A stretch of DNA of 64,000 bases from a virus. The stretch spans positions 36,747 to 100,746 of IMG/VR virus record IMGVR_UViG_3300023184_000062; one strand, 5' to 3'. The notes beneath the pieces were generated by a model. The model was not told where the DNA came from and did no database searches. It saw only the letters and a list, made by a program, of their open reading frames with translations. The position numbers and the translations under genes were made by a program. Positions 1 to 64,000 of this stretch are shown here, one piece after another. How positions within the stretch are numbered: position 1 is the stretch's first letter; each line of letters opens with the position of its first letter.

Positions 1-78
1 TATTTGTTTTGGGGTAGCAGCATCTTCAAAATTGGTGCCGTCATAGATTCCCTGATAGGATATATATTGTAAACGCAT
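1..78 (-). CDS. 5' fragment of a gene running off the window (MRLQYISYQGIYDGTNFEDAATPKQI...), possibly GDPD/PLC-like with a degenerate HRG motif
   Basis: ATG at 78, TAAATA 4 nt upstream (83-88); ISYQG resembles the ISHRG start of GDPD-like proteins. Confidence 0.35.
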   Translation of the reverse strand, partial: MRLQYISYQGIYDGTNFEDAATPKQI

Positions 79-318
79 TTAGTATTTAGTCTTGTCAACG
101 GAAGTACGGTCTGCCGCGTTAAATATATATGCAAGACAAAAATCAACTTGATGACTACGAAACGAAACAGGATAAAAATGAATCGTTTCAGGAACAGTAT
201 TTGCCCACTAGTTATGATTGGAGATTATCCAATTGTGATGAAAGGCGTAGTGTTCCGTGTAAGATCAAAGATGAATATGTTAAGCATAAATTTCATTAAC
301 ACTAAAAGGAAACTTAAA

Positions 319-588
319 ATGAAAAAAATCGCTACTCTTATCGCTACTTTGTTAACTACTGCTGCTTTTGCAACTGAACCTGCTAAGACTCCTGCTGCAC
401 CGGCTGCTCCTGCTGTAACTGCTTCTGCTCCTGCTAAGGAAGAAATGAAGTTAGCCAAGAAGAAGGAGGACAAAAAGGCTGATGCCACCAAAAGTGCTAA
501 GCCAGCTAAACCTGCCCAAGACAAAACGGCTACAGCTAAAACTGAGCCTGCAAAACCAGCAGCGCCAGCAGTACCCGCTACTAAGTAA
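319..588 (+). CDS. Secreted Ala/Pro/Lys-rich low-complexity protein
   Basis: AAGGA SD then MKKIATLIATLLTTAAFA signal peptide; PAK/PAA repeats; the ORF-track start at 148 is likely too long. Confidence 0.75.
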   Translation: MKKIATLIATLLTTAAFATEPAKTPAAPAAPAVTASAPAKEEMKLAKKKEDKKADATKSAKPAKPAQDKTATAKTEPAKPAAPAVPATK

Positions 589-793
589 TACAATAATAGA
601 GGAGGATGATGACGATGATGGTCCAGAAGAATTGGATTATCATCGTGCATATGGTCGTCCTAAGGTTTACTATGTAGATGAAAAAGTTATAGATTTAGGT
701 GATGACCCATTATCTGATTATGTAACTGTCAGGTTAGCCCTTTCCAGAGCAAAAGCCTTGCTAAAATATAGAGAAACCTATACAATTGTATAA
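482..793 (+). CDS. Hypothetical acidic protein overlapping the upstream gene (start uncertain)
   Basis: Open frame with a protein-like C-terminal half (EEDDDDD...LSDYVTVRLALSRAKALLKYRE). Confidence 0.5.
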   Translation: MPPKVLSQLNLPKTKRLQLKLSLQNQQRQQYPLLSNTIIEEDDDDDGPEELDYHRAYGRPKVYYVDEKVIDLGDDPLSDYVTVRLALSRAKALLKYRETYTIV

Positions 794-829
794 ATACAGT
801 TAAGAGTTCTGTTTTAAAAACTCTTTAAC
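789..829 (+). promoter_or_regulatory. T4-type late promoter TATAAATA followed by a leader hairpin
   Basis: TATAAATA 789-796; GTTAAGAGTT...AACTCTTTAAC imperfect inverted repeat. Confidence 0.55.
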
Positions 830-848
830 ACACTTACACGGAGAATAT

Positions 849-1022
849 ATGTTAAACCACTTAGCGGGCTATTTTTGTAGCCTACTCAATAACTTCAGCA
901 GACCACAAACTTATGGCTCTGCATTAGAAGAATACATTGTTAGACATGCACCCCAAAATGCATGTGATGTAGACCGTCTCACCCGTCAATTTGAAATACA
1001 ACAATCTGGTAGAGGATGGTAA
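849..1022 (+). CDS. Small DUF3563-like protein (57 aa; not in the ORF track)
   Basis: GGAG SD; MLNHLAGYFCSLLNNFSRPQTYGSALEEYIVRHAPQNACDVDRLTRQFE; the LE.Y....P....DV..L.R.FE pattern resembles betaproteobacterial DUF3563. Confidence 0.6.
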   Translation: MLNHLAGYFCSLLNNFSRPQTYGSALEEYIVRHAPQNACDVDRLTRQFEIQQSGRGW

Positions 1023-1024
1023 TC

Positions 1025-1159
1025 ATGCAAGTATTAAAAGCAATATACAATTTTTTTGGTGCTATGAGACAGGCAAGAGCAGCCTCAACATTAGCACACA
1101 ATGGAGATCATAAAGGCGCACGTAAACTTATTATGTCTGACTTTAAGGGCTGGATCTAA
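1025..1159 (+). CDS. Small hypothetical protein (44 aa; not in the ORF track)
   Basis: GAGG SD; MQVLKAIYNFFGAMRQARAASTLAHNGDHKGARKLIMSDFKGWI. Confidence 0.6.
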   Translation: MQVLKAIYNFFGAMRQARAASTLAHNGDHKGARKLIMSDFKGWI

Positions 1160-1191
1160 TAACTAAATAACATACTAACAAAGGATCCATT

Positions 1192-1437
1192 ATGTTTACA
1201 CCTGATTTTTATATAGAAATGTTCCAGACCTCAAAAAGGATGGCAACTAACCAAATTTTCAAAGACGAGAGATTAAATAAGGTCGCCAACGACTTTATAG
1301 ATGCCCAAACAGTATTTGCAAAGATGATGGCAAAGAATACAATAGAGATGTTAACTTATGCTGCTGACAGCATGAGTAAAACAATTTATCCTCAAGGTGA
1401 GGATGAAACAGTCAAGGCAAAGACTGAGAAAAAATAA
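1192..1437 (+). CDS. Hypothetical helical protein, possibly phasin-like
   Basis: AAGGA SD; amphipathic helical pattern (FIDAQTVFAKMM). Confidence 0.5.
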   Translation: MFTPDFYIEMFQTSKRMATNQIFKDERLNKVANDFIDAQTVFAKMMAKNTIEMLTYAADSMSKTIYPQGEDETVKAKTEKK

Positions 1438-1474
1438 GCTATTCACACACCGACATTAACACAAGGAGATTATT

Positions 1475-1747
1475 ATGTCAGATTTCACACCAAAATTACC
1501 CGAAGTAAAATTCAACAAGAACGGTTACGAGATTCGTACCGAAATTTTAGATATGGCCAAAGGTCTTGTTTCAGAGGAATACCATTCCAAGTTTCAAGGT
1601 TGGGAAATGTCAGTTGCCAGAGATGAAAAGACTGGTAAACTAGTTACCACAGTAGGTATGCCCGAATTCCCAGGTCTAGACAAGATTTTGGAAACTGCTG
1701 AAAAGATGTATGCGTTTGTAAACCAAAACACAACTTCTAAGAAGTAA
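1475..1747 (+). CDS. Conserved phage hypothetical protein
   Basis: AAGGAG SD; KNGYEIRTEIL...AEKMYAFV. Confidence 0.7.
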   Translation: MSDFTPKLPEVKFNKNGYEIRTEILDMAKGLVSEEYHSKFQGWEMSVARDEKTGKLVTTVGMPEFPGLDKILETAEKMYAFVNQNTTSKK

Positions 1748-1766
1748 TTCTTTTACACACCGTAAT

Positions 1767-1782
1767 GCCCCTTAATTGGGGC
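1767..1782 (+). terminator. Hairpin, probable terminator
   Basis: GCCCC-TTAATT-GGGGC after the gene end. Confidence 0.5.
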
Positions 1783-1791
1783 GTTCCTACC

Positions 1792-1820
1792 TTGACAATA
1801 AATCTATTGTGTGATATACT
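1792..1820 (+). promoter_or_regulatory. sigma70-type early promoter
   Basis: TTGACA-N17-TATACT. Confidence 0.75.
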
Positions 1821-1849
1821 AACGTATATTGTATAACTATGGGTAACCC

Positions 1850-3334
1850 ATGAAAAAACTTTTATTGTTGTTGTCAGTTGTAATTGCGGGGTGTGGCGGG
1901 GGTGGTAATAGTAATACTACACCATCGTCGCCAAGTATTGCTGCACAGGGAGCCCTAATCTCCCCTGATCCGGCATTATTTTCAAATACTCCAATATTAT
2001 TACCAGACCTTAAAGCCAAGTATGATGCACTTTGTGGTAGTAATGTTAATGTACAAACTGCAATACCAATTGATTTAAACAATGACGGCAAACTAGATTT
2101 AGTATTTGATTTATGGTGCAATCACAAACCAGCGGGTGAATACTATGTAGGACCAGTACCCAACACATTGGTAGCATTTATTCAAACTTCACCTGGCGTA
2201 TTTCAAGATAAAACAAAAGATATTTTTGGATCCGATGTAGTTGATATCGGCGGTAAAAACTACGGGTATATAGTTACTGATTTGAATGGTGATGGATATG
2301 ATGACCTGGTTATGTCGTGCGATAGAGAGGACGGCAGAATCACTAATGATTATAGTTTTTCCAGTAATATGAATTGTCAAACTGTTTCTTTTATAAGCGA
2401 TGGAAGGGGGAAATACAATAAAGTTTCTTTTGGAAATACATTATGGGGAGATGATATTAAACTAATAAAAGATAAAAATGGCAATAAACAAATTATATTA
2501 TTACCAGCTGATAGTTCACCTGAGGCATGGACATACAATGGTCAATGGAATAGAGTTCCGGGATATGAATGGCTACAAAAAAATCCAGTGTTTATTCAAT
2601 CAACAAATTCAAACTCTACAACTACAATTATTAACAAATATTCTAATGGACAAAAATTAGAAATATGGAATAGTTTAAATGATGTGTGGAGTAAACTATT
2701 GGATTATTTTTATCTCTCACCTACTACAATATTACTCACAAACAGTTCAATGAATACAACTACTACCTCTATATTTAGGATTGATAATACTGATTATATT
2801 GATTACGGTGGTTTATATGAGGGATGCGCTTTAAAAAGAACAAAAGACGGACCAACCGAAGTACTATATTCATTTGTGGGAGGTACAATTCAGGGAGGAT
2901 ATACTGGTCAAACATTAACTGACACATGGAAACCACCAATCGTAAAATTAATGTCATTGGGGGTGACTACTCAAAATTTAAATATATCACCAGTGACATT
3001 AAATACAGACCAGATAGATTCAAACTTTTATCATATGACCTGCCAGGATTTAAATAACGACGGTATGGATGATGTATTAATAAGAACAACTGGCACTCCA
3101 TTAATTTATGTAAATAATGGACAAGGTAAATTTGGAAAAGTTAATTCTAATATAATACCAAAAGCACCTATAGGAGCAGCACATATCTATGTAGATATTG
3201 ACGGAGATGGAATTAAGGATTTGTTATATTTCCCAATTGATAGATGGCAATTTGGTAATTATACTAAGGTTCAGTTCTTGCTATACAGGGGAAATAGAGC
3301 AATAAAGCAAGATGATTTGGTTTTTGCTAACTAA
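1850..3334 (+). CDS. Lipoprotein with FG-GAP/VCBS repeats (beta-propeller adhesin-like)
   Basis: Lipobox IAG-C then GGGG; DLNNDGKLDL, DLNGDGYDDL, DLNNDGMDDV and DIDGDGIKDL Ca-binding repeats. Confidence 0.8.
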   Translation: MKKLLLLLSVVIAGCGGGGNSNTTPSSPSIAAQGALISPDPALFSNTPILLPDLKAKYDALCGSNVNVQTAIPIDLNNDGKLDLVFDLWCNHKPAGEYYVGPVPNTLVAFIQTSPGVFQDKTKDIFGSDVVDIGGKNYGYIVTDLNGDGYDDLVMSCDREDGRITNDYSFSSNMNCQTVSFISDGRGKYNKVSFGNTLWGDDIKLIKDKNGNKQIILLPADSSPEAWTYNGQWNRVPGYEWLQKNPVFIQSTNSNSTTTIINKYSNGQKLEIWNSLNDVWSKLLDYFYLSPTTILLTNSSMNTTTTSIFRIDNTDYIDYGGLYEGCALKRTKDGPTEVLYSFVGGTIQGGYTGQTLTDTWKPPIVKLMSLGVTTQNLNISPVTLNTDQIDSNFYHMTCQDLNNDGMDDVLIRTTGTPLIYVNNGQGKFGKVNSNIIPKAPIGAAHIYVDIDGDGIKDLLYFPIDRWQFGNYTKVQFLLYRGNRAIKQDDLVFAN

Positions 3335-3420
3335 TTTTGCTTAAAAATTAAGCAAAAAAAGGTTGACATTAATTGGATTTGGGTATATAATAGAATCTTA
3401 GACAGTAAACAAACGGAGTT
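3335..3420 (+). repeat. Copy of the conserved early promoter/leader/RBS element, with an upstream TTGCT-N9-AGCAA palindrome
   Basis: TTGACA(3363)-ttaattggatttgggta-TATAAT-agaatcttagacagt...GGAG. Confidence 0.85.
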
Positions 3421-3424
3421 AATT

Positions 3425-3652
3425 ATGAATCTCAATATCAACGATGCAATTTCTTGGACTAGTGCTGCCGGCGACCTGTCAGGTTATATCTCTAATATTT
3501 GTCTCAATCTCAATGCTGCTAATCAAGTTGTGCCCTGGATTGATGTTACATATATGCACGAAAACGGCCGTGAATGTAGTGTCCGTCTTTGCGCTACTGA
3601 ATCAAATCTCAAGGCAATGCGTGTTGCTAAACTTAACGCTGAAACTGTTTAA
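3425..3652 (+). CDS. Early hypothetical protein
   Basis: GGAG SD, directly downstream of the promoter repeat. Confidence 0.7.
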   Translation: MNLNINDAISWTSAAGDLSGYISNICLNLNAANQVVPWIDVTYMHENGRECSVRLCATESNLKAMRVAKLNAETV

Positions 3653-3662
3653 GGAGTAAATT

Positions 3663-3860
3663 ATGGCAATCGTACACAATGTTCAAATGTACCCTGTATA
3701 TGAAGGTCATATCAATGACCACAAGATCCTGACTGAGCGTGAGTTTACCGCCTATCAGGATGCTATTGACTATGTGGAGTTCTTTAACTCAACGGGAGCC
3801 CAGGGAGTCATTGCTGTCTACACTGGTGCCATTGATACAGTCTCCGGTGAAAATCTATAA
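3663..3860 (+). CDS. Early hypothetical protein
   Basis: AAGGAG SD; operonic. Confidence 0.7.
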   Translation: MAIVHNVQMYPVYEGHINDHKILTEREFTAYQDAIDYVEFFNSTGAQGVIAVYTGAIDTVSGENL

Positions 3861-3875
3861 ACTAAAGGAATTGTA

Positions 3876-4517
3876 ATGTCTCGCTTTCAAAAACCTGCTC
3901 CCCTCAATCTTAACGCTGATGATGTGTGGGCGGCTGCTTGCATGGCACAACGCCTAAATCAGGGCTACATTAAGGTTAGTGAAGATGCTCCAATGGGGCA
4001 AACAAACCGTAATCTAGTAACGCAATATCTTGCCGACACTTCAAAGATCACCGACGAGGATCGTGAACAAGGTAAAGAGGTTCGCAAATTCTATCAAGCA
4101 TATACATTCAAAATCCTTAAAGGTATCAAGTTGTCTGATTTTGACAACACCGCAATGCTACTTGCTAATCGTGAAACTATTGATACAGGGTTTGATATTG
4201 CGGTAATTACTAGTTTGCCCTCAGGCTACGTGCGTGGCATGAAACGACAAACAGTGGACCAGCGTATCGCATTCGCTACAGGCGGATTGATCGGTAGTGT
4301 AGGTGACAAAGTGTCTCCTTCTATCGAGGTCGTCAAATCCGTATTCTCGCAAACTTGGAATACACATTACATTACTGGTATTACTAGTGATGACCAAGTG
4401 TTGTTCTTTGCGTACAAACAACAACTAGAAGTGGGCAAGCAGTTTGATATTTATGGAACTGTCAAAGCACACCGTGATAATTCAACTCAACTTAACCGTG
4501 TAAAGGTAATCATATGA
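3876..4517 (+). CDS. Conserved phage protein with a C-terminal OB-fold-like domain
   Basis: C-terminal G.VG.K...GTVKAH....TQLNRVK pattern. Confidence 0.6.
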   Translation: MSRFQKPAPLNLNADDVWAAACMAQRLNQGYIKVSEDAPMGQTNRNLVTQYLADTSKITDEDREQGKEVRKFYQAYTFKILKGIKLSDFDNTAMLLANRETIDTGFDIAVITSLPSGYVRGMKRQTVDQRIAFATGGLIGSVGDKVSPSIEVVKSVFSQTWNTHYITGITSDDQVLFFAYKQQLEVGKQFDIYGTVKAHRDNSTQLNRVKVII

Positions 4518-4657
4518 AAACAAAATTGGTATTGGGAATGTTGCTATTGACTTTTATCTCAGGATGTAGTACAGTAGCGGGAGCAGTACGTGGTGTTGGC
4601 GAAGATGTCAAACAAGGTACTGATGTTATGTCAACTTGGATTAAACCAGCAAAATGA
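4514..4657 (+). CDS. Entericidin EcnA/B-like small lipoprotein (47 aa; not in the ORF track)
   Basis: MKTKLVLGMLLLTFISG-CSTVAGAVRGVGEDVKQG; lipobox plus a C.T..G.G.D motif; ATGA-coupled. Confidence 0.7.
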   Translation: MKTKLVLGMLLLTFISGCSTVAGAVRGVGEDVKQGTDVMSTWIKPAK

Positions 4658-4782
4658 AAAATTTTATATTAGGAACATTGTTCGGGATCGTTATTGCTAC
4701 TGTAGGGTTTGGCGGCGTTGCCCGTCTACTTGACAATAGTGTGAACAAAACCAAAGCAATTGTGCAAGAACAGGTCAAATAA
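4654..4782 (+). CDS. Small membrane protein (42 aa)
   Basis: ATGA-coupled; MKNFILGTLFGIVIATVGFGGVARLLD. Confidence 0.6.
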   Translation: MKNFILGTLFGIVIATVGFGGVARLLDNSVNKTKAIVQEQVK

Positions 4783-4904
4783 TGGCTTGGATAGCGGTTA
4801 TATTTTTGATTGTAACAGGTCATATTAGCGCCGCCATTTTCTTAGCAATATTAAGTTTAAGCGCCGCCATTTTCTTAGCAATATTAAGTTTACTCTTTAA
4901 TTAA
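4782..4904 (+). CDS. Small hydrophobic peptide (40 aa) with an internal 11-aa duplication
   Basis: TAATG-coupled; MAWIAVIFLIVTGHI-SAAIFLAILSL-SAAIFLAILSL-LFN. Confidence 0.5.
   Translation: MAWIAVIFLIVTGHISAAIFLAILSLSAAIFLAILSLLFN
4827..4892 (+). repeat. Perfect 33-bp tandem duplication
   Basis: AGCGCCGCCATTTTCTTAGCAATATTAAGTTTA x2. Confidence 0.95.
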
Positions 4905-4906
4905 GT

Positions 4907-5269
4907 ATGGCTAAACTAACATTGTTTCCGGGACTAGATGAAAGGGGTCGCCGCTTAGGCGAGATTCGTATCCCTACACATACCATGGAAGCATTGGATG
5001 ATTATTTTCTCAGGGGGTATGAACCCGGAAGATTTATTGTAAGCATACTTACTAACAATTTGTATGGTGCTGTGACTAGTGCGGATCTTGCCAATCGTCA
5101 TGCTATCTATGAGATAGTTAAATGGTTAACTACTGATCCAATAGTCCCCATACATAGTTGGGGTACCAAAGATCATGTATCTAATTGGTTGAGTGACACT
5201 GGTGGTATCAGGACTAAGTTTGTAGAGAAGATTGAAAAAGAATATATTTGGAAAACACTGAAAGATTAA
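4907..5269 (+). CDS. Conserved phage hypothetical protein
   Basis: Y...G..PG.F...IL.NNL..A...AD..N pattern. Confidence 0.7.
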   Translation: MAKLTLFPGLDERGRRLGEIRIPTHTMEALDDYFLRGYEPGRFIVSILTNNLYGAVTSADLANRHAIYEIVKWLTTDPIVPIHSWGTKDHVSNWLSDTGGIRTKFVEKIEKEYIWKTLKD

Positions 5270-5270
5270 T

Positions 5271-5621
5271 ATGGCAGGCTGGAATACAATTCAACAAGTT
5301 CGTAAACTAGAAGAACGAGCGGATAGTCTTGGCATGCGGTTTACTCCATACAAGCATGATGATATGTATGGTGAGAATGTAGCATTAGTGCCAAAAGATA
5401 AAGACGCATTGCCTATCTACAGCCGTGATGCTATATTATTTGCTGGCTCATTAGAACATGCCGACAGGTTTATGCAAGGTGTGTTATGGGCACGAGAATA
5501 CGACCGTATGGCCATTGATCGGAACCTTGACAAAAAGCGTGAACGCAAAGAACAAGATGAACGCAATAAGCAAATGGTTAAAATCTTAAAAGAAGAAAAA
5601 CTAAGTTTAGTACAGACATAA
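5271..5621 (+). CDS. Hypothetical protein
   Basis: Operonic ORF. Confidence 0.7.
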   Translation: MAGWNTIQQVRKLEERADSLGMRFTPYKHDDMYGENVALVPKDKDALPIYSRDAILFAGSLEHADRFMQGVLWAREYDRMAIDRNLDKKRERKEQDERNKQMVKILKEEKLSLVQT

Positions 5622-5629
5622 ATAGTGTT

Positions 5630-5848
5630 ATGCTAAAAAATGTAATTATCGCAGGGTTGTCATTCATTACAATACTGTTGTGGATGAAAGTTGATCCAGA
5701 ATGTGTCATCAACCAAGATGACCCAAATGCAGTAGTTATAGAATATCAATGCTCTAACCTTGATGATTACGAAATTGTGCCACCGGAAGTCGTAGAAGAA
5801 TGCAGAGATAGGGCAAATCAATCTACTAATCACAAAAATAATACTTGA
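5630..5848 (+). CDS. Small membrane-anchored protein; late, leaderless
   Basis: TAAATA 5 nt before ATG; N-terminal TM; stop TGA lies in the next TTGACA. Confidence 0.6.
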   Translation: MLKNVIIAGLSFITILLWMKVDPECVINQDDPNAVVIEYQCSNLDDYEIVPPEVVEECRDRANQSTNHKNNT

Positions 5849-5873
5849 CACCCTTCCTAATAAATAGTATAAT
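5845..5873 (+). promoter_or_regulatory. sigma70 promoter for the ligase operon
   Basis: TTGACA-N17-TATAAT. Confidence 0.8.
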
Positions 5874-5898
5874 ATTAGTATATATATAGGAGTTATAA

Positions 5899-7233
5899 AT
5901 GTCAGCTAGTTGGATAATCAAATTAAACGAGAGCGATAGCCGCCTTTATAAGGAAGATGTAATTCGTCAGGCATTAGAGGCGAGTGTCCTGGGTAGCACA
6001 AACGCAATCAATTTTTTAAAATTCACTAAACTTTGTTATGATCCTTATGTTACATTTGGAGTTAGACAGGTTCCTGAATCAGATGGCCTTATACATCGCG
6101 GTAATAATTGGCAAGAATTTGAAGATTTGCTATTGAAACTTAGCAGACGAGAATTATCAGGCAATGATGCGATTGATGCTGTTAAGAAAATGGCTTGGAA
6201 TTTTGATAGTGATGAATGGAACGTTTTTGTTGCACCAGTATTACGCAGGGACTTACGTGCAGGCATCAGTGATAAAACAATTAATAAAATTTGTAAGGGT
6301 ACTGAATTTGAAATACCAATCTTTGGTTGTCAACTAGCAACCACTAGTGAAAATCGTCCTGAGATGAATGGAGTTAAACGTCTTGAACCTAAACTAGATG
6401 GTGTTCGTGTATTGATGGTGGTAAAACCAAATGGCATAGGTACGGCATCAGTATCAAGTTTGAGTCGTAACGGCAAAGAATTTGAAAACTTTTCACTGAT
6501 TGAAAAACAAATTTCTGATAACTTTAAGAACATTGTCAACACCAATAAACGCACATTGAAAGATGGATTCGTTTTAGACGGTGAAGTTATCAGTAGTTCA
6601 TTTCAGGAACTAATGAAACAGGCACGTAGAAAAAAAGATGTTAATTCTGATGATAGTGTGTTTAATATTTTTGATATTATCCCTATTAATGAATTCTATA
6701 ATAGTATATATGAAGAACCATTAAGTAAGCGATTAAAGATATTAGACAAGATGCGGCCAGTAGTTGATACAATGCCCAATGTTGATTTCTTAACTAGCAT
6801 TAAAGTTAACCTTGACACTGCCGCCGGCAAAGACCAATTAGAGCGTTATGCTAAGGATATGGTTGCAGAGGGGTTTGAAGGTATTATGATTAAAGACCTT
6901 GAAGCGTATTACGAATGCAAACGTACTACCTCTTGGATGAAATGGAAGCCTACACTTACTGTAGATTTGGAGGTCATTGATGTTCAAGAGGGTACTGGTA
7001 AAAATAAAGGACGACTTGGAGCACTTGTTTGCGCCGGCCACGATCAAGGGGTCGATATTTCAGTCAATGTTGGCAGTGGGTTTACTGATGCTGCTAGAAA
7101 TGATTATTGGGATAATTGTGATAGCGTCATTGGTCGTACTGCTGAAGTCCTATGTGATGCCGTAACACAAAACAAAGACGGAACTTATAGTTTGCGTTTC
7201 CCCAGATTTGTTCGTTTCCGTGATGACAAATGA
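5899..7233 (+). CDS. ATP-dependent DNA ligase (T4 gp30-like)
   Basis: Motif I EPKLDGVR, LDGEV, EGIMIK, W.KWK, VGSGF, SLRFPRF..R.DK. Confidence 0.95.
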   Translation: MSASWIIKLNESDSRLYKEDVIRQALEASVLGSTNAINFLKFTKLCYDPYVTFGVRQVPESDGLIHRGNNWQEFEDLLLKLSRRELSGNDAIDAVKKMAWNFDSDEWNVFVAPVLRRDLRAGISDKTINKICKGTEFEIPIFGCQLATTSENRPEMNGVKRLEPKLDGVRVLMVVKPNGIGTASVSSLSRNGKEFENFSLIEKQISDNFKNIVNTNKRTLKDGFVLDGEVISSSFQELMKQARRKKDVNSDDSVFNIFDIIPINEFYNSIYEEPLSKRLKILDKMRPVVDTMPNVDFLTSIKVNLDTAAGKDQLERYAKDMVAEGFEGIMIKDLEAYYECKRTTSWMKWKPTLTVDLEVIDVQEGTGKNKGRLGALVCAGHDQGVDISVNVGSGFTDAARNDYWDNCDSVIGRTAEVLCDAVTQNKDGTYSLRFPRFVRFRDDK

Positions 7234-7239
7234 TAGAAT

Positions 7240-7449
7240 ATGAAAGAAGATATTCTTAAAGATTTAATAATTGAATCTGGGTTTGCCAGAATAATTAATC
7301 ATCCTACTTCACCGACCGGTACACATATTTTTATTGATCCTGAAATTCAAAATAAAGCAGAAAAACTTTCCGAGTTGGTTATAAAAGAATGTATTAGTAT
7401 AGTAGGTAAAAAATTTGGTGATCAAATAAGTAAACATTTTGGAGTATAA
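7240..7449 (+). CDS. Member of the 'KFAELIV...HFGV' small paralog family
   Basis: EKLSELVIKECI...ISKHFGV. Confidence 0.65.
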   Translation: MKEDILKDLIIESGFARIINHPTSPTGTHIFIDPEIQNKAEKLSELVIKECISIVGKKFGDQISKHFGV

Positions 7450-7451
7450 CA

Positions 7452-7637
7452 ATGGCATTATTTGCAGTAGGTGATAAAGTAGAAAAAGTTAGTGGGTACA
7501 AATGGCCCGGTATCGTTGTATCAGTATTTGATACACTTGACGGTCAACGCAGAGTTGTTGTAGAATGTACTACTCCAGAAGTAGCAGGTGCTTTGCACAT
7601 CTACAACGAAGGTCAATTAAGAATTTCTTTGGAGTAA
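7452..7637 (+). CDS. SH3-fold protein resembling type II (R67/DfrB) dihydrofolate reductase
   Basis: F.VGDKV.K.SG..W.G.VV...VVE...G.LHIY...L aligns by eye with R67 ([21 protein letters not shown]...AVES...GSVQIY). Confidence 0.6.
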   Translation: MALFAVGDKVEKVSGYKWPGIVVSVFDTLDGQRRVVVECTTPEVAGALHIYNEGQLRISLE

Positions 7638-7640
7638 ATC

Positions 7641-9002
7641 ATGGTATCAGTTGTTAAAAGTGAATGGCATCAAGTAGAGAAACGTTATGGCATTGAAATT
7701 GATGCCTCTTTGTTGAGTGAAATTTATCCTGAATTGGATGAAGATGAAATTGAAGCAAAACTTGCCGCACTAGAATCAGGTGAGGAAGATGTTGAAGAAG
7801 TACTCAATGAAGCATGGAACAATGATGTTGACATTGAATGGGATTATCTCAATGAAGATGATTGGTGGACTGATCGTAAAGGTGGGTATGAAGTTACCTA
7901 TAAAGTAGAAGAATGGAAAGTGCATGAAGATTATGTGTCTCCTGTTACTCACAAGTGTACTAAGTGTAAATGGACTGGAACACAGTATGATGCTGCATGG
8001 TCTTGGCAAGATAGTGATGGTAATGAGATAGATGATCCAATCAAGATTTGCCCCATGTGTGATAGTGCTACTGAATTAACAGAAGTGGGTGTTGAGGAAG
8101 CCGCAAAGGATGCTGCCAACAAAGCAAAGTGGGCTAAGATAGAGGACGAGGCTCTTGAAGAAACACCCGAAGAAGATGATGAAAACGTAGGCACTCCGCC
8201 AAGCGATGAAGAAATGAAGGCACAATTAGAAGTACTTGTAAATGAACAAGTAGCTAAATGGCCCTTTGAGAATGAACTTAACGAAGAATCTGATAAACAT
8301 GAAGAAGAAGTTGCAGCAGCCTGGCCGTTTGATAAAACTCCGCCGGTAGTAGATACAGATGTACTTCCAAACTATCCAGCTGGTGAATATACCATTCGTA
8401 TCTGGGGTCGTACCCGTGAAATCGGTGTAGGTAAGATTAGTAAACAACAATACGAATACTGGAGTCATGAGGATCACAATGATGACCTTTCTGATGCAAT
8501 GAATGAGTCATATGATTATGACGAGAACAATACACCAGAAAAAGCACGATTTGATAGTGCATATTATGAGTACCAAGATGTACATTCATTCTGGGGCTTT
8601 GATGAAGATGATACTCATATGACTATCACTAATGAAAGTGGTGAAGAAATTTATGACGGCACCTTAGATGGATTTATTAGTGAAGCACACGGAGACAATG
8701 ATAGTCGTTGGGACGCTACCGAAGAAGTAGAAGAACTATATCCTCACTATTTAGGTAAAGGTTACTTTGTAGTATGGACACAAGGTGGTAAGGGTAGTTG
8801 TATTCAAACTACAATTGATACTGAAGGTGAAGAGTTTGATCCTCGCAAACTAAAGTATACTACTTGGGATATTGAAGGTAGTTCATGTGTCAATCGTTTG
8901 AAATATGATGATGTTGAACTTGATGACTATGGTATGGATAGTGAACATGATAACTGGCGTGGACAGTGGTCACAGTTTGATGTTTATCACAACAAGAAAT
9001 AA
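7641..9002 (+). CDS. Highly acidic multi-domain protein with a zinc ribbon
   Basis: CTKC...CPMC; very D/E-rich; WPF repeats. Confidence 0.75.
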   Translation: MVSVVKSEWHQVEKRYGIEIDASLLSEIYPELDEDEIEAKLAALESGEEDVEEVLNEAWNNDVDIEWDYLNEDDWWTDRKGGYEVTYKVEEWKVHEDYVSPVTHKCTKCKWTGTQYDAAWSWQDSDGNEIDDPIKICPMCDSATELTEVGVEEAAKDAANKAKWAKIEDEALEETPEEDDENVGTPPSDEEMKAQLEVLVNEQVAKWPFENELNEESDKHEEEVAAAWPFDKTPPVVDTDVLPNYPAGEYTIRIWGRTREIGVGKISKQQYEYWSHEDHNDDLSDAMNESYDYDENNTPEKARFDSAYYEYQDVHSFWGFDEDDTHMTITNESGEEIYDGTLDGFISEAHGDNDSRWDATEEVEELYPHYLGKGYFVVWTQGGKGSCIQTTIDTEGEEFDPRKLKYTTWDIEGSSCVNRLKYDDVELDDYGMDSEHDNWRGQWSQFDVYHNKK

Positions 9003-9011
9003 GGATTAATC

Positions 9012-9242
9012 ATGCCATACGTATACAAAGAAGTTGAAGTAGATATTGATTTGAGTGACTTTGAAACAGATGACCTAATTGAAGAATTAGAAAGTCGTGG
9101 GGAATTATCTTCACGCACTGGACCTGGTCCATATGATCATAAAGAATTATTGGAAATTATTTGGATGCGGCGCAGAAACGGTCAAAACTATGATGCGCCG
9201 TTGGATCAATTAATTTATAATGTAACTGGTCATATAGTATGA
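9012..9242 (+). CDS. Hypothetical protein
   Basis: AAGGA SD; DIDLSDFETDDLIEELESRG. Confidence 0.7.
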   Translation: MPYVYKEVEVDIDLSDFETDDLIEELESRGELSSRTGPGPYDHKELLEIIWMRRRNGQNYDAPLDQLIYNVTGHIV

Positions 9243-9436
9243 CACATCCTTTAGTAGGGAAATCATATACCTTTGAAGATGGTAATAGGATGGAGATAAT
9301 CCAAGTAAGAGAAGTAGATGAACTACGCGGTGGTGCTAGTGTTACTTACTTGGCTTATCAAGGTCCAGGCATTCCACAAAAATTAATACTAAATTTAGAA
9401 CAATTCATGGATATCTACGGTCAGCTATTTGAATGA
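9239..9436 (+). CDS. Hypothetical protein
   Basis: ATGA-coupled. Confidence 0.65.
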   Translation: MTHPLVGKSYTFEDGNRMEIIQVREVDELRGGASVTYLAYQGPGIPQKLILNLEQFMDIYGQLFE

Positions 9437-9470
9437 CTATTTAGGTAGTCTACTGTAGACTAAATACAAA

Positions 9471-11162
9471 ATGCTTAAAAGAATATTCAGTTTTTCCAAC
9501 CTCACCTTATTAGTAGCATTAACACTTAGCACTATTGCCGCCTGGTATAGTATTATTGGTTTAACTACTATCTTTGCCGGAGCAGTAGTTCCAGTTATCA
9601 TCATGGGTTCAGCACTTGAACTCGCTAAGATTATAACAACAGTATGGCTGCGTAAGTATTGGCATCGTGCTGGATTACTAATCAAACTCTACTTAGTGCC
9701 AGCTGTAATGGCTATTGCATTGATTACAAGTATGGGTATCTTTGGCTTTTTAAGCAAAGCACACATGGATCAAGGTGTTACATCAGGTGATATACAATCT
9801 AAGATAGCAATATATGATGAAAAAATCAAAACCGAAAAAGAGAATATTGAAGCAAACCGCAAGGCGCTTAAACAAATGGATGAGGGAGTGGACCAAGTAC
9901 TGGGCCGCTCAACAACAGAAACGGGTGCCGAAAAAGCTGTGGCTATGCGAAAGTCCCAGCAGAAAGAACGTACTCGCCTTCAAAATGAAATACTACAGTC
10001 GCAGAAGTCTATCGCGGGACTTAACGATGAACGTGCGCCTATTGCCGCCGAGGTACGAAAAGTGGAGGCAGAGGTTGGACCAATAAAATATATAGCAGCA
10101 TTACTATATGGTGATAATCCTGACACTAACGTATTAGAACGTGCTGTACGTTGGGTTATTATTTTACTTGTTATTGTATTTGATCCATTAGCATTGATGT
10201 TAGTGTTAGCCGCTAATCAGAGTAAAGATTGGGACGATGAAGAACCTGTTGAAGAATCTGTTGAAGAAAAAGTAGAAGAAGATATTTCAGAAGATGGGTA
10301 TAAGACTACATGGCCTACCAGACCTCCTATACCCGGATACGATGACGAATATGTTAAATATCCCGGTGGCGTTGGGATTACTGAACCTGTAGCAGAAAAA
10401 GAATTTGATATTAAAGATCATCCATACTTGTTTACACCTGCAGGTAGTGATACCCCTCCAGGAATTAAACCAGTTGGCCCGCAAGTATACAAGCCAGAGC
10501 CAAGCGACCCAACATTAGACCCTTGCTATAAGTGCGGCACTCCATTAATGATTGCTCCGGGAATAGGTCCGTTTTGCCCAAACAAAGAGTGTGATGTATC
10601 AGACAATACAAACGGGGTAGAACCCATTGAGATAACATATATTCCACCTGCTCCAATCGTTGATGATGCTCCAAACTTTGAAGCAATTAAAATTGATGGA
10701 GAATGGGTACAAACTGGGCCGGCATTTGAAGAAAAACTCAAAGGTGAGTTGCCCGATACTATAGAATCCAATACTATTCCTTATCAGGAATTGGATGGTG
10801 GTTATGTAATGTATGACAATAAACATATGCATAAGGATGTCTTATTGGGTATGCGCCCAGATATGTTAAAACTAGTAGCCGATTCGGGTAGGGAATCTAA
10901 AACTAGTTTTGGAACATCATTCCCTGCTTTGTCTACAAAGGGTGATACATTTGTACGTGTTGATGCCTTACCAAATAAGGTTTACAAATTTGACGGAACC
11001 AGATGGATTGTTGTTAATAAGGCACAATCAACAAGCTATCTTTATGACCAAGAATATATCAAGTATTTGGTCAAGAAGATAGAATCAGGCGAGTACGATA
11101 TTGAATTATTATCCGATACCGAAAAGCAACAAATTGAAGAATACTTAACCAAAAAAGATTGA
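9471..11162 (+). CDS. Membrane protein with a coiled coil (conserved in T4-like phages); late, leaderless
   Basis: 3 N-terminal TMs, coiled coil, EVGPIKYIA, TM with VFDPLA, CxxC zinc ribbon; TAAATA 4 nt before ATG. Confidence 0.75.
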   Translation: MLKRIFSFSNLTLLVALTLSTIAAWYSIIGLTTIFAGAVVPVIIMGSALELAKIITTVWLRKYWHRAGLLIKLYLVPAVMAIALITSMGIFGFLSKAHMDQGVTSGDIQSKIAIYDEKIKTEKENIEANRKALKQMDEGVDQVLGRSTTETGAEKAVAMRKSQQKERTRLQNEILQSQKSIAGLNDERAPIAAEVRKVEAEVGPIKYIAALLYGDNPDTNVLERAVRWVIILLVIVFDPLALMLVLAANQSKDWDDEEPVEESVEEKVEEDISEDGYKTTWPTRPPIPGYDDEYVKYPGGVGITEPVAEKEFDIKDHPYLFTPAGSDTPPGIKPVGPQVYKPEPSDPTLDPCYKCGTPLMIAPGIGPFCPNKECDVSDNTNGVEPIEITYIPPAPIVDDAPNFEAIKIDGEWVQTGPAFEEKLKGELPDTIESNTIPYQELDGGYVMYDNKHMHKDVLLGMRPDMLKLVADSGRESKTSFGTSFPALSTKGDTFVRVDALPNKVYKFDGTRWIVVNKAQSTSYLYDQEYIKYLVKKIESGEYDIELLSDTEKQQIEEYLTKKD

Positions 11163-11187
11163 CTCTTTATCCTAACTAGTGTATAAT
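11159..11187 (+). promoter_or_regulatory. sigma70 promoter overlapping the upstream stop codon
   Basis: TTGACT-N17-TATAAT. Confidence 0.7.
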
Positions 11188-11217
11188 ACTAGTATCATTA
11201 ACTAACTGGAGTTATCC

Positions 11218-11847
11218 ATGAAACTTAAACTTGCCGCTATTGCGATAGCTATCGTACTTACTGGTTGCGCCTCAACTAAAAATGAAGGAGACGGGCCTGT
11301 AAAAACACAGAAACTTTCTACCTCATTTGCTGGTGAGAAAATTAAAATTGAAACTAATTGTACTTGGTACAAGTTTTGGAAAACTGAATGTGAGGTAATT
11401 GCTATTGAATCTACTGCGACTGCTACCTCATTCGGCAATACTTCAAACAATCGTAAAACCGCATTAACTGTTGCTGAAATGCGAGCCAATTCACACGTAG
11501 CAGAATTTATATCTAAGGATATCTCTACTACCCGGGTAACAAATACCATTGCTAAGAATCTTGAAAAAGCAAATGATAAAGTTAAATCTGGAAATACTGA
11601 TGGTTCTACTGTAGAAATGTCTGATAAGGAAGCTGCGTCTATTAGTTTGCGTGAAAACAACAACGAAACAATACATACTCTTACTGAAACAATACGTACT
11701 AATTCACAAGCAATACTTAAAGGATTTATCAAAATCAATGAAGAAGTAGTTGGCAATCAGGAAGTACTAGTAACTATTCGTTGGGATAAAGATACTGAAC
11801 GTGCTGCCGAAACATTGCGTAGAAAATTCAGCCCTAATCAGAACTAA
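11218..11847 (+). CDS. Lipoprotein (LPP20-like)
   Basis: Lipobox LTG-C; A...A.M.A...VAEFI pattern. Confidence 0.65.
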   Translation: MKLKLAAIAIAIVLTGCASTKNEGDGPVKTQKLSTSFAGEKIKIETNCTWYKFWKTECEVIAIESTATATSFGNTSNNRKTALTVAEMRANSHVAEFISKDISTTRVTNTIAKNLEKANDKVKSGNTDGSTVEMSDKEAASISLRENNNETIHTLTETIRTNSQAILKGFIKINEEVVGNQEVLVTIRWDKDTERAAETLRRKFSPNQN

Positions 11848-11850
11848 AAC

Positions 11851-12819
11851 ATGTTACGGCTACTTTGTTTAGTAGCATGTTTTTTGTTTGTTAATAATGC
11901 AGTAAGCGCCGAGAAATATATTCGTGTTACCGGCGAGGCTACTACTATTGAACAAGCAAAAGAAAATGCTTTTCGCACTGCTATTCAACAACGAGCAGGT
12001 GCTATTGTACTAAGTGAACGTGAGGCTAGAATGTCCTCACTCACTAAAGACAATATATCTGTGTTTAGCGCAGGATATATCAATGATTTTAAAATCGTTG
12101 ATATCAATCAAAATGGTTCTACTATCATAATCACTATGGATGTATTAGTAGCTGATAGTAAATTACTTAACCAGGTACTTACTACAGGGAGAACTGAACA
12201 GAGTATAGATGGCAATCGTGCCGGAATTGCAGTAAGTACTTACTTAGATCAAAAACAAAAAGGTGATCAAATGCTAGATATGGTATTAAGTACCTATCCA
12301 CATAATGCCTTTACTATTCAACAAAAGCCCTTTATTATTGCTATGGATAGTTATCGTAATACTTTAATACAAATACCGTATACCATTAAATGGAATAAAG
12401 ATTATATCTATGCATTAAACGAAGCATTAACATTATTGGAGGATAAGATTAGTTTCTTTCAAGAGGCTCCTGCTAAAATTGTAATAGGTGATAAAGACCC
12501 GATTGGTGCTTACGCTGGTAAATGGCAACATAAATTTAATGACTTAGTAACATATAACAAAATTGTAAACTCATTGAAGAATGACAGAGAATCACGATTC
12601 TTATTAGAAATATATGATAATGGTGGAGAATTGTTATATCATTCTTGCTATACTATGCCAATGTTTTATTCTATACAATTTAAACAATTAATGTTTATAA
12701 CTTCCAAAATTGAAACATCCTACTTACAAGCAACTATTGACAACGAACATAGATATGTAATTGACAGGGCTAGTAGGATAGAAGTGTCATCTGTTCCCGA
12801 CAGTGAATGTCACTGGTAA
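11851..12819 (+). CDS. Secreted protein with an LPP20/FlgT-N-like domain
   Basis: Signal peptide; V.G.A.T.EQAK.NAFR.AI. Confidence 0.55.
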   Translation: MLRLLCLVACFLFVNNAVSAEKYIRVTGEATTIEQAKENAFRTAIQQRAGAIVLSEREARMSSLTKDNISVFSAGYINDFKIVDINQNGSTIIITMDVLVADSKLLNQVLTTGRTEQSIDGNRAGIAVSTYLDQKQKGDQMLDMVLSTYPHNAFTIQQKPFIIAMDSYRNTLIQIPYTIKWNKDYIYALNEALTLLEDKISFFQEAPAKIVIGDKDPIGAYAGKWQHKFNDLVTYNKIVNSLKNDRESRFLLEIYDNGGELLYHSCYTMPMFYSIQFKQLMFITSKIETSYLQATIDNEHRYVIDRASRIEVSSVPDSECHW

Positions 12820-12855
12820 AAATAATAATCAAATTTTAAAAAGATAAATTAATAT

Positions 12856-14064
12856 ATGACCAACGAAACTAAAATAAACCATTGTTCCTTTTGTGAATTG
12901 CACAAAGATAAAGTTAAAAAATTAATAGTAAGTGAGGGTGTTGCTATATGTAGTGATTGTATTGATCTATGTAATAATCTGATCAAGGATGATAGTTCAA
13001 TTGTAGAAAGCAATCCCAAAGATGAAGAAGATATAAAATATGATCCATCTAGTATCAAAGAATACTTAGATATTCATGTAGTTGGGCAGAATAATGCTAA
13101 AACAGTACTAAGTGTGGCTATTGCTAATCACTATAAACGTATCACTTATCCACCAAAAGATTTAGAGATTGCCAAAGGTAATGTGTTATTAATTGGGCCA
13201 ACTGGATCAGGTAAAACATTGCTAGCCAAGACTGTAGCAAAATATCTCAAAGTGCCCTTCGTTGTTGCTGATGCTACTTCACTAACAGAAGCTGGCTATG
13301 TGGGTGATGATGTTGAATCCATGATTAGTATGCTATTAAATGCTGCCGGGGGAGACCCTAGATTAGCAGAACGTGGTATTGTGTTTGTTGATGAGATTGA
13401 CAAGATTGCCCGTCGTAGTGAATCAGCAAGTATTACCCGAGACGTATCAGGTGAGGGCGTTCAGCAAGCATTACTTAAGTTGGTTGAAGGTACAGTATGT
13501 CGTATCCCAGCTGGTGGAGGGCGTAAACATCCTGGTGGTGACATGATGGAAATTGATACGAAAAATATATTATTCATATCAGGCGGAGCCTTTGTTGGGT
13601 TGAAAGATTTGATTGGTAATCGTAAGAATGGCTCTACTATTGGATTTGGTGCTGATATCAAAGACAAAAAAGTAGAGGGTGATTTGACTGAAGTTACCCC
13701 AGATGACTTAACCAAGTATGGAATGATTCCAGAGTTTATTGGACGTTTCACCACTACAGTTAGTATCGGGGAATTGAATAAAGAAGAATTGTTACGTGTT
13801 TTGACTGAAGTTAAAAACAACTATATCGCCCAATATACATATCTATTGAGTATTGATGATATTAATTTAACCTTTGCGGATGAGGCCTTAGAACAAATTG
13901 TTGAAAATTGCTTGACACTAAAGACCGGAGCACGTGGATTACATACTGAAATTGAGCGTTGTTTGATGCCACACATGTTCAACACCAAAAAGTACAGAGA
14001 AAATAACGTAACTGAGATAAATATAACAAGGGAGCAAGTTTTAGAACCAAAATCAATTTTATGA
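12856..14064 (+). CDS. clpX: ATP-dependent Clp protease ATPase subunit ClpX
   Basis: C4 zinc domain CSFC...CSDC, GPTGSGKT, TEAGYVG, DEIDKI, RDVSGEGVQQALLK, RKH loop, IGF loop. Confidence 0.97.
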   Translation: MTNETKINHCSFCELHKDKVKKLIVSEGVAICSDCIDLCNNLIKDDSSIVESNPKDEEDIKYDPSSIKEYLDIHVVGQNNAKTVLSVAIANHYKRITYPPKDLEIAKGNVLLIGPTGSGKTLLAKTVAKYLKVPFVVADATSLTEAGYVGDDVESMISMLLNAAGGDPRLAERGIVFVDEIDKIARRSESASITRDVSGEGVQQALLKLVEGTVCRIPAGGGRKHPGGDMMEIDTKNILFISGGAFVGLKDLIGNRKNGSTIGFGADIKDKKVEGDLTEVTPDDLTKYGMIPEFIGRFTTTVSIGELNKEELLRVLTEVKNNYIAQYTYLLSIDDINLTFADEALEQIVENCLTLKTGARGLHTEIERCLMPHMFNTKKYRENNVTEINITREQVLEPKSIL

Positions 14065-14282
14065 GCATAAAAGGAAGACGAGTTATTGTTACTGACGGAA
14101 ACGTTGATAAAGCATTACGTAAATTCAAAAAGAAGATAACAGACCAAAATCTGTTACAGGAATTGCGTGATCGGGAACAATATGTCAAACCCAGTATACA
14201 GCGTAAGGTTGATAAAGGGTTAGCCAAACGTAGATGGCAGAAATACTTGCGTGACCAGAGTCTTCCCAAAAAACTATTTTAA
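14061..14282 (+). CDS. rpsU: Ribosomal protein bS21
   Basis: NVDKALRKFKKK...ELRDREQYVKPS. Confidence 0.9.
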   Translation: MSIKGRRVIVTDGNVDKALRKFKKKITDQNLLQELRDREQYVKPSIQRKVDKGLAKRRWQKYLRDQSLPKKLF

Positions 14283-14319
14283 CCTAAATAGTAGAATTTT
14301 TTACGTATTTCATATATAA

Positions 14320-14390
14320 TAAATACTTATTGTAGATGCCGATGGTCGGGTCTACAATATAGTCATCTTGCTTAATAGGAGAAAAATATG
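14320..14390 (+). promoter_or_regulatory. hsp20 5' UTR with a ROSE-like RNA thermometer
   Basis: TAAATA promoter; 5' hairpin TATTGTAGA/TCTACAATA; UCUUGCU-uaau-AGGAGA pairs the SD with a bulged G. Confidence 0.8.
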
Positions 14391-14837
14391 ACAAAAACTT
14401 TACACCTTCGTTCCCTTGACATTCCGTCAATTCACAAATTTGCAGTAGGTTTTGATAATATGTTTGATGAAATCTTACGTGTTAATGCTCAACAATCTAA
14501 TTCAAACTATCCCCCGTATAATGTCGTTCAAATCAATGAGGACGAGTTTATGATTAGTATCGCAGTGGCTGGATTTGGTCTTGATAATCTTTCGGTAACA
14601 AAAGACAAAAACTTTTTAATTATTGAAGGTAAAAACACAATCAAGGAAGAAGAAATTGACATTAACTATCTACACAAGGGTATCAGCGCAAGAGATTTCC
14701 GTCGTGAATTCAAACTTGCCGACTTTGTAGAGATTGAAAATGCTCATTTAGAATTGGGAATTCTTAATGTTCACTTAAAACGTGAAATACCTGAAGAACA
14801 AAAGCCCAAGTCTATTGCTATTACCTATACTAAATAG
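14388..14837 (+). CDS. Small heat-shock protein (Hsp20/IbpA family)
   Basis: GFD..F, YPPYNV, AVAGF, YLHKGIS.R.F.R.F.L, GIL.V.L...IPEE.KP..I.I. Confidence 0.95.
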   Translation: MTKTLHLRSLDIPSIHKFAVGFDNMFDEILRVNAQQSNSNYPPYNVVQINEDEFMISIAVAGFGLDNLSVTKDKNFLIIEGKNTIKEEEIDINYLHKGISARDFRREFKLADFVEIENAHLELGILNVHLKREIPEEQKPKSIAITYTK

Positions 14838-14851
14838 TATAATAGCATCAT

Positions 14852-14880
14852 GTGTGTAGTCATAGTGGCTACACACTTTT
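14852..14880 (+). terminator. Rho-independent terminator-like hairpin
   Basis: GTGTGTAGTCA-TAG-TGGCTACACAC followed by TTTT. Confidence 0.65.
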
Positions 14881-14902
14881 ATAACTAACAATATAAACTA
14901 CT

Positions 14903-15208
14903 ATGTCTAAAACAGAAACAAAAATTAAGATCAAGCCTAACCTTGCATTATCCGAGCCTCCGTTGTTCAAAATCATTTATATCAATGATAATGTAACAAG
15001 TATGGAATTTGTCGTAGGTAGTTTAATTGATTACTTTAATTATAACCAAGATACTGCACAAACAATTACACATAATATCCATGAAGAAGGTAGTGCAATT
15101 GTTGCTGTACTGCCATATGAAATTGCTGAACAAAAGGGTATTGAGGTTACACTTGATGCACGTAGTCAAGGATTCCCGTTACAAGTGAAAGTTGAAGCTG
15201 AGGCTTAA
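14903..15208 (+). CDS. clpS: Clp protease adaptor ClpS
   Basis: PPLFKIIYINDNVTSMEFVV...IHEEG.A.V....EIAE.K...FPL. Confidence 0.92.
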   Translation: MSKTETKIKIKPNLALSEPPLFKIIYINDNVTSMEFVVGSLIDYFNYNQDTAQTITHNIHEEGSAIVAVLPYEIAEQKGIEVTLDARSQGFPLQVKVEAEA

Positions 15209-15903
15209 ATTGTAATTGCTATTCGTTTAGCCCAATAGGGGTTTCTTTTGAAACTGCTATTATTAATGTAGTTGATATCATTTATATTGGTATCAACTAC
15301 TTTTTTGTATGTGCCATACAACCAATGCGATACTTTACTTTCTGTATCGGCTAGTAGTGAAATACTTAAATTAAGTTGAGTATCTATTGTTGAGGGATGT
15401 TCGCCAAAGTATAAATCTATACTGGGAACAGAGTTAGAGACTACTACAATACGTTTAACATCTAAATGTTTTTGTAGTCGTTCAATTGTATTTTTAAGAT
15501 ATAATATATCCTCATTGCGATGAACTTCTATGATGCTAGCGGTTTCATCTTCATATACAGTATTGCCATACCAGCCATTAGCACCAATAACTGCTATGCC
15601 ATCAATGACAACCACATGATGGTGCATTAATGCTAGATTACGAATATTGCGACATGCTTTATGGATTTCTTCAGTTCTTTTTGCAACATCACCTGTATTG
15701 TGATATTCTAGTGAACCTAGAGTATAGAATATACCCTGATAGAATTTAGATAAATGCGATAAAGTTTGCTTAATCGTGCGTAAATCTTCACTAATGTTTC
15801 CTGCTATTATACAGTATAAACTAGTTGCTTTTCCTTCCCAATCAAAACTATCATCGGGAGATAGATTTAGGTCACTAATTAAGTCAAACCCTATCGTGGT
15901 CAT
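15205..15903 (-). CDS. Calcineurin-like metallophosphoesterase fold, catalytically degenerate
   Basis: SDLN, AGNI, GSLEY, SNSVP and YGTY replace DxH, GD, GNHE, HH and GHxH. Confidence 0.7.
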   Translation of the reverse strand: MTTIGFDLISDLNLSPDDSFDWEGKATSLYCIIAGNISEDLRTIKQTLSHLSKFYQGIFYTLGSLEYHNTGDVAKRTEEIHKACRNIRNLALMHHHVVVIDGIAVIGANGWYGNTVYEDETASIIEVHRNEDILYLKNTIERLQKHLDVKRIVVVSNSVPSIDLYFGEHPSTIDTQLNLSISLLADTESKVSHWLYGTYKKVVDTNINDINYINNSSFKRNPYWAKRIAITI

Positions 15904-16227
15904 TTATTTTGCAATGCTAATTTTAGGCTTTTTTGCAGCAGCAGGTGCTTTCGCTTTTGCTGGCGCTTTTGCTGGCGCTTTTTCTGCTTTTGGCTTAGCA
16001 GGTGCTTTAGCAGCGGCAGGCTTTGCGGCCTTTGGCTTAGCAGGTGCTTTAGCTACAGCAGGAGCCTTTTCAGCTACAACCGGAGCAGCTACAGTGGCAG
16101 GAGCAACTACAGCCGGGGCTGGAGTTGGTGCTTCTACTTTGTAGGATGCAGCAGGTGCCGCTGTCTCGGGGGTCGCTACCGGGGCTGGGGATTCAATCCC
16201 GAGTAGACTTTTTAGAAATTTGATCAT
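15904..16227 (-). CDS. Ala/Pro/Lys-rich histone-H1-like basic protein; late
   Basis: AAGGAG SD, TAAATA at 16245-16250; KAPAKPKA repeats. Confidence 0.7.
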   Translation of the reverse strand: MIKFLKSLLGIESPAPVATPETAAPAASYKVEAPTPAPAVVAPATVAAPVVAEKAPAVAKAPAKPKAAKPAAAKAPAKPKAEKAPAKAPAKAKAPAAAKKPKISIAK

Positions 16228-16298
16228 AATTTTCTCCTTCATAGTATTTACTATCGGTTAAGAATTTTATATTTTTTTCTATAGATAAATACTAAACT

Positions 16299-17831
16299 AT
16301 GCGTGAACTTATTAATATCATTGAACAACTGAACGAAAGCACTGGACTAGCCGGGCGTAAACCAGGCGACGTTTTTAAAAACGAAAATGGTGAGGAGGCA
16401 ATATTTAATGATATTAAATTCTTCCCCGAAGGTGGAGGAAAATACTCGCCTGAAGAACTGGATCAGGCACTAGGTGAAATTGAACAACAAGTTCCAGGAA
16501 TTGTTTGGCAAAACAGTCGTTCTGGACGTACAGGTGGATTTGCAATAATCTCATTCGGTAACTTTGTTATTGGACAATATCTACAGGAAGTTAAACCTTC
16601 TATTACTGATAACAAAGTATCAAATACATTTACAGTAGATGGTGCAACTTATAAGTTCGGTGGCAAGGCTGCTGCCAAAGCTGATGCAGGATTAAGTCCA
16701 CAAGATTTGTTAACGGATAAAATTGATTTAACTATTCCAAAGATAATGAATCAGCTTGCTAGCAGTCTAGGAACTGATAACCCATTATACGCTTTAGCAC
16801 ATAATATCGCAATGGGACAACCATTGCCCATAACATTTGATGCTCCAGAGGGAGTTAGTTTTACTGCGTTCCGTGATTATTTCTGTGAAATATTACAACC
16901 AATAGCATTGCAAAAAGGTCAATACACGGGTAACGCAGGTGAGGCTGCAAATAAGTTTTTAGGTGGATCATTCCAAAAAACATTAATCAGTTTTGATGAT
17001 AGCAAAACCGCAGGACTAAGCGATAGTGTTATGTCTACTAGAGATGGTCGTAGCGTACTGGTAAGTACTAAAGGTGGCAAAGGTGCTACCGCTAGCGCAT
17101 CAAACTTAATTGACCAAATTGATAAGATTGCAGAAACGCCAGATGGTGGAAAATTCTTAAACAAACACAAACAAATAGTTGACTTACTACGTGAGATACA
17201 AGATGCAGGGCAAGCAGGTGCTCCATTAATGTTGGGTGTAAGATATGGTATCATCAGTCCTGATGATGCTGAAATGATTAGAGCATTTAAAAAGTTAAGT
17301 CCAGTTAGCTTAGACAATCTTGGTCAACTTGGTCTTAGCGAGAACTTAACAAAATTGGCACAATCACGTAACACAGATGATCCAGATAATGTAAACTTAT
17401 ATTATCACTTGATGGCAGCAGTGGCACACAAAGCTGCTGAGGAAGTTAATGACAAAACTAAATTCAGTTCTGCTGCTGCTGATATATTAAACAACGGTGC
17501 ATTAGTGCAAATGTATACCAAAGCAAATGAGGGCAAAGGTAAATGGACCTTGCAAGAATTCAATACAGTTTATCCAGGTAAAAGCATCAAGGGTGTTTAT
17601 CTCTCAGCAGGTAAAACATATTACAGCACTGGAATAAAGGGTAACTATACATTCAAAATTGATAAAGGTTCAGGTAAACCCAAAGATGATGAAGAAACAA
17701 CTAGCACACCTGCAGCAAGAGTAAAACGTGAAAAAAATGCAGGTAAAGATGAGTTAGCAACATCAGCAAGAGATATTGTTAATCCTGTTAATAAGCCAAG
17801 AGAAACTGGCACTAGGACTAAACGTAAATAA
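16299..17831 (+). CDS. Late protein with a CTS-like N-terminus; possible PD-(D/E)xK-like nuclease
   Basis: TAAATA 7 nt before ATG; MRELINIIEQLNE; FCE...GLSDS...VSTK. Confidence 0.55.
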   Translation: MRELINIIEQLNESTGLAGRKPGDVFKNENGEEAIFNDIKFFPEGGGKYSPEELDQALGEIEQQVPGIVWQNSRSGRTGGFAIISFGNFVIGQYLQEVKPSITDNKVSNTFTVDGATYKFGGKAAAKADAGLSPQDLLTDKIDLTIPKIMNQLASSLGTDNPLYALAHNIAMGQPLPITFDAPEGVSFTAFRDYFCEILQPIALQKGQYTGNAGEAANKFLGGSFQKTLISFDDSKTAGLSDSVMSTRDGRSVLVSTKGGKGATASASNLIDQIDKIAETPDGGKFLNKHKQIVDLLREIQDAGQAGAPLMLGVRYGIISPDDAEMIRAFKKLSPVSLDNLGQLGLSENLTKLAQSRNTDDPDNVNLYYHLMAAVAHKAAEEVNDKTKFSSAAADILNNGALVQMYTKANEGKGKWTLQEFNTVYPGKSIKGVYLSAGKTYYSTGIKGNYTFKIDKGSGKPKDDEETTSTPAARVKREKNAGKDELATSARDIVNPVNKPRETGTRTKRK

Positions 17832-17844
17832 GTAGGAGGTTATC

Positions 17845-18573
17845 GTGGCAACTTGTAAATTTGACTGGTCATCAATAAATCGCTACGAGTTAAACGATTA
17901 CATTTGGTCGATGCATCCTAAAGTAATTAACAAAGAAATGACTATTGCAAATTTCCATAGACTAGTAGGAAATCACATAAAGAAACATATCCCTATTAAA
18001 TTAAAAAAATGGAGAGATAGTGATGTTGAAAACAATTGCACTTGGGTCGGTGGTGCTTACTACAGTGATTTAGATAAACAAAAACAAAAATCAATTGAAT
18101 TAGTACTTGTTTATAAGAGTAGAGAAAATTCAATTAAGATAACTCCACTTAATTTTCAAAGGTCATGTCGTACTATTACTCATACAATAATGCATGAAAT
18201 AATTCATATGCGACAATATCGCCGTAGAAAATTTAAAGAGTTACCCGATTATAATAGCACCGCTAAAAAAACAGAGCAACGAGAAGAACAATCTTATCTT
18301 GGATGTAGTGATGAGATTGATGCGTATGGATTCAATATAGCCTGTGAATTGTTATGGAAATTCAATAATGACACGGATAAAGTAATTTCATACCTCAATG
18401 AGGACCAAAGAGGTAAACGCAGAAAACATAACAGTTGGAGATTGTATTTAAAAGCATTCAATCACGACCACGAGCATCCAATCATAAAACGGGTAAAACA
18501 AAAGGTTGTACGATACTTACCAAATGCAATGTATGGTAAACCCTATCGCAATAAAGATTGGATAAATCATTAA
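17845..18573 (+). CDS. HExxH zinc metallopeptidase-like protein
   Basis: MHEIIHMRQ and downstream DEIDAY; AGGAGG SD, GTG start. Confidence 0.7.
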   Translation: MATCKFDWSSINRYELNDYIWSMHPKVINKEMTIANFHRLVGNHIKKHIPIKLKKWRDSDVENNCTWVGGAYYSDLDKQKQKSIELVLVYKSRENSIKITPLNFQRSCRTITHTIMHEIIHMRQYRRRKFKELPDYNSTAKKTEQREEQSYLGCSDEIDAYGFNIACELLWKFNNDTDKVISYLNEDQRGKRRKHNSWRLYLKAFNHDHEHPIIKRVKQKVVRYLPNAMYGKPYRNKDWINH

Positions 18574-18582
18574 CCATAATAG

Positions 18583-18611
18583 TTGCAACTAGCTAAATTT
18601 TCTGTTATACT
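18583..18611 (+). promoter_or_regulatory. sigma70-like promoter for clpP
   Basis: TTGCAA-N17-TATACT. Confidence 0.55.
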
Positions 18612-18630
18612 TACAATTTTAAGGAAGTAT

Positions 18631-19218
18631 ATGAGTTTAGTACCAATGGTTTTAGAACAAACAAGCAAAGGTGAGCGTAGTTACGATATCTACAGCCGCA
18701 TGTTGCGTGACCGTGTCATTTTGCTTGAGGGCGAAGTACATGACCAAATGGCAAATCTTATTGTTGCCCAATTACTTTACTTAGAAAGTGAAGGAGCAAA
18801 GGATATCAGTCTTTATATCAACAGCCCTGGTGGTAGTGTAACTGCTGGTATGGCAATCTATGACTGTATGCAATTCATTAAACCTGATATTATGACTATC
18901 GTTATGGGTCAAGCATGTAGCATGGGTAGTTTGCTAGCACAAGCAGGTAGTAAAGGTAAGCGTTACATGTTACCCAATGCAAGGCACATGATTCATCAGC
19001 CGAGCGGTGGCGCACGTGGTCAAGCTACCGATATGCTTATTCAAGTAGAAGAAATCCTTGAGATGAAAAGGAACCTTACCAATATCTATGTTAAACACAA
19101 TAGTGCAGGAAAGACGTTTGAACAATTGACACAGGATATGGAACGTGATAACTTTATGTCAGCGGACCAAGCTGTTGCGTATGGGTTAGCTGATATTGTG
19201 ATGGAAAAACGAGAATAA
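18631..19218 (+). CDS. clpP: Clp protease proteolytic subunit ClpP
   Basis: [25 protein letters not shown] (catalytic Ser), MIHQP (His), ERD (Asp); start at MSLVPMV. Confidence 0.97.
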
Positions 19219-19240
19219 GTTGATTAATTATCCTGTTTCA

Positions 19241-19269
19241 TTGACTTTCTTGCCAAACTACTGTAAAAT
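19241..19269 (+). promoter_or_regulatory. sigma70 promoter
   Basis: TTGACT-N17-TAAAAT. Confidence 0.6.
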
Positions 19270-19296
19270 TCTATACTTAACTTAATAGGAGTACCT

Positions 19297-21210
19297 ATGC
19301 TTTATTACAATCTTGGCCCATCAAGTGTTAACACAACTTATGCCCCATTAACAATTCAACAAATTGTTGATAGGGCTACATTAGATTCGGAACAACTACA
19401 TCATTTATATAATGTAGTATTGTACAAACTTTCAACTTCTGCAGGTAAGACAGTCATCTTGCCGGCCCCAATGGGTTCAGGCAAGTCACATACATTGTTT
19501 AATGCTACTATTTTTGGTGCAATACATGATGACCCTAAATTAAGACTTGTACTGATTGTTAATCCAAGGGAAGAATTGGTATCAAATGTTTCAAGTAGTC
19601 TAGCAAAATTTGCTAACAAACAATTAGTTTGTGTGGACGGATCTGAAAAATATATTGATGTTGACGACCAAGAACAATTTGCAGATAGATTGGATCTTCT
19701 AGCAAGAACTAGACCGCAAAAGCGTGACGATCCTGAGTCAGTAGTTATAGCATCGGTTAGCATTCAATGGCTTACTAATCATCATAAGCGTATATGTAAG
19801 CTATTTACATATGGATTAGTTATTTTTGATGAAGTGCATGTGGGATTAAAGATTGCGTCAAAGAATAGTATTTGGGATGATTCAGGTCGCTATCCTAGTA
19901 AGGCATTTAAACAAACATGGGTTCCCATGATGAATGAAATTGCCACTAGTGGTTGGAAATGTCTAGGTATTACAGCGACTCCAAGTGCAAGTCATCAAGG
20001 TCTTACTGCTGACGGATTGAAAATGTTTGAGTTGATATCTGATGTTATGCCAAAGCGTAGGGAAAAGAATTGCTTTCCCAAATTACATTGGTATGCTACA
20101 TTAGAAGAAGTACTTGATGGTTGGAAAGAATTTTGGCTCAATCATATTAATGATACAGAAAAACTAATCAGCAGTATAGATACTGAAACTTGGGATAAAG
20201 CAAAAGAGATCGGTATCTATCCCAAGATGCCAATCTCAATGGTTAAAGCAGGTAGCATTATTGCTTCAAATAGTATTTCACTATTAGGAAATGATCAGGG
20301 CCTTTTTGGTAGAAGTACATTGAAGGATAACTTACACGATTACCATCGTGCGTTGGGAAAGCCAAACATGTTTGCAGTAAATTCTTCTGACTTCAAGTAC
20401 TTTGAAAAACGAAAGAATTCAAACTATGGCATTACACACGGGTATCAGTTGTCTGATGTAATTTATGAATTTAATGATGATGCTAATGCATTGTATAGTG
20501 CTATCTTGCCAGTTATTAACACGGGTATTGTAGGTGTAAGTATCCCTAGATTGACTACATTGGCATACTTGTCGGACCCTAAGAATCCCGGCGAGATTGT
20601 TGATTCGCAAATTCAAACATTGGGTAGACTTAATCGTTTCATTGTTAGTGGTATGCGTTCACATGAAGAAATGCGTGACCAAATCAATTCACTTGATATT
20701 TCAGTATCTCAAAAAATTGCATTGTGTCAGTATATGGTTCATTTTTCTACAAATCACATTTTTGCAATTGATACTGAATTGATGCACAATGCGGTGTTTG
20801 AATATGTTGAAGATACGTTTACACCTGATGAAGGGTTGGCTTATTATATCGGTGCGATGACTGCACATAGTCCAACTTTTAAAAAGCCACACATCAGTCT
20901 GGGATATAATCCCGGTTCACAGAATCAACAGTACAAAAAAGATTACTGTGAACATTGCACACGGTTAGGTTTAGTAAATGAACACGGTGTTACTTATTGT
21001 AAAATTCTAGGACGCACTCTTGCTGAAGATATTGCAAAGCGTAAACTTTCTGATGCAGAATTTGAAAAACATTGGAAAGATGCATTGAAGTTGGATCATA
21101 TTAATAGTAGGCGCGATGACAATCGTCCTGAAAATCATTGCACTAGATGCGGCATTAGTGATGCACTTAAAACATTAATCTGCCTTGATTATTTAACTAG
21201 TTACAAGTAA
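19297..21210 (+). CDS. SF2 (DExH) helicase/ATPase fused to a C-terminal HNH-like nuclease
   Basis: APMGSGKS, DEVH, TATP, QTLGRLNR; CEHC...LDHINS...DNRPEN...C. Confidence 0.8.
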   Translation: MLYYNLGPSSVNTTYAPLTIQQIVDRATLDSEQLHHLYNVVLYKLSTSAGKTVILPAPMGSGKSHTLFNATIFGAIHDDPKLRLVLIVNPREELVSNVSSSLAKFANKQLVCVDGSEKYIDVDDQEQFADRLDLLARTRPQKRDDPESVVIASVSIQWLTNHHKRICKLFTYGLVIFDEVHVGLKIASKNSIWDDSGRYPSKAFKQTWVPMMNEIATSGWKCLGITATPSASHQGLTADGLKMFELISDVMPKRREKNCFPKLHWYATLEEVLDGWKEFWLNHINDTEKLISSIDTETWDKAKEIGIYPKMPISMVKAGSIIASNSISLLGNDQGLFGRSTLKDNLHDYHRALGKPNMFAVNSSDFKYFEKRKNSNYGITHGYQLSDVIYEFNDDANALYSAILPVINTGIVGVSIPRLTTLAYLSDPKNPGEIVDSQIQTLGRLNRFIVSGMRSHEEMRDQINSLDISVSQKIALCQYMVHFSTNHIFAIDTELMHNAVFEYVEDTFTPDEGLAYYIGAMTAHSPTFKKPHISLGYNPGSQNQQYKKDYCEHCTRLGLVNEHGVTYCKILGRTLAEDIAKRKLSDAEFEKHWKDALKLDHINSRRDDNRPENHCTRCGISDALKTLICLDYLTSYK

Positions 21211-21214
21211 TACA

Positions 21215-21439
21215 ATGGAAGACTTTCTTAAACGAAAATTAAATATAGGGGATAGTGTGATATTCATACCACCCTATAGTAAAACAATGACACTGGGCCG
21301 TGTCGTTGCTTTCAGTCCCAAAATGGTTCGTGTAGTGTATCACGGTTGGCGTAATGAAGAACATGAATCTAGTCGCTATCCTAAAGAACTTGTCAGAGTA
21401 GACGGACCAGACCTAACTATGTATTTGCTCAAAAAATAA
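21215..21439 (+). CDS. Small SH3-like hypothetical protein
   Basis: L.IGD.V.F...G.V..F.PKMV.V. Confidence 0.6.
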   Translation: MEDFLKRKLNIGDSVIFIPPYSKTMTLGRVVAFSPKMVRVVYHGWRNEEHESSRYPKELVRVDGPDLTMYLLKK

Positions 21440-21486
21440 GCAAAATAAAGGTTGACAATAAATCATTTTGGGTATATAATACATGT
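21424..21486 (+). repeat. Early promoter repeat copy with an upstream TTGCT-N9-AGCAA palindrome; leaderless start
   Basis: TTGACA(21452)-ataaatcattttgggta-TATAAT, ATG 6 nt later. Confidence 0.85.
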
Positions 21487-21711
21487 ATGCTTAAAAATGA
21501 TACACTACAATGGGGCGGGGTTTTCTTTGTTATCGCAGGGCATTTGCTCAATGCGATGGGAAATATGGACCCTTACAATATAATTGCTTTTGCTTTTGGG
21601 ACGATTTTCTTCCTAATTTGGGCGTTGCGTGTCCGCAACAACCCCCAAATTCTGGTGAATATTGTCTCAATCGCCATTTGTGCTAGTGGCTTATTCAGGG
21701 CCGCGACTTGA
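21487..21711 (+). CDS. Small 3-TM membrane protein
   Basis: Hydrophobic helices; stop inside the next -35 box. Confidence 0.7.
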   Translation: MLKNDTLQWGGVFFVIAGHLLNAMGNMDPYNIIAFAFGTIFFLIWALRVRNNPQILVNIVSIAICASGLFRAAT

Positions 21712-21769
21712 CATTAAATGGTTTTGGGTATATAATATAGACTTAGACAGTTAAGAACAGGACTAGAAA
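21708..21769 (+). repeat. Early promoter/leader/RBS repeat copy
   Basis: TTGACAttaaatggttttgggtaTATAAT...cttagacagtt...AGGA. Confidence 0.9.
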
Positions 21770-22042
21770 ATGCGTACAAAAACAGTGATTGAAGGCTTCA
21801 AAAATTCACAAAAATTCCGTGTGATTTTCAAGGGCGATGGCTCCGAGAACGACATTGGAATGTATATGACGGTCAAGCAAATGACCGAGCAATTTGCTAC
21901 AGTTAACGCCCGCGTATTGTGCTGGGATGCAGTACAACAGTTGGCAAACATGCGTTATTTTGCTAAGGTTGACGGAAAACCAGTGCCCTCCGGACTTGGA
22001 ACTACGATTCGGGGCAAGCAAATTCAAGTGGACCTAGTATAA
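21770..22042 (+). CDS. Early hypothetical protein
   Basis: Follows the promoter repeat. Confidence 0.7.
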   Translation: MRTKTVIEGFKNSQKFRVIFKGDGSENDIGMYMTVKQMTEQFATVNARVLCWDAVQQLANMRYFAKVDGKPVPSGLGTTIRGKQIQVDLV

Positions 22043-22260
22043 TGTACAATTTACTTTACATGGTTGTGGTAGCCCAGTCGCAAATGACATTTTTTCTGGG
22101 CAGTTACAATGATTTAAACAGTTGTCAGAATGCTATCCACGAAATTTACGCAACCAGACTAAATTTACCTAATCAACGCAACCCTGATTTGGAGAAAATT
22201 ATCCAAAAACAGATGGAATTAAACCGAGAATTTGTCTGTATTCCGGTGAAAAAAGGTTGA
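22042..22260 (+). CDS. Early hypothetical protein
   Basis: TAATG-coupled; stop inside the next -35 box. Confidence 0.65.
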   Translation: MYNLLYMVVVAQSQMTFFLGSYNDLNSCQNAIHEIYATRLNLPNQRNPDLEKIIQKQMELNREFVCIPVKKG

Positions 22261-22318
22261 CATTAAATGGGTTTGGGTATATAATACAATCTTAGACAGT
22301 TAATTAAAGGACAAGAAA
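22257..22318 (+). repeat. Early promoter/leader/RBS repeat copy
   Basis: TTGACAttaaatgggtttgggtaTATAAT...cttagacagttaattaaAGGA. Confidence 0.9.
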
Positions 22319-22636
22319 ATGACAGATACAGAATTTGACACTAAATTTGACTACTACGAGACCGTTCGTGAGGAACTAGGATTGAGTGCTATTTGGTCTA
22401 TCTTTGAAGTAGAAAATCTCAGCGAACCCCATCCGTTCAAGGATGCAAAAATTGTTTCTTACAAGGTCTATCATGGTAAGGAATATCAGATTGAAATCAA
22501 TGGTTCTACATGGGCCGCATTGTATGTTGCGGCTAATGCTGTTATTCGTGATAGCCGTGACTATCATGTTTTCATTGAAGCCTTCACCCCGAATGGTAAA
22601 AACCCTGAAATCCTAGAATTGCACACTGGTTCTTAA
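22319..22636 (+). CDS. Early conserved phage hypothetical protein
   Basis: TW..LY.AA...IR.S.D.H.FIE.F...LEL.TGS. Confidence 0.7.
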   Translation: MTDTEFDTKFDYYETVREELGLSAIWSIFEVENLSEPHPFKDAKIVSYKVYHGKEYQIEINGSTWAALYVAANAVIRDSRDYHVFIEAFTPNGKNPEILELHTGS

Positions 22637-22639
22637 TAG

Positions 22640-22702
22640 TTGACAATAAATGGTTTTGGGTATATAATAGAGTCTTAATCAGTTAATTACAGGAGTTTGA
22701 AA
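22640..22702 (+). repeat. Early promoter/leader/RBS repeat copy
   Basis: TTGACAataaatggttttgggtaTATAATagagtcttaatcagttaattacAGGAG. Confidence 0.9.
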
Positions 22703-23131
22703 ATGGGTACACGTTCACGAATTGGTGTTATGCATGGTGACAAACTGAAAAGCGTTTACTGTCATTGGGATGGTTATCTGTCAAACAACGGCAAGATCCT
22801 GCAAGCACACTATGATAGTGCTAAGGCAAATCATCTGGTATCGCTAGGCGACTTGTCTAGCTTGGGTACTACTATTGGCGAAAAGCATGACTTTGATACT
22901 CGCACCGATTGTTGCACTTTCTACGGCCGTGATCGTGAGGAAACTGGTGTTGACTTTACTGTGGATCAATCGTATGACGAGTTTTTGAGCAAGGATTATG
23001 ATTACGAGTACTACTACATTATGAACGATGGTGTATGGTATGTTGGTGTTGCGTATGAGGTTGACGGCATGGTGCCTGGACAACTGTATGTATTGGCTGA
23101 GCAATTGGCTAAGTTAACAGAGGAAGAATAA
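22703..23131 (+). CDS. Conserved phage early protein (MGTRS...YCHWDGY family)
   Basis: MGTRSRIG...SVYCHWDGY; YGRDR.E. Confidence 0.75.
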   Translation: MGTRSRIGVMHGDKLKSVYCHWDGYLSNNGKILQAHYDSAKANHLVSLGDLSSLGTTIGEKHDFDTRTDCCTFYGRDREETGVDFTVDQSYDEFLSKDYDYEYYYIMNDGVWYVGVAYEVDGMVPGQLYVLAEQLAKLTEEE

Positions 23132-23337
23132 TGAACGAACGAATTAAACAACTGTTGATCCAATCAGAGGTCTTTAACAAAGACGGCACTGTACTGAAAG
23201 ATGTGTGTGGATATGAATTGAATAAGTTCGCCGAGTTGATTGTGCAGAAATGTGCTGATATCGGTGAACGGTATGCTGACGGCAACTACGAAGTTCGTAA
23301 TCAGATTATGGCACATTTTGGATTGGAAGAAGCATAA
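23131..23337 (+). CDS. 'MNERIK...KFAELIV...HFG' paralog
   Basis: MNERIKQL...KFAELIVQKCA...HFGLEE. Confidence 0.7.
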   Translation: MNERIKQLLIQSEVFNKDGTVLKDVCGYELNKFAELIVQKCADIGERYADGNYEVRNQIMAHFGLEEA

Positions 23338-23678
23338 TGGAAGCTGTAGTAGAAACAACAGTATGGTCGGGTGATGTTCAGCCCAATCATAAATATTTGC
23401 TTGATGGTACCAAAGTACTTGCGTATATCAAGCAGGGTTCTACTACGCCACTCTATCTCAAAACTCCATTGACAATTGACAAGCGTGGTCGTAAGTTTGC
23501 CCCACTAAAAACAAATCCTTTCAAAAAGGTCAAAGAAAAGAGTACAATCGTCAAAGTGTCCGGTAGCAAGGGTCAGGTGTACTCTATTGACACAGAAGAA
23601 AAGTCATGCACTTGTCCTGGATATACATTCCGTGGCGCTTGCAAACATTTATCAGAGTTGACAACAAATGGTGTTTAG
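23337..23678 (+). CDS. SWIM zinc-finger protein
   Basis: GSKG..Y.I...SCTCPGYTFRGACKH. Confidence 0.8.
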   Translation: MEAVVETTVWSGDVQPNHKYLLDGTKVLAYIKQGSTTPLYLKTPLTIDKRGRKFAPLKTNPFKKVKEKSTIVKVSGSKGQVYSIDTEEKSCTCPGYTFRGACKHLSELTTNGV

Positions 23679-23686
23679 TGTATTAT
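23658..23686 (+). promoter_or_regulatory. Diverged early promoter copy
   Basis: TTGACAacaaatggtgtttagtgTATTAT. Confidence 0.65.
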
Positions 23687-23729
23687 AAGGGCTTAATCAT
23701 TATTGATTAAGACTTTACAGGACCTATAT

Positions 23730-24311
23730 ATGACATACATTGCTACAAAACTTGATTACATTCAATCACTGATTGATGAGGGAAATACTGTCGTTGTACA
23801 AAATCAAAGATACAACTGGGCAGGATCTGTGCATCGTGTGATTACTGAAAAAGATAAAGATATGGGTGAGGGCTTCTTTATCTCTGAGTGGTGGCATAAA
23901 CCTGCTAGGAAGCCTGGCAAGATTGGACCATACAGTAAAAAAGCAATTGATAAATTGCATATCGTAAAACTTAGTGACAAGCATTATGAAGTTTATCATA
24001 GTGAAAAAGATTATCTAACTAAGCCACGCATTGAAAAGACTAGTAAATGGTATGATGATTTGGAAGCAGATAAAAAACTTAATGCTTTCACATATTTTTA
24101 TACATACACTCTTTCAAATCCCAATGAACGTCTAAAGAAGAATCGTGTTAGAAATTCAGGCGTATCTATGTCAGGCCCAACTGAGCCAGACTTGAATGAA
24201 GTATTTGATAGAGTATCTAATTATACAAAACACTTAGGTGTAGTATCAAACTTGAAACTTGAGTGTGTGCGTACTTGGGAAGAAGAAAACACACATCAAC
24301 TTGCGAGATAA
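23730..24311 (+). CDS. Hypothetical protein
   Basis: AGGA SD, own promoter. Confidence 0.65.
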   Translation: MTYIATKLDYIQSLIDEGNTVVVQNQRYNWAGSVHRVITEKDKDMGEGFFISEWWHKPARKPGKIGPYSKKAIDKLHIVKLSDKHYEVYHSEKDYLTKPRIEKTSKWYDDLEADKKLNAFTYFYTYTLSNPNERLKKNRVRNSGVSMSGPTEPDLNEVFDRVSNYTKHLGVVSNLKLECVRTWEEENTHQLAR

Positions 24312-24317
24312 TCGGAA

Positions 24318-24346
24318 TTGACAATAAATCAAGTATAGTGTATACT
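24318..24346 (+). promoter_or_regulatory. sigma70 early promoter
   Basis: TTGACA-N17-TATACT. Confidence 0.75.
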
Positions 24347-24373
24347 ATTATTTTAATTACTTAGGAGTAGATT

Positions 24374-24742
24374 ATGAACGGATTTGATCGCATACTAGAA
24401 TTGAAACAGAATGGCGCAACATTGATTTCTCGCTTTTCGGAATACTACGGGCTAGAGATTTTTGATGTTCATAACCCACATGATAAAAAGTATATGAGTG
24501 GGTTGATTATGGAACTGGATGAAGATGACTATCTACTAAATTCTATGGCAGTAGATGAAACAGGTGTTCCAATGGAACTAAATATTACACACGAGGAAAA
24601 CGAAAATATCCCCGTAGGTAAAAAAGCTAGTGTTGTAGGAACATCAATAAGTCAATCAGATTTATTGGCATTACATCAAACTGGTCCAAACACATATGAT
24701 GTTTATATAAATGATAAACAAATGAAAAAAGCATTAAAATGA
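24374..24742 (+). CDS. Hypothetical protein
   Basis: AGGAG SD. Confidence 0.65.
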   Translation: MNGFDRILELKQNGATLISRFSEYYGLEIFDVHNPHDKKYMSGLIMELDEDDYLLNSMAVDETGVPMELNITHEENENIPVGKKASVVGTSISQSDLLALHQTGPNTYDVYINDKQMKKALK

Positions 24743-25581
24743 AAATAGCACTATGTAGTGATTTACATTTAGAATTTATGGATATCAACATTCAAAATAC
24801 AGAGAATGCTGATGTATTAATCTTGTCCGGCGATATTCTTGTAGCCGAGGACCTGCACAACCATCCTGAAGTGCATCCAATGGACCCAGTTAACATCCCT
24901 AACTTGGGTCGCAGACAATCAACTGCATTACGTTTCCGTGACTTTATGAAACGCTGTAGCTTTCAATTCCCGCATGTAGTAGTAATTGCAGGCAATCACG
25001 AATTCTATCATGGTAACTGGAAAGCCAGTATCCAGTACCTGCGTGATGAATATAGTAAGTTTCCAAACATCTATTTCCTTGAGCAAGAACTTAAGGTCAT
25101 TAATGATGTGACATTTATTGGTGCAACATTGTGGACTGACTGTAACAAAGGTGACCCTCTTACGCTTCATGCATTGGGTGATATGATGAATGACTTTAGA
25201 ATCATTCGTAATGATGAACTTGGTTTTACTAAGTTACGTCCTGCTCATGCTATGCATCGCCATCACCGCACACTTGGTTATTTGAAAGCAGTATTGCCTG
25301 ACTTGAAAGATAAGAAGGTTGTATTTGTTGGTCACCATGCACCTACCTTGAATAGCATACATGAAAAATATCGCAATGATCAATTGATGAATGGTGGTTA
25401 TGCTAGTGACTTGAGCGAACTTATACTAGATAATCCACAGATTAAACTTTGGACGCATGGTCACATGCATGATCCTTTTGACTACATGGTTGGTGAAACC
25501 CGCGTGGTTTGCAATCCTCGTGGTTATGCAGGACATGATGCACAAGCCGATGTGTTTGAAGTAAAGTTTTTGGACATCTAA
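24739..25581 (+). CDS. Calcineurin-like metallophosphoesterase (intact)
   Basis: SDLH, GDI, GNHE, GATLW, HHAP, HGHMH, NPRGY. Confidence 0.92.
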   Translation: MKIALCSDLHLEFMDINIQNTENADVLILSGDILVAEDLHNHPEVHPMDPVNIPNLGRRQSTALRFRDFMKRCSFQFPHVVVIAGNHEFYHGNWKASIQYLRDEYSKFPNIYFLEQELKVINDVTFIGATLWTDCNKGDPLTLHALGDMMNDFRIIRNDELGFTKLRPAHAMHRHHRTLGYLKAVLPDLKDKKVVFVGHHAPTLNSIHEKYRNDQLMNGGYASDLSELILDNPQIKLWTHGHMHDPFDYMVGETRVVCNPRGYAGHDAQADVFEVKFLDI

Positions 25582-25691
25582 GTATGTTGTCTGGGCAACA
25601 AAATGTCCAATATATGTTGCATTAACAACAGTATTATTGTATAATTGTTCTACATCGTGCGAACGATGAATCATTTAATAAGGAAAACAAA

Positions 25692-25949
25692 ATGACTTTA
25701 ACTAAACAAGCCCGTGTCCTAGAGGCACTACAATCTGGTGAGCAACTTACCGCAAAACAAATCGCCGCACGTTTTGGCGTAAAGAACCCAACCGCTACTG
25801 TTAGCGACTTGCGTTTCGCTGGTTATGCAGTTTATGCAAACAAGCACACCGACACCAAAGGTCGTACTTCTACTAAGTACCGTTTGGGTCGTCCAAGCCG
25901 TGAAATCGTAGCTGCTGGCTACAAAGCAATGGCTCTTGGTCTAGTCTAA
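25692..25949 (+). CDS. Winged helix-turn-helix DNA-binding protein
   Basis: LTAKQIAARFGVKNPTATVSDLR..GY.VY.N...KYRLG. Confidence 0.75.
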   Translation: MTLTKQARVLEALQSGEQLTAKQIAARFGVKNPTATVSDLRFAGYAVYANKHTDTKGRTSTKYRLGRPSREIVAAGYKAMALGLV

Positions 25950-25969
25950 TCTCGGGATGAGATGAGCAG

Positions 25970-25995
25970 GAAAGGGTGCATTGCACCCTTTCTTT
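25970..25995 (+). terminator. Rho-independent terminator
   Basis: GAAAGGGTGCA-T-TGCACCCTTTC followed by TTT. Confidence 0.8.
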
Positions 25996-26042
25996 ACTTG
26001 TAAAAAAATCAATTTTGTGTTATAATTAACAAAGGAAATAAT

Positions 26043-26267
26043 ATGTATATTACACTAACAAACGCAACACCCGCACACCGCGGAAACAAACTAGCAATTG
26101 ATGGCAAACTAATTGCTACAATTCATAATTCAACTATTACCCGTGAAACAGGTGAAACTGAAAACGTTACATTCGTTTTTTGTCCACCGCATGGTACTTG
26201 GGAAGTTGTTGAATCATTGGAAGAAGTAGTTGCTGAACTTAACAATGATATTTGGAATCGTAAATGA
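26043..26267 (+). CDS. FlbD-like small protein
   Basis: M.ITLT...I...LI.TI...V.ESLEEVV resembles the FlbD family. Confidence 0.45.
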   Translation: MYITLTNATPAHRGNKLAIDGKLIATIHNSTITRETGETENVTFVFCPPHGTWEVVESLEEVVAELNNDIWNRK

Positions 26268-26545
26268 ACGACCAAACTAGAGAAGTATTGCTAATCCTAC
26301 AAGAGGAATGCGCTGAGGTAACACAAGCAATTAGCAAATGTTTTCGTTTTGGACCTGATCAAATGAAGCCAGGCAAAGATAGAACAAACGTCAATATGCT
26401 TGAAGAAGAAATTGGCGATCTATACGCTATGGTTGAATTGCTTGTTGATTTAAAGATTGGGGTAACCCAAAACGGTATCAGTAAAGCAAAGAAACAGAAA
26501 TTTGAAAAATTGAAACAATGGTCTAACTTGAAAATTAATAAATAA
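26264..26545 (+). CDS. MazG-like NTP pyrophosphohydrolase
   Basis: QEECAEV...LEEEIGDL. Confidence 0.8.
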   Translation: MNDQTREVLLILQEECAEVTQAISKCFRFGPDQMKPGKDRTNVNMLEEEIGDLYAMVELLVDLKIGVTQNGISKAKKQKFEKLKQWSNLKINK

Positions 26546-26549
26546 CATT

Positions 26550-26903
26550 ATGGATTACTCTCTTACTTATTTCTTGGATCTTGTTTTTGCCTTCTTATTA
26601 GGAGCGTGGATAACTGATAAGATTATTTTTTACAAAATACGTAAAACATTAGAAGAAGCCGGAGTAGATTTTGAAGATGATGAAGAAGATAAAGTAGAAG
26701 TAATTAAAGTTAAGAAATGTTTTGTAGAGAAAATTAACGGATCATTATACCTTTACGAACATACTACAAATAGCTTTATTGGTCAAGCTAAATCATTAGA
26801 TGAACTTGCTATTCTTGCCAAGGATCAGGCCAGAGTTGTAGGGGTAAGTTATAATGAAGAAGTACTTTGGTTTGTTGACGGGAAAGTTAGGACTACAATA
26901 TGA
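26550..26903 (+). CDS. Membrane-anchored hypothetical protein
   Basis: N-terminal TM; F.GQ...LDEL. Confidence 0.65.
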   Translation: MDYSLTYFLDLVFAFLLGAWITDKIIFYKIRKTLEEAGVDFEDDEEDKVEVIKVKKCFVEKINGSLYLYEHTTNSFIGQAKSLDELAILAKDQARVVGVSYNEEVLWFVDGKVRTTI

Positions 26904-27439
26904 AATTAAATATTGGCAAGTTTCCAAAGAAATCTAGTGGGAGACGAAAAATTGATATTCAAATTGAAAACCATGATACTTGGAATCTAGACCACACTCT
27001 AGCATTGATTATCTATCCAGCCTTGCTTCAACTTAAAGCAACTAAACAAGGGGTGCCAAGTGAATTTGCCGATGTTGGCGGCGAGAGTAATGGGACGCAA
27101 GATAGTTTTGATTTCTACCAAGAAACACATGAAGATGCCTGGAAAGACGGACTAGAACGCTGGGATGACGCATTAGATAAGATGATATGGTCTTTTGAAC
27201 AATTGCTTAAAGGTGAATATGATGACCAATATCATCACGGAGATGCCGAATATGATTGGGTAAAGACTGATAAAATATTCCCCAATCCAATCACAGGTAA
27301 AGTAGAAGAAACATTTCAAATGGTTGACAAGAATCCCACTGAACACTGGTATGATAGTGTCGGACATTTAAAGCACGAGGAACGAATACAAGAAGGTCTT
27401 GAATTGTTTGGTAAGTATTTTCGTAACTTGTGGGACTGA
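26900..27439 (+). CDS. Conserved phage hypothetical protein
   Basis: DTWNLDHTLA.II.P.L.QL...G.P; GL.LFGKYF.NLWD. Confidence 0.75.
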   Translation: MKLNIGKFPKKSSGRRKIDIQIENHDTWNLDHTLALIIYPALLQLKATKQGVPSEFADVGGESNGTQDSFDFYQETHEDAWKDGLERWDDALDKMIWSFEQLLKGEYDDQYHHGDAEYDWVKTDKIFPNPITGKVEETFQMVDKNPTEHWYDSVGHLKHEERIQEGLELFGKYFRNLWD

Positions 27440-27440
27440 T

Positions 27441-27686
27441 ATGTTTGATAGAATAGCAATGCAATTAGAATACATGCCACAGATATTAAGTAAAGAAAAT
27501 AAAGACTTTTACATAACTCTACAAGAATTTGAAGATTTTTGCAAAGGGTTTCTGTTTGAAGAACTCAAAGATAACAACAAGTTAGGCAAAGTATTTCTTG
27601 AAAAATATGGTCAATCAAATTATGTGCTAAGTATATTAAGCAACAAATCAGCAAAAGAACATATTAAAAAATTCTATATAAAATGA
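27441..27686 (+). CDS. Hypothetical protein
   Basis: Operonic ORF, ATG at 27441. Confidence 0.6.
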   Translation: MFDRIAMQLEYMPQILSKENKDFYITLQEFEDFCKGFLFEELKDNNKLGKVFLEKYGQSNYVLSILSNKSAKEHIKKFYIK

Positions 27687-28351
27687 ACACAATATCACCA
27701 ATTTCTATTCCATTTTATGAATTTACTGCCGATCAAGAATTGACAAATGATGTTTTGGAAGATGTAAAAAAACTAAATTTTGAAAAACATAACGTAGGTA
27801 ATAAAATTTCATATGGTAATGATTTTTATTATCATCCCAAACTATTTGAGTTTTTTGATAAATGTTTATTGGAATTAAAAACTATATTAAAACTTGAAGA
27901 AAAATTAGAATTAACCATTGTATCTTGTTGGGCAAACAAAAATTCTAAACTTCAATATCATCACTATCACTTACATCCAAATTCAATAGTTAGTGCTATA
28001 TTTTATCTAACTACACATGAGAGTGGCAATACTGTTTTTGCAATACCCGATCCATGGTACAAGGATATAAATTCGCAACCCGGTTTTATGGCATGTTCCA
28101 TAAATAACGGTGCAACGTACGGTGAAACTTTACCGCAACTTTCAGGTAAAAATAAACCAGTTTCTGGTAAATTAGTATTGTTCCCTAGTCATGTTAAACA
28201 TAAAGTTTTACCATTAACTTCCAATGAAGATAGATATACAATATCATTTAATACGTTTGTATCCGGTGTTCTAGGGGAAAATAATCATTCGGTTTATTTA
28301 AATTTAAAAGCAAAAAGTGTTCGGGAAATGGTTGAAGAAAACAAAACATGA
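27683..28351 (+). CDS. 2OG-Fe(II) oxygenase superfamily protein (phage TIGR02466-like)
   Basis: WAN...H.HPNS..S..FYL; G.LVLFPS.V.H.V...R.TISFN. Confidence 0.85.
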   Translation: MNTISPISIPFYEFTADQELTNDVLEDVKKLNFEKHNVGNKISYGNDFYYHPKLFEFFDKCLLELKTILKLEEKLELTIVSCWANKNSKLQYHHYHLHPNSIVSAIFYLTTHESGNTVFAIPDPWYKDINSQPGFMACSINNGATYGETLPQLSGKNKPVSGKLVLFPSHVKHKVLPLTSNEDRYTISFNTFVSGVLGENNHSVYLNLKAKSVREMVEENKT

Positions 28352-28875
28352 AACAAAAATTCATTAACTATTACATGAAGGTGGCTGAATTAACCAGCAC
28401 ACTTAGCTATGCTAAACGACTTCAAGTTGGTGCAGTAATTGTCAATGGTAATAAAATTCTTGCCACCGGATACAATGGTATGCCAAGTGGATGGGATAAT
28501 AATTGCGAAAGTTTTGAATACATGAGTGGGGATGCCGGGGGCTGGTTAGATCCTGAAGAAATTTATGAACGATGGCCCTTTGTTGAAGATGATATAGATC
28601 CTGATTTAGGTTATGCTAGACGATATCGTTTGAAAACTAAAGATGAAGTATTACATGCGGAAACTAATGCAATTGCTAAAGTGTCCGCAAGCACAGAATC
28701 TAGCGAGGGAGCAACAATGTTTTGTACTCATGCGCCATGTATCAATTGTGCTAAACTGATTTATCAAAGTGGTATCAATAGTTTATTTTACAGAGATACT
28801 TACCGAGACACATCAGGAATAGAATTCTTAGAAAGTAGTGGTGTTAGTGTTACTAAATACAAAACTCAGGGCTGA
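28348..28875 (+). CDS. dCMP deaminase
   Basis: QVGAVIV, GYNG.P, HAE.NAI, PC..C. Confidence 0.92.
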   Translation: MKQKFINYYMKVAELTSTLSYAKRLQVGAVIVNGNKILATGYNGMPSGWDNNCESFEYMSGDAGGWLDPEEIYERWPFVEDDIDPDLGYARRYRLKTKDEVLHAETNAIAKVSASTESSEGATMFCTHAPCINCAKLIYQSGINSLFYRDTYRDTSGIEFLESSGVSVTKYKTQG

Positions 28876-29047
28876 AATCATTATTGATTATGGCAAACTA
28901 AGACCAATGATAGGTTGGCTAGAGAGAAATTGTGTTGGGGAATGGGGTTATACTTGCTTAGTGCCAGCTGGACGTGATGGTGGCATGTACGAATTTTACT
29001 TTGAAGAAGAACGAGACTACATGGCTTTTGTAGTTTGGAAACAATGA
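28838..29047 (+). CDS. Hypothetical protein (start uncertain)
   Basis: W...NC.GEW...F.F..ERD...F..W. Confidence 0.55.
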   Translation: MVLVLLNTKLRAEIIIDYGKLRPMIGWLERNCVGEWGYTCLVPAGRDGGMYEFYFEEERDYMAFVVWKQ

Positions 29048-29289
29048 AATACTATACTTTTTACCGCGAAAATAATAACTTTGACGATATTCTATCTGAC
29101 AATATTGTTAAGAAGTTTGCTCAAACTAAAATCAAATGGTATCAATATTTTATGATTGGTATGCGTAAAGACGGCAATGACCAAAACTTCAGTATGCTTA
29201 CATTGAAGTATGGGGAAGATATGGTCAACAATCTAACTAAAGATTTTACTCCTATCCCCGGAGTAGATTACATACCCAAGAAACGTTAA
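29044..29289 (+). CDS. Hypothetical protein
   Basis: ATGA-coupled. Confidence 0.6.
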   Translation: MKYYTFYRENNNFDDILSDNIVKKFAQTKIKWYQYFMIGMRKDGNDQNFSMLTLKYGEDMVNNLTKDFTPIPGVDYIPKKR

Positions 29290-30020
29290 TGTAGTTTAGA
29301 TACCATGTACGCTTCTGGTATGCGTGTTTTAGTATTCTTGCTGCCTAATAATACTACTGTTCTAATTCCCTGATCCCCGTTTAACATCATAACGATACAT
29401 CCACCGCTATCACGGATCCATCCTGTTTTACTTACAATGAAATCAACGCCTTTTCCAACTAAGGTATTTGTATTGTGAAATATAGCAAACTTTTTCTTAT
29501 TGATTTGCCATTGTATAGATGATGTATTGCTAGCATTAACGATTGTTGGATAATTCTTTGCTGCCATCACTAACTTAATTAAATCTTCTGCGGTGCTTAC
29601 GTTTGTATTCAGTAGACCAGTTGGGTCAGTAAAGTTACTCCTATACATTCCCAATGTATTGGCCTTAGTGTTCATTGCTTCAACACACCTAAGTATACCA
29701 CCCGGATAGTATTCGCATAACATTTTAGCAGCATTGTTATCTGATTTAACAATGGCTAGATTGAGTAATTCTTGTCTAGTGAATGTTCTGTTATAGAGTT
29801 TCTTTGGTATTGTTTCAGTTAATGATTGCCCGCTGTCTAGTACAACCATACTAGTCATTAATTTTGTGATGCTAGCGATAGAACGAACATCAGTAGTATG
29901 TGAACCTTCTAGTATAATTCCATTATCATCGGCAACTAACCAAGATTGAGCCGTTAGTGTGGGTTGTGCGATAGCACAAAATGAAGTAGATAGCAGAATG
30001 GCTAGTATAGTTTTTTTCAA
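29286..30020 (-). CDS. D-alanyl-D-alanine endo/carboxypeptidase (peptidase S11, PbpG-like)
   Basis: Signal peptide; ASITKLMT (SxxK), SDN (SxN), KTG. Confidence 0.92.
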   Translation of the reverse strand: MKKTILAILLSTSFCAIAQPTLTAQSWLVADDNGIILEGSHTTDVRSIASITKLMTSMVVLDSGQSLTETIPKKLYNRTFTRQELLNLAIVKSDNNAAKMLCEYYPGGILRCVEAMNTKANTLGMYRSNFTDPTGLLNTNVSTAEDLIKLVMAAKNYPTIVNASNTSSIQWQINKKKFAIFHNTNTLVGKGVDFIVSKTGWIRDSGGCIVMMLNGDQGIRTVVLLGSKNTKTRIPEAYMVSKLH

Positions 30021-30331
30021 AGGATTGTTTCTTTTTTGTACGGTATCAATTCAAACGATGTTCCTGCACCAATAATACAGCTTATAGACTGTTTTGTAGC
30101 AGTTATAGTCCAAGACTTATTTCTTGGGCTGACCCAAACAGTAGTTGTAGAATTAGCTTTATCATTAGTCATACCCAAAGCGATTGGGTATTCATAATAA
30201 GTTTCTCTTAAAGTTTTAAATAACGTATCAGTATCATAACACGATATCTCTGTAGTTACAACTTCTTCGGGACTTTTTGCCTGTGCGGTAAGTAAAGTTA
30301 AACTTAGTAAAAGTGTTGTTAAGTATTTCAT
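30017..30331 (-). CDS. Small secreted protein
   Basis: Signal peptide; two Cys; SWTI. Confidence 0.65.
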   Translation of the reverse strand: MKYLTTLLLSLTLLTAQAKSPEEVVTTEISCYDTDTLFKTLRETYYEYPIALGMTNDKANSTTTVWVSPRNKSWTITATKQSISCIIGAGTSFELIPYKKETIL

Positions 30332-30332
30332 A

Positions 30333-33300
30333 TTAAGTAAAGGTTATTCCACCATCTGTGGTGTCAAACGAGATATCACCCATTTCAACAAATCTAGGTA
30401 CAGCAAATACCCAACCTGAATTTGTACCGCCATTGGTTGATGTAGCAGCAATCCATCCAGCGCCACCTGTTGCAGTGCTACGACTAATTGACATGTATTG
30501 TGTATTAGCAATACCGCTACTCATTGATAGTGTGTGATTGGCTGCGGTTGCTGAAGTTATTGTAACTAAGTTACCGGCGTTTCCGGATAAACTAAAATAC
30601 TTAAAAGTAGTTGTAGTTGCTGCTGTAAATGTTACTGATGCTGGTTGTGTAGTATTTGTTATATTATAGAATATATTATTACCGGTTATAGTTAATGCAC
30701 CTGCACCACCTTGATTGATTATTGGATAAGTTCCACCGCTACCTACAAAAGTTTTTGCTGATGCACTAGTCATACTTATAGTGAAGCCAGTAAATGTTAT
30801 CCCCGGTGACATTACAGAAAATGGTGAAAGTGTGTTAGCTGTAGCTGCACCAACGTTTGTAACAGTAAAGTTATTGTTTGAGTAATCTGTTAAAAAACTG
30901 TTAACAGGGGTTGACAACAACAAAGACGTTTGCGTTCCTGTGATAGCACTTATATTTGTGCCTGCACTTTGCGTTGGTAACAAAGGTTTAGTGGGTACAG
31001 TAAAATTACCTGTATATACTGCCACGGTGTTAACAATTCTAATATTGGTTATGTAACCTTGGTATTGAAAATTAGCTGTAGCCGGAGTATCATAACCAAT
31101 AAACAATGTAGGGGAAGATGAAGCTGGTTGTGTAATTGTACCTGGAGTTCCACTCAACGATCCATTAATATAAAAGCTAACACTGTTAGCATTTGAAACT
31201 ATCGCAACATGATACCAAGTGTTCAGTGATATTGCTCCAGCTGCTGAAGTAATTCCTGCTGCGCCATTTGGAACAGCTACACTTATAGTTCCATCGTTGT
31301 TATACCCCACATCAAATGCAGTATTTGCTCCGTTTGTTCCAAACATAAATATACGGCATTGATTACCTGCCGTTGGGGTAGCAGTAGAATACATCCAAAA
31401 TTCTATAGTCCAAGTGCCACCGGATAAATTGAATGCACTTGATGCAGCGAGACTTAATCTTTGATTAACTGTATTAAACAACACACTACCGGTTGATCCA
31501 AAATTCCATGCTGTGGCGCCTGCGCCTGAAATAGTATATGTAGTGTTTGTTCCTATAATTGAGCGAGGGAATGGCCCTGTACTAGCAAATGATGCACTTG
31601 TTACATTAGAGGTGTTTGTGTTTATTGTGCCTTGTGTTAGTGTCAATGCTCCCGACAATAATAAATTTTCAGTAAGTTGTATATTAGCATCAGCAACGTT
31701 AACAGTTAAACCACCAAATGTATATCCGTTATTGATAATACTAGTTGTAGTAATTTTAGGTACAATTGTTACCCCTGTATGAGTACCATTGCTGTATAAT
31801 GTAAATGCTTCAACTACGTTTACTGATGTAGCCGGGGTAGTATATGCCGCACTGATAAGGTTAAAGACATTGAACCAACTAGCTGTAGTAACCGTAAGAA
31901 CACTAGAACCGCCTAAATATAGATTAGGTGCGTTAGTTGTTGATCCGCCGGTCGTACCAAATACTAGTGTTGCTGTATTAGAACCCGGGCAATAGAATAA
32001 GCCAGAACCAGTATATGTAAAGTTAGTAGCAATTGCCATATTCAATACGGTTTGTGCTGCTGTACTATTAGTAAGAGATATGTATGATGGGGGTAGAGGA
32101 TTAGTTGACGGATTATTGTAATATATCGGAGTATAACTAGTAGTACCAAAATTAATTGTACGAGTATTAGCATTAGTTGAACTGAATATAGAACAAGTTA
32201 ATACAGAACCTTCAGTTAATGTTAATGTGCCGGCAGTAAAGGTATACGTTCCACTAGAACCTGCACTACCTAATGACATTGATTTATTTAATGTTACTGT
32301 TCCTGCTGTGTGCGTGAATAAGGGTAAAACAGTGTTATTTAAATTAGCAGTACCACCATATGTAAAAGAACCACTAGTCAACACAAAACTTACAGAGGGG
32401 TTTAATGTTCCTCCATTCATAATAAATGCCGGACTGTTAACAGTAAATGTTGTGCAATTTAATATTCCGCTATCTAGTGTTAATGTACCTGCAGTATATG
32501 TAACTGTACTAGAACATGTAACGGTCGCCCCCGTGCCTGTAAAATCTAATGTACCGGCTGTTATTGTAAGAGTTGTACAATTGAATGTATAGCCTGGATA
32601 AGGATTTATTGTTCCAGTAGTGTTTATTGTTAATGCACCAATTGTCTGTGTTACTGTGTTATAACGATTCCACAAATATCCATTACCGCGCATTGTAATA
32701 GTAACAGCAGAGTATACACCGCCGCCCATAGTTAAATTACCAACAATGTTAAGTGCAGTTACTGCGCTTGTATAACTAGTATCTCCTAAGTAAAGATCCT
32801 TAAACCAACTACCTGTGGTTATTGTAGCAACAGATGCCCCGGTGGTGAAATATAAACTTGGGGCAGTAGTTATTGAGCCGCCTGCTGTATTTCCAACAGA
32901 GACTGTTCTTGTATTAGCCATATCCGCAACTTGAAAATATCCTGCACCAGTTGGAGTGAAATTAGTAAGTGTAGCCATATTCAATACAACAGTTGCTGCG
33001 GTAGTATGTGTAAGTACAATAATACCTGTATTAGCAGTTGTACCAAAAGTAATGGCACGAGTATTTGTATTTGATGAAATGAATATACCGGTTGCCAATT
33101 GAATGCCAGGGGTTATATTAAGTGTGCCTGCTGTGAGTGTATAAGTTCCGGTGGTGGTTAATGCATAACTCTGTAGGAAAGTAACTGTTCCGGCTGTATG
33201 AGTAAATGTAGGAACTGCTGTCATAGTGCCTGTACTTGCGCCATATGTAAATGAACCACTAGTTATAACAAAACTTACAGATGGAGTTATTGTTCCACCA

Positions 33301-34445
33301 TAAAATGTGAAATTTGCACCAGCAACAGTAAACGTTGTACAGTTTATAGCACCAATATTAACTAATGATCCGCCACTATAAGTAAATGTACTTGAACACG
33401 TTATTGTACTGCCATTCCATAAATCAAGTGTTCCTGCGGTTAATGTACATGTAGTACAAGCAATAGTAACCGCTCCCCCTGCATATAGGCTTACTGTACC
33501 ACTGGTATTGATAATCAATGGACCTATACTATTGTTAGTCTGCATATAACCCGTACCACGCATAGTTACAGTCATGTTAGTAAGGACACATGTACTTTGA
33601 GCAGTATATAATTGATTTAAGTTAAGACTGGTTGCAGCAATAGTAAAAGAACAAGTACCTAAGTTAAGTTGATTGAACCAACTACTAGTTGTTATAGTAG
33701 CAATAGATGCACCACTAGATAAGTAAAGATTTGGTGCATTAGTTATTGAACCACCTGTTGTACCAAATACAAATGTTCTAGTAGTTGACATTACTGATTG
33801 AAAACCACCCGTAACCATGCCTAAATCGTATGAACTACTAGTCCAAGTAAAGCCAGTAGCAGTAGCTATGTTCAATACTGTTTGAGCAGCAGTAGTGTGT
33901 GCTAGATTGATATTGTTTGCACCAAATGCAATTGAACGAGTGTTAGTATTACTTGAACTGAATATACCAGTGGTCAGATCAAATCCATTAAGAATAAGCG
34001 AACCGTTAGTTAGTGTTGTGGTAATAGTTGCGCCTGTTGTTAATGCGCTACCCAAACTCCATTCGCCACCTACTCCATTGAATGTAATAGGAGCATTTAT
34101 TGTTGTTCCGCCGGTAGTAATTGTTTGACCAGTAGTTGTAGCATTGAATGTAATAGCACCAGTACTAGTCCAAACAGTACCTGCAACTAATGACATTGAA
34201 CCATTGACTTGAAGTGTAGGTGTAGTACCCGTTAAGAATGAAACCGCTCCTGCTGATACAGTAATACTTAAACAGGCTAATGCACCTGTCATAATGACAT
34301 TATAAGTAGCAGATTGATCAAATATAACGTTATCACTGGCAGTCGGTACACTAAATCCACCGGCGCCGCCTGAGGTATCAGACCAGTTAGTAGTACTGGA
34401 TGTATTCCAAGTACCGGTGCCACCTCTCCAATAACGATCTGCCAT
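30333..34445 (-). CDS. Large virion fibre/adhesin (beta-helix-like repeats plus a LamG/ConA domain)
   Basis: Thr/Gly/Ser-rich; repeated IF.SSN.NTR.I.FG modules; WTIEFW...WYHVA...YING...GYI.N.RI; late promoter. Confidence 0.75.
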   Translation of the reverse strand: MADRYWRGGTGTWNTSSTTNWSDTSGGAGGFSVPTASDNVIFDQSATYNVIMTGALACLSITVSAGAVSFLTGTTPTLQVNGSMSLVAGTVWTSTGAITFNATTTGQTITTGGTTINAPITFNGVGGEWSLGSALTTGATITTTLTNGSLILNGFDLTTGIFSSSNTNTRSIAFGANNINLAHTTAAQTVLNIATATGFTWTSSSYDLGMVTGGFQSVMSTTRTFVFGTTGGSITNAPNLYLSSGASIATITTSSWFNQLNLGTCSFTIAATSLNLNQLYTAQSTCVLTNMTVTMRGTGYMQTNNSIGPLIINTSGTVSLYAGGAVTIACTTCTLTAGTLDLWNGSTITCSSTFTYSGGSLVNIGAINCTTFTVAGANFTFYGGTITPSVSFVITSGSFTYGASTGTMTAVPTFTHTAGTVTFLQSYALTTTGTYTLTAGTLNITPGIQLATGIFISSNTNTRAITFGTTANTGIIVLTHTTAATVVLNMATLTNFTPTGAGYFQVADMANTRTVSVGNTAGGSITTAPSLYFTTGASVATITTGSWFKDLYLGDTSYTSAVTALNIVGNLTMGGGVYSAVTITMRGNGYLWNRYNTVTQTIGALTINTTGTINPYPGYTFNCTTLTITAGTLDFTGTGATVTCSSTVTYTAGTLTLDSGILNCTTFTVNSPAFIMNGGTLNPSVSFVLTSGSFTYGGTANLNNTVLPLFTHTAGTVTLNKSMSLGSAGSSGTYTFTAGTLTLTEGSVLTCSIFSSTNANTRTINFGTTSYTPIYYNNPSTNPLPPSYISLTNSTAAQTVLNMAIATNFTYTGSGLFYCPGSNTATLVFGTTGGSTTNAPNLYLGGSSVLTVTTASWFNVFNLISAAYTTPATSVNVVEAFTLYSNGTHTGVTIVPKITTTSIINNGYTFGGLTVNVADANIQLTENLLLSGALTLTQGTINTNTSNVTSASFASTGPFPRSIIGTNTTYTISGAGATAWNFGSTGSVLFNTVNQRLSLAASSAFNLSGGTWTIEFWMYSTATPTAGNQCRIFMFGTNGANTAFDVGYNNDGTISVAVPNGAAGITSAAGAISLNTWYHVAIVSNANSVSFYINGSLSGTPGTITQPASSSPTLFIGYDTPATANFQYQGYITNIRIVNTVAVYTGNFTVPTKPLLPTQSAGTNISAITGTQTSLLLSTPVNSFLTDYSNNNFTVTNVGAATANTLSPFSVMSPGITFTGFTISMTSASAKTFVGSGGTYPIINQGGAGALTITGNNIFYNITNTTQPASVTFTAATTTTFKYFSLSGNAGNLVTITSATAANHTLSMSSGIANTQYMSISRSTATGGAGWIAATSTNGGTNSGWVFAVPRFVEMGDISFDTTDGGITFT

Positions 34446-34451
34446 TTACTT

Positions 34452-34483
34452 TCCTCTTTATATACTAATATTTATCAAGAGGA
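34452..34483 (-). promoter_or_regulatory. Late promoter inside an SD-occluding hairpin
   Basis: TCCTCTT-gaTAAATAttagtatata-AAGAGGA. Confidence 0.65.
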
Positions 34484-34486
34484 GTA

Positions 34487-34972
34487 TCAGCCTCTAACAA
34501 AAACGAATTGCCAAAACAACGCGCCAAATGGGATAATACATGCCATAACAGCAATGAATAATAATATATTCATAATGAATTCCCCAATCATTTCTCTTTC
34601 TTGTTGTGCTTTTTCTTCAATCAATCTTTCTTGTTCTGCACGTTCTTTTGATAATCTAGTGCGTTCGGCGATCATCTCATAGTACACATCATCATTACCA
34701 CTCCAAATCAACATATCTTTTAGATAACGTTCATCCTCACGCAACTTTTTTGATGCCCAGGCAATTTGTAATGCTTCAGCAGCAATCTGGCTATCACTTT
34801 TTTTGATGCTTTCAATTTTCTTTTTGGTACTAGCAACATGTACCTGATCTGCCATATGATAGAACTTACTGACTTCTCCAATTAAATTATTTACATCCTT
34901 GCCCATGGCAATGGCACCTTTAATGCCTGCTATAGTAGCTTGTGCCCCTGCGTAAATAGTTAACGGATCCAT
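34487..34972 (-). CDS. Conserved phage protein with a coiled coil and a C-terminal TM
   Basis: MDPLT...IK.AI..GKD. Confidence 0.7.
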   Translation of the reverse strand: MDPLTIYAGAQATIAGIKGAIAMGKDVNNLIGEVSKFYHMADQVHVASTKKKIESIKKSDSQIAAEALQIAWASKKLREDERYLKDMLIWSGNDDVYYEMIAERTRLSKERAEQERLIEEKAQQEREMIGEFIMNILLFIAVMACIIPFGALFWQFVFVRG

Positions 34973-35190
34973 TATTTTTTCTCAGGCCAATACGGTACAA
35001 AAGTCCATCTACAAACTTTTCCATTCTCAACGAATTCGTTTGCCCCGTAGGTCTTTCTCCCCTCTTCACAGACTTTTTGTAATTTCTGCCAATGTTTATA
35101 ATTTTCAGGTGGAGAAAGATATTGAGGTTCTGTGCTGGATGCTGATATTAACATTGCACCCAACACAATTAGTATTAGTTTGTAATTCAT
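34972..35190 (-). CDS. Small secreted hypothetical protein
   Basis: Signal-like N-terminus; TAATG-coupled. Confidence 0.55.
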   Translation of the reverse strand: MNYKLILIVLGAMLISASSTEPQYLSPPENYKHWQKLQKVCEEGRKTYGANEFVENGKVCRWTFVPYWPEKK

Positions 35191-35200
35191 ATAGCATGAA

Positions 35201-35737
35201 TTACATCCATAACCAAATACCCTGGCTCATCAATAATGCTCCAATCAAACCAACCCCAACGCTAGCATAGAACATACCCATACTTACTGCTAGAATACTA
35301 GCGGATAATAGTACGATACTTAATTGAAATGCTGAACCAGCGAATGTCAACCACGGTGTATGTTTTCTAACATCATCACGTTCCGCTTCTAAACTTCTAG
35401 CTTTAGCTAATAACTCTTTCTTGCCTTCTCCGGTGTCAGGATCAGAATCATATTTTTCAATTTTGGCTTTTAGTTTAGCTGCTTTTTCTGTTTGTTTACG
35501 TTCTACAGCATCATCATAACTTTGCTCGGCTAGGGTTTGTTTGATTGATTTAGCTTGATAAAAACTATACATATTATTGGCAGCAATCGTATTGTTCAAT
35601 ACTTTGCTACTAAATCCACTACCAATATAGGTATTAATAGCTAATAATGCTGCCACAACGGTAATTACCCAACCCGCTTTGTCTTTGATGTGTGCTTCTC
35701 TTTCAGAACGGGAAAGAGGTTTTTTCTCTTCGGCCAT
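35201..35737 (-). CDS. DUF4337-like membrane protein
   Basis: TM, N..SFYQAKSIKQ, coiled coil, two C-terminal TMs; TAAATA upstream. Confidence 0.7.
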   Translation of the reverse strand: MAEEKKPLSRSEREAHIKDKAGWVITVVAALLAINTYIGSGFSSKVLNNTIAANNMYSFYQAKSIKQTLAEQSYDDAVERKQTEKAAKLKAKIEKYDSDPDTGEGKKELLAKARSLEAERDDVRKHTPWLTFAGSAFQLSIVLLSASILAVSMGMFYASVGVGLIGALLMSQGIWLWM

Positions 35738-35815
35738 GTATTTTCTCCTTATTATTGTACATACTATGTATTTAGTGATATAATTGTTATAAACCCATTA
35801 CAGATAAATATTATG

Positions 35816-36388
35816 ATGCGTATACGTGAATTATTTGAAGAAATTGAAGATCAACCCGAACAAAAGATGCCACATCTATACCTAGATATGGATGGGGTAC
35901 AGGCTGATTTCTTTGGTGCTTGGGCACAAAAACACGGTGTTTCTACGTATAAAGAAATCCCAAGACGGGAAGATGATATACAAGCATTAGCAACATCTAG
36001 CGCAGAAAATGTATATCAATTCTTTAAAGATTTGAAACCCTTAACAGGTGGTATGCGTATTGTTATGTGGTTAAAAGATAATAAAATTCCCTATACTGTA
36101 TTATCTGCTCCATTACGTGGACCTTTTTCTAGTGCTAGCGTAAAGGCTAAAAAAGATTGGCTGGATGAGTATAATCCGGGCACAAGTGGCGACGCCATTT
36201 TTACTGCTGCAAAATTTAAATATGCCACTCAAGATGGTGAACCAAATGTCTTAGTTGATGACTTTGGTAAATATTTAGATGCTTGGAGTAATGCAGGTGG
36301 TATTGCTGTCAAGCATGAAGATAGTGGAGTTGCTAGTACTATCCATGAACTTGAAAAGATTTATGCCCCGTTTATCCATAAGAGTTGA
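35816..36388 (+). CDS. 5'(3')-deoxyribonucleotidase (NT5C/HAD) with a CTS-like N-terminus
   Basis: YLDMDGVQADF, LSAP, K..W, LVDDF, W..AGG; MRIRELFEEIE; TAAATA 35805-35810. Confidence 0.85.
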   Translation: MRIRELFEEIEDQPEQKMPHLYLDMDGVQADFFGAWAQKHGVSTYKEIPRREDDIQALATSSAENVYQFFKDLKPLTGGMRIVMWLKDNKIPYTVLSAPLRGPFSSASVKAKKDWLDEYNPGTSGDAIFTAAKFKYATQDGEPNVLVDDFGKYLDAWSNAGGIAVKHEDSGVASTIHELEKIYAPFIHKS

Positions 36389-36419
36389 TAATCACTATAC
36401 AATTAGTGTAAAATAAGTC

Positions 36420-36608
36420 ATGGCTACAAACAATCCCGGACAAGATAGAATACGTTATGAAGTAATAACGCAACCAAGTCCTGACAATGATGATGATTTA
36501 TTGTTACCCATACCACCTGCATTACTGGCTCAACTGGGATGGAAAGAGGGTGACAACATTGAAATTGGGTTTGATACTGAAGGCCGTTATACATTAAAGA
36601 AAACATGA
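36420..36608 (+). CDS. AbrB/SpoVT-like protein; leaderless
   Basis: LLLPIPP.LL.QLGWKEGD.I; TTGATA...TAAAAT 5 nt before ATG. Confidence 0.75.
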   Translation: MATNNPGQDRIRYEVITQPSPDNDDDLLLPIPPALLAQLGWKEGDNIEIGFDTEGRYTLKKT

Positions 36609-37018
36609 GTTATCCAATACCACAAAACACAATGAACACAATGGCTAGTCCAACTGTAGTTACCACAAACAATACCTCAGGAGTTTATGTTAATAATATA
36701 ACTTCTGGAAGTAGCGGACAATTTTTATATTCTAATGGCACCGGTCCTGCTTGGAATGATACTATTACCCTATCAACTATTTCAACACCACATACTTTGC
36801 ATGTTAAGGGTGATGCTGAGTTTGAGGGTGATATTAAACTAAAGGGCCAAAGCCTAAATGATATCTTAGACAAGATTGAAGAACGATTAGCAATACTACA
36901 TCCCAACATAAATCTAGAAGAAAAATGGGAAAAATTACGAGAATTGCGTAAGCAATATCGGGAATTAGAAGCCGATATTCTGGAAAAAGAAAAGATTATG
37001 GAAATCTTGAAACGATGA
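36605..37018 (+). CDS. Conserved phage hypothetical protein
   Basis: L.VKGDA.F.G.I...IEERLAIL.PN..LE.KW..L. Confidence 0.7.
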   Translation: MSYPIPQNTMNTMASPTVVTTNNTSGVYVNNITSGSSGQFLYSNGTGPAWNDTITLSTISTPHTLHVKGDAEFEGDIKLKGQSLNDILDKIEERLAILHPNINLEEKWEKLRELRKQYRELEADILEKEKIMEILKR

Positions 37019-37021
37019 CGG

Positions 37022-37050
37022 TTGACAATAAATGGTTTAGCTGCTATAAT
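37022..37050 (+). promoter_or_regulatory. Early promoter (repeat-family variant)
   Basis: TTGACAataaatggtttagctgcTATAAT. Confidence 0.8.
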
Positions 37051-37079
37051 ATCTCTATATTAACTATGTTTCTATCTGT

Positions 37080-37475
37080 ATGACCATGCATCTTGTAGGT
37101 CCGGCTCTAACAATGACCGGCAAACGCAAAGGCAAAATTAAGTTTCGCAATGCTGAAGAAGCCCGTAAACATCGGGAACTTCAATCAGATTGGCACGACC
37201 TACAGAAAAAGTGGGGCGTTGAACAGGAACAAAAGAAACGCAAACGATTAATGGACGCAGAGCCATTGGTCTATTCGCTTAGTACGCCGATTGGTCGTAC
37301 AAATACACATCACATTAAGAGTTTAGATACTGGTCATTACGGTCCTGTATCAAGCAAACCAGCGCCAAAATACACAGGATCAAAAATGTTAGGCGTTGGC
37401 CAACTTCACAAGAGCAACGCAGTACCGGTGTTTTGTGATCAGGATGCGATTGATATTGCGCGGATGCGTAGATAA
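37080..37475 (+). CDS. Conserved T4-like phage protein (HKSNAVPV family)
   Basis: YTG..MLG.GQLHKSNAVPVF...DIARMRR. Confidence 0.75.
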   Translation: MTMHLVGPALTMTGKRKGKIKFRNAEEARKHRELQSDWHDLQKKWGVEQEQKKRKRLMDAEPLVYSLSTPIGRTNTHHIKSLDTGHYGPVSSKPAPKYTGSKMLGVGQLHKSNAVPVFCDQDAIDIARMRR

Positions 37476-38195
37476 TTAAAGGATAAGTTTTTCTAACATC
37501 CACCCGATTGAATTAATTGTTTCTTTGGTACTCGGTGGACTGCTTTTATGAAATGCTACTTTTTTACCAAGATTGTATCGCAAAGTATCTGAACTTATAA
37601 CATGCTCTTTACAAAAGTTAGCCAAATTGCTAGTGACAAAAAATTCTTCAATAGGAGAAGTTATCTTCCATTTATTTCTTCTATTAACTACAACTCTAAC
37701 TTTTCTAGGGTTTGGGTTATCCTGTTTGGTCTTCAACCCTTTAGTAATGCTTTCTGCTGTTTGTGTATTATAACTGCCATCGTTGTTTTTAAGTCTAGTT
37801 GCAGTGGCCTTTTTTCGGGCCTCTGGCGTACCACATTTGAATATTCCACCAGTTTTCCTCTTAGTAGCAATGGCTTTGTCAATAGTTTCTTTAGTCACTT
37901 TTCTACCGGAAACCCCATCTCCCCCGTCGGTTTTGTTTCTCAAAATCCCTGTACCCATATCTTTGCGACCATACCACTTGATAAGTCGGCGCTCAATTGC
38001 TAATGACCCTACTTCACTTAAATTATGTTCAATAATTATTATCTTAGATGTATCTACCGGCGGATGAACTTCCCCTTTACCTTTAGACCAAGCGCGGTCC
38101 AAATAACCTTTACCAATATAGTACGGGGTGTTATCATGTCGTAGATAGGCATACACATAAAACCCTGTAGGGTTTAATTTTTTACTAAATATCAT
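37476..38195 (-). mobile_element. Free-standing GIY-YIG (Seg-like) homing endonuclease gene
   Basis: FYVYAYLR...PYYIGKG...R...E..LI...L.N.TDGGDG; basic C-terminal DNA-binding region; antisense insertion with its own late promoter. Confidence 0.85.
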
Positions 38196-38273
38196 TGCTG
38201 GTGCTCCTTTATAAGTTATAGCATTAGGGTAGTCGGAGAGGTAAGAGACTCGTGGACTACACTTTTATTTATC
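38196..38273 (-). promoter_or_regulatory. Late promoter and structured leader of the homing endonuclease gene
   Basis: GATAAATA, GTAGTC...GACTAC hairpin (38229-38260), TGCT...AGCA pairing over AAGGAG. Confidence 0.6.
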
Positions 38274-38286
38274 ATAGGAAACTAAA

Positions 38287-38499
38287 TTGAAAGAAGAAGG
38301 AATTAAGATGGACGGTAAGGTAATTGATGTATTACCCAATGCTGTTTTCAAAGTACAGATGAATCCAAGTAATGTAATTACTGGTTACATCAGTGGTCGT
38401 ATGCGTAAGAACGACATTAAAATATTGCTTGGTGACACAGTGGAAGTGGAGTTTTCTCCATATGATTTGACTAAAGGACGCATTACTCGGCGCAGATAA
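38287..38499 (+). CDS. infA: Translation initiation factor IF-1
   Basis: LPNA.FKV...ISGRMRKN.I.IL.GD.V.VE.SPYDLTKGRI; TTG start. Confidence 0.95.
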   Translation: MKEEGIKMDGKVIDVLPNAVFKVQMNPSNVITGYISGRMRKNDIKILLGDTVEVEFSPYDLTKGRITRRR

Positions 38500-38520
38500 C
38501 AATACGCATAAATACATATT

Positions 38521-39075
38521 ATGCGTGACATTATTACATTGCTTGAGGAAAAGAGTAAGCCTCAAGACATAGAAATTATACCCCTAAACTTCACCCCGGC
38601 TGAGGTTAGCCCCGTATTATCCAAAGATACACTAGATTTACATTACGGGAAATTAGCCCACGGTTACGCTGAACGCTACAACAACAAAGAGGGTGATAGA
38701 GATTTCAACTATGCAGGTGCTTTCCTGCATAACACATTATTCCCGCAGTTCCGTGAAGTAAGAAACAACAACAAGCCCAACGGCCCTATGTACGGGTTCA
38801 TCAATAAACACTTTAGCGACTATGACAACATGAAGTCTGAGTTTGAGACTGAGGCTATGAAGATACAGGGCAGCGGTTGGATATACTTGGCAACGGACGG
38901 GAAGATAAAGATAATACATAATCATCAAGTACGCAATGACATATTGTTGTTGATTGACTGGTGGGAACATGCGTTTTTATTAGATTACGGCAGTGATAAA
39001 AAGAAATACATCAAAGAACAGTGGAAGATCATTAATTGGAATGTTATTAACACTAGATGGGGAAAGAGTTTATAA
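38521..39075 (+). CDS. Fe/Mn superoxide dismutase with a CTS-like N-terminus
   Basis: LHYGK, FLHN, QGSGW, DWWEHA; MRDIITLLEE; TAAATA 6 nt before ATG. Confidence 0.9.
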   Translation: MRDIITLLEEKSKPQDIEIIPLNFTPAEVSPVLSKDTLDLHYGKLAHGYAERYNNKEGDRDFNYAGAFLHNTLFPQFREVRNNNKPNGPMYGFINKHFSDYDNMKSEFETEAMKIQGSGWIYLATDGKIKIIHNHQVRNDILLLIDWWEHAFLLDYGSDKKKYIKEQWKIINWNVINTRWGKSL

Positions 39076-39085
39076 AGAGGAAAAC

Positions 39086-39967
39086 ATGAAAAAACTACTT
39101 ACAGCAGGATTTATAGCACTATTATTATTAGGTGGATGCGGCAAACAAGCGACACTAGGATCATCAACATTTACCCCTGGGTTTGATAATGATGACAAAA
39201 CTTGTACCACGGCCCCTATCATTAGTGGCAATAGTGTTACGTTTGGTAATGATACTACAAGTTGTGGTGGCAGAGTTGTATCTACGCAAGGATACAAGAA
39301 CATTACACAAATTCGTGCTACAGCAGACTTCAGTAAGTTAACAAGCAACTTTGTTACTAACACATTCTATATGATTAATAATCCTAATACTCCAGGATTA
39401 CAACCAAAAGGATCAAACTATTGTGATGCTGGTGGGAATAACGCAAGTTGGAATTGCCAAGAAATTGATTTCTTTGAAGGCAATAAGAATGTAGTATTCC
39501 AACATACAATGCACATTGGTGATGGTAGCAGTAGTGCTCCACAAAACTTTCAGTTTAGTTATTCAACAACTGATGACCAATGTTTTGTAAATCTAACTCC
39601 AACCACAGGATTAGTATCATGGAATGGTATTGATAAATCTAAACCAGTTGATATCATTATTGATATGGATGCGAATGGGATGACTGTAACATTCTCACAG
39701 GGCACAATCAAAACTATTGTTTACAAGATGGGATCAGGATATTCAGGTTCAACAACATTTACTACAGAACAATTACAACGCTGGCAACAAAGCAGAGCGC
39801 AGGGATATTGGTTGAATCTTAGCATGTGGCAAAGCATGTCGTGGTCTCCTGGAGCACCGCAAGGTTTCTATAATTGGACTTGCCCGTACGGTAATCTATG
39901 CACCACTGGCACATCATCATACTTTAAAGTTTACAACATTCAAGTAGATGCTGAGGGAACTATCTAA
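39086..39967 (+). CDS. Lipoprotein glycoside hydrolase, clan B (GH7/GH16-like)
   Basis: Lipobox LGG-C; YCDA and CQEIDFFEGN (E-x-D-x-x-E); GAGG SD. Confidence 0.7.
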   Translation: MKKLLTAGFIALLLLGGCGKQATLGSSTFTPGFDNDDKTCTTAPIISGNSVTFGNDTTSCGGRVVSTQGYKNITQIRATADFSKLTSNFVTNTFYMINNPNTPGLQPKGSNYCDAGGNNASWNCQEIDFFEGNKNVVFQHTMHIGDGSSSAPQNFQFSYSTTDDQCFVNLTPTTGLVSWNGIDKSKPVDIIIDMDANGMTVTFSQGTIKTIVYKMGSGYSGSTTFTTEQLQRWQQSRAQGYWLNLSMWQSMSWSPGAPQGFYNWTCPYGNLCTTGTSSYFKVYNIQVDAEGTI

Positions 39968-39976
39968 GGTATTACC

Positions 39977-40768
39977 ATGAGAGCAAAAGAATTTTTAACT
40001 GAATTATTTCAAAGCCATAGCGGCTATGAAATAAATTCAGTGCCGTATGGTGATACAGTACAGAACGGACAGCTTAAATATGTCTTTGTTACCGATCCTG
40101 ATGATAAAAATGAATATGGACGTCAAGGTGAAGTAGTAATCAAACAAATCAAAGATGCCAATGTAGATTTAATCTTTGTAGAGTTTAACATTGAAGGCAG
40201 CACTGATACATCAGGGCTAGGTGATCAATTCAAAATTTTAGGTGCGGTGGTAAAAGCAGTTAATAGATATTGTAGAATATACAAGCCCAAATACATTGTG
40301 TTTGAAACAGAGGATCCTAAAAAGTTAAGCATGTACAAAGCAATGGTGCGTAGACAAGTATTTCCGGGATATCAAACTATTGTACAAAGTTTGGATGATT
40401 ACAATAAACTTATAGCAACTGACAAGGAACTTACTAATCAAATTGGACCTAGACTTGCCGGGTTTGCTGATGAGATGGTGATGTTACAAAGAACAGAAGG
40501 TGCTGATAATATAAAACCACCAGAAGTAAAAGGCCAGTATGTAATTTATGGCCTGAACAAATATAGAGGTAAAGTATTTCATAGATTAGATGCACCGTCA
40601 CAAGATAAAGCACTACAGTTTGCCCGTGAATGGATAGAACAAAACTCAGCGAGATTGGGCGAACGTTGGGGGCTTGACAGAGGTAGACACTGGGACCTAG
40701 CAAAAGATACACATGGTGAGTTTGCCCCTGCCCCTGCAGGTCAATATTCAGTAGTTGGACAAACCTAA
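39977..40768 (+). CDS. Putative capsid-targeted internal protein
   Basis: MRAKEFLTE N-terminus resembles the T4 CTS; coupled to the next gene. Confidence 0.6.
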   Translation: MRAKEFLTELFQSHSGYEINSVPYGDTVQNGQLKYVFVTDPDDKNEYGRQGEVVIKQIKDANVDLIFVEFNIEGSTDTSGLGDQFKILGAVVKAVNRYCRIYKPKYIVFETEDPKKLSMYKAMVRRQVFPGYQTIVQSLDDYNKLIATDKELTNQIGPRLAGFADEMVMLQRTEGADNIKPPEVKGQYVIYGLNKYRGKVFHRLDAPSQDKALQFAREWIEQNSARLGERWGLDRGRHWDLAKDTHGEFAPAPAGQYSVVGQT

Positions 40769-42960
40769 TGAGAGCAAGTGAATTCACTAACTTTACTTAT
40801 AAAACTGAACCATACGAAGGTTGGAATGGTGACGGGTTAGTTGTTCGTGCTTATGATGGTAGCAATGAAGTTGGTCATGTTATTTTTGAACCCACAGAAG
40901 ATGATAATACACAATGGTATGCTGTTGATGTTGAAGTAGAAGAACCTTATCAACGCAAAGGTATTGCTAGTAAAATGTATGACATTGCTAAAAAAGCAGC
41001 AACACAACAGGGTGCTATCATAGTAAAAAGTCATACACAAACTGATGCTGGTCGTGGCTTATGGCAAGATAAACTAGTTTGGGAAGCAGAAGCAAACAAG
41101 ACTACATTGAACAACATGTACGGCGGACATTTCCCTGACCGTGATGAAGAATTTTGGGACTATGTTACTCCTCGTGAACTTGGGCAAGCATTGACAGTTG
41201 AAACAATGCCTAAGCACAAAGTGTTGATTATATTACTCAGTCAATATCGTGCGGAACACATTGATGATATAACTGATATGCTTGATGATGACCAACAAGA
41301 GATTGTTCAATCATATGTTAATGATCCAGCACTATCAAGCAAAACAATAGTTGTTGCTAATAACAAAATTATTGACGGGAATCATCGTGCATTGGCAGCA
41401 GCGATTAAAGGTGTTCCTATCAATTATGTTAATTTAGCAGAATTAGATGAAGAACCGATAGATGAATCTACTAACGATGCTGCGAAATCCTGGATTGAAA
41501 AAGTCTATTCCAAATATCCACACACCATGCAGAACAATCATGTTATGGTCTGGGGTGAAGGTGATGAACAACAGTTTGCTATGTTTGAATTAACACCTAG
41601 TTTTAGCAAGCGCGGTGCAGTAGAAGTCAAGTGGTTTCAAGCATATCCATTACGTCAAGGCGTTGGCAGTCGTGCTATGAAAGAATTACAGGCATTAGCC
41701 CGTGAAGATGGCATTACACTAACATTGTTTCCTTGGGACAAGGGTCAAGTAAGTCAGGCTAAACTAACGAAGTTTTACAAAGGGCAAGGCTTTACTCCAA
41801 CTGTTAAAGGCGGTAAGGCTATGTCATGGGCGCCTGAATTAAACGAAGAACTTAGAGTTGATGTGCCCAATGAAGAATGGTTGCAAGACGCAATTGACTA
41901 TGCTAAAAGTAAAAGTCCCGATCGTTACGGCTTACCCTACATGGGCAAAACTACTGCCACCGTTAGGAATATTGACGTTCCACTACGTATATTAAGACGA
42001 ATACCAGGTATGCGTCAAGAGCAATCAAAGATACGACACCACGATCTTGCTGCTATTAGAAAAATAATGAGTACCACTGGTAAACTACCACTACACGGAC
42101 ATACTGGACAAGAATATAAACCTTTTATTAATGTAGCATACGATGGCAGTGCCTGGGTCAATGAAGGTAATCATAGGATCATGGCCGCGGCTGAACTTGG
42201 ATGGGAGTCATTACCAGTAGAGATTTCATATTTTGATGGTGGTGAAAGAATTAAAGATGGGCCCATGTATCCTGGACGTATTGGATTGGGAGCGCCACCT
42301 TTAGATGAAGCAGAAGTAGGCACAACAAATGCCAAAACAATTGCTAATCAATTAAAAGCAGCTGGTTATTCAAATGTAGGTACAGGTGCTGATTCTACTG
42401 TATGGGCCAAGGATGATAGTCATATCATTAAGATATTGATGCCAGAAGATTTGGGCACTAAAGCAGAACAAGTATTTCGTAAGTTTTATGAATTTGCTAT
42501 GTCACATCAAGATTTAGAATGTATGCCAAGATTTAATGAGGTAAACACAGTTGATATTAATGGTAAAGATTATACACAGATTGAGATGGAAAGATTAGCA
42601 CCCATAGAAAAAGGCACTTTCATGGAAGGTGTTATTTGGTTCTTTAGTGATTTTTGTCAAGCACGAGAGTCATGGGATAAAGTAGACCATGCTATGGGAT
42701 TATCAGATACTTGGGAATGGTATCCGTATGCTAAGAGTTCAAAGTCTATTGCTAATGTTTATGTTAGACAATGGCAAGATTTAATGTATGATAAAAAATC
42801 ATACTCCATGTACAGACAGCTATATAATGTAATGAAGTTATTATATATCACAGGTACAATTAACAAATTCGGATGGGATTTGCATACGGCAAATGTCATG
42901 CAACGAAGTAACGGTCAACCAGTAATTATTGACCCGTGGTTTAGCGAAGGAACATCATAA
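40768..42960 (+). CDS. Polyvalent protein: GNAT - ParB/Srx - GNAT - ParB/Srx - protein kinase-like
   Basis: [11 protein letters not shown]; IIDGNHR; [10 protein letters not shown]...FY...GF; VNEGNHR; [23 protein letters not shown]. Confidence 0.85.
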
Positions 42961-43286
42961 TGTTAACAGTAACGGAAGCAGCAGAAACAAAGATATCAGA
43001 CATTTTACTAGAGGAAAACAACCCTGCATTAAAATTAAGAATGTATGTACAGGGAGGCGGATGCTCAGGAATGAGTTATGGATTTACATTAGATGAAGAA
43101 CAAAATGAAGATGATTTTGAAATTACATTGGAATCATCTAGCGTATTAGTTGATGCAATGTCAATGCAATATGTGTCCGGTGCGACAATTGACTATAAAG
43201 ATGACTTATCTGGCAGTCAATTTGTGATTAAAAACCCCAATGCAGAGACAACTTGTGGGTGTGGGAGTAGCTTTAGTCCTGGGTAA
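42960..43286 (+). CDS. A-type Fe-S cluster carrier (ErpA/IscA, HesB family)
   Basis: GGGCSG, NPNA.TTCGCG.SF. Confidence 0.93.
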
Positions 43287-43291
43287 ATGAC

Positions 43292-43332
43292 GATTTAGTC
43301 CTTATTGATAAATACATAATAAGGATTAAATC
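43292..43332 (+). promoter_or_regulatory. Late promoter in the loop of a 15-bp SD-sequestering hairpin
   Basis: GATTTAGTCCTTATT-gaTAAATAcat-AATAAGGATTAAATC immediately before ATG 43333. Confidence 0.85.
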
Positions 43333-44409
43333 ATGGCAATTTCAGGTCAACAGGTTATAAGAATTGGGTTACCCAACGAATCAGCTAATAGTGATTCATT
43401 ATACACCGCATTTAACAAAGCAGCAAATAACTTTGCTAATCTATTTGCATGTGCAAGCCCAACACTTACATTTGCAAATGGGCTAGGAACGATAGCAAAT
43501 GCAAATTCAACAACAAATGTAGTAAGAATTGAGAATGCCGGTGTAGTTAATATTGTTGCAGGAACTAATATTACTGTAAGTGAAAAAGACGCAAATGGTA
43601 ATGTAACAATCAATTCAACCGGTGGTGGAAGTGGTGCCGGTGGGACAGTAACTAGTATTGGGGTTACTTCCGATGCTAATATAATTTTAGTTACAAATAG
43701 TCCAATTACCAGTAGTGGGAATATTGCGATTACGTTGGCTAATACGGGAGTTACCCCGGGGAATTACACTTATCCTACTATGCAAGTTGACCAGTATGGT
43801 CGTGTAGTCACTATATCAAATGCTGCATCAGTAGGTACAGTTACTAGTGTTGGGTTAGTTGCCTCAGGTACAGGATTATTAATATCCGGTGGACCAATAA
43901 CTAGTGCAGGTAATATAACTATAACTAACACCGGGGTAACTAGATTAAGTGCAGGCACTGGTATCAGTTTAAGCGGGAGCACTGGTAATATCACTATCAG
44001 TTCTACTACAACAGGTGGAACAGTAACTAGTGTTGGAGTATCAAGTAATACACTAACAATAACAAATCCTACAGTAACAACCACTGGAACTATCAATATT
44101 GAATCTCCGATTGGCAGTAGCAGCGAGAATTTAACATCTGGATCAGCAGCAAACTTAAGTGTAACCGCAAGTTACTTTACAACATCAACCGCTAGTACAG
44201 CAACATTGGCAGCAGGAACTGCCGGTCTAATCAAAACATTTATGATGGTAGCAGACGGTGGCGATATGGTTATCACAGTAAGTAATGCTGGATGGAAAGC
44301 AAGCGGCACCGGAACAATTACATTTAACGATATCGGTGATGGCTGCACATTGCAATATATTAATAGCAAGTGGTACTGTATCGGACAAAATGGCGTAACG
44401 TTTGGATAA
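43333..44409 (+). CDS. Virion structural protein (baseplate/fibre-like)
   Basis: IG...DSL..AF.K...NF N-terminus typical of T4 gp9/gp10-like proteins; GTVTSVG repeats. Confidence 0.7.
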   Translation: MAISGQQVIRIGLPNESANSDSLYTAFNKAANNFANLFACASPTLTFANGLGTIANANSTTNVVRIENAGVVNIVAGTNITVSEKDANGNVTINSTGGGSGAGGTVTSIGVTSDANIILVTNSPITSSGNIAITLANTGVTPGNYTYPTMQVDQYGRVVTISNAASVGTVTSVGLVASGTGLLISGGPITSAGNITITNTGVTRLSAGTGISLSGSTGNITISSTTTGGTVTSVGVSSNTLTITNPTVTTTGTINIESPIGSSSENLTSGSAANLSVTASYFTTSTASTATLAAGTAGLIKTFMMVADGGDMVITVSNAGWKASGTGTITFNDIGDGCTLQYINSKWYCIGQNGVTFG

Positions 44410-44428
44410 TAATAATAAGGAATAGTAA

Positions 44429-48289
<3,861 letters not shown>

Positions 48290-48303
48290 CAGTTAAATAG
48301 ATT

Positions 48304-49149
48304 ATGAAACAAGACCCAAGTACAATAATTGATATAGAACAGGATCCTGGCTTACATCGTATACCTTTCGTTCAAAAAGTAACTAAGGCTATACCGTCAT
48401 TTAGTATCCCTAAATATCATTGGGTCAAAGATAAAATAGATACAAGAGATCATCCATATCAACTAACAAATCAAACACAATCTAATGTTGTTGACTTAAG
48501 AGAATATTGCTCACCAATAGAAGACCAAGGCAATTTAGGTAGCTGTACAGGTAATGCTATAGCAGGTGCAATAGAATTACTACACAAAAGACAAAATAGG
48601 ACACTTGACATAAGCCGCTTGTTCATATACTACTATGAAAGATTATTAATTGGTACAGTGAATTATGATAGTGGTGCATACATACGTGATGGCATCAAAG
48701 CATGTTATACATATGGTGCTCCAACAGAAAACTTATGGCCATACAATATAAGTAAGTTTAGAACTGCTCCATCAAAAACAGCATTGACTGATGCGGCAAA
48801 AAGAAAAGTTACATCATATCAAAGAGCAGCGGACTTTAACGCAGTAATAGATGCTATCACTAGTGGATATCCAGTTACAATTGGGTTTAGTGTATATTCA
48901 AGTTTTGATACTAAAACAGTAGCAAAAACAGGTATTATGCCATATCCTAATGTCAACAAAGAAAGATTATTGGGCGGACATGCTGTACTATTAGTTGGCT
49001 ACAACAAAAACAATAACACATTCATAGCTAGAAACAGTTGGGGAACAAATTGGGGTGACAACGGTTACTTCTATATGCCCTTTCAAGTAATAAAAAACAA
49101 TACAATGAGTGGTGATTTTTGGGTTATAAAATCAATCAGTAATCCTTAA
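48304..49149 (+). CDS. Papain-like cysteine protease (C1A)
   Basis: DQG.LGSCTG.A, GGHAV..VGY, RNSWG..WGD.GYF; late leaderless start. Confidence 0.92.
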   Translation: MKQDPSTIIDIEQDPGLHRIPFVQKVTKAIPSFSIPKYHWVKDKIDTRDHPYQLTNQTQSNVVDLREYCSPIEDQGNLGSCTGNAIAGAIELLHKRQNRTLDISRLFIYYYERLLIGTVNYDSGAYIRDGIKACYTYGAPTENLWPYNISKFRTAPSKTALTDAAKRKVTSYQRAADFNAVIDAITSGYPVTIGFSVYSSFDTKTVAKTGIMPYPNVNKERLLGGHAVLLVGYNKNNNTFIARNSWGTNWGDNGYFYMPFQVIKNNTMSGDFWVIKSISNP

Positions 49150-49181
49150 TAAGATAAATATATAGATATAAAGGAAAAACC

Positions 49182-49484
49182 ATGACAATGGAAATAGGAT
49201 CAGGGATAACTATAGGCGGCGGAATAAGTCTAGTCACACCAAACGTATTAGTTATTCCACTAAACGACACCGGCGGGTTAACTGGTTGGTCTGCTGTATC
49301 AGCAGGAATACCATATAGTCCCACAGTTATCAGCCAATTTCCAGTAGGCAGTATAATCACTTTTCAAGATAATACTACATCAACCATTGATGCGTGGGAT
49401 CCTTATGCACCTACTTACATTGATATTTTTTGGATTGGAAACAAAACTGGCAATATATTCCCAATCACATTAACATCAGTATAA
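49182..49484 (+). CDS. Small virion-associated protein
   Basis: EIGSGITIGGGI N-terminal motif; TAAATA and AAGGA upstream. Confidence 0.6.
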   Translation: MTMEIGSGITIGGGISLVTPNVLVIPLNDTGGLTGWSAVSAGIPYSPTVISQFPVGSIITFQDNTTSTIDAWDPYAPTYIDIFWIGNKTGNIFPITLTSV

Positions 49485-49505
49485 TAATTATTTTAAAGGA
49501 ACAAC

Positions 49506-50216
49506 ATGGTAGCACCATTAACAATCGGACCAGGAATTACAATTGGAGAAGGAATTGAGATTGGCGTTCCGCCAGAATTAATGTTGAGTTTAGATGCCGC
49601 TGGTTATACAAGCGGACCGTGGATAGATAGTGTTTCAAGTCGTTCATTTACATTATACGGCGGAGTAACATATAGTGGTAGTAATGGCGGCGCCTTATCA
49701 TTTGATCCAGCAAGTGGTCAATATGCTCAATGTACTTCAAGTTTACCTGACTTAAGTACATGGTCAGTTGAAGTATGGCATTACTATACTGACACAAATA
49801 CAGGAGAAAGACCTTGTATTATTACTGAAATATACCCGGGTGTCACCGGGCAACTTAATTACTTCTTGGGAAGTTTAACTACCAACAGTCCAGATTTACA
49901 ATCAGGATACTTCAATGGGGGATTTCAAACAACCCCAACAGGATATACATTAACAGCAGGTAACTGGTATCAGATCGTAGGAACATATGATGGTTCAAAT
50001 GTAAAACTATATGTCAATAACACATTAGTTGGACAAGCTACAGCATCCGGCAGTCAACCAATATCTAGTCAAGGTGGTATCAATATAATGCGCCGTTGGG
50101 ACAATCCAGAATACTGGGGCGGTAAGTTAGGCATAGTTAATGTATACAAAGGGTCATTAAGTGCTGGATTAATTAATTCTAGTTGGAATGCAAACAAAGC
50201 ACGATTCGGACTATAA
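49506..50216 (+). CDS. LamG/Concanavalin A-like virion protein
   Basis: TIGPGITIGEGI; WS.EVW, WYQIVGTYDG...LYVN, N..RFGL. Confidence 0.8.
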   Translation: MVAPLTIGPGITIGEGIEIGVPPELMLSLDAAGYTSGPWIDSVSSRSFTLYGGVTYSGSNGGALSFDPASGQYAQCTSSLPDLSTWSVEVWHYYTDTNTGERPCIITEIYPGVTGQLNYFLGSLTTNSPDLQSGYFNGGFQTTPTGYTLTAGNWYQIVGTYDGSNVKLYVNNTLVGQATASGSQPISSQGGINIMRRWDNPEYWGGKLGIVNVYKGSLSAGLINSSWNANKARFGL

Positions 50217-50255
50217 TTATTTTTTGGTAACACAAGGCCTAGATTAAATATCTAA

Positions 50256-51386
50256 ATGAATAACAAATTTAGATTCCATATACTAGGTTTACCGCATACG
50301 GTTACAAGCAAAGAATACAATGCGTGTGCTTACACGCAGAAGGTTGTCAAATTTGGCAAGATGATGAAGGCCCGTGGCCATACAATCATTCACTATGGAC
50401 ATGAAGATAGCGATTTAGTTTGCGATGAACATGTAACCGTAATCACAAATGAAGATTGGAAAATTGCTTACGGCGATTATGATTGGCGTAAAAACTTTTT
50501 CAAATTCAGCACAGATGACCATGCTTATCAAACATTCTTTGCTAATGCTATAAGAGAAGTTGGAAAACGCAAACAAAAGAACGACTTCATATTACCCTTC
50601 TGGGGTAGTGGTGTAAGACCAATCTGTGATGCACATCCAGATATGATTACAGTAGAACCAGGCATTGGTTATGCAGGTGGTCATTGGGCACGTTGGAAGA
50701 TATTTGAAAGTTACGCTATCTATCACGCTTACTATGGACTAGATGCAGTTGGTACTTGTAAATCAGATTGGTATGATGCTGTTATACCAAACTACTTTGA
50801 TCCAGATGACTTTGACTTCAAAGAAGAAAAACAAGATTACTTCTTGTTCTTGGGAAGAGTATACAATGGTAAAGGTATTCATGTAGCAATACAAGCAACA
50901 GAAGCGATTGGTGCTAAACTAATCATTGCAGGACAGAATCCAGAGAACTTAGAATTTCCTCCTCACGTAGAGTTTGCAGGTTACGCTGATGTAGCTAAAC
51001 GCAAAGAGTTAATGAGTAACGCTAAAGCTGCATTCGTTCCATCAATGTATGTTGAACCGTTTGGTGGCGTACAAATTGAAATGTTAATGAGTGGCACACC
51101 TACAATCACAACTGACTGGGGTAGTTTCACAGAGAACAATGTTCATGGATACACTGGATATCGTTGTCATACATTTGATCAGTTTGTGTGGGCAGCAAAA
51201 AACATTCATAACATTGATCCAAAGAATTGCAGAAAGTTTGCTGAAAACTTTACACTAGAACGTGTTGCACCTATGTATGAAGAATACTTTCAAATGGTAT
51301 TAGATGTACATGAAGGCAAAGGATGGTATCAAATGCATGAGGACAGAACAAATATGAATTGGTTAAAGAAAGACTTACCAACATGA
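50256..51386 (+). CDS. Glycosyltransferase (GT4/GT-B)
   Basis: FLGR...KG, EPFGGV.IE...SGTP.I. Confidence 0.9.
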
Positions 51387-51943
51387 GCGATGATCACAAA
51401 TTTGAAATAGAGTATTGGGGCAACTGTGCTAATACTTTTGATGAAGATCAAAAGCATTATGTCTATGCTAAGTTTATGGAGATAACACGCATAGGTTATT
51501 CATTTGATGCACAAAACAAACGCATACTTGACATAGGCGGTGGCCCAAGTTCTATGCTTCTTAAGTGTAAGAACTTAGCTGAAGGTAAAGTCTGTGACCC
51601 TATTGACTATCCTGAATGGACTAAACTACGCTATGCTGGACATAACATCAGCGTTAATGTTCAACCAGGTGAAGAAGTTAATGAAGAAGGATGGGATGAA
51701 GTTTGGATTTACAATTGCTTACAGCATGTTGAAAGTGTAGAACGAATCATCAACAATGCTAAACGAGCAGCCCCTGTACTAAGACTATTTGAATGGATTG
51801 ATATTCCAGCACATGATGGACATCCTTTTGAACTAACTAAACAGATGCTAGACGATATCATCGGCTTACCAGGATCAGGTACTGTAACATTGCGTGAGTC
51901 AGGCTGCTATGGTAAAGCCTACTATGGCGTATTCAAACAATGA
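51383..51943 (+). CDS. Class I SAM-dependent methyltransferase
   Basis: ILDIGGGP; NCLQH; ATGA-coupled. Confidence 0.8.
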
Positions 51944-51944
51944 A

Positions 51945-52778
51945 ATGAAACCGATTAGAATTTATATTTCGTGTAACGAGTTACCGAATACTAAAGCTAG
52001 TCTGTTTCATATCATCACTAAACTAAAAGCCAGTAATCTAAAAGACGAAAAGATAATCATAATCCATTCATGTGATTGGACACCTTATGATTTCTTAGAT
52101 GGATTAGACATTGAATATGTTGATAGTGGATTTACTGCGTCACATTATGAATTCCCTGCAATAAGAAAGTTCTGGCAAGATGCTAATCAATCAGACTTCT
52201 ATGGGCTATATCTACATTGTAAGGGTTCTAGTAAGACTGATACACTAGAGTTTGAGAATGGATTACGCTGGGCATCATTAATGATGTACGGTGTAGTTGA
52301 CAATAGCAGTACCTGTTTATATCATTTAGAGCAAGGTTGTGACTTAGTTGGTTCATTGTGGCATTGGCACTTTAAAGGAAACTTCTATTGGTTCAATTCA
52401 TCTTATGTTAAGCAGATAGTAGACCCATACTTGTTTGATTTAGATTACAGAAACAATTGCGAATTCTGGGCTACTTATGCTTATTGGTGGGGCAGATTTG
52501 AACTACCAAAGATAAAAAATTTATTCTATCTTCCTAGTGTAAGTAAAGATACTGAGTTTATTAATATAGACACACTGCCCTCACTACTCACAAAGAAAGT
52601 GATAGCAAGTAACTTTAATGATTACTTACTAACACAGGAATATTTTGCGTTTGATGTCATAGCAATAAAATATGTTGAGTTCATTCAGTTTAGAAACATA
52701 CTTAAAAAGTTTTTGAATTATGATGGAGTTGTTATAAACACAGACACTGGAGAAGTATTTAATTACGATATGTTATGA
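51945..52778 (+). CDS. Glycosyltransferase-like protein
   Basis: YEFPAI, LYLHCKG, HFKGNFYW, CEFW. Confidence 0.6.
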   Translation: MKPIRIYISCNELPNTKASLFHIITKLKASNLKDEKIIIIHSCDWTPYDFLDGLDIEYVDSGFTASHYEFPAIRKFWQDANQSDFYGLYLHCKGSSKTDTLEFENGLRWASLMMYGVVDNSSTCLYHLEQGCDLVGSLWHWHFKGNFYWFNSSYVKQIVDPYLFDLDYRNNCEFWATYAYWWGRFELPKIKNLFYLPSVSKDTEFINIDTLPSLLTKKVIASNFNDYLLTQEYFAFDVIAIKYVEFIQFRNILKKFLNYDGVVINTDTGEVFNYDML

Positions 52779-53671
52779 AAAAGATAGTATTTTACATGGA
52801 GCCCACTTGGGCGTTTGGAACAATTCACTATGAGTTGTGTAAGTATCTATGGGGGTATGGCTTTGACTGTCAACTACTACCTTGGAATCAAAGCTATAGT
52901 TTAGCAGAGATGCAGGAACTAATTGAGACTACAGACTTGTTTGTTACCACTCCACATGGATGGAGACTACTTGGTTACAGTTATAAGATAGTTGATCCAC
53001 GACAATGTGTAATTATCAGTCATTCAAAATTAGATATGGATGAACTAATAGAGATGCATGGGCATGATGACTTCTATAAGTTTCATAAGTACGGTGCCGT
53101 TAGTCAATGGTTAAGTGATGTTAGCTTACAGTTAGGTATTACTAGGCCAGCAACTGTTACTCCATTGGGTATTAACACTAGTAGTTTTTATAGTAAGCCA
53201 AACGATTCATTGCGTACTGTTGGCTGTATGAATTTAGGACAAGTGGGTGTACATCAAAAGATTAAGCGCCCGTGGTTGTTAGAGATTGCCACTCAACGAG
53301 CAGGGTTGAATATTAAAGCAGCAGCATCATACCATCATTCGTTTATAACAATGCCCGGCTTTTATAAATCAGTAGATGCGGTACTAATTGCTAGTACAGA
53401 AGAGGGGGCCGGACTACCTTTATTAGAAGCAGGTGCTGCCGGGAAATTAGTTATTAGTACCCCAGTTGGACACTACAGTAGAGTTGGGGATGCCGGTGCT
53501 AATTTTGTTCCGATTGAGGAAGCTGAGTTTATAGAAAAGACTGTAGAATTATTAAGTTACTATAAAGCGAACCCGGAACAATATCGTCAAAGATGTTTAG
53601 AGATACAGCACCATGCTCAATCATATGATTGGAAATACGTAATTGACAAGTGGATTGAAATACTAAGTTAA
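52775..53671 (+). CDS. Glycosyltransferase (GT-B)
   Basis: EGAGLP.LEA.AAG..VISTPVG, YDW. Confidence 0.85.
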   Translation: MKKIVFYMEPTWAFGTIHYELCKYLWGYGFDCQLLPWNQSYSLAEMQELIETTDLFVTTPHGWRLLGYSYKIVDPRQCVIISHSKLDMDELIEMHGHDDFYKFHKYGAVSQWLSDVSLQLGITRPATVTPLGINTSSFYSKPNDSLRTVGCMNLGQVGVHQKIKRPWLLEIATQRAGLNIKAAASYHHSFITMPGFYKSVDAVLIASTEEGAGLPLLEAGAAGKLVISTPVGHYSRVGDAGANFVPIEEAEFIEKTVELLSYYKANPEQYRQRCLEIQHHAQSYDWKYVIDKWIEILS

Positions 53672-53697
53672 AAAAAAGCCCCTTTCGGGGCCTTTTT
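53670..53697. terminator. Bidirectional Rho-independent terminator at the strand switch
   Basis: A-run-GCCCC-TTTC-GGGGC-CTTTTT between convergent genes. Confidence 0.85.
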
Positions 53698-53908
53698 ATG
53701 TTTTCAGTTTCATAAGCATATAGTCAGTATACTTTGACATACACATTGCGGGAATCTCCAAGAACGGATCCTCTAGGTGAAAGGGGCAAGCCGTTTTCCA
53801 TGACATATGTTCTTTGAAATATTTCAATTCACGCAAATCTTCAACCTTAGTTGGATCAAAGTTTCTACGTGGATTAAACTTATTAGCGAATGTGGTTAGT
53901 ACTGACAT
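53696..53908 (-). CDS. Conserved phage hypothetical protein
   Basis: R.FDP....D......F....W...CPF.LE.PF..IP.M. Confidence 0.7.
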   Translation of the reverse strand: MSVLTTFANKFNPRRNFDPTKVEDLRELKYFKEHMSWKTACPFHLEDPFLEIPAMCMSKYTDYMLMKLKT

Positions 53909-53918
53909 ATATTAATCC

Positions 53919-54107
53919 TTAAGAACGTTCCATTGCAGCGGCTTCAGCGATTACAGCATAGACTTCTTCCAATGTTTGGCACATAATCTTTGCAGATTTC
54001 CAATCATTGTTTGAGTCATTGCCAGATACGTCAACCATAAAACCATTGTCATACATATTGACAGTTAGGTTGTCATTGCATTTTGCAATTTTATCAGAGA
54101 GTTTCAT
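53919..54107 (-). CDS. Hypothetical protein
   Basis: AAGGA SD; YDNGFMV.VSG...DW...KI. Confidence 0.7.
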   Translation of the reverse strand: MKLSDKIAKCNDNLTVNMYDNGFMVDVSGNDSNNDWKSAKIMCQTLEEVYAVIAEAAAMERS

Positions 54108-54148
54108 ATTATTCCTTTGTTGGGGTAGGGGCATATAGCCCCTTTACA

Positions 54149-54538
54149 TTACTTAGTAGTAACGCCAGCTTCGGCAAGAACTTGTTCTACCGAAACTTCT
54201 TTAGTAGCCTTCTTAGCACGTGCCTTGATAGCATCAATACTAGGCTTGGTCTTAGAGACTTTAACCTTTACAGTACCCTTACTTGCTTCCTTTGTTTTAT
54301 CAGCAAGAGTATCAGCAATAGTTGCCTGATCAGCGGGTGATTGAAAATCGGCATGTGTAGCCAAATAGTTGAGAGCCTCAATTTTTGTCATCTCACTGGG
54401 CAAGTCAACAAAGTCAACACGAGTGTGTCCACCTTTAGTGAATTGCTTGATACGGCGAACCATATCATCAGTAAAACGAACCTTAGTATTACCATTGTTA
54501 GTAGTCATACCAGCGACTTTGAAAGTTTGTTTAGCCAT
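54149..54538 (-). CDS. Conserved basic phage protein
   Basis: F.VAG....G..KVRF...R.K...K.GH....LP..MTK; AAGGA SD. Confidence 0.75.
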   Translation of the reverse strand: MAKQTFKVAGMTTNNGNTKVRFTDDMVRRIKQFTKGGHTRVDFVDLPSEMTKIEALNYLATHADFQSPADQATIADTLADKTKEASKGTVKVKVSKTKPSIDAIKARAKKATKEVSVEQVLAEAGVTTK

Positions 54539-54602
54539 TTTGTTTCCTTTAAGATAAAGCTAAGTTTTTAAAAATGTACTGATATCACTCAGCACTGTTA
54601 TA

Positions 54603-54631
54603 ATGATAACACAGAACGGAATTATTGTCAA
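54603..54631 (-). promoter_or_regulatory. sigma70 promoter
   Basis: TTGACA-N17-TATCAT. Confidence 0.65.
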
Positions 54632-54649
54632 CCATTTGTATTACCAAAA

Positions 54650-54889
54650 TTATTTTGCTTTACCCGAAAGAGTAAAGCTACCAAGGACACTTCCTGCTTC
54701 CGCAAGGTCCTCAACTTCATCATGGTATTCAGCAATTGCCAAATTCAATTGTGTTCCTACATTCCGAACCACTCGGCGAACATATTCCGATTCTTCTGGT
54801 CCGAGCATTACGAAATATTTCGCAAGTTGTTCCTGACTTAGTGACGACAAGAAATCAAAAAACAATAGTTGTTCATTATCAATATTCAT
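54650..54889 (-). CDS. Hypothetical protein
   Basis: ATGA-coupled, GGAG SD. Confidence 0.65.
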   Translation of the reverse strand: MNIDNEQLLFFDFLSSLSQEQLAKYFVMLGPEESEYVRRVVRNVGTQLNLAIAEYHDEVEDLAEAGSVLGSFTLSGKAK

Positions 54890-55065
54890 GCTTCTACTCC
54901 TGCAATATATTCCAATTCTGAAATTGCATCTTCAATAGTATCATAACCACACTCATCAACGGATCCATCATAGAGGCGGATATAGTATTGACCATTGCCC
55001 GGAGAAGCCTCTGTATCAAGACCAGCCTCTCCTACGCTGGGGATAACTTTCATTGTGATGTCCAT
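54886..55065 (-). CDS. Hypothetical protein
   Basis: GAGG SD; operonic. Confidence 0.6.
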   Translation of the reverse strand: MDITMKVIPSVGEAGLDTEASPGNGQYYIRLYDGSVDECGYDTIEDAISELEYIAGVEA

Positions 55066-55066
55066 A

Positions 55067-55480
55067 TTAAGCCTCAACCACGTAATGTTTGTCCCACTTG
55101 CCTACGTTAACATCAACATACCATCCTACGTTAAAGTAGTCGGATTGAATGTCAGAGTGGTCATGATTGCCATCATTCATAGCAGCAAACACTTCCTTCA
55201 TAAAAGCAAGGGCTACGCCGTCATAATGATTTTGGAAATGATAGGGATTAACATCATCATAGCCGTTAGTGTTAGGAGTAAAACCACGAGCCACTTGATA
55301 GTAGTCATTACCACAAACTTTATTGGAATTTGCGATAAAGTCAATTACACCTGACTTCAGGGTCAAGCACAGGGTCATGTGATTGCGTACAGACAACGAA
55401 CCCTTAACCTTGTACTTAGCAAGAATAGCCTTGATTTTAGGGGCGATTTTTGCTTTCTTTTCCTGAGACATATAAGCCAT
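55067..55480 (-). CDS. Conserved phage early protein (MAYMSQE family)
   Basis: MAYMSQE.K...D.SD.Q.DYF..GWY....GKW.K.Y. Confidence 0.75.
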   Translation of the reverse strand: MAYMSQEKKAKIAPKIKAILAKYKVKGSLSVRNHMTLCLTLKSGVIDFIANSNKVCGNDYYQVARGFTPNTNGYDDVNPYHFQNHYDGVALAFMKEVFAAMNDGNHDHSDIQSDYFNVGWYVDVNVGKWDKHYVVEA

Positions 55481-55543
55481 TTGAGAACTCCTGTAATTAA
55501 CTGAATAAGACTCTATTATATACCCAAATCCAATTATTGTCAA
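55481..55543 (-). repeat. Early promoter/leader/RBS repeat copy
   Basis: 3 mismatches over 58 bp versus the copy at 22640. Confidence 0.9.
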
Positions 55544-55824
55544 CCTTTGTAGGCGATGACGCGGATATAAGTTAAGTGTCCATAGAGAGAAAAAGTAGTA
55601 TAAAGTTTGGGTACAGACTTAGTAAAACCTGCTTCTTGGAAGAAATCACGGGCTTGATGAATCACTTCATCAGCATGATCCGGGTGAACCGGAAACACAA
55701 CTGTGCGGCGAGTTGGGTCATTCTCAGTGGTCTTATCGGTGTAAGTATTTTCTGGTAGATTAGCACCGGATGATTTGAAAGCAAGTTTCAACAATTTACG
55801 GGCTTCTATTGTAGATGCAAACAT
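55540..55824 (-). CDS. Early hypothetical protein (single-gene cassette)
   Basis: Between two promoter repeats; stop inside the -35 box. Confidence 0.7.
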   Translation of the reverse strand: MFASTIEARKLLKLAFKSSGANLPENTYTDKTTENDPTRRTVVFPVHPDHADEVIHQARDFFQEAGFTKSVPKLYTTFSLYGHLTYIRVIAYKG

Positions 55825-55887
55825 TTTAAAAATCCTTTAACTAACTGATTAAGACTCTATTATATACCCAAATCCATTTATTGTCAA
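55825..55887 (-). repeat. Early promoter/leader/RBS repeat copy
   Basis: TTGACAataaatggatttgggtaTATAATagagtcttaatcagttagttaaAGGA. Confidence 0.9.
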
Positions 55888-55896
55888 CCGTCGGGA

Positions 55897-56067
55897 TCAG
55901 GAATTTACTGTATTATAGGGACTCAAATCTTCCCCATATTGGTCATATTCCAGAATGTCATATACAAAGTGTACGGGGACTCCTAGTCGTACAGAGATAG
56001 ACACTGGGTTGTACCCTTCTTCCAACATATCACGGATGCACAGATCCAATTCAGCCATTTTGCTCAT
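55897..56067 (-). CDS. Small HTH-like protein (56 aa; not in the ORF track)
   Basis: MSKMAELDLCIRDMLEEGYNPVSISVRLGVPVHFVYD; ATGA-coupled. Confidence 0.6.
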   Translation of the reverse strand: MSKMAELDLCIRDMLEEGYNPVSISVRLGVPVHFVYDILEYDQYGEDLSPYNTVNS

Positions 56068-56279
56068 TTTGAATTACTCACGGTTGTTTTAAACAAGATA
56101 CCAGACAATGTAGAAATACCCCAAGCCTGAACCCAAGACACTTCGTTGATACCAACAATAGCACCAACTAGTGCGTTATTCCAAAGCCACATCACGGGCC
56201 AACTTAGCAAGAAACTAAGAAATACAATACTAGCACTACCAACGATTGCGGCACCAATAACAATAAAAACTTTATCCAT
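56064..56279 (-). CDS. Small membrane protein
   Basis: P.MWLWN...W.QAWG...L...LFK. Confidence 0.7.
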   Translation of the reverse strand: MDKVFIVIGAAIVGSASIVFLSFLLSWPVMWLWNNALVGAIVGINEVSWVQAWGISTLSGILFKTTVSNSK

Positions 56280-56289
56280 GATTTACTCC

Positions 56290-56568
56290 TTAAGCGGCAG
56301 ACAACATGTTAGCCGGGACACGCCATGTATTCAATGGACCAGTCTTAACGATAACAAATTTGCGATTGATTTTTTGTACATCGCCTGTGATTACCATACC
56401 GTTGCGGCTATTAGTGAATTTCACTTTAGTACCTACGGTCAGGGTGTACTTGTTTTTCTGTGCGATTTGGGCACGAGCAAAACGAATTGCATCGGTGATG
56501 CTAGTCAGTTGGTCATTGGTAAAGTTACCTGCTAGAATAGCACGGTTGATTTCAGAAATGTCAGTCAT
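56290..56568 (-). CDS. Early SH3-like protein
   Basis: L.VG.KV.F...G.V.KINRK.V.V...WRVP..ML. Confidence 0.7.
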   Translation of the reverse strand: MTDISEINRAILAGNFTNDQLTSITDAIRFARAQIAQKNKYTLTVGTKVKFTNSRNGMVITGDVQKINRKFVIVKTGPLNTWRVPANMLSAA

Positions 56569-56629
56569 AAAAACTCCTTTAGTTAACTGATTAAGACTCT
56601 ATTATAAACCCAAATCTATTTAATGTCAA
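56569..56629 (-). repeat. Early promoter/leader/RBS repeat copy
   Basis: TTGACAttaaatagatttgggttTATAATagagtcttaatcagttaactaaAGGAG. Confidence 0.9.
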
Positions 56630-56630
56630 A

Positions 56631-56861
56631 TTATTTTTTCAGGTCTTGCTCAATTTTATTGAGAGTTTCCTGAGATTCCAAACGGGTTAGCAAAAGACTG
56701 TAACCCAAATAAAATATAAAACCAATAGCCCCGAGACCAATTGCGATGCCGATTGTTTCACGCGGAACATTAGCAAAGATATAATCAATGGACAACGAGA
56801 CTCCTGCGGCAAATGCTACGAGACCAACCAATTGTAATAGTGCTTTAAGTTTAAGAGACAT
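56631..56861 (-). CDS. 2-TM membrane protein
   Basis: AAGGA SD; own promoter 56892-56920. Confidence 0.7.
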   Translation of the reverse strand: MSLKLKALLQLVGLVAFAAGVSLSIDYIFANVPRETIGIAIGLGAIGFIFYLGYSLLLTRLESQETLNKIEQDLKK

Positions 56862-56891
56862 TTTTAATTTCCTTTTTAAGTTAATATGTGT

Positions 56892-56920
56892 AGTATACAC
56901 CCAAGACCATTTAATGTCAA
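56892..56920 (-). repeat. Early promoter repeat copy
   Basis: TTGACAttaaatggtcttgggtgTATACT. Confidence 0.85.
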
Positions 56921-57120
56921 GTTTTGGGGGCGTATTTTTTTGTTAATTCTTGGACTTCTTCCTCAGTGGCCAGTCCATTATTAATCAATCTTTTCTGTTC
57001 CTGATTGATAGCAGACCGTTCTTCCTTACCACGGTGCCAGGCAGTGTAGTCATCACTATAGTCATAATACCAATCATGGGCCTGTAATAGTTTTTCCAAG
57101 ATAGCGAGAGATTCGTTCAT
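56917..57120 (-). CDS. Conserved phage small protein
   Basis: L..HDWYYDYSDD...W..G; stop inside the -35 box. Confidence 0.7.
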   Translation of the reverse strand: MNESLAILEKLLQAHDWYYDYSDDYTAWHRGKEERSAINQEQKRLINNGLATEEEVQELTKKYAPKT

Positions 57121-57121
57121 A

Positions 57122-57274
57122 TCAAAACTCCTGTTTAGAATGTTTGGGTTTACGTTTGTACAACACCTTAGATTGTACAATTTTTTGCTTGAACGGAGTG
57201 TTGTTTTTAAACAACACTAGGTGAGCCCTGTGTTTGGGCTGTTCAACTGTGAATGAGAGTATTTGCTTTTTCAT
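57122..57274 (-). CDS. Basic peptide resembling ArfA (alternative ribosome rescue factor); leaderless
   Basis: LF..NTPFKQKIVQSK.LYKRKPKH versus ArfA LL.DPLFRQRVE...SY.RKGKH. Confidence 0.45.
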   Translation of the reverse strand: MKKQILSFTVEQPKHRAHLVLFKNNTPFKQKIVQSKVLYKRKPKHSKQEF

Positions 57275-57281
57275 AACCCAT

Positions 57282-57310
57282 AGTATAGCAGATACTCCAT
57301 TTATTGTCAA
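57282..57310 (-). promoter_or_regulatory. Early promoter (repeat variant)
   Basis: TTGACAataaatggagtatctgcTATACT. Confidence 0.8.
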
Positions 57311-58311
57311 CTGAGTTTTTTATACACAACCGTAGTATCGGAACTTTTGGAATTCATTGTCACAGTTTGATTAATTTGCCTTTTGCTACTTATCACACTC
57401 AAAACATCAACTTTATCATATCCAAACTCATTATGGTATTTTAAAACATCAACGTTCATATCACGATTCTTGACTTTACCCACATTCCAACAACTGGTTC
57501 CGTTGTCTTTTAAATGTTCAATACTCAACTTGATTACTTCACGCAAGAATCCATCAGCCCAATCTTGATAAGTTGTTGTATTGGTTATTGATTGTGTTTG
57601 TTCATGTATATAAACTTCTAAATCAAAGTAAGGAGGGCTTGTCAATACTAAATCTACTTTAGGTAAATTGTATTGTTTCATATTACGAGCATCATCACAT
57701 ATCAATGTGACTTTGTTTTGTATGCCCAAGAAATTAGCCATACTCATTAGATTGTTATATGTAGTAGTGTTAGGTTCAAACGCAATATATTGTGCCCCAT
57801 AACTCACTGCACCTAACATACGTCCTCCCCAACCGGCACACGGATCAAGTACAATTTCAGGTTTATATTTCAGACAGGCCAGCTTCATCATCTGTGGACG
57901 ATACATTGTGTTCTTTGTCAACCCACAACAAAAGTAAATCCCACGTTTCAATTCACTAAGATAGGGTGTGCTATGGGATTTACGATTCCAACGTAATATC
58001 TTTTCTAAATTAGTGGGTGTCCATAGACTTTTAAAACTAATACCTGTATTATTTTCAATATCATAAAAGTTAGGGCAGTAGTGTTCGCTTAGTTTCATCC
58101 CTATGCGTGATGTAGAACTAATGTCATTGTCAGTGCTAGTCCATTTACAGAGATTATCCCAATCTTTATTTAATTCAGCAGGGGTATATTGCGGGTAATA
58201 ATTTGTTTGCGATAACTCTACTGCCAAACTAGGCACAATCGCATTAAAATCTACATCAGATAGATTTCGTGTTGAGAAACGTTTATTTAAAACATCAACT
58301 AGTTTTACCAT
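57307..58311 (-). CDS. Amino-DNA methyltransferase (N4-C/N6-A)
   Basis: Motif I LDPCAGWGGR; motif IV TSPPYF.LE.Y. Confidence 0.88.
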   Translation of the reverse strand: MVKLVDVLNKRFSTRNLSDVDFNAIVPSLAVELSQTNYYPQYTPAELNKDWDNLCKWTSTDNDISSTSRIGMKLSEHYCPNFYDIENNTGISFKSLWTPTNLEKILRWNRKSHSTPYLSELKRGIYFCCGLTKNTMYRPQMMKLACLKYKPEIVLDPCAGWGGRMLGAVSYGAQYIAFEPNTTTYNNLMSMANFLGIQNKVTLICDDARNMKQYNLPKVDLVLTSPPYFDLEVYIHEQTQSITNTTTYQDWADGFLREVIKLSIEHLKDNGTSCWNVGKVKNRDMNVDVLKYHNEFGYDKVDVLSVISSKRQINQTVTMNSKSSDTTVVYKKLS

Positions 58312-58880
58312 TGATTTATACTTTTTACCCAAGGTTCATTAAGAAATGATTGCCAAGATTCTGGTCCTGTCATAAACATCCAATCGTCATTTCCGCCATT
58401 CTTACCTGCCTGCTGTCTACCAAAATACTTACGTTTTGCATCAGATTTAGATACTTCATTTACAAAATCAATTTTATTGAACCACACAACATAAGGATTA
58501 CAGTCAATATTAATACCGACTAGTATAGCACGTTCCCAGTCTTTGTTTACAGAGAAATGGTTGAATGAAAAAACATCAGTTAATGTTAAACTTTTATCTT
58601 TACCGTTTCTATGTGAAAGACCAAATTTGATTTCAGTAAGAAAATTTGTAATTACTCTATCATGTCCACTAGTAGAAGTTTTTGCTTTTTTGACTTCATG
58701 GCCCAAACCAATCATCAATGTTTCAACAAACAACTCTCCGTATTTGCCTTTTATTTTGTTGTTTATATTTACATATCCTTTAAAGGGAGTATTGATCCAA
58801 GGATCAATATCAGACTTTAAAAAATCTAAAAGTTTGTTGTTTTGTAATAGTGGTATACTTTGTGTTGAATCTAATTTCAT
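58305..58880 (-). CDS. Putative PD-(D/E)xK restriction endonuclease
   Basis: KG.YGE.F...GHD...EIK; overlaps the MTase start. Confidence 0.65.
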   Translation of the reverse strand: MKLDSTQSIPLLQNNKLLDFLKSDIDPWINTPFKGYVNINNKIKGKYGELFVETLMIGLGHEVKKAKTSTSGHDRVITNFLTEIKFGLSHRNGKDKSLTLTDVFSFNHFSVNKDWERAILVGINIDCNPYVVWFNKIDFVNEVSKSDAKRKYFGRQQAGKNGGNDDWMFMTGPESWQSFLNEPWVKSINQW

Positions 58881-58915
58881 ATAGTATATAGCATACTATA
58901 TGATGATTTAAATTT

Positions 58916-59245
58916 TTAAATACTAAATTCTACCCTAGTAACGTTTTTTGTAGTAAAGCTACGCCATTCCTTTTTCTCTAAATCATATACACGAATACTA
59001 GTGGTTGATTCTTTACGAGGTTGTTTACCCTCTGCTAAGGGCTTTACTTCAACTACGGGTAATAGTTCGGGTTTCAATGTGCAATTCATTACACGTACAG
59101 TACCATCTACCTTAGTGAAAGTTACCGTAACACTCTCATTAATTTTGAGCATTCCAGTCAACCAATTACTAAACTTATTCCATTCCTTATCATCCCAATC
59201 TTTTGTTGGATGATAAGGTTTATCTAGTACATCAATCGTTTCCAT
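58916..59245 (-). CDS. WYL_2/SH3-barrel protein
   Basis: VTFTKVDG.VR.M.CTL...V.D.EK.EWRSF. Confidence 0.75.
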   Translation of the reverse strand: METIDVLDKPYHPTKDWDDKEWNKFSNWLTGMLKINESVTVTFTKVDGTVRVMNCTLKPELLPVVEVKPLAEGKQPRKESTTSIRVYDLEKKEWRSFTTKNVTRVEFSI

Positions 59246-59774
59246 CTTGTTCTTCCCATGTAGTAAAAAAGTTTTTCATTTTTAGTTCTTTTTCCCACTC
59301 ATCGGCGTAATCATTGTCTATATCACACAAGGCAAGTGCTTCCTTCTTAGATACAACACGATGGCTAACAATCTGTTCACCAAGATGTTCCTGACTAAAC
59401 TCTTTTGCTTCGCCCATTGTTACAGTATCCAATGCCCATTTAGCCTTATCATTACCATAGTCATCAATGCCAACTGGTACTTCAACCATGTAACGAGTAC
59501 GGAAAGTACTGACTGCTTCAACCAACACCCATTGCTTCTCCTCGGATGCTTTCTTTCTAATACTAAATGATCCGTCTTTATTATCTTTCCACTTCAGTAT
59601 ATCACCAATTTCAAATCCTTGCGATTTCATCAGATCATCTGGAAGTGGAAGAATCAAATCACCTGTCTCTGGATCTTCCTGTAATGTTGCGACCCAAGAG
59701 TTATCACCTGTCTTAACCCATCCGGGATCAAGTTTACTTGGTTCAATTTTAGATTCAATTTTCTTTTTACCCAT
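59232..59774 (-). CDS. AbrB-like domain fusion protein
   Basis: GDLILPLPDDL....G..IGD.L.W; EFSQ.HLGE.IVS. Confidence 0.7.
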   Translation of the reverse strand: MGKKKIESKIEPSKLDPGWVKTGDNSWVATLQEDPETGDLILPLPDDLMKSQGFEIGDILKWKDNKDGSFSIRKKASEEKQWVLVEAVSTFRTRYMVEVPVGIDDYGNDKAKWALDTVTMGEAKEFSQEHLGEQIVSHRVVSKKEALALCDIDNDYADEWEKELKMKNFFTTWEEQDGND

Positions 59775-59783
59775 GATATTTCC

Positions 59784-60074
59784 TTAATTAATTAACATAC
59801 GAACAAGACCAACACTATCAATTGTCACTAACAACATATAATTGGCAATCATACCAAATGACTTGCGAGTATAACTAGCCCAAGCATACATAGCGCAACC
59901 AGTGATCCATATAGGATAAAGAATGAGAAGGGGTGGGTGTGGTACTGTGAGCGCCATTGTGACCGAACACCCGACACTAATAATCCAAGCCGTAACTTCA
60001 ACGACAAAACGAAGAGGGTTTGTTGAATAGTCATCTTTGATGTAATTGTAAATGTTAAGCAATATTAAGTTCAT
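59784..60074 (-). CDS. Small 3-TM membrane protein
   Basis: Hydrophobic helices. Confidence 0.7.
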   Translation of the reverse strand: MNLILLNIYNYIKDDYSTNPLRFVVEVTAWIISVGCSVTMALTVPHPPLLILYPIWITGCAMYAWASYTRKSFGMIANYMLLVTIDSVGLVRMLIN

Positions 60075-60576
60075 GTTCAGCGATCATATTACGCAATATT
60101 TCTTCAACCATCTTATTCAATGTGATATCACGCTTATGTGCTTCCATTGCTAATTTTAGCATAGTATCATTGTCTAAATCAATTGGCACTTGGATGCGAG
60201 TATCAAATGTAACACCATTAAACATACTAGATGCCTTTTCAATAAAATCTTCTTCTGTTTCTAAGTCAACCCACTTGATATCATCCCATGCTTGGTCAGC
60301 ATCAATACCACGATTGATTGCTTCTTGTTTATATGCTTCCTGATATTCTGGATTAATGTAACGATAGGGCTTTGGTTCAACATCCCAAGAACCAACCACT
60401 GGGCTAACACTCACTTCATACACCGTGTGTGTTTCAGTATCAAAGACTACATACCCACATGCGTATTTGCTAGTGTAGTCAATACTACGAACATTGTTTC
60501 CATAGCAATGCCAAAGATACTCACTACCGTCGGTGATTCTATGTTGAAAGATATTGTTTACTTGTTCAAGATTCAT
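60055..60576 (-). CDS. Hypothetical protein with a C-terminal HicB/RHH-like segment
   Basis: L...AH.RDITLN.MVE.IL; GGAG SD; promoter 60602-60630. Confidence 0.65.
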   Translation of the reverse strand: MNLEQVNNIFQHRITDGSEYLWHCYGNNVRSIDYTSKYACGYVVFDTETHTVYEVSVSPVVGSWDVEPKPYRYINPEYQEAYKQEAINRGIDADQAWDDIKWVDLETEEDFIEKASSMFNGVTFDTRIQVPIDLDNDTMLKLAMEAHKRDITLNKMVEEILRNMIAEHELNIA

Positions 60577-60646
60577 GTTATAGCTCCAGTTAATATGTGT
60601 TATTGTACACTAAGTTTAGTGTATAGTCAATTGAATTGGGTATCAT

Positions 60647-60952
60647 TCATAGTTTAAGCAATGCCCACATTGTTGTCTTTTCTAAATCATTTAGAAATTC
60701 TGGATAAACTTGTTTCAGTTCATAATCCATGAGTGTTTTATACCCTTTTTCTTTTTTTGATGTAACCAATTTATCTAGGTCCCATCCTTCACGATCCATT
60801 TTAGTTTGTAGTTTATGACCACGGCGTCCCCAAAAGATTAATACTTTAGGACGGGGGTTGGTTCTGTCTTCCATATAGATAGCACCCCAAACTTTGTCTG
60901 AACCGTCCTTATTTTTCCAACCAATAAATTTATAGTCAATCATACTTTTCAT
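60647..60952 (-). CDS. WGR-domain-like protein
   Basis: SDKVWG...FWGRRG...K.KKGY. Confidence 0.7.
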   Translation of the reverse strand: MKSMIDYKFIGWKNKDGSDKVWGAIYMEDRTNPRPKVLIFWGRRGHKLQTKMDREGWDLDKLVTSKKEKGYKTLMDYELKQVYPEFLNDLEKTTMWALLKL

Positions 60953-61218
60953 ACCTCTACCAGTTGATCGGGAATGTTTTCTGTATCACCGTCTTTAGCA
61001 AAAGTAAATCCTAAACCTAACATTATTTCAGTCTCTGCTTGTGAACAGTTACCACGAAAGATAAAAATCCTACGGGTCAGATTGTCGTTAGAATAATAAA
61101 TCCTGTAGGACACTCGGGGAACATTTAGTTTTTCTGAAAGTATAGCCAACGATATCTCATCGCCCCAATCTTCGGTGATAGATTCCCGTTGTTGTTCATA
61201 CATAAAATCTTTCATCAT
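60949..61218 (-). CDS. Hypothetical protein
   Basis: ATGA-coupled. Confidence 0.6.
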   Translation of the reverse strand: MMKDFMYEQQRESITEDWGDEISLAILSEKLNVPRVSYRIYYSNDNLTRRIFIFRGNCSQAETEIMLGLGFTFAKDGDTENIPDQLVEV

Positions 61219-61433
61219 TCTTCAACTCTATATTCTGCTTGAAGGTCATACAATGCTTTACGGACCTTTACTGCAACTGGTTTATACTTGTCAGGATGTA
61301 TAGGATGATAAGTGTATTCCATACCCGCCCATGTCTTGCTACCTGTCAATAATTTATCAACCTCTGCTAGAATTTGAAAGCGAGAATCCGCCCACATCTT
61401 GATTACATTATCAGGAACGATTGGTGTGTTCAT
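61215..61433 (-). CDS. Hypothetical protein ending in the shared ...VEE tail
   Basis: ATGA-coupled. Confidence 0.6.
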   Translation of the reverse strand: MNTPIVPDNVIKMWADSRFQILAEVDKLLTGSKTWAGMEYTYHPIHPDKYKPVAVKVRKALYDLQAEYRVEE

Positions 61434-61630
61434 TCTTCAACTCCAAAATGTTGTTTAATCAGGTCCGAACTAAGGAACGGTTCCGCAGTATCAGCAATCT
61501 CAGCACACTTGAGAACAATCAACTCGGCGAACTTATCTGCATTGAGTAATCTAATCTTGGTGTCTGGGTCTACTTTATTAGGCACCCATTCCATAGCCTG
61601 TTCTTTAAGTTCTTTGATTCTATCGTGCAT
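61430..61630 (-). CDS. 'M..RIK...KFAELIV...HFGVEE' paralog
   Basis: MHDRIKEL...KFAELIVLKCA...HFGVEE. Confidence 0.7.
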   Translation of the reverse strand: MHDRIKELKEQAMEWVPNKVDPDTKIRLLNADKFAELIVLKCAEIADTAEPFLSSDLIKQHFGVEE

Positions 61631-61856
61631 CTGGATCCTTCTCATAACAATCTAAACATACTGCATCATACCTTGGTCCCATACACGGACTGATAGAAAC
61701 ATTACAATACTTACAAAGTATAAACGCATGAGTAACTATACTACCTTTTGGTGGCGCATACAAGGGATAAAACCCTTCTTCACGCTCAGTATACCCAATT
61801 AGTTCTCGCTCACGGGGGTCCATTCCTCCATCTGAGATTAGGTCACTATAACTCAT
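61620..61856 (-). CDS. Small zinc-binding protein
   Basis: YSDLISDGGMDPR; CKYC...CLDC. Confidence 0.6.
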   Translation of the reverse strand: MSYSDLISDGGMDPRERELIGYTEREEGFYPLYAPPKGSIVTHAFILCKYCNVSISPCMGPRYDAVCLDCYEKDPDAR

Positions 61857-62074
61857 TCTTTAACTCCGAAATGTTCTTTAAGATGATTGCCTTCTTCAAT
61901 TGTCATATCAAATGCATCACGCAATTCACTAATACATTCCTTCACAATCAACACGGCGAACTTTTCGTTATACAAAACAAACCATTCAGGATCATATTTT
62001 ACAAAGGATCCTGGACGATTTTCGTCTGCGTATTTTCGTGCCTGTTCAACAAGTGCTTTAATTCGTTCGTTCAT
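61853..62074 (-). CDS. 'MNERIK...KFA.LIV...HFGV' paralog
   Basis: MNERIKAL...EKFAVLIVKECI...HFGVKE. Confidence 0.7.
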   Translation of the reverse strand: MNERIKALVEQARKYADENRPGSFVKYDPEWFVLYNEKFAVLIVKECISELRDAFDMTIEEGNHLKEHFGVKE

Positions 62075-62196
62075 TTTTTTTCTTCCTTCTTAGGCGCGGG
62101 CTGTGCAGGCTGTGCGTTCTTACGCTCACGCTTCAATTCCTTTGCTAGCCTATTAAACCCGCGCTTTTCTGATAATGGTTTCCATGCTTTAGTCAT
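62071..62196 (-). CDS. Small basic protein (41 aa; not in the ORF track)
   Basis: MTKAWKPLSEKRGFNRLAKELKRERKN; coupled on both sides. Confidence 0.55.
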   Translation of the reverse strand: MTKAWKPLSEKRGFNRLAKELKRERKNAQPAQPAPKKEEKK

Positions 62197-62402
62197 CACT
62201 TCTTTCCAATCTTAGAAACAACTTCTACCTTGCTTACTTGTAATTGATAAAGAAACCTACGATACACTCGCAATGCGGCAATACTCATTGGATCTTCTTT
62301 ACCTTCAAGTTCAGCAATCTTAGATTCTAATTCTTTTTCCTTGGCGCGGTGACGCTCAATGTCAGCATTGAGACCTTTTGCTTTATCCCAAAAGTATTTC
62401 AT
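62196..62402 (-). CDS. Hypothetical coiled-coil protein
   Basis: AAGGAG SD. Confidence 0.65.
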   Translation of the reverse strand: MKYFWDKAKGLNADIERHRAKEKELESKIAELEGKEDPMSIAALRVYRRFLYQLQVSKVEVVSKIGKK

Positions 62403-62412
62403 AATGTTCTCC

Positions 62413-62751
62413 TTACTTAATCCCGAATGTGTTCAATGCGGGACGCAATGTGTTAATCAATTCTGTTTCACGGGCATGAGCAGGGCGCTTGCCGCGAACA
62501 ACTTCAATAACACCGAATATAAAACGCTCGGCACCACGTTCACGCAATGCACAAGACAGACCCCAATCTTTACGCTCAGTCATGGCCCGTTGCATATGCT
62601 TTTGCATACGACGGCGTAGTGTGCGAAACACATTACCTTTGTATGACAGCGCAGTAAGACCAATATAGTATTCTTGTGTAACTACATCTTGTATGTAGTA
62701 TATCACTTGATTACGGTCTGTTCTACGCTTACGGGCGATTTTTGAGTTCAT
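62413..62751 (-). CDS. GIY-YIG nuclease domain protein; leaderless early
   Basis: VIY...YYIGLT...R...H...AH.RE..LI....P.LN. Confidence 0.8.
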   Translation of the reverse strand: MNSKIARKRRTDRNQVIYYIQDVVTQEYYIGLTALSYKGNVFRTLRRRMQKHMQRAMTERKDWGLSCALRERGAERFIFGVIEVVRGKRPAHARETELINTLRPALNTFGIK

Positions 62752-62757
62752 AAGTGT

Positions 62758-62786
62758 ATTATATACCCAAAACCATTTAATGTCAA
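62758..62786 (-). repeat. Early promoter repeat copy
   Basis: TTGACAttaaatggttttgggtaTATAAT, identical to 21708-21736. Confidence 0.9.
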
Positions 62787-63298
62787 CCGTGGGTTTCTAG
62801 CAAGGCCGAGACAAATTCCGGGGTGCTATCCCCGAGGTCCTTATCTGTTGTAAAAACGCAACAGTTTCCAAACACGGCCAACTTGCGGCCTGCATCGTCA
62901 TTGTCGCAAACTGTGACAACTTTCCGGTTAAGACAGGTTAACCAGTTTCCCAGGTCTTGATTAGGGTTGTTAGATAGCACGGCCAACGCACTAAATCCAC
63001 GCTCAGTCAACCGGGCCGCATCAAACACCCCCTCACACACAAAAACAACTGAGGGGCTTAAAAAGAGACTTTCCACGCCCCAGACAGTCTGGGTGGGCTG
63101 ATTTCGGTATGTGAAATACTTGCCCTGCTTGGGATTATTCTGTGGTTTTTTCTCGCCCAAGGGACGATATTGCTGATACCCGACTAATTGGCCGCTTAGA
63201 TTCCATAAATAGAATGTAGCAACACCTTCAACTTCATCAAGCACGGGCCTGTGAAGTTCCAAGTCTAAGTGACGAGATTTTAGGTGTTCTCTCAGCAT
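62783..63298 (-). CDS. Toprim-domain (primase-like) protein; leaderless early
   Basis: G.LVGYQ, CEGVFDA, CDNDDAG, KDLGD. Confidence 0.8.
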   Translation of the reverse strand: MLREHLKSRHLDLELHRPVLDEVEGVATFYLWNLSGQLVGYQQYRPLGEKKPQNNPKQGKYFTYRNQPTQTVWGVESLFLSPSVVFVCEGVFDAARLTERGFSALAVLSNNPNQDLGNWLTCLNRKVVTVCDNDDAGRKLAVFGNCCVFTTDKDLGDSTPEFVSALLETHG

Positions 63299-63304
63299 AC
63301 CTAC

Positions 63305-63333
63305 AGTATACACCCAAAACCATTTAATGTCAA
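63305..63333 (-). repeat. Early promoter repeat copy
   Basis: TTGACAttaaatggttttgggtgTATACT. Confidence 0.9.
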
Positions 63334-63800
63334 CCGTTATTTTCGGGGTTTTCTTTAGGGATTTCTGTCAGATACTCATAATTGGTAGTATCTATGTTCT
63401 CACGCAAAACGATAGCCCCGTTCTTTAGATGGAATCTACGGGCCATGTTTGTCTTAGGACTTAGTGTCACAAATCTAGTAACGCTAGGATATTGTGCTTG
63501 AATTCCTTTTACCGCTTGATAAAGCAAGTCTCTACCTTTGCCACTTTTGTAACTCCATATGGTATAAAATATGGCGGTAGTAGGAACACTTGAGGTTTTA
63601 CTTAACCCTTCAACATCTTCAGGAACAAAGTCATGGAAGCTAACACAAACCATTGCTTCTGGATTTTGTTCTTCGTCAGTTAATGCTGCGACAACTCTAC
63701 CGTCGCTAACTCTAAAATCTTTAGGAATTTCAGGGCGAACAGGGTCATCTTTTATAAAAGATAATAATGTGTGTGAAAGGTCTGTTATGAATTGAAACAT
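63330..63800 (-). CDS. GNAT-fold protein resembling the malonyl-CoA decarboxylase catalytic domain
   Basis: DDPVRP; TAIFYTIWS...G.G..L; FVTLSP; RFHLKNGA. Confidence 0.6.
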   Translation of the reverse strand: MFQFITDLSHTLLSFIKDDPVRPEIPKDFRVSDGRVVAALTDEEQNPEAMVCVSFHDFVPEDVEGLSKTSSVPTTAIFYTIWSYKSGKGRDLLYQAVKGIQAQYPSVTRFVTLSPKTNMARRFHLKNGAIVLRENIDTTNYEYLTEIPKENPENNG

Positions 63801-63848
63801 GATATTCTTATTTATACGTATATTATAATTATTAAATTAATCCAAAAA

Positions 63849-63871
63849 AATAGGATCCGAAGATCCTATTT
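63849..63871 (-). terminator. Rho-independent terminator
   Basis: AATAGGATC-TTCG-GATCCTATT followed by a T-run on the - strand (UUCG loop). Confidence 0.85.
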
Positions 63872-64000
63872 AGGCTAGCTTATCTATATTTTGTCCTGCC
63901 CTGAGCATCCGACGATTGGCTTCTATTCTGTGAAGTTCATTGTCCATGAGGCGCTCTTTAATATGACGGTCATTAGCTATCTTTTCCCTATGTCGGTCTT
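63870..64000 (-). CDS. 3' end of a gene entering from outside the window
   Basis: ...DRHIKERLMDNELHRIEANRRMLRAGQNIDKLA*. Confidence 0.55.
   Translation of the reverse strand, partial: DRHREKIANDRHIKERLMDNELHRIEANRRMLRAGQNIDKLA

Follow-up and report, generated by a model that had tools for sequence, protein, structure and literature searches.

A short N-terminal peptide shared by unrelated late proteins of a freshwater jumbo phage resembles the capsid targeting sequence of T4

In the DNA stretch analyzed here (64 000 nt, hereafter the window) we observed that several unrelated proteins, among them a predicted superoxide dismutase (SOD), a nucleotidase and a modular polyprotein, begin with closely similar short peptides. 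We consider it fairly likely from the sequence comparisons that this tag is a capsid targeting sequence (CTS) of the type known from T4 (MKTYQEFIAE; PMC8442874), from which we infer packaging and proteolytic cleavage. As the tag is very like the T4 head-loading tag, the tagged enzymes probably enter the virion and are delivered together with the DNA. The window belongs to a 100.7-kb fragment (∼29% complete) of a T4-type jumbo phage from freshwater, which is uncultured and has a genome of ∼350 kb. For comparison we used 2.6 Mb of related contigs, five near-complete relatives and an independent complete relative, G001, with 518 N-termini.

Form and statistics of the shared start

Ten of the 162 ORFs of the contig start with M-[R/K]-x-x-E-[F/I/L]-[I/L]-x-E or a near variant of it ([I/L] at position 7, E at position 9), five of them in the window and five upstream of it. 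The tag is 9–13 residues long, stands ahead of the folded domain and has the canonical consensus M-R-A-x-E-F-[I/L]-x-E. A second form, MR[DE]hhxxhE, is common to the SOD and a 510-aa protein and differs from the canonical form at positions 3–6. An earlier note on this DNA had proposed one tag common to five ORFs; the start is indeed shared far beyond chance, but it occurs in these two sub-forms, and in the 730-aa polyprotein it is truncated and lacks the cut site.

The pattern [RK]x(1-2)E[FIL][FIL]xE has 6 matches in 31 731 residues, 5 of which lie at residue 2–3. The register M-[RK]-x4-[ILF]-x-E9 was found at 6 of 162 N-termini of the contig compared to 0.23 expected (p 1e-7), and at 10 of 518 in G001 compared to 0.7 expected (p 4e-9). 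The earlier note had suggested building a motif from the N-termini and scanning the genome and its relatives with it. A matrix trained on six tags from this contig alone (threshold 12 bits or more) recovered 8 of the 518 N-termini of G001 versus 5 of 106 875 internal positions; on inspection none of the internal matches carried the full motif, and they are probably due to chance. A DNA pattern for the tag gave 25 matches in the five near-complete relatives and none in the reversed control. A chance origin of the shared start is excluded.

Across the related contigs, 285 distinct proteins falling into 105 cargo clusters start with the tag; these counts are inflated because the tag pattern was used to fetch part of this DNA (the G001 test is unaffected). 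The residue at P1 is E in 94% of the tags (E9 in 269 of 285), and P3 among these 269 is I in 199, L in 48 and V in 15 cases, so that I, L or V make up 97%. Synonymous codons differ at tag positions 3, 5, 6, 7 and 9 while the amino acids are fixed, and homologs of the main cargo family that were found by cargo sequence alone carry the tag in 100 of 104 cases; from both observations it follows that the peptide is under selection. A Sec or Tat signal peptide, which has a hydrophobic core of 7–15 residues after a basic N-region, was rejected on composition, as the tag has 9 residues, two or three of them acidic, and no hydrophobic run.

Tagged genes of the window and their late transcription units

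All five ORFs of the earlier note were recovered with their N-termini at 16299, 35816, 38521, 39977 and 40768 (all on the + strand). The first encodes the 510-aa protein (16299..17831) and starts with the 13-residue tag MRELINIIEQLNE (16299..16337), which holds I-I-E at residues 7–9 and L-N-E at 11–13. An ATAAATA motif (16285..16291, + strand), for which the T4 late promoter TATAAATA provides the analogy, lies 7 nt upstream of the ATG, with no Shine–Dalgarno sequence between them. In the 120 homologs listed of 683 the tag is kept as MR[DE]hhxxh[ED]xLxE|STG, and the AF2 model has low confidence at residues 1–14. Neither a Pfam nor a PHROG family was found for this protein, whose C-terminal tail is basic. 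Its core (about residues 170–460) weakly resembles PD-(D/E)xK restriction endonucleases in the model: the best VIA rows were all restriction endonucleases, with Z scores of only 4–5 and an Atlas lead of 0.88, while Foldseek gave no significant match (E about 0.6), so that the former description as ‘nuclease-like’ finds weak fold support. Comparing the sequences of the 510-aa and 263-aa proteins with solved structures yielded nothing useful.

The second tagged ORF (35816..36388) encodes an NT5C-type 5'-(deoxy)nucleotidase, whose tag MRIRELFEEIE is kept in 11 orthologs; its ATAAATA motif (35804..35810, + strand) ends 5 nt before the ATG, and a further in-frame ATG is present at 35813. The product of 38521..39075 is, by Pfam and by alignment of the metal-ligand motifs, a predicted Fe/Mn superoxide dismutase: PF02777 scores 82 bits (PF00081 is below the cutoff at 20 bits) and the alignment with PDB 1ues (E 6e-23) spans the H-x-G-K, H-N and D-x-W-E-H segments. 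It carries the tag MRDIITLLE|E (L7, E9) followed by a linker to residue 17, is preceded by ATAAATA at 38508..38514 (+ strand), 6 nt before the ATG, and keeps its tag in 80 relatives. As described before, the leader precedes the recognizable domain, since the SOD fold begins at residue 18 (residue 4 in 1ues) and the HAD domain of the nucleotidase at residue 21.

The remaining two ORFs lie downstream in the sod unit. A 263-aa protein (39977..40768) combines the canonical tag MRAKEFLTE with a DUF6934-like N-terminal module, which is fused to a kinase or to GH19 in relatives. It is followed by the 730-aa modular polyprotein (40768..42960; GNAT ... GNAT ... PolyVal-type kinase), whose cut-short tag MRASEF runs straight into the GNAT module, whereas its orthologs start with MRANEFITE|ES. 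Near-identity DNA and protein searches against cultured phages gave no match for 38000–43000 or for the 730-aa and 510-aa proteins.

Three of the five ORFs thus stand directly behind TAAATA, in agreement with the earlier note, and the enrichment for which it proposed a test was found at the level of transcription units. In this contig 9 of 10 tagged genes lie in TAAATA-headed units compared to 71 of 152 other genes (p 0.008), and in G001 11 of 12 compared to 166 of 506 (p 5e-5). Direct adjacency is not the rule, however: in the relatives only 15 of 118 tagged genes stand at most 20 nt behind TAAATA, and most sit inside TAAATA-headed operons. A gp55-like sigma factor is present in the relatives.

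Polyprotein joints and cargo repertoire

The start points of stand-alone tagged ORFs in the relatives coincide exactly with module borders in polyproteins. Four such joints are found in the 730-aa protein, all on the + strand. At V-W-E|A (41077..41085) a tagged ORF of the related contig L003 begins (MRAKEFISE|SKTTLNN), at I-D-E|S (41458..41466) one of L012 (MRAIEFLIE|SNDAAKAW), and at L-N-E(E)|L (41839..41847) those of L047 and L029, with the DNA homology to L003 breaking at 41839. The fourth joint, L-D-E|A before the kinase module (42301..42309), is where the tagged ORF of L014 begins and where DNA homology breaks at 42300–42304. Hydrophobic-x-E within two residues of the position equivalent to E9 was observed in 58 of 81 joints (72%) compared to 7.7 ± 2.6 (∼9%) at random, and E stands exactly at P1 in 39 of 81 compared to a background of 7%. 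The region from sod to 42960 is hypervariable among the relatives. Hydrophobic-x-E is a short and common motif.

The tagged cargo comprises 20 Pfam families across the 105 clusters. GH19 was counted 10 times, DUF6321 8, GNAT 6, LysM 4, ART-PolyVal 3 and SLT 2 times, and ADPrib_exo_Tox, Kinase-PolyVal, ParB_N and NT5C were found as well; going by their annotation, these are families typical of injected effectors. In about 35 of 80 relatives the SOD gene sits directly after the GP88 polyprotein gene, and in this contig that slot holds a tagged ADP-ribosyltransferase.

Proposed function and comparison with known systems

The earlier note had suggested an address tag for virion cargo. As an explanation this performs best, given the likeness to the T4 CTS, the protease of the relatives, the joints, the cargo, the late units and the SOD of phage PA5oct, with the packaging step itself deduced from these. 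According to this scheme, proteins made late would bind the prohead scaffolding core via the tag and become enclosed by the shell. A prohead protease of the gp21 type would then cleave on the C-terminal side of Glu in the terminal [I/L/V]-x-E, as well as at the same motif between polyprotein modules, and set mature enzymes free in the head. At infection the enzymes would exit with the DNA and could act ahead of any phage gene expression, by wall breach, modification of host proteins, destruction of nucleotides or superoxide and perhaps cutting of unmodified DNA. A gp21-type protease (PF03420) is encoded in all five near-complete relatives (95–99 bits), where it adjoins the T4-type major capsid protein (MCP; gp23 match of 330 bits), scaffold and portal genes. 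PF03420 and PF07068 were not found in the window's own contig; as this is a 29% fragment without the head module, the protease is known from the relatives only.

Two alternatives take the conserved start as a property of the nucleic acid. It might help ribosomes to start on leaderless late mRNAs or to restart behind an upstream stop codon, an explanation to which we give very little credence. Many tagged genes indeed have no Shine–Dalgarno sequence, in 13 of them TAAATA ends exactly 5 nt before the ATG, and codon 2 is AGA in 77 of 95, so that the resulting ATGA may overlap an upstream TGA. Such a role is at odds with the synonymous variation at fixed amino acids, with the many untagged genes equally near TAAATA, and with the interchange of the tag end with internal joints, which are sites without initiation. 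Alternatively, the tag could be a mere recombination joint for swapping modules between genomes, with no part in packaging. Module exchange exactly at tag and joints, the homology breaks at 41839 and about 42300 and the hypervariability from sod to 42960 would fit, but a stretch of 27 nt in which third positions vary and two codons are free is a poor substrate for homologous exchange, and both the fit to the gp21 motif and the restriction to N-termini of late genes are left unexplained. We regard this as unlikely; as a side benefit, recombination is compatible with the CTS reading.

The other two alternatives concern the fate of the protein. Recognition of the tag by a Clp system of the phage itself, timing the destruction of the enzymes, deserves hardly any credence. 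A cellular-type ClpP (260 bits) is encoded two genes downstream of the 510-aa tagged gene, and PA5oct has genes for ClpX, ClpS and a ClpP-like protein, that for ClpS lying directly before the SOD homolog. Against this, to our knowledge no Clp recognition motif (ClpX N-motifs) matches M-R-A-x-E-F-I-x-E, and hydrophobic-x-E at internal joints, the injected-effector cargo and the likeness to the T4 CTS would go unexplained. It is also improbable that the prohead protease or a different one removes the tag as a propeptide from proteins that act late in the infected cell instead of being delivered to the next host. SOD and nucleotidase might be useful late in infection, and the PA5oct particle data are not stringent (PMC7318152). 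In T4, however, the activity of gp21 is understood to take place inside proheads and to be limited by autoproteolysis (PMC12991175, PMC9026906), and ART, SLT, GH19 and PolyVal kinases belong to the families described among injected proteins (PMC5512222).

Should the tag function as it does in T4, the injected payloads of uncultured jumbo phages become readable from sequence. Each headed ORF, and each module flanked by hydrophobic-x-Glu joints, would become a candidate effector of the first minute, dozens of families of unknown function would turn into a defined and testable class, metabolic enzymes such as SOD and nucleotidase would be predicted to travel inside virions, and the T4 capsid-loading tag, already in use for engineering T4 particles, would reach into a distant clade whose heads are much larger. 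The gene shuffling would also be explained, as module borders coincide with the protease motif. A wider reading, which we regard as evenly balanced, is a plug-and-play grammar throughout this lineage of freshwater jumbo T4-type phages, made of a 9-residue address and hydrophobic-x-Glu joints. Whether it stands alone or in a chain, any module that acquires the header would enter the head, be released there by the prohead protease and be delivered along with the DNA. The payload of more than 100 families would then comprise the first SOD and 5'-nucleotidase known to be delivered by a virion, together with a restriction-nuclease-like protein. The last would be tolerable since the phage's own DNA carries 7-deazaguanine.

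PA5oct is among the nearest cultured relatives (same capsid lineage, MCP 66% identical). Its SOD homolog gp223 (37% identity) has the N-terminal extension MNDSIKKYISIAE|A, ending in I-A-E|A, and gp333, the only PA5oct protein found by the tag matrix, begins with MKINDIITE|G and adjoins the portal gene. Both are marked ESI-MS/MS (RefSeq NC_071039) and were seen in particle preparations, which also yielded plainly non-structural enzymes, among them thymidylate synthase and ligase, so that this detection is weak evidence (PMC7318152). In contrast to the present phage, PA5oct has no family of canonical tags; a pattern scan found none there or in Vibrio phage 2.275.O. The G001 counterpart of gp333, a small ORF after the portal gene, starts as MKLMEMFDA, without the cut motif.

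In phiKZ-like giant phages (SPN3US, 201phi2-1, phiKZ) many head-internal proteins are processed and ejected, and the propeptides of ejection proteins are cut at A/S/G-x-E (PMC5694885, PMC10052503). The protease family is homologous and cleaves after Glu, as predicted here, but those propeptides mostly exceed 100 residues and are not a single shared short tag, and their P3 is small (A, S or G) instead of I or L. For the polyvalent proteins of phages and conjugative elements (Iyer, Burroughs, Anand, de Souza and Aravind 2017), packing into the head and injection were likewise predicted; these multidomain chains combine ART-PolyVal, Kinase-PolyVal, GNAT, ParB and wall-lytic domains (PMC5512222). 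Correspondingly, GNAT and kinase occur in the 730-aa protein and ART-PolyVal, Kinase-PolyVal, ParB_N, LysM and SLT in tagged proteins. Processing of the polyvalent proteins was proposed to occur mainly via internal zincin-like or assemblin-like peptidase domains (PMC5512222); here no such domain is present, the joints fit the prohead protease motif, and a CTS-like tag, not described in that study, starts each gene.

A CTS of the T4 type is a peptide of about 10–19 residues at the very N-terminus. The closest comparison is T4 itself, where residues 4 and 7 of the CTS serve targeting and 8 and 10 processing (PMC9026906), and gp21 cleaves after E in I/LxE (PMC12991175). The register M-K-x3-E-F-I-x-E recovers the two T4 genes starting with the published CTS, and gp61.1, an uncharacterized ORF in the primase region, also begins with MKTFKEFIKE, for which reason a CTS-like start alone does not prove packaging. 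The tag described here is one residue shorter, with Arg2-Ala3, and occurs on at least 105 cargo clusters compared to a handful of proteins in T4, including SOD, NT5C nucleotidase, wall hydrolases, kinases and a restriction-nuclease-like protein. Its cut motif also joins polyprotein modules that relatives split into separately tagged genes, and it is carried by freshwater phages that are uncultured, have genomes of about 350 kb and are known from sequence alone. Common to both systems is a short N-terminal peptide on unrelated proteins, in T4 non-essential, variable head proteins. The sequences are nearly alignable (MKTYQEFIAE in T4; MRAKEFLTE and MKTNEFLTE here) and end in I/L-x-E: E-F-[I/L]-x-E aligns with E-F-I-A-E, with Phe, Ile/Leu and Glu kept and the equivalent of Tyr4 variable. 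Both further share a gp21-type protease (here from relatives), a gp22-like scaffold and a gp23-type capsid protein, late expression, and an ADP-ribosyltransferase among the cargo, as Alt in T4.

Conservation of the N-terminal tag

The window corresponds to bases 36747–100746 of a single linear viral contig of 100,746 bp, which was estimated by CheckV to be 29% complete and is thus a fragment of a roughly 350 kb phage. For comparison we used 80 related IMG/VR contigs collected via the superoxide dismutase (SOD) gene, among them five near-complete genomes of 303–367 kb; the complete relative G001 has 364,247 bp with terminal repeats (100% complete). Judged by identity of the capsid protein (63–67%), the closest phages in culture are Vibrio phage 2.275.O, Pseudomonas phage PA5oct and RaK2/121Q-like coliphages.

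An earlier note had claimed that five unrelated ORFs share a short N-terminal leader, and we found all five N-termini as stated: at 16299 (510 aa), 35816 (NT5C, with a further in-frame ATG at 35813), 38521 (SOD), 39977 (263 aa) and 40768 (730 aa). The alignment of SOD to solved structures starts at residue 18 (residue 4 of 1ues) and covers the metal-ligand motifs, and the NT5C profile match begins after the tag, at residue 21. Five further tagged ORFs were observed upstream of the window on the same contig: MKTNEFLTE (930 aa, LysM), MLTEHIIIE (194 aa), MRAREFIAE (128 aa, ART-PolyVal), MNFKELHE (679 aa, GP88 domain) and MRFSEIISE (802 aa, DUF6321). The strict tag motif matches six times in 31,731 residues, five of them at residue 2–3. 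The general register M-[RK]-x4-[ILF]-x-E9, which SOD and the 510-aa protein also match, occurs at 6 of 162 N-termini of the contig (0.23 expected) and at 10 of 518 in G001 (0.7 expected). As the note had proposed, we scanned relatives with a motif built from these N-termini and observed that the tag is enriched at the N-termini of G001: a matrix trained solely on six tags from this contig reached at least 13 bits at 8 of 518 N-termini, and at least 12 bits at only 5 of 106,875 internal positions, which look like chance matches. A degenerate DNA pattern for the tag gave 25 matches in five relatives and none in the reversed control, while a slightly stricter pattern matched at least 120 IMG/VR stretches. 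Selection acts on the tag peptide itself: synonymous codons differ at Ala3, Glu5, Phe6, Ile/Leu7 and Glu9, positions 1, 2, 3, 5, 6 and 9 are almost invariant with 4 and 8 free, and the tag is present on 100 of 104 main-family homologs gathered by cargo sequence alone.

Protease motif and polyprotein joints

The capsid targeting sequence (CTS) of T4 is MKTYQEFIAE (PMC8442874), in which targeting depends on residues 4 and 7 and processing on residues 8 and 10; with Asp at position 10, processing is blocked but targeting is not (PMC9026906). The T4 prohead protease gp21 cuts after the Glu of I/L-x-E (PMC12991175), for example at ITE-6 and LTE-619 of Alt (PMC5694885). Allowing a one-residue gap, E-F-I-A-E in the T4 sequence aligns with E-F-[I/L]-x-E in the tag described here. 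Glu occupies the residue before the putative cut (P1) in 94% of tags; 97% of these have Ile, Leu or Val at P3. In T4, the register M-K-x3-E-F-I-x-E is found in three genes, two of which start with the published CTS; gp61.1, a 54-aa hypothetical protein encoded beside the primase gene (NC_000866 18966–19130, minus strand), starts with MKTFKEFIKE, and this CTS-like start is a caveat for the head-loading reading. A gp21-type protease (Peptidase_S77, 95–99 bits) is encoded in all five near-complete relatives; the G001 gene lies at 285722–286357 on the minus strand. G001 follows the T4 gene order with portal, small proteins, protease, scaffold-like protein and gp23-type capsid protein (330 bits). 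In our contig, a 29% fragment, no head module was found, neither a gp21-type protease nor a gp23-type capsid protein.

Stand-alone tagged ORFs of relatives align inside the polyproteins of this contig, the alignment beginning just past the tag. In the 730-aa protein (borders marked by a slash), the joint LVWE/ corresponds to MRAKEFISE/SKTTLNN of the related viral DNA L003, PIDE/STNDAAKSW to MRAIEFLIE/SNDAAKAW of L012, LNEE/ to MRAKEFITE/ of L047 and PLDE/AEVGTTNAK to MRASEFAE/AEEDTPNAK of L014. Likewise, SFSE/GENWS of the 802-aa protein corresponds to the point where many small tagged DUF6321 genes begin, and the start of the 930-aa protein to EEQLDE/LSPDTLA within a 1140-aa polyprotein of G001. 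Among 81 distinct joints, many of them orthologous and hence not all independent, 58 carry hydrophobic-x-E at most 2 residues from the position equivalent to Glu9, compared to 7.7 ± 2.6 for random positions (maximum 18 in 1000 trials); 39 of all 81 have Glu precisely at P1 (background 7%). Breaks in DNA homology between relatives at 41839 and about 42300 coincide with two joints of the 730-aa protein.

Cargo repertoire and variable loci

Related DNA totalling 2.6 Mb encodes 285 distinct proteins with the tag, which group into 105 clusters. Pfam matches of the cluster representatives comprise wall enzymes and binders (GH19 10, LysM 4, SLT 2, PG_binding_1, Phage_lysozyme2), host-modifying enzymes (ART-PolyVal 3, ADPrib_exo_Tox, GNAT 6, Kinase-PolyVal) and others (ParB_N, NT5C, DUF6321 8, DUF6934 5), which is the same repertoire as described for injected, head-packaged polyvalent proteins (PMC5512222). 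The largest cluster (109 members of about 126 aa, frequently in tandem, median pI 8.1) recalls the T4 internal proteins. For the 510-aa protein there are 683 homologs, of which the 120 listed are 60–97% identical to it, and M1, R2, L11 and E13 are invariant at the start of those listed. Its AF2 model (mean pLDDT 75.7) has only PD-(D/E)xK restriction endonucleases as best fold matches, all weak (Z 4–5), in agreement with weak Foldseek and Atlas leads. The first module of the 263-aa protein is DUF6934-like and is fused to a kinase or GH19 in relatives. The 730-aa protein is a chain of modules from GNAT at one end to a PolyVal-type kinase at the other. Its tag lacks the cut site, which relatives show as MRANEFITE/ES...: at 40768–40810 MRASEF runs straight into TNFTYKTE, while the related L029 has MRAKEFINE and about 20 residues before GNFTYTAE. 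The tag thus looks truncated by deletion, and, going by T4, the protein could still be targeted yet would stay uncut at the tag end.

In about 35 of the 80 relatives, sod directly follows the stop codon of a GP88 polyprotein gene (ending in ...LLL[K/R]H). As this slot is occupied in our contig by a tagged ADP-ribosyltransferase, SOD belongs to the same cassette system. The operon concerned (L002 1597–6422, contig 21597–26422, minus strand) consists of two polyprotein genes of DUF6321 and GP88 type, with repeated G-V-A-E-G linkers, and then the tagged ART-PolyVal gene; in many relatives SOD is in this third slot. Relatives carry differing sets of tagged modules in the region 39075–42960, which lies between the conserved sod and the gene at 42960. 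In its hypervariability this region resembles the internal-protein loci of T-even phages, which are also plastic.

Probable late expression and proposed role of the tag

ATAAATA lies 5–7 nt upstream of three of the five ATGs in the window and the other two ORFs follow within the sod unit, in line with the late-promoter claim of the note. TAAATA would be a late promoter by analogy to T4, and a late sigma factor with weak similarity to gp55 (E about 1e-5) is encoded in G001. The suggested enrichment of tags behind TAAATA held for TAAATA-headed units, assigned by a simple, heuristic operon walk, in the contig (9 of 10 tagged genes versus 71 of 152 others, p 0.008) and in G001 (11 of 12 versus 166 of 506, p 5e-5). 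Only 15 of 118 tagged genes of relatives have such a motif at most 20 nt upstream; most lie within operons. ATAAATA itself is rarer than expected in the window (20 sites versus 34 ± 5.6 in shuffles), as would fit a functional promoter word that is avoided within genes. At 5618–5632, 16285–16301, 35804–35818, 38508–38523, 48290–48306 and 50240–50258, TAAATA-type motifs end 4–7 nt before the ATG without a Shine–Dalgarno sequence, at tagged and untagged genes alike; this suggests that the late mRNAs are leaderless or nearly so. ATAAATA at 34469–34475 (minus strand) also precedes the gene of a 1370-aa protein (30333–34445, minus strand), for which two other phage or virus records show a weak ConA-like lectin/glucanase match; a role as fibre or receptor-binding protein is probable.

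The SOD homolog of PA5oct, gp223 (37% identity over residues 1–182), carries MNDSIKKYISIAE followed by AASS... before the fold, and its RefSeq entry notes ESI-MS/MS. The 73-aa gp333, which starts with MKINDIITE/G and adjoins the portal gene, is marked likewise. The mass-spectrometry set comprises 93 proteins from purified lysate, and the authors count virion-unrelated enzymes among them (PMC7318152), so that both detections carry modest weight. In PA5oct, an annotated ribosomal protein S21 gene (L229 5965–6171; PA5oct 170955–171161) directly follows the ClpX-like gene and precedes the SOD homolog by a few genes.

We considered whether the tag is instead a signal for translation or leaderless mRNA, a pure recombination joint, or a recognition tag for Clp. 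The last finds support in a ClpP of cellular type, encoded at 18631–19218 (plus strand) two genes after the 510-aa gene and matching Pfam CLP_protease with 260 bits, and in ClpX and ClpS near the SOD homolog of PA5oct, where a ClpP-like 'head maturation protease' is also found. However, none of the three explains jointly why the tag is conserved as a peptide, is restricted to N-termini, fits the gp21 motif, is equivalent to polyprotein joints and heads these types of cargo. The best explanation, which we regard as reasonably probable on the basis of T4 and of indirect evidence, is the one that the note proposed: that the tag is an address loading virion cargo into the head.

The principle of CTS and gp21 has been known since 1996. 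New here, relative to that principle, are the scale, the enzymes among the cargo, the way in which the tag and polyprotein joints are equivalent, and the lineage.

Follow-up and report, generated by a model that had tools for sequence, protein, structure and literature searches.

A five-module protein with aliphatic-x-Glu joints as probable capsid cargo of a giant, uncultured T4-like phage

Analysis of a 64-kb stretch of viral DNA (the window; positions 36,747 to 100,746 of record IMGVR_UViG_3300023184_000062) revealed a gene for a 730-aa chain of five autonomous modules: GNAT, ParB/Srx-like, GNAT-like, ParB/Srx and gp0.7-type kinase-like. The joints between the modules are short disordered acidic linkers finishing in (L/I/V)-x-Glu. 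As read from alignments of homologs, it is exactly at these linkers that related phages gain, lose, reorder and split modules. The best explanation of these features, held with somewhat better than even confidence for its two parts together, is that the gene's owner is a giant, uncultured T4-like phage of about 350 kb and that the protein is capsid cargo.

The 730 aa are encoded by ORF 40768-42960 (+), which starts with ATG and stays open throughout. Searches with Pfam, PHROG, Foldseek and VIA-align assigned the five modules to three fold types. Module 1 (aa 1-106, 40768..41085, +) is a GNAT acetyltransferase with the acetyl-CoA motif YQRKGIAS; Pfam PF00583 matched aa 14-93 (E 8e-12, motif QRKGIA), and homolog HSPs covering this module stop at q106-108. 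Module 2 (aa 107-233, 41086..41466, +; motif IIDGNHR) is ParB/Srx-like from ESM Atlas structure matches to ParB_N clusters (TM 0.5-0.59) and otherwise from the DGNHR motif only. Module 3 (aa 234-360, 41467..41847, +; motif RQGVGS) was hit by Pfam GNAT at sub-threshold level only (E 0.0035); it is probably a GNAT, though this assignment from sequence is not secure. It is the commonest module of the family, occurring in 140 of the proteins retrieved. For module 4 (aa 361-514, 41848..42309, +; motif WVNEGNHR), the AF2 model of alignment A2 supports a ParB/Srx fold: Foldseek ranks 1-30 were all Srx, KorB, Noc, ParB, SbnI or SerK, and VIA-align gave 12 hits at Z >= 2, nearly all of the ParB/Srx fold, with best Z values of 7.3 (to sulfiredoxin), 6.3 and 6.2. 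Its EGNHR is the GxxR-type nucleotide-binding motif of that fold. Searching PDB sequences with a profile of module 4 returned noise only (E about 1). Module 5 (aa 515-730 plus stop, 42310..42960, +; IIDP among its motifs) is protein-kinase-like, matching PHROG 15752 (T7 gp0.7-type kinase) over aa 521-723 (E 1.2e-8); the Pfam match to Kinase-PolyVal (PF18762, E 0.029, 14.8 bits) is far under the cut-off of 27. Foldseek of the whole model found the kinases VRK1/2, PknB and FN3K and also GNATs, every E-value being >= 1e-3 because the model is multi-domain and of low pTM. Pfam and PHROG scans of the 730-aa protein found no peptidase domain. The five-domain parse proposed in the earlier note stands on Pfam, VIA/Foldseek and PHROG matches for modules 1, 4 and 5, and is weaker for modules 2 and 3 on the figures given above.

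Modules 2 and 4 have the (D/E)GNHR..AAA motif in common. A recent duplication of a GNAT-ParB unit is nevertheless not supported, because the module-versus-module comparisons were near null: hhalign aligned modules 2 and 4 over nothing more than the 15-residue GNHR motif (probability 5%), and BLASTP gave no significant similarity between modules 1 and 3 (E 0.45). Alignment A3 was discarded, as it mixed module 2 and module 3 sequences.

The 730-aa ORF and the four tripeptides VWE, IDE, LNE and LDE described earlier were confirmed at their positions. Junction 1, V-W-E|A (aa 104-106, 41077..41085, +; pLDDT<50 segment 88-155), is the weakest of the four. It is non-canonical, with Val at P3, and its P1 and the leader Glu of the relative P0002 differ in position by three residues; a canonical site is added at this junction in relatives (VWEQINE|SKTTL). 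Junction 2, L-D-E|E-P-I-D-E|S (aa 226-233, 41443..41466, +; pLDDT<50 segment 220-232), has two canonical sites, IDE at aa 231-233 (41458-41466) and LDE at aa 226-228, and the leader ends LNE|D (P0011) and LIE|S (P0014) align with it. Junction 3 is L-N-E|E (aa 358-360, 41839..41847, +; pLDDT<50 segment 341-376) and junction 4 is L-D-E|A (aa 512-514, 42301..42309, +; pLDDT<50 segment 504-518). The reading of all four as hydrophobic-X-Glu gp21 sites suits the L/I-x-Glu motifs of junctions 2-4 and is weak for VWE. In the AF2 model all four junctions fall within low-confidence linkers with pLDDT below 50, in agreement with the earlier proposal that they lie outside folded domains. The four linkers account for about 7% of the protein's length yet contain six of its nine [LIV]xE tripeptides, more than expected by chance; the motif is short, and the remaining three copies (aa 39, 57 and 464) are inside folded domains.

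The protein starts with the leader MRASEFTNF (40768..40794, +). The family leader consists of nine residues, MRAxEF(I/L/V)xE, and resembles the T4 capsid-targeting sequence MKTYQEFIAE (PMC8442874); by this resemblance only, it is a putative targeting tag. In T4 the 10-residue targeting sequence is enough to package foreign proteins, with residues 4 and 7 targeting and residues 8 and 10 directing processing (PMC9026906). The MRAxEF start was found in 144 of 256 family proteins and a looser form in 189 of 256, and the modules behind the leader are unrelated. The protein under study (P0001) has the targeting-like half of the leader, MRASEF, as the earlier note had seen; the Glu at position 9, carried by nearly all other family members, is replaced by Phe, so that positions 7-9 are T-N-F and contain no L/I-x-Glu processing site. 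All proteins that begin with module 1 are without Glu 9, and relatives beginning with other modules have the L/I-x-Glu site. Entire fossil leaders, Met included, occur inside proteins P0161 and P0197, and related loci contain tandem arrays of up to six leader genes back to back.

Directly upstream of the polyprotein gene, and translationally coupled to it via TAATG, is a 263-aa gene (39977..40768, +) with the full leader MRAKEFLTE followed by a DUF6934-like module. This module is fused to module 3 in proteins P0042, P0102, P0107 and P0116 of other phages, and the counterpart of the gene stands first in the tandem leader-gene arrays of loci L005, L006 and L011. The 263-aa gene is part of the same putative cargo locus as the polyprotein gene. 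Both belong to a co-directional run (SOD / 293 aa / 263 aa / polyprotein / IscA-like), and 6 nt ahead of the first gene of the run is a T4-late-promoter-like motif, CATAAATA (38507..38514, +), identified by its match to the consensus alone and followed by another at 43307. Copies of the exact T4 late promoter TATAAATA number 3 in the window, fewer than the 10 expected, and thus show no enrichment. The looser form NATAAATA adjoining start codons is suggestive of late promoters, as far as sequence can tell, and such motifs lie 2-8 nt from several start codons of this genome. A gene for a papain-like peptidase (Peptidase_C1, 48304-49149; Pfam E 4e-19), 5 kb downstream of the polyprotein, sits within the same co-directional, late-looking cluster. 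Comparison with 50,697 phage records, by megablast and tblastn for the polyprotein gene and its protein, found no match in cultured relatives, and the 263-aa gene had no match in these records either.

Analysis of codons in the leader revealed near-invariance at the nucleotide level in its start, ATG AGA GCA: codon 2 is AGA in 66 of 70 cases (94%, against 27% genome-wide) and codon 3 is GCA in 60 of 70 (86%, against 45% genome-wide). This fixation beyond codon bias hints at an extra DNA- or mRNA-level constraint. Together with the late-promoter-like motifs close to several starts, it favours the view that the leader is mainly an mRNA-level translation signal, which would help translation to start on late messages that are tightly coupled or almost leaderless, and not a sorting tag. 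We consider this view very unlikely. Codons 5, 6 and 9 show ordinary bias although their residues E, F and E are invariant, and position 7 is conserved in chemistry alone, being drawn from many different L/I/V codons with its hydrophobicity kept, which argues for selection on the peptide. The peptide resembles the T4 targeting sequence residue for residue. Furthermore, the last Glu of the leader and the junction Glu have the same offset from the following module, and no initiation occurs at internal junctions.

The homolog set comprised over 1,100 cluster representatives with matches at E <= 0.001. The breakpoints of 120 homologs cluster at q108/110, 234-239, 356-360 and 507-515, which bears out the proposal that homology breaks at the x-x-E sites; in P0004, q1-108 is seamlessly joined to q357-730. 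Modules 2-5 are each seen as the first module behind an MRAxEF leader, module 2 in P0002 and P0003 (MRAKEFINE|SKTTL), and modules 3, 4 and 5 also occur entirely alone behind it, in P0243 (148 aa), P0145 (158 aa) and P0186 and P0195, respectively. Module 1 was never found standalone among the retrieved homologs, nor among the modules shown first behind the full 9-residue leader. The idea that modules recur behind MR..EF leaders thus applies to modules 2-5 in first position and to modules 3-5 alone, and not to module 1 on its own. The inter-module linker is missing when a module stands last in its protein: the junction 3 linker is absent where module 3 closes the protein, and module-4-final proteins stop at ...KIGL(A), ahead of the junction 4 linker.

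The 100,746-bp record, with a completeness of 29%, yielded no gp21, gp23, NCLDV capsid or other head gene. A gp21-type protease in the genome, which the earlier note called for, is therefore missing from the record itself and present, together with gp23, in near-complete relatives of 340-345 kb. Peptidase_S77 (gp21 type) occurs in four of five long relatives, including all three at 95-99% completeness, and in G001-G003 and also G004 the matches are at E 1e-25 to 1e-29 for Peptidase_S77 and E 1e-100 for gp23. This record (G000) and G002 share 62 ORFs, partly collinear, with a mean identity of 52%, and the propeptide of the G002 capsid protein has LLE|G, ILE|N and LKE|N. A giant eukaryotic virus as the source was rejected on account of the T4 gp23 and gp21 of the relatives and of bacterial-style gene overlaps.

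Comparison of junctions across the family revealed which positions are kept. The 57 distinct contexts upstream of module 4 have Glu at P1 in 47 and L/V/I at P3 in 47; the 58 contexts upstream of module 5 have Glu at P1 in 57, V/I/L at P3 in 54 and Ala at P1' in 54. These contexts are phylogenetically related, so that the counts overstate independence. The logo of both modules shows Glu at P1 in 82-98% and L/V/I at P3 in 84-93%, against a LIVMF background of 25%, while P2 (A/E/D/N/T) and P4-P8 vary and P1' is small. These frequencies bear on the possibility that the protein works uncut in the cytoplasm, as an ordinary polyvalent-type enzyme with several domains, its leader and hydrophobic-x-Glu linkers being inherited scars of gene fusion and recombination and not functional signals. 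Several observations fit it: the fossil leaders inside proteins, the stop/start overlaps of tandem leader genes that ease fusion, the P0001 leader without a cleavage Glu, the fragment without a protease gene and the DNA-level fixation of leader codons 2-3. Scars should decay, yet P3 and P1 are held while P2 and P4-P8 drift, and leader position 7 stays hydrophobic via many codons. Because the 20 nt upstream of the leader show no conservation, there is no DNA cassette around it; the linker is cleanly gone where no module follows; and the junction motif is the specificity of a protease that the lineage encodes. Overall, we regard an uncut enzyme as unlikely.

It was also considered that the polyprotein is cut by another protease, the C1 peptidase or one of the host, or outside the head, with products acting in the producing cell. 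The place of the C1 gene in the cluster speaks for such a route, as does the proposal that polyvalent proteins are processed by peptidases other than prohead proteases (PMC5512222). Papain-type enzymes select mainly hydrophobic P2, and the variable P2 of the junctions is unlike this preference. The same Glu closes the N-terminal leader that resembles the targeting sequence, an arrangement sensible only for head targeting. Aliphatic P3, Glu P1 and small P1' are the published gp21 rule (PMC9026906). Cleavage of this kind appears most improbable to us.

We favour the reading that the 730-aa protein is probably a capsid-cargo polyprotein, which would be packed into the prohead, cut by the prohead protease and injected with the DNA. 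The leader would act like the T4 capsid-targeting sequence and, late in infection, attach the protein to the scaffolding core. Following shell assembly, the gp21-type prohead protease would cut after each junction Glu, as T4 gp21 cleaves after L/I-X-E (PMC9026906). The separated enzymes would remain in the head, enter the host along with the DNA and act before any phage gene expression, phosphorylating and acetylating host proteins and working as ParB-type NTPases or nucleases. Since the modules would in any case end up separated by the protease, it would make almost no selective difference whether adjoining leader genes fuse or split, and this would explain the rampant shuffling.

The general kind is already known from T4 internal proteins and polyvalent proteins; the novelty lies in a multi-enzyme chain with putative protease sites at its joints. 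Like T4 IPI, IPII, IPIII and Alt, this family has a short N-terminal tag on unrelated, fast-evolving accessory proteins. As in the T4 internal proteins, the tag finishes in hydrophobic-x-Glu, which is the gp21 rule, the genes are in hypervariable tandem loci, and the lineage encodes gp21- and gp23-type proteins. T4 Alt shows that a large enzyme can enter the head and be cleaved at L/I-x-E in more than one place (ITE-6 and LTE-619; PMC5694885), as is proposed for the polyprotein. In contrast, T4 cargo consists of single units with one or two cuts removing propeptides, whereas here up to five or more enzymes share a chain. Unlike T4 cargo, the polyprotein family, known here from sequence alone, has a site at every joint and exchanges units there. 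Its leader is one residue shorter than that of T4, and the P0001 leader is without the processing Glu.

Polyvalent proteins (PMC5512222) are alike in uniting, on a single chain that is predicted to accompany the DNA, several effector-type enzyme domains unrelated to one another, in an overlapping repertoire (ParB, a dedicated kinase family and acetyltransferases) and in extensive domain mosaicism. Their processing, if any, is proposed to be by their own metallopeptidase domain, frequent and not obligatory, and none is present here; unlike them, this family has sites of the type cut by a trans-acting prohead protease at its joints and a T4-type N-terminal tag. In the giant phages phiKZ, 201phi2-1 and SPN3US, many packaged proteins, among them inner-body and ejection proteins, are likewise cut after Glu in a three-residue motif, often multiply, and N-termini are conserved among paralogs. 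However, the S80 prohead proteases of the phiKZ type recognise S/A/G-x-E as against aliphatic-x-E here, the propeptides are >100 residues, cleavage mainly strips propeptides and does not separate enzymes, and the phage lineage is unrelated. The match of module 5 to the PHROG of T7 gp0.7 fits host shut-off at the start of infection; identity is low, and gp0.7 is an early gene expressed after entry, whereas the kinase here would arrive ready-made.

A role in host takeover or anti-defence, as put forward in the earlier note from the domain types, is a guess. If the inference holds, the payload of a gp0.7-like kinase, two GNATs and two ParB/Srx modules suggests that host proteins or nucleic acids are altered seconds after DNA entry, which would be relevant to host takeover and counter-defence. 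More broadly, we see an even chance that giant T4-like phages of lakes and seas have a general plug-in cargo system, in which a tag or an aliphatic-x-Glu joint would lead to prohead loading, release by the head protease, injection and shuffling at the sites, so that the injected proteome could be read from sequence. If true, leader and aliphatic-x-Glu joints would predict the enzymes that uncultured giant phages deliver ready-made, which are otherwise visible only via virion proteomics of cultured phages. The leader would also be a candidate for loading foreign proteins into capsids other than that of T4. The finding would then represent a polyprotein strategy of tailed phages that uses the capsid maturation protease, and the neutrality of fusion and fission would give a mechanistic reason for the extreme modular shuffling of these loci.

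The polyprotein P0001 is encoded on the plus strand at 40768-42960 by a reading frame open from ATG to stop (730 aa). Its ATG shares bases with the stop codon of a preceding 263-aa gene (TAATG), and its own stop codon is overlapped by the start of a 108-aa IscA-like gene. Analysis of its domains by Pfam, PHROGs, Foldseek and VIA upheld the architecture proposed in the earlier note (GNAT, ParB/Srx, GNAT, ParB/Srx and a protein-kinase-like domain), with security that differs among the modules. Module 1 (residues 1-106) gave a significant Pfam match to GNAT at residues 14-93 (E 8e-12), and module 5 (515-730) matched T7 gp0.7-type protein kinase in PHROGs at residues 521-723 (E 1.2e-8). When the modules were scanned one by one, the GNAT match of module 3 (234-360) stayed below threshold (E 0.0035), that of module 5 to Kinase-PolyVal was faint (E 0.029), and modules 2 (107-233) and 4 (361-514) matched no domain family. 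The AlphaFold model of the whole chain contains five folded units (mean pLDDT 65.6), for which Foldseek returned GNATs and protein kinases (VRK1/2, PknB, FN3K), every one at E >= 1e-3. Folded alone, module 4 matched only ParB/Srx-fold proteins in Foldseek (sulfiredoxin, KorB, Noc, PadC, ParB, SbnI and serine kinase); the VIA search, which is independent of Foldseek, gave 12 matches with Z >= 2, nearly all of the ParB/Srx fold, with sulfiredoxin at Z 7.3. Module 2 matched ParB_N clusters structurally in Atlas (TM 0.5-0.59) and has only the (D/E)GNHR..AAA motif in common with module 4. From these Pfam, PHROG and structure matches the proposed architecture therefore stands: modules 1, 4 and 5 are securely assigned, module 3 is probably a GNAT, and module 2 is tentatively placed as ParB/Srx.

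The four tripeptides that the earlier note had read as junction sites were all found where it had placed them, that of junction 1 being the non-canonical V-W-E, and junction 2 consists of two sites, LDE at residues 226-228 and IDE at 231-233. All four junctions fall in segments with pLDDT below 50 in the AF2 model (88-155, 220-232, 341-376 and 504-518), and these segments correspond exactly to the four junctions. P0001 contains nine [LIV]xE tripeptides, six of them in the four linkers, which make up about 7% of the chain. Relatives were collected by a word-indexed search (472) and by an exhaustive HMMER search (1,161 cluster representatives, E <= 0.001). BLASTP mapping revealed very high identity confined to parts of P0001, and breakpoints in homology pile up at the four joints (residues 108/110, 234-239, 356-360 and 507-515), as expected if modules are exchanged at the x-x-E sites. 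One relative (P0004) fuses residues 1-108 gaplessly to 357-730, another (P0003) carries a leader followed by 110-236 and then 358-730, and a third (P0010) consists of modules 1, 2 and 5. The expectation that modules also occur alone was borne out for module 3 (P0243, 148 aa), module 4 (P0145, 158 aa) and module 5 (P0186, P0195). Further partner modules in the family include, among many, Glyco_hydro_19, DUF6934, zeta-toxin/AAA and ParBc. The protein is modular, its joints are disordered, and modules are exchanged exactly at the joints.

Comparison of joints across the family (presumed cut points written as a slash) revealed that the final glutamic acid of a leader stands at the same offset to the first module as the junction glutamic acid does when that module is internal. 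Module 4 begins as MRAQEFINE/GKLSVDVPNE behind a leader and as ...PELNE/ELRVDVPNE or ...QGVAE/GLRVDVPNE where it is internal; the corresponding pairs are FINE/SKTTL and HLMKE/DGGNSTTL for module 2, FLIE/SNDAAK and PIDE/STNDAAK for module 3, and ...VIE/AETNT and ...PLDE/AEVGT for module 5. Among distinct, phylogenetically non-independent contexts, glutamic acid occupies P1 in 47 of 57 upstream of module 4 and in 57 of 58 upstream of module 5, and P3 is L/V/I in 47/57 and V/I/L in 54/58, respectively, against a background of 25% for LIVMF. P2 and P4-P8 are free to vary, and P1' is S, G, A, E or N. This logo agrees with the published rule for the T4 prohead protease gp21, L/I-X-E (PMC9026906), with valine added at P3. 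The linker QGVAE/G is repeated at many unrelated joints of the family (e.g. P0140, P0150, P0236). A glutamic acid-bearing linker was seen only where a further module follows: as last module, module 4 terminates the chain at ...KIGL(A), ahead of the linker, and module 3 at ...W-x-P-x. At the level of sequence, a conserved aliphatic-x-Glu logo thus marks joints and leader ends alike. Two other explanations are weakened by this position-specific pattern of conservation, namely that the polyprotein is an uncut cytoplasmic polyvalent enzyme with recombination scars as linkers, and that it is cut by another protease such as the papain-family Peptidase_C1 (Pfam E 4e-19) encoded at 48304-49149 in the same co-directional cluster. 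The gene preceding this peptidase encodes a 1286-aa protein without family match.

The N-terminal leader has the consensus MRAxEF(I/L/V)xE; 144 of 256 retrieved relatives start with MRAxEF and 189 with a looser form, independently of the module that follows. Compared with the T4 capsid-targeting sequence (CTS), MKTYQEFIAE (PMC8442874), it retains the E-F-(I)-x-E core and is shorter by one residue. In T4, residues 1-10 of IPIII are enough for packaging; residues 4 and 7 of the CTS serve targeting and residues 8 and 10 processing, and Asp at position 10 blocks processing and not targeting (PMC9026906). A purely mRNA-level role of the leader was also considered, since nearly all leaders start with ATG AGA GCA (codons 2-3 at, e.g., window 40771-40776 and 39980-39985, and in 70 leaders of related loci), AGA forming 94% of codon 2 versus 27% of arginine codons genome-wide and GCA 86% of codon 3 versus 45%. 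However, codon 7 varies (TTA, ATC, ATT, ATA, CTA, GTT, GTC), codons 5, 6 and 9 follow ordinary bias and, apart from a purine-rich Shine-Dalgarno region, the 20 nt upstream show no conservation; it is therefore the peptide itself that is conserved, and this explanation too is weakened by the position-specific pattern. The bias at codons 2-3 may reflect an extra DNA- or mRNA-level constraint besides the peptide signal. A CTS-like leader is thus common to unrelated modules. The leader of P0001 itself has no glutamic acid at position 9 and may, like the Asp-10 mutant of T4, be targeted but left untrimmed. Many tiny ORFs of 54-71 aa with a full MRAxEF leader (loci L007, L008, L029, L030, L037, L052 and L053) may be small internal peptides.

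In related loci, up to six leader genes stand in tandem, the stop codon of one overlapping the start codon of the next (e.g. L005 4060-10565), and the 263-aa neighbour of P0001 likewise joins an MRAKEFLTE leader to a DUF6934-like module. Whole leaders including methionine occur inside P0161 (residues about 281-291, ..NNMRANEFITE/AEG) and P0197 (about 309-319, ..DVMRATEFITE/VT); each preserves a past fusion of two adjacent leader genes. The co-directional run of the polyprotein is headed by a Fe/Mn superoxide dismutase (SOD)-like gene (38521-39075) with the leader-like start MRDIITLLEE. A CATAAATA motif, a consensus match only, lies 6 nt upstream of it, and the next motif of this type is at 43307. 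Many ORFs have the T4-late-promoter-like NATAAATA just 2-8 nt ahead of their ATG (window 5617, 16284, 26537, 35803 and 38507 on the plus strand and 63816 on the minus strand; 5070 and 34645 of the whole record). In the whole record 14 of 29 ATAAATA copies have a start codon no more than 60 nt away. A transcript begun at such a promoter would carry little or no 5' untranslated sequence. No enrichment was found in the window for exact TATAAATA.

The window corresponds to positions 36747-100746 of an IMG/VR virus record of 100,746 bp, rated 29% complete by CheckV; the whole genome is therefore expected to be about 350 kb. No gp21, gp23 or NCLDV capsid gene was found in this 29% complete record. 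Five long IMG/VR relatives found via P0001 were searched for protease and capsid genes, and four, including all three 95-99% complete genomes (340-345 kb), contain Peptidase_S77 (E 1e-25 to 3e-29) and gp23 (E about 1e-100). A gp21-type protease is thus present in the lineage. The 345-kb relative G002 has 62 ORFs in common with our record (mean identity 52%, blocks partly collinear), the T4 order of portal, acidic core protein, protease, scaffold and capsid protein, and LLE/G, ILE/N and LKE/N in its capsid-protein propeptide. Its gp23 homolog (G002:C1:193248-194465, minus strand) is divided by one in-frame TAA into ORFs of 301 and 89 aa (L069, L081); faulty assembly, a genuine break or an insertion that escaped recognition may account for this. 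Homologs of the SOD-like gene in Pseudomonas phage PA5oct and Vibrio phage 2.275.O (349 kb) suggest a phage akin to jumbo phages of the RaK2/GAP32/121Q group, to which PA5oct is reported to be related (bioRxiv 10.1101/406421). The PA5oct homolog begins MNDSIKKYISIAE/A (...YISIAE/A) and carries a flag for ESI-MS/MS detection; this flag counts as weak support because the list of 93 products includes enzymes called virion-unrelated by its authors. A group-1 glycosyltransferase at 50256-51386 is 76% identical in protein to that of Synechococcus phages S-CAM7 and ACG-2014f, which may point to genes exchanged with cyanophages or to a cyanobacterial host; unlike this gene, the polyprotein had no match in cultured phages.

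That T4 internal proteins carry a CTS and are processed by gp21 is textbook knowledge, polyvalent proteins have been described, and multi-site cleavage after glutamic acid is known in phiKZ-like phages. No description of multi-enzyme chains with prohead-protease sites behind a CTS was found in full-text searches of the literature, and a multi-enzyme chain punctuated by such sites is still an unpublished pattern. We infer that the leader would direct the polyprotein to the head, where the prohead protease would cleave the chain; the modules would be kept in the head and then injected, with a putative role in host takeover or counter-defence.
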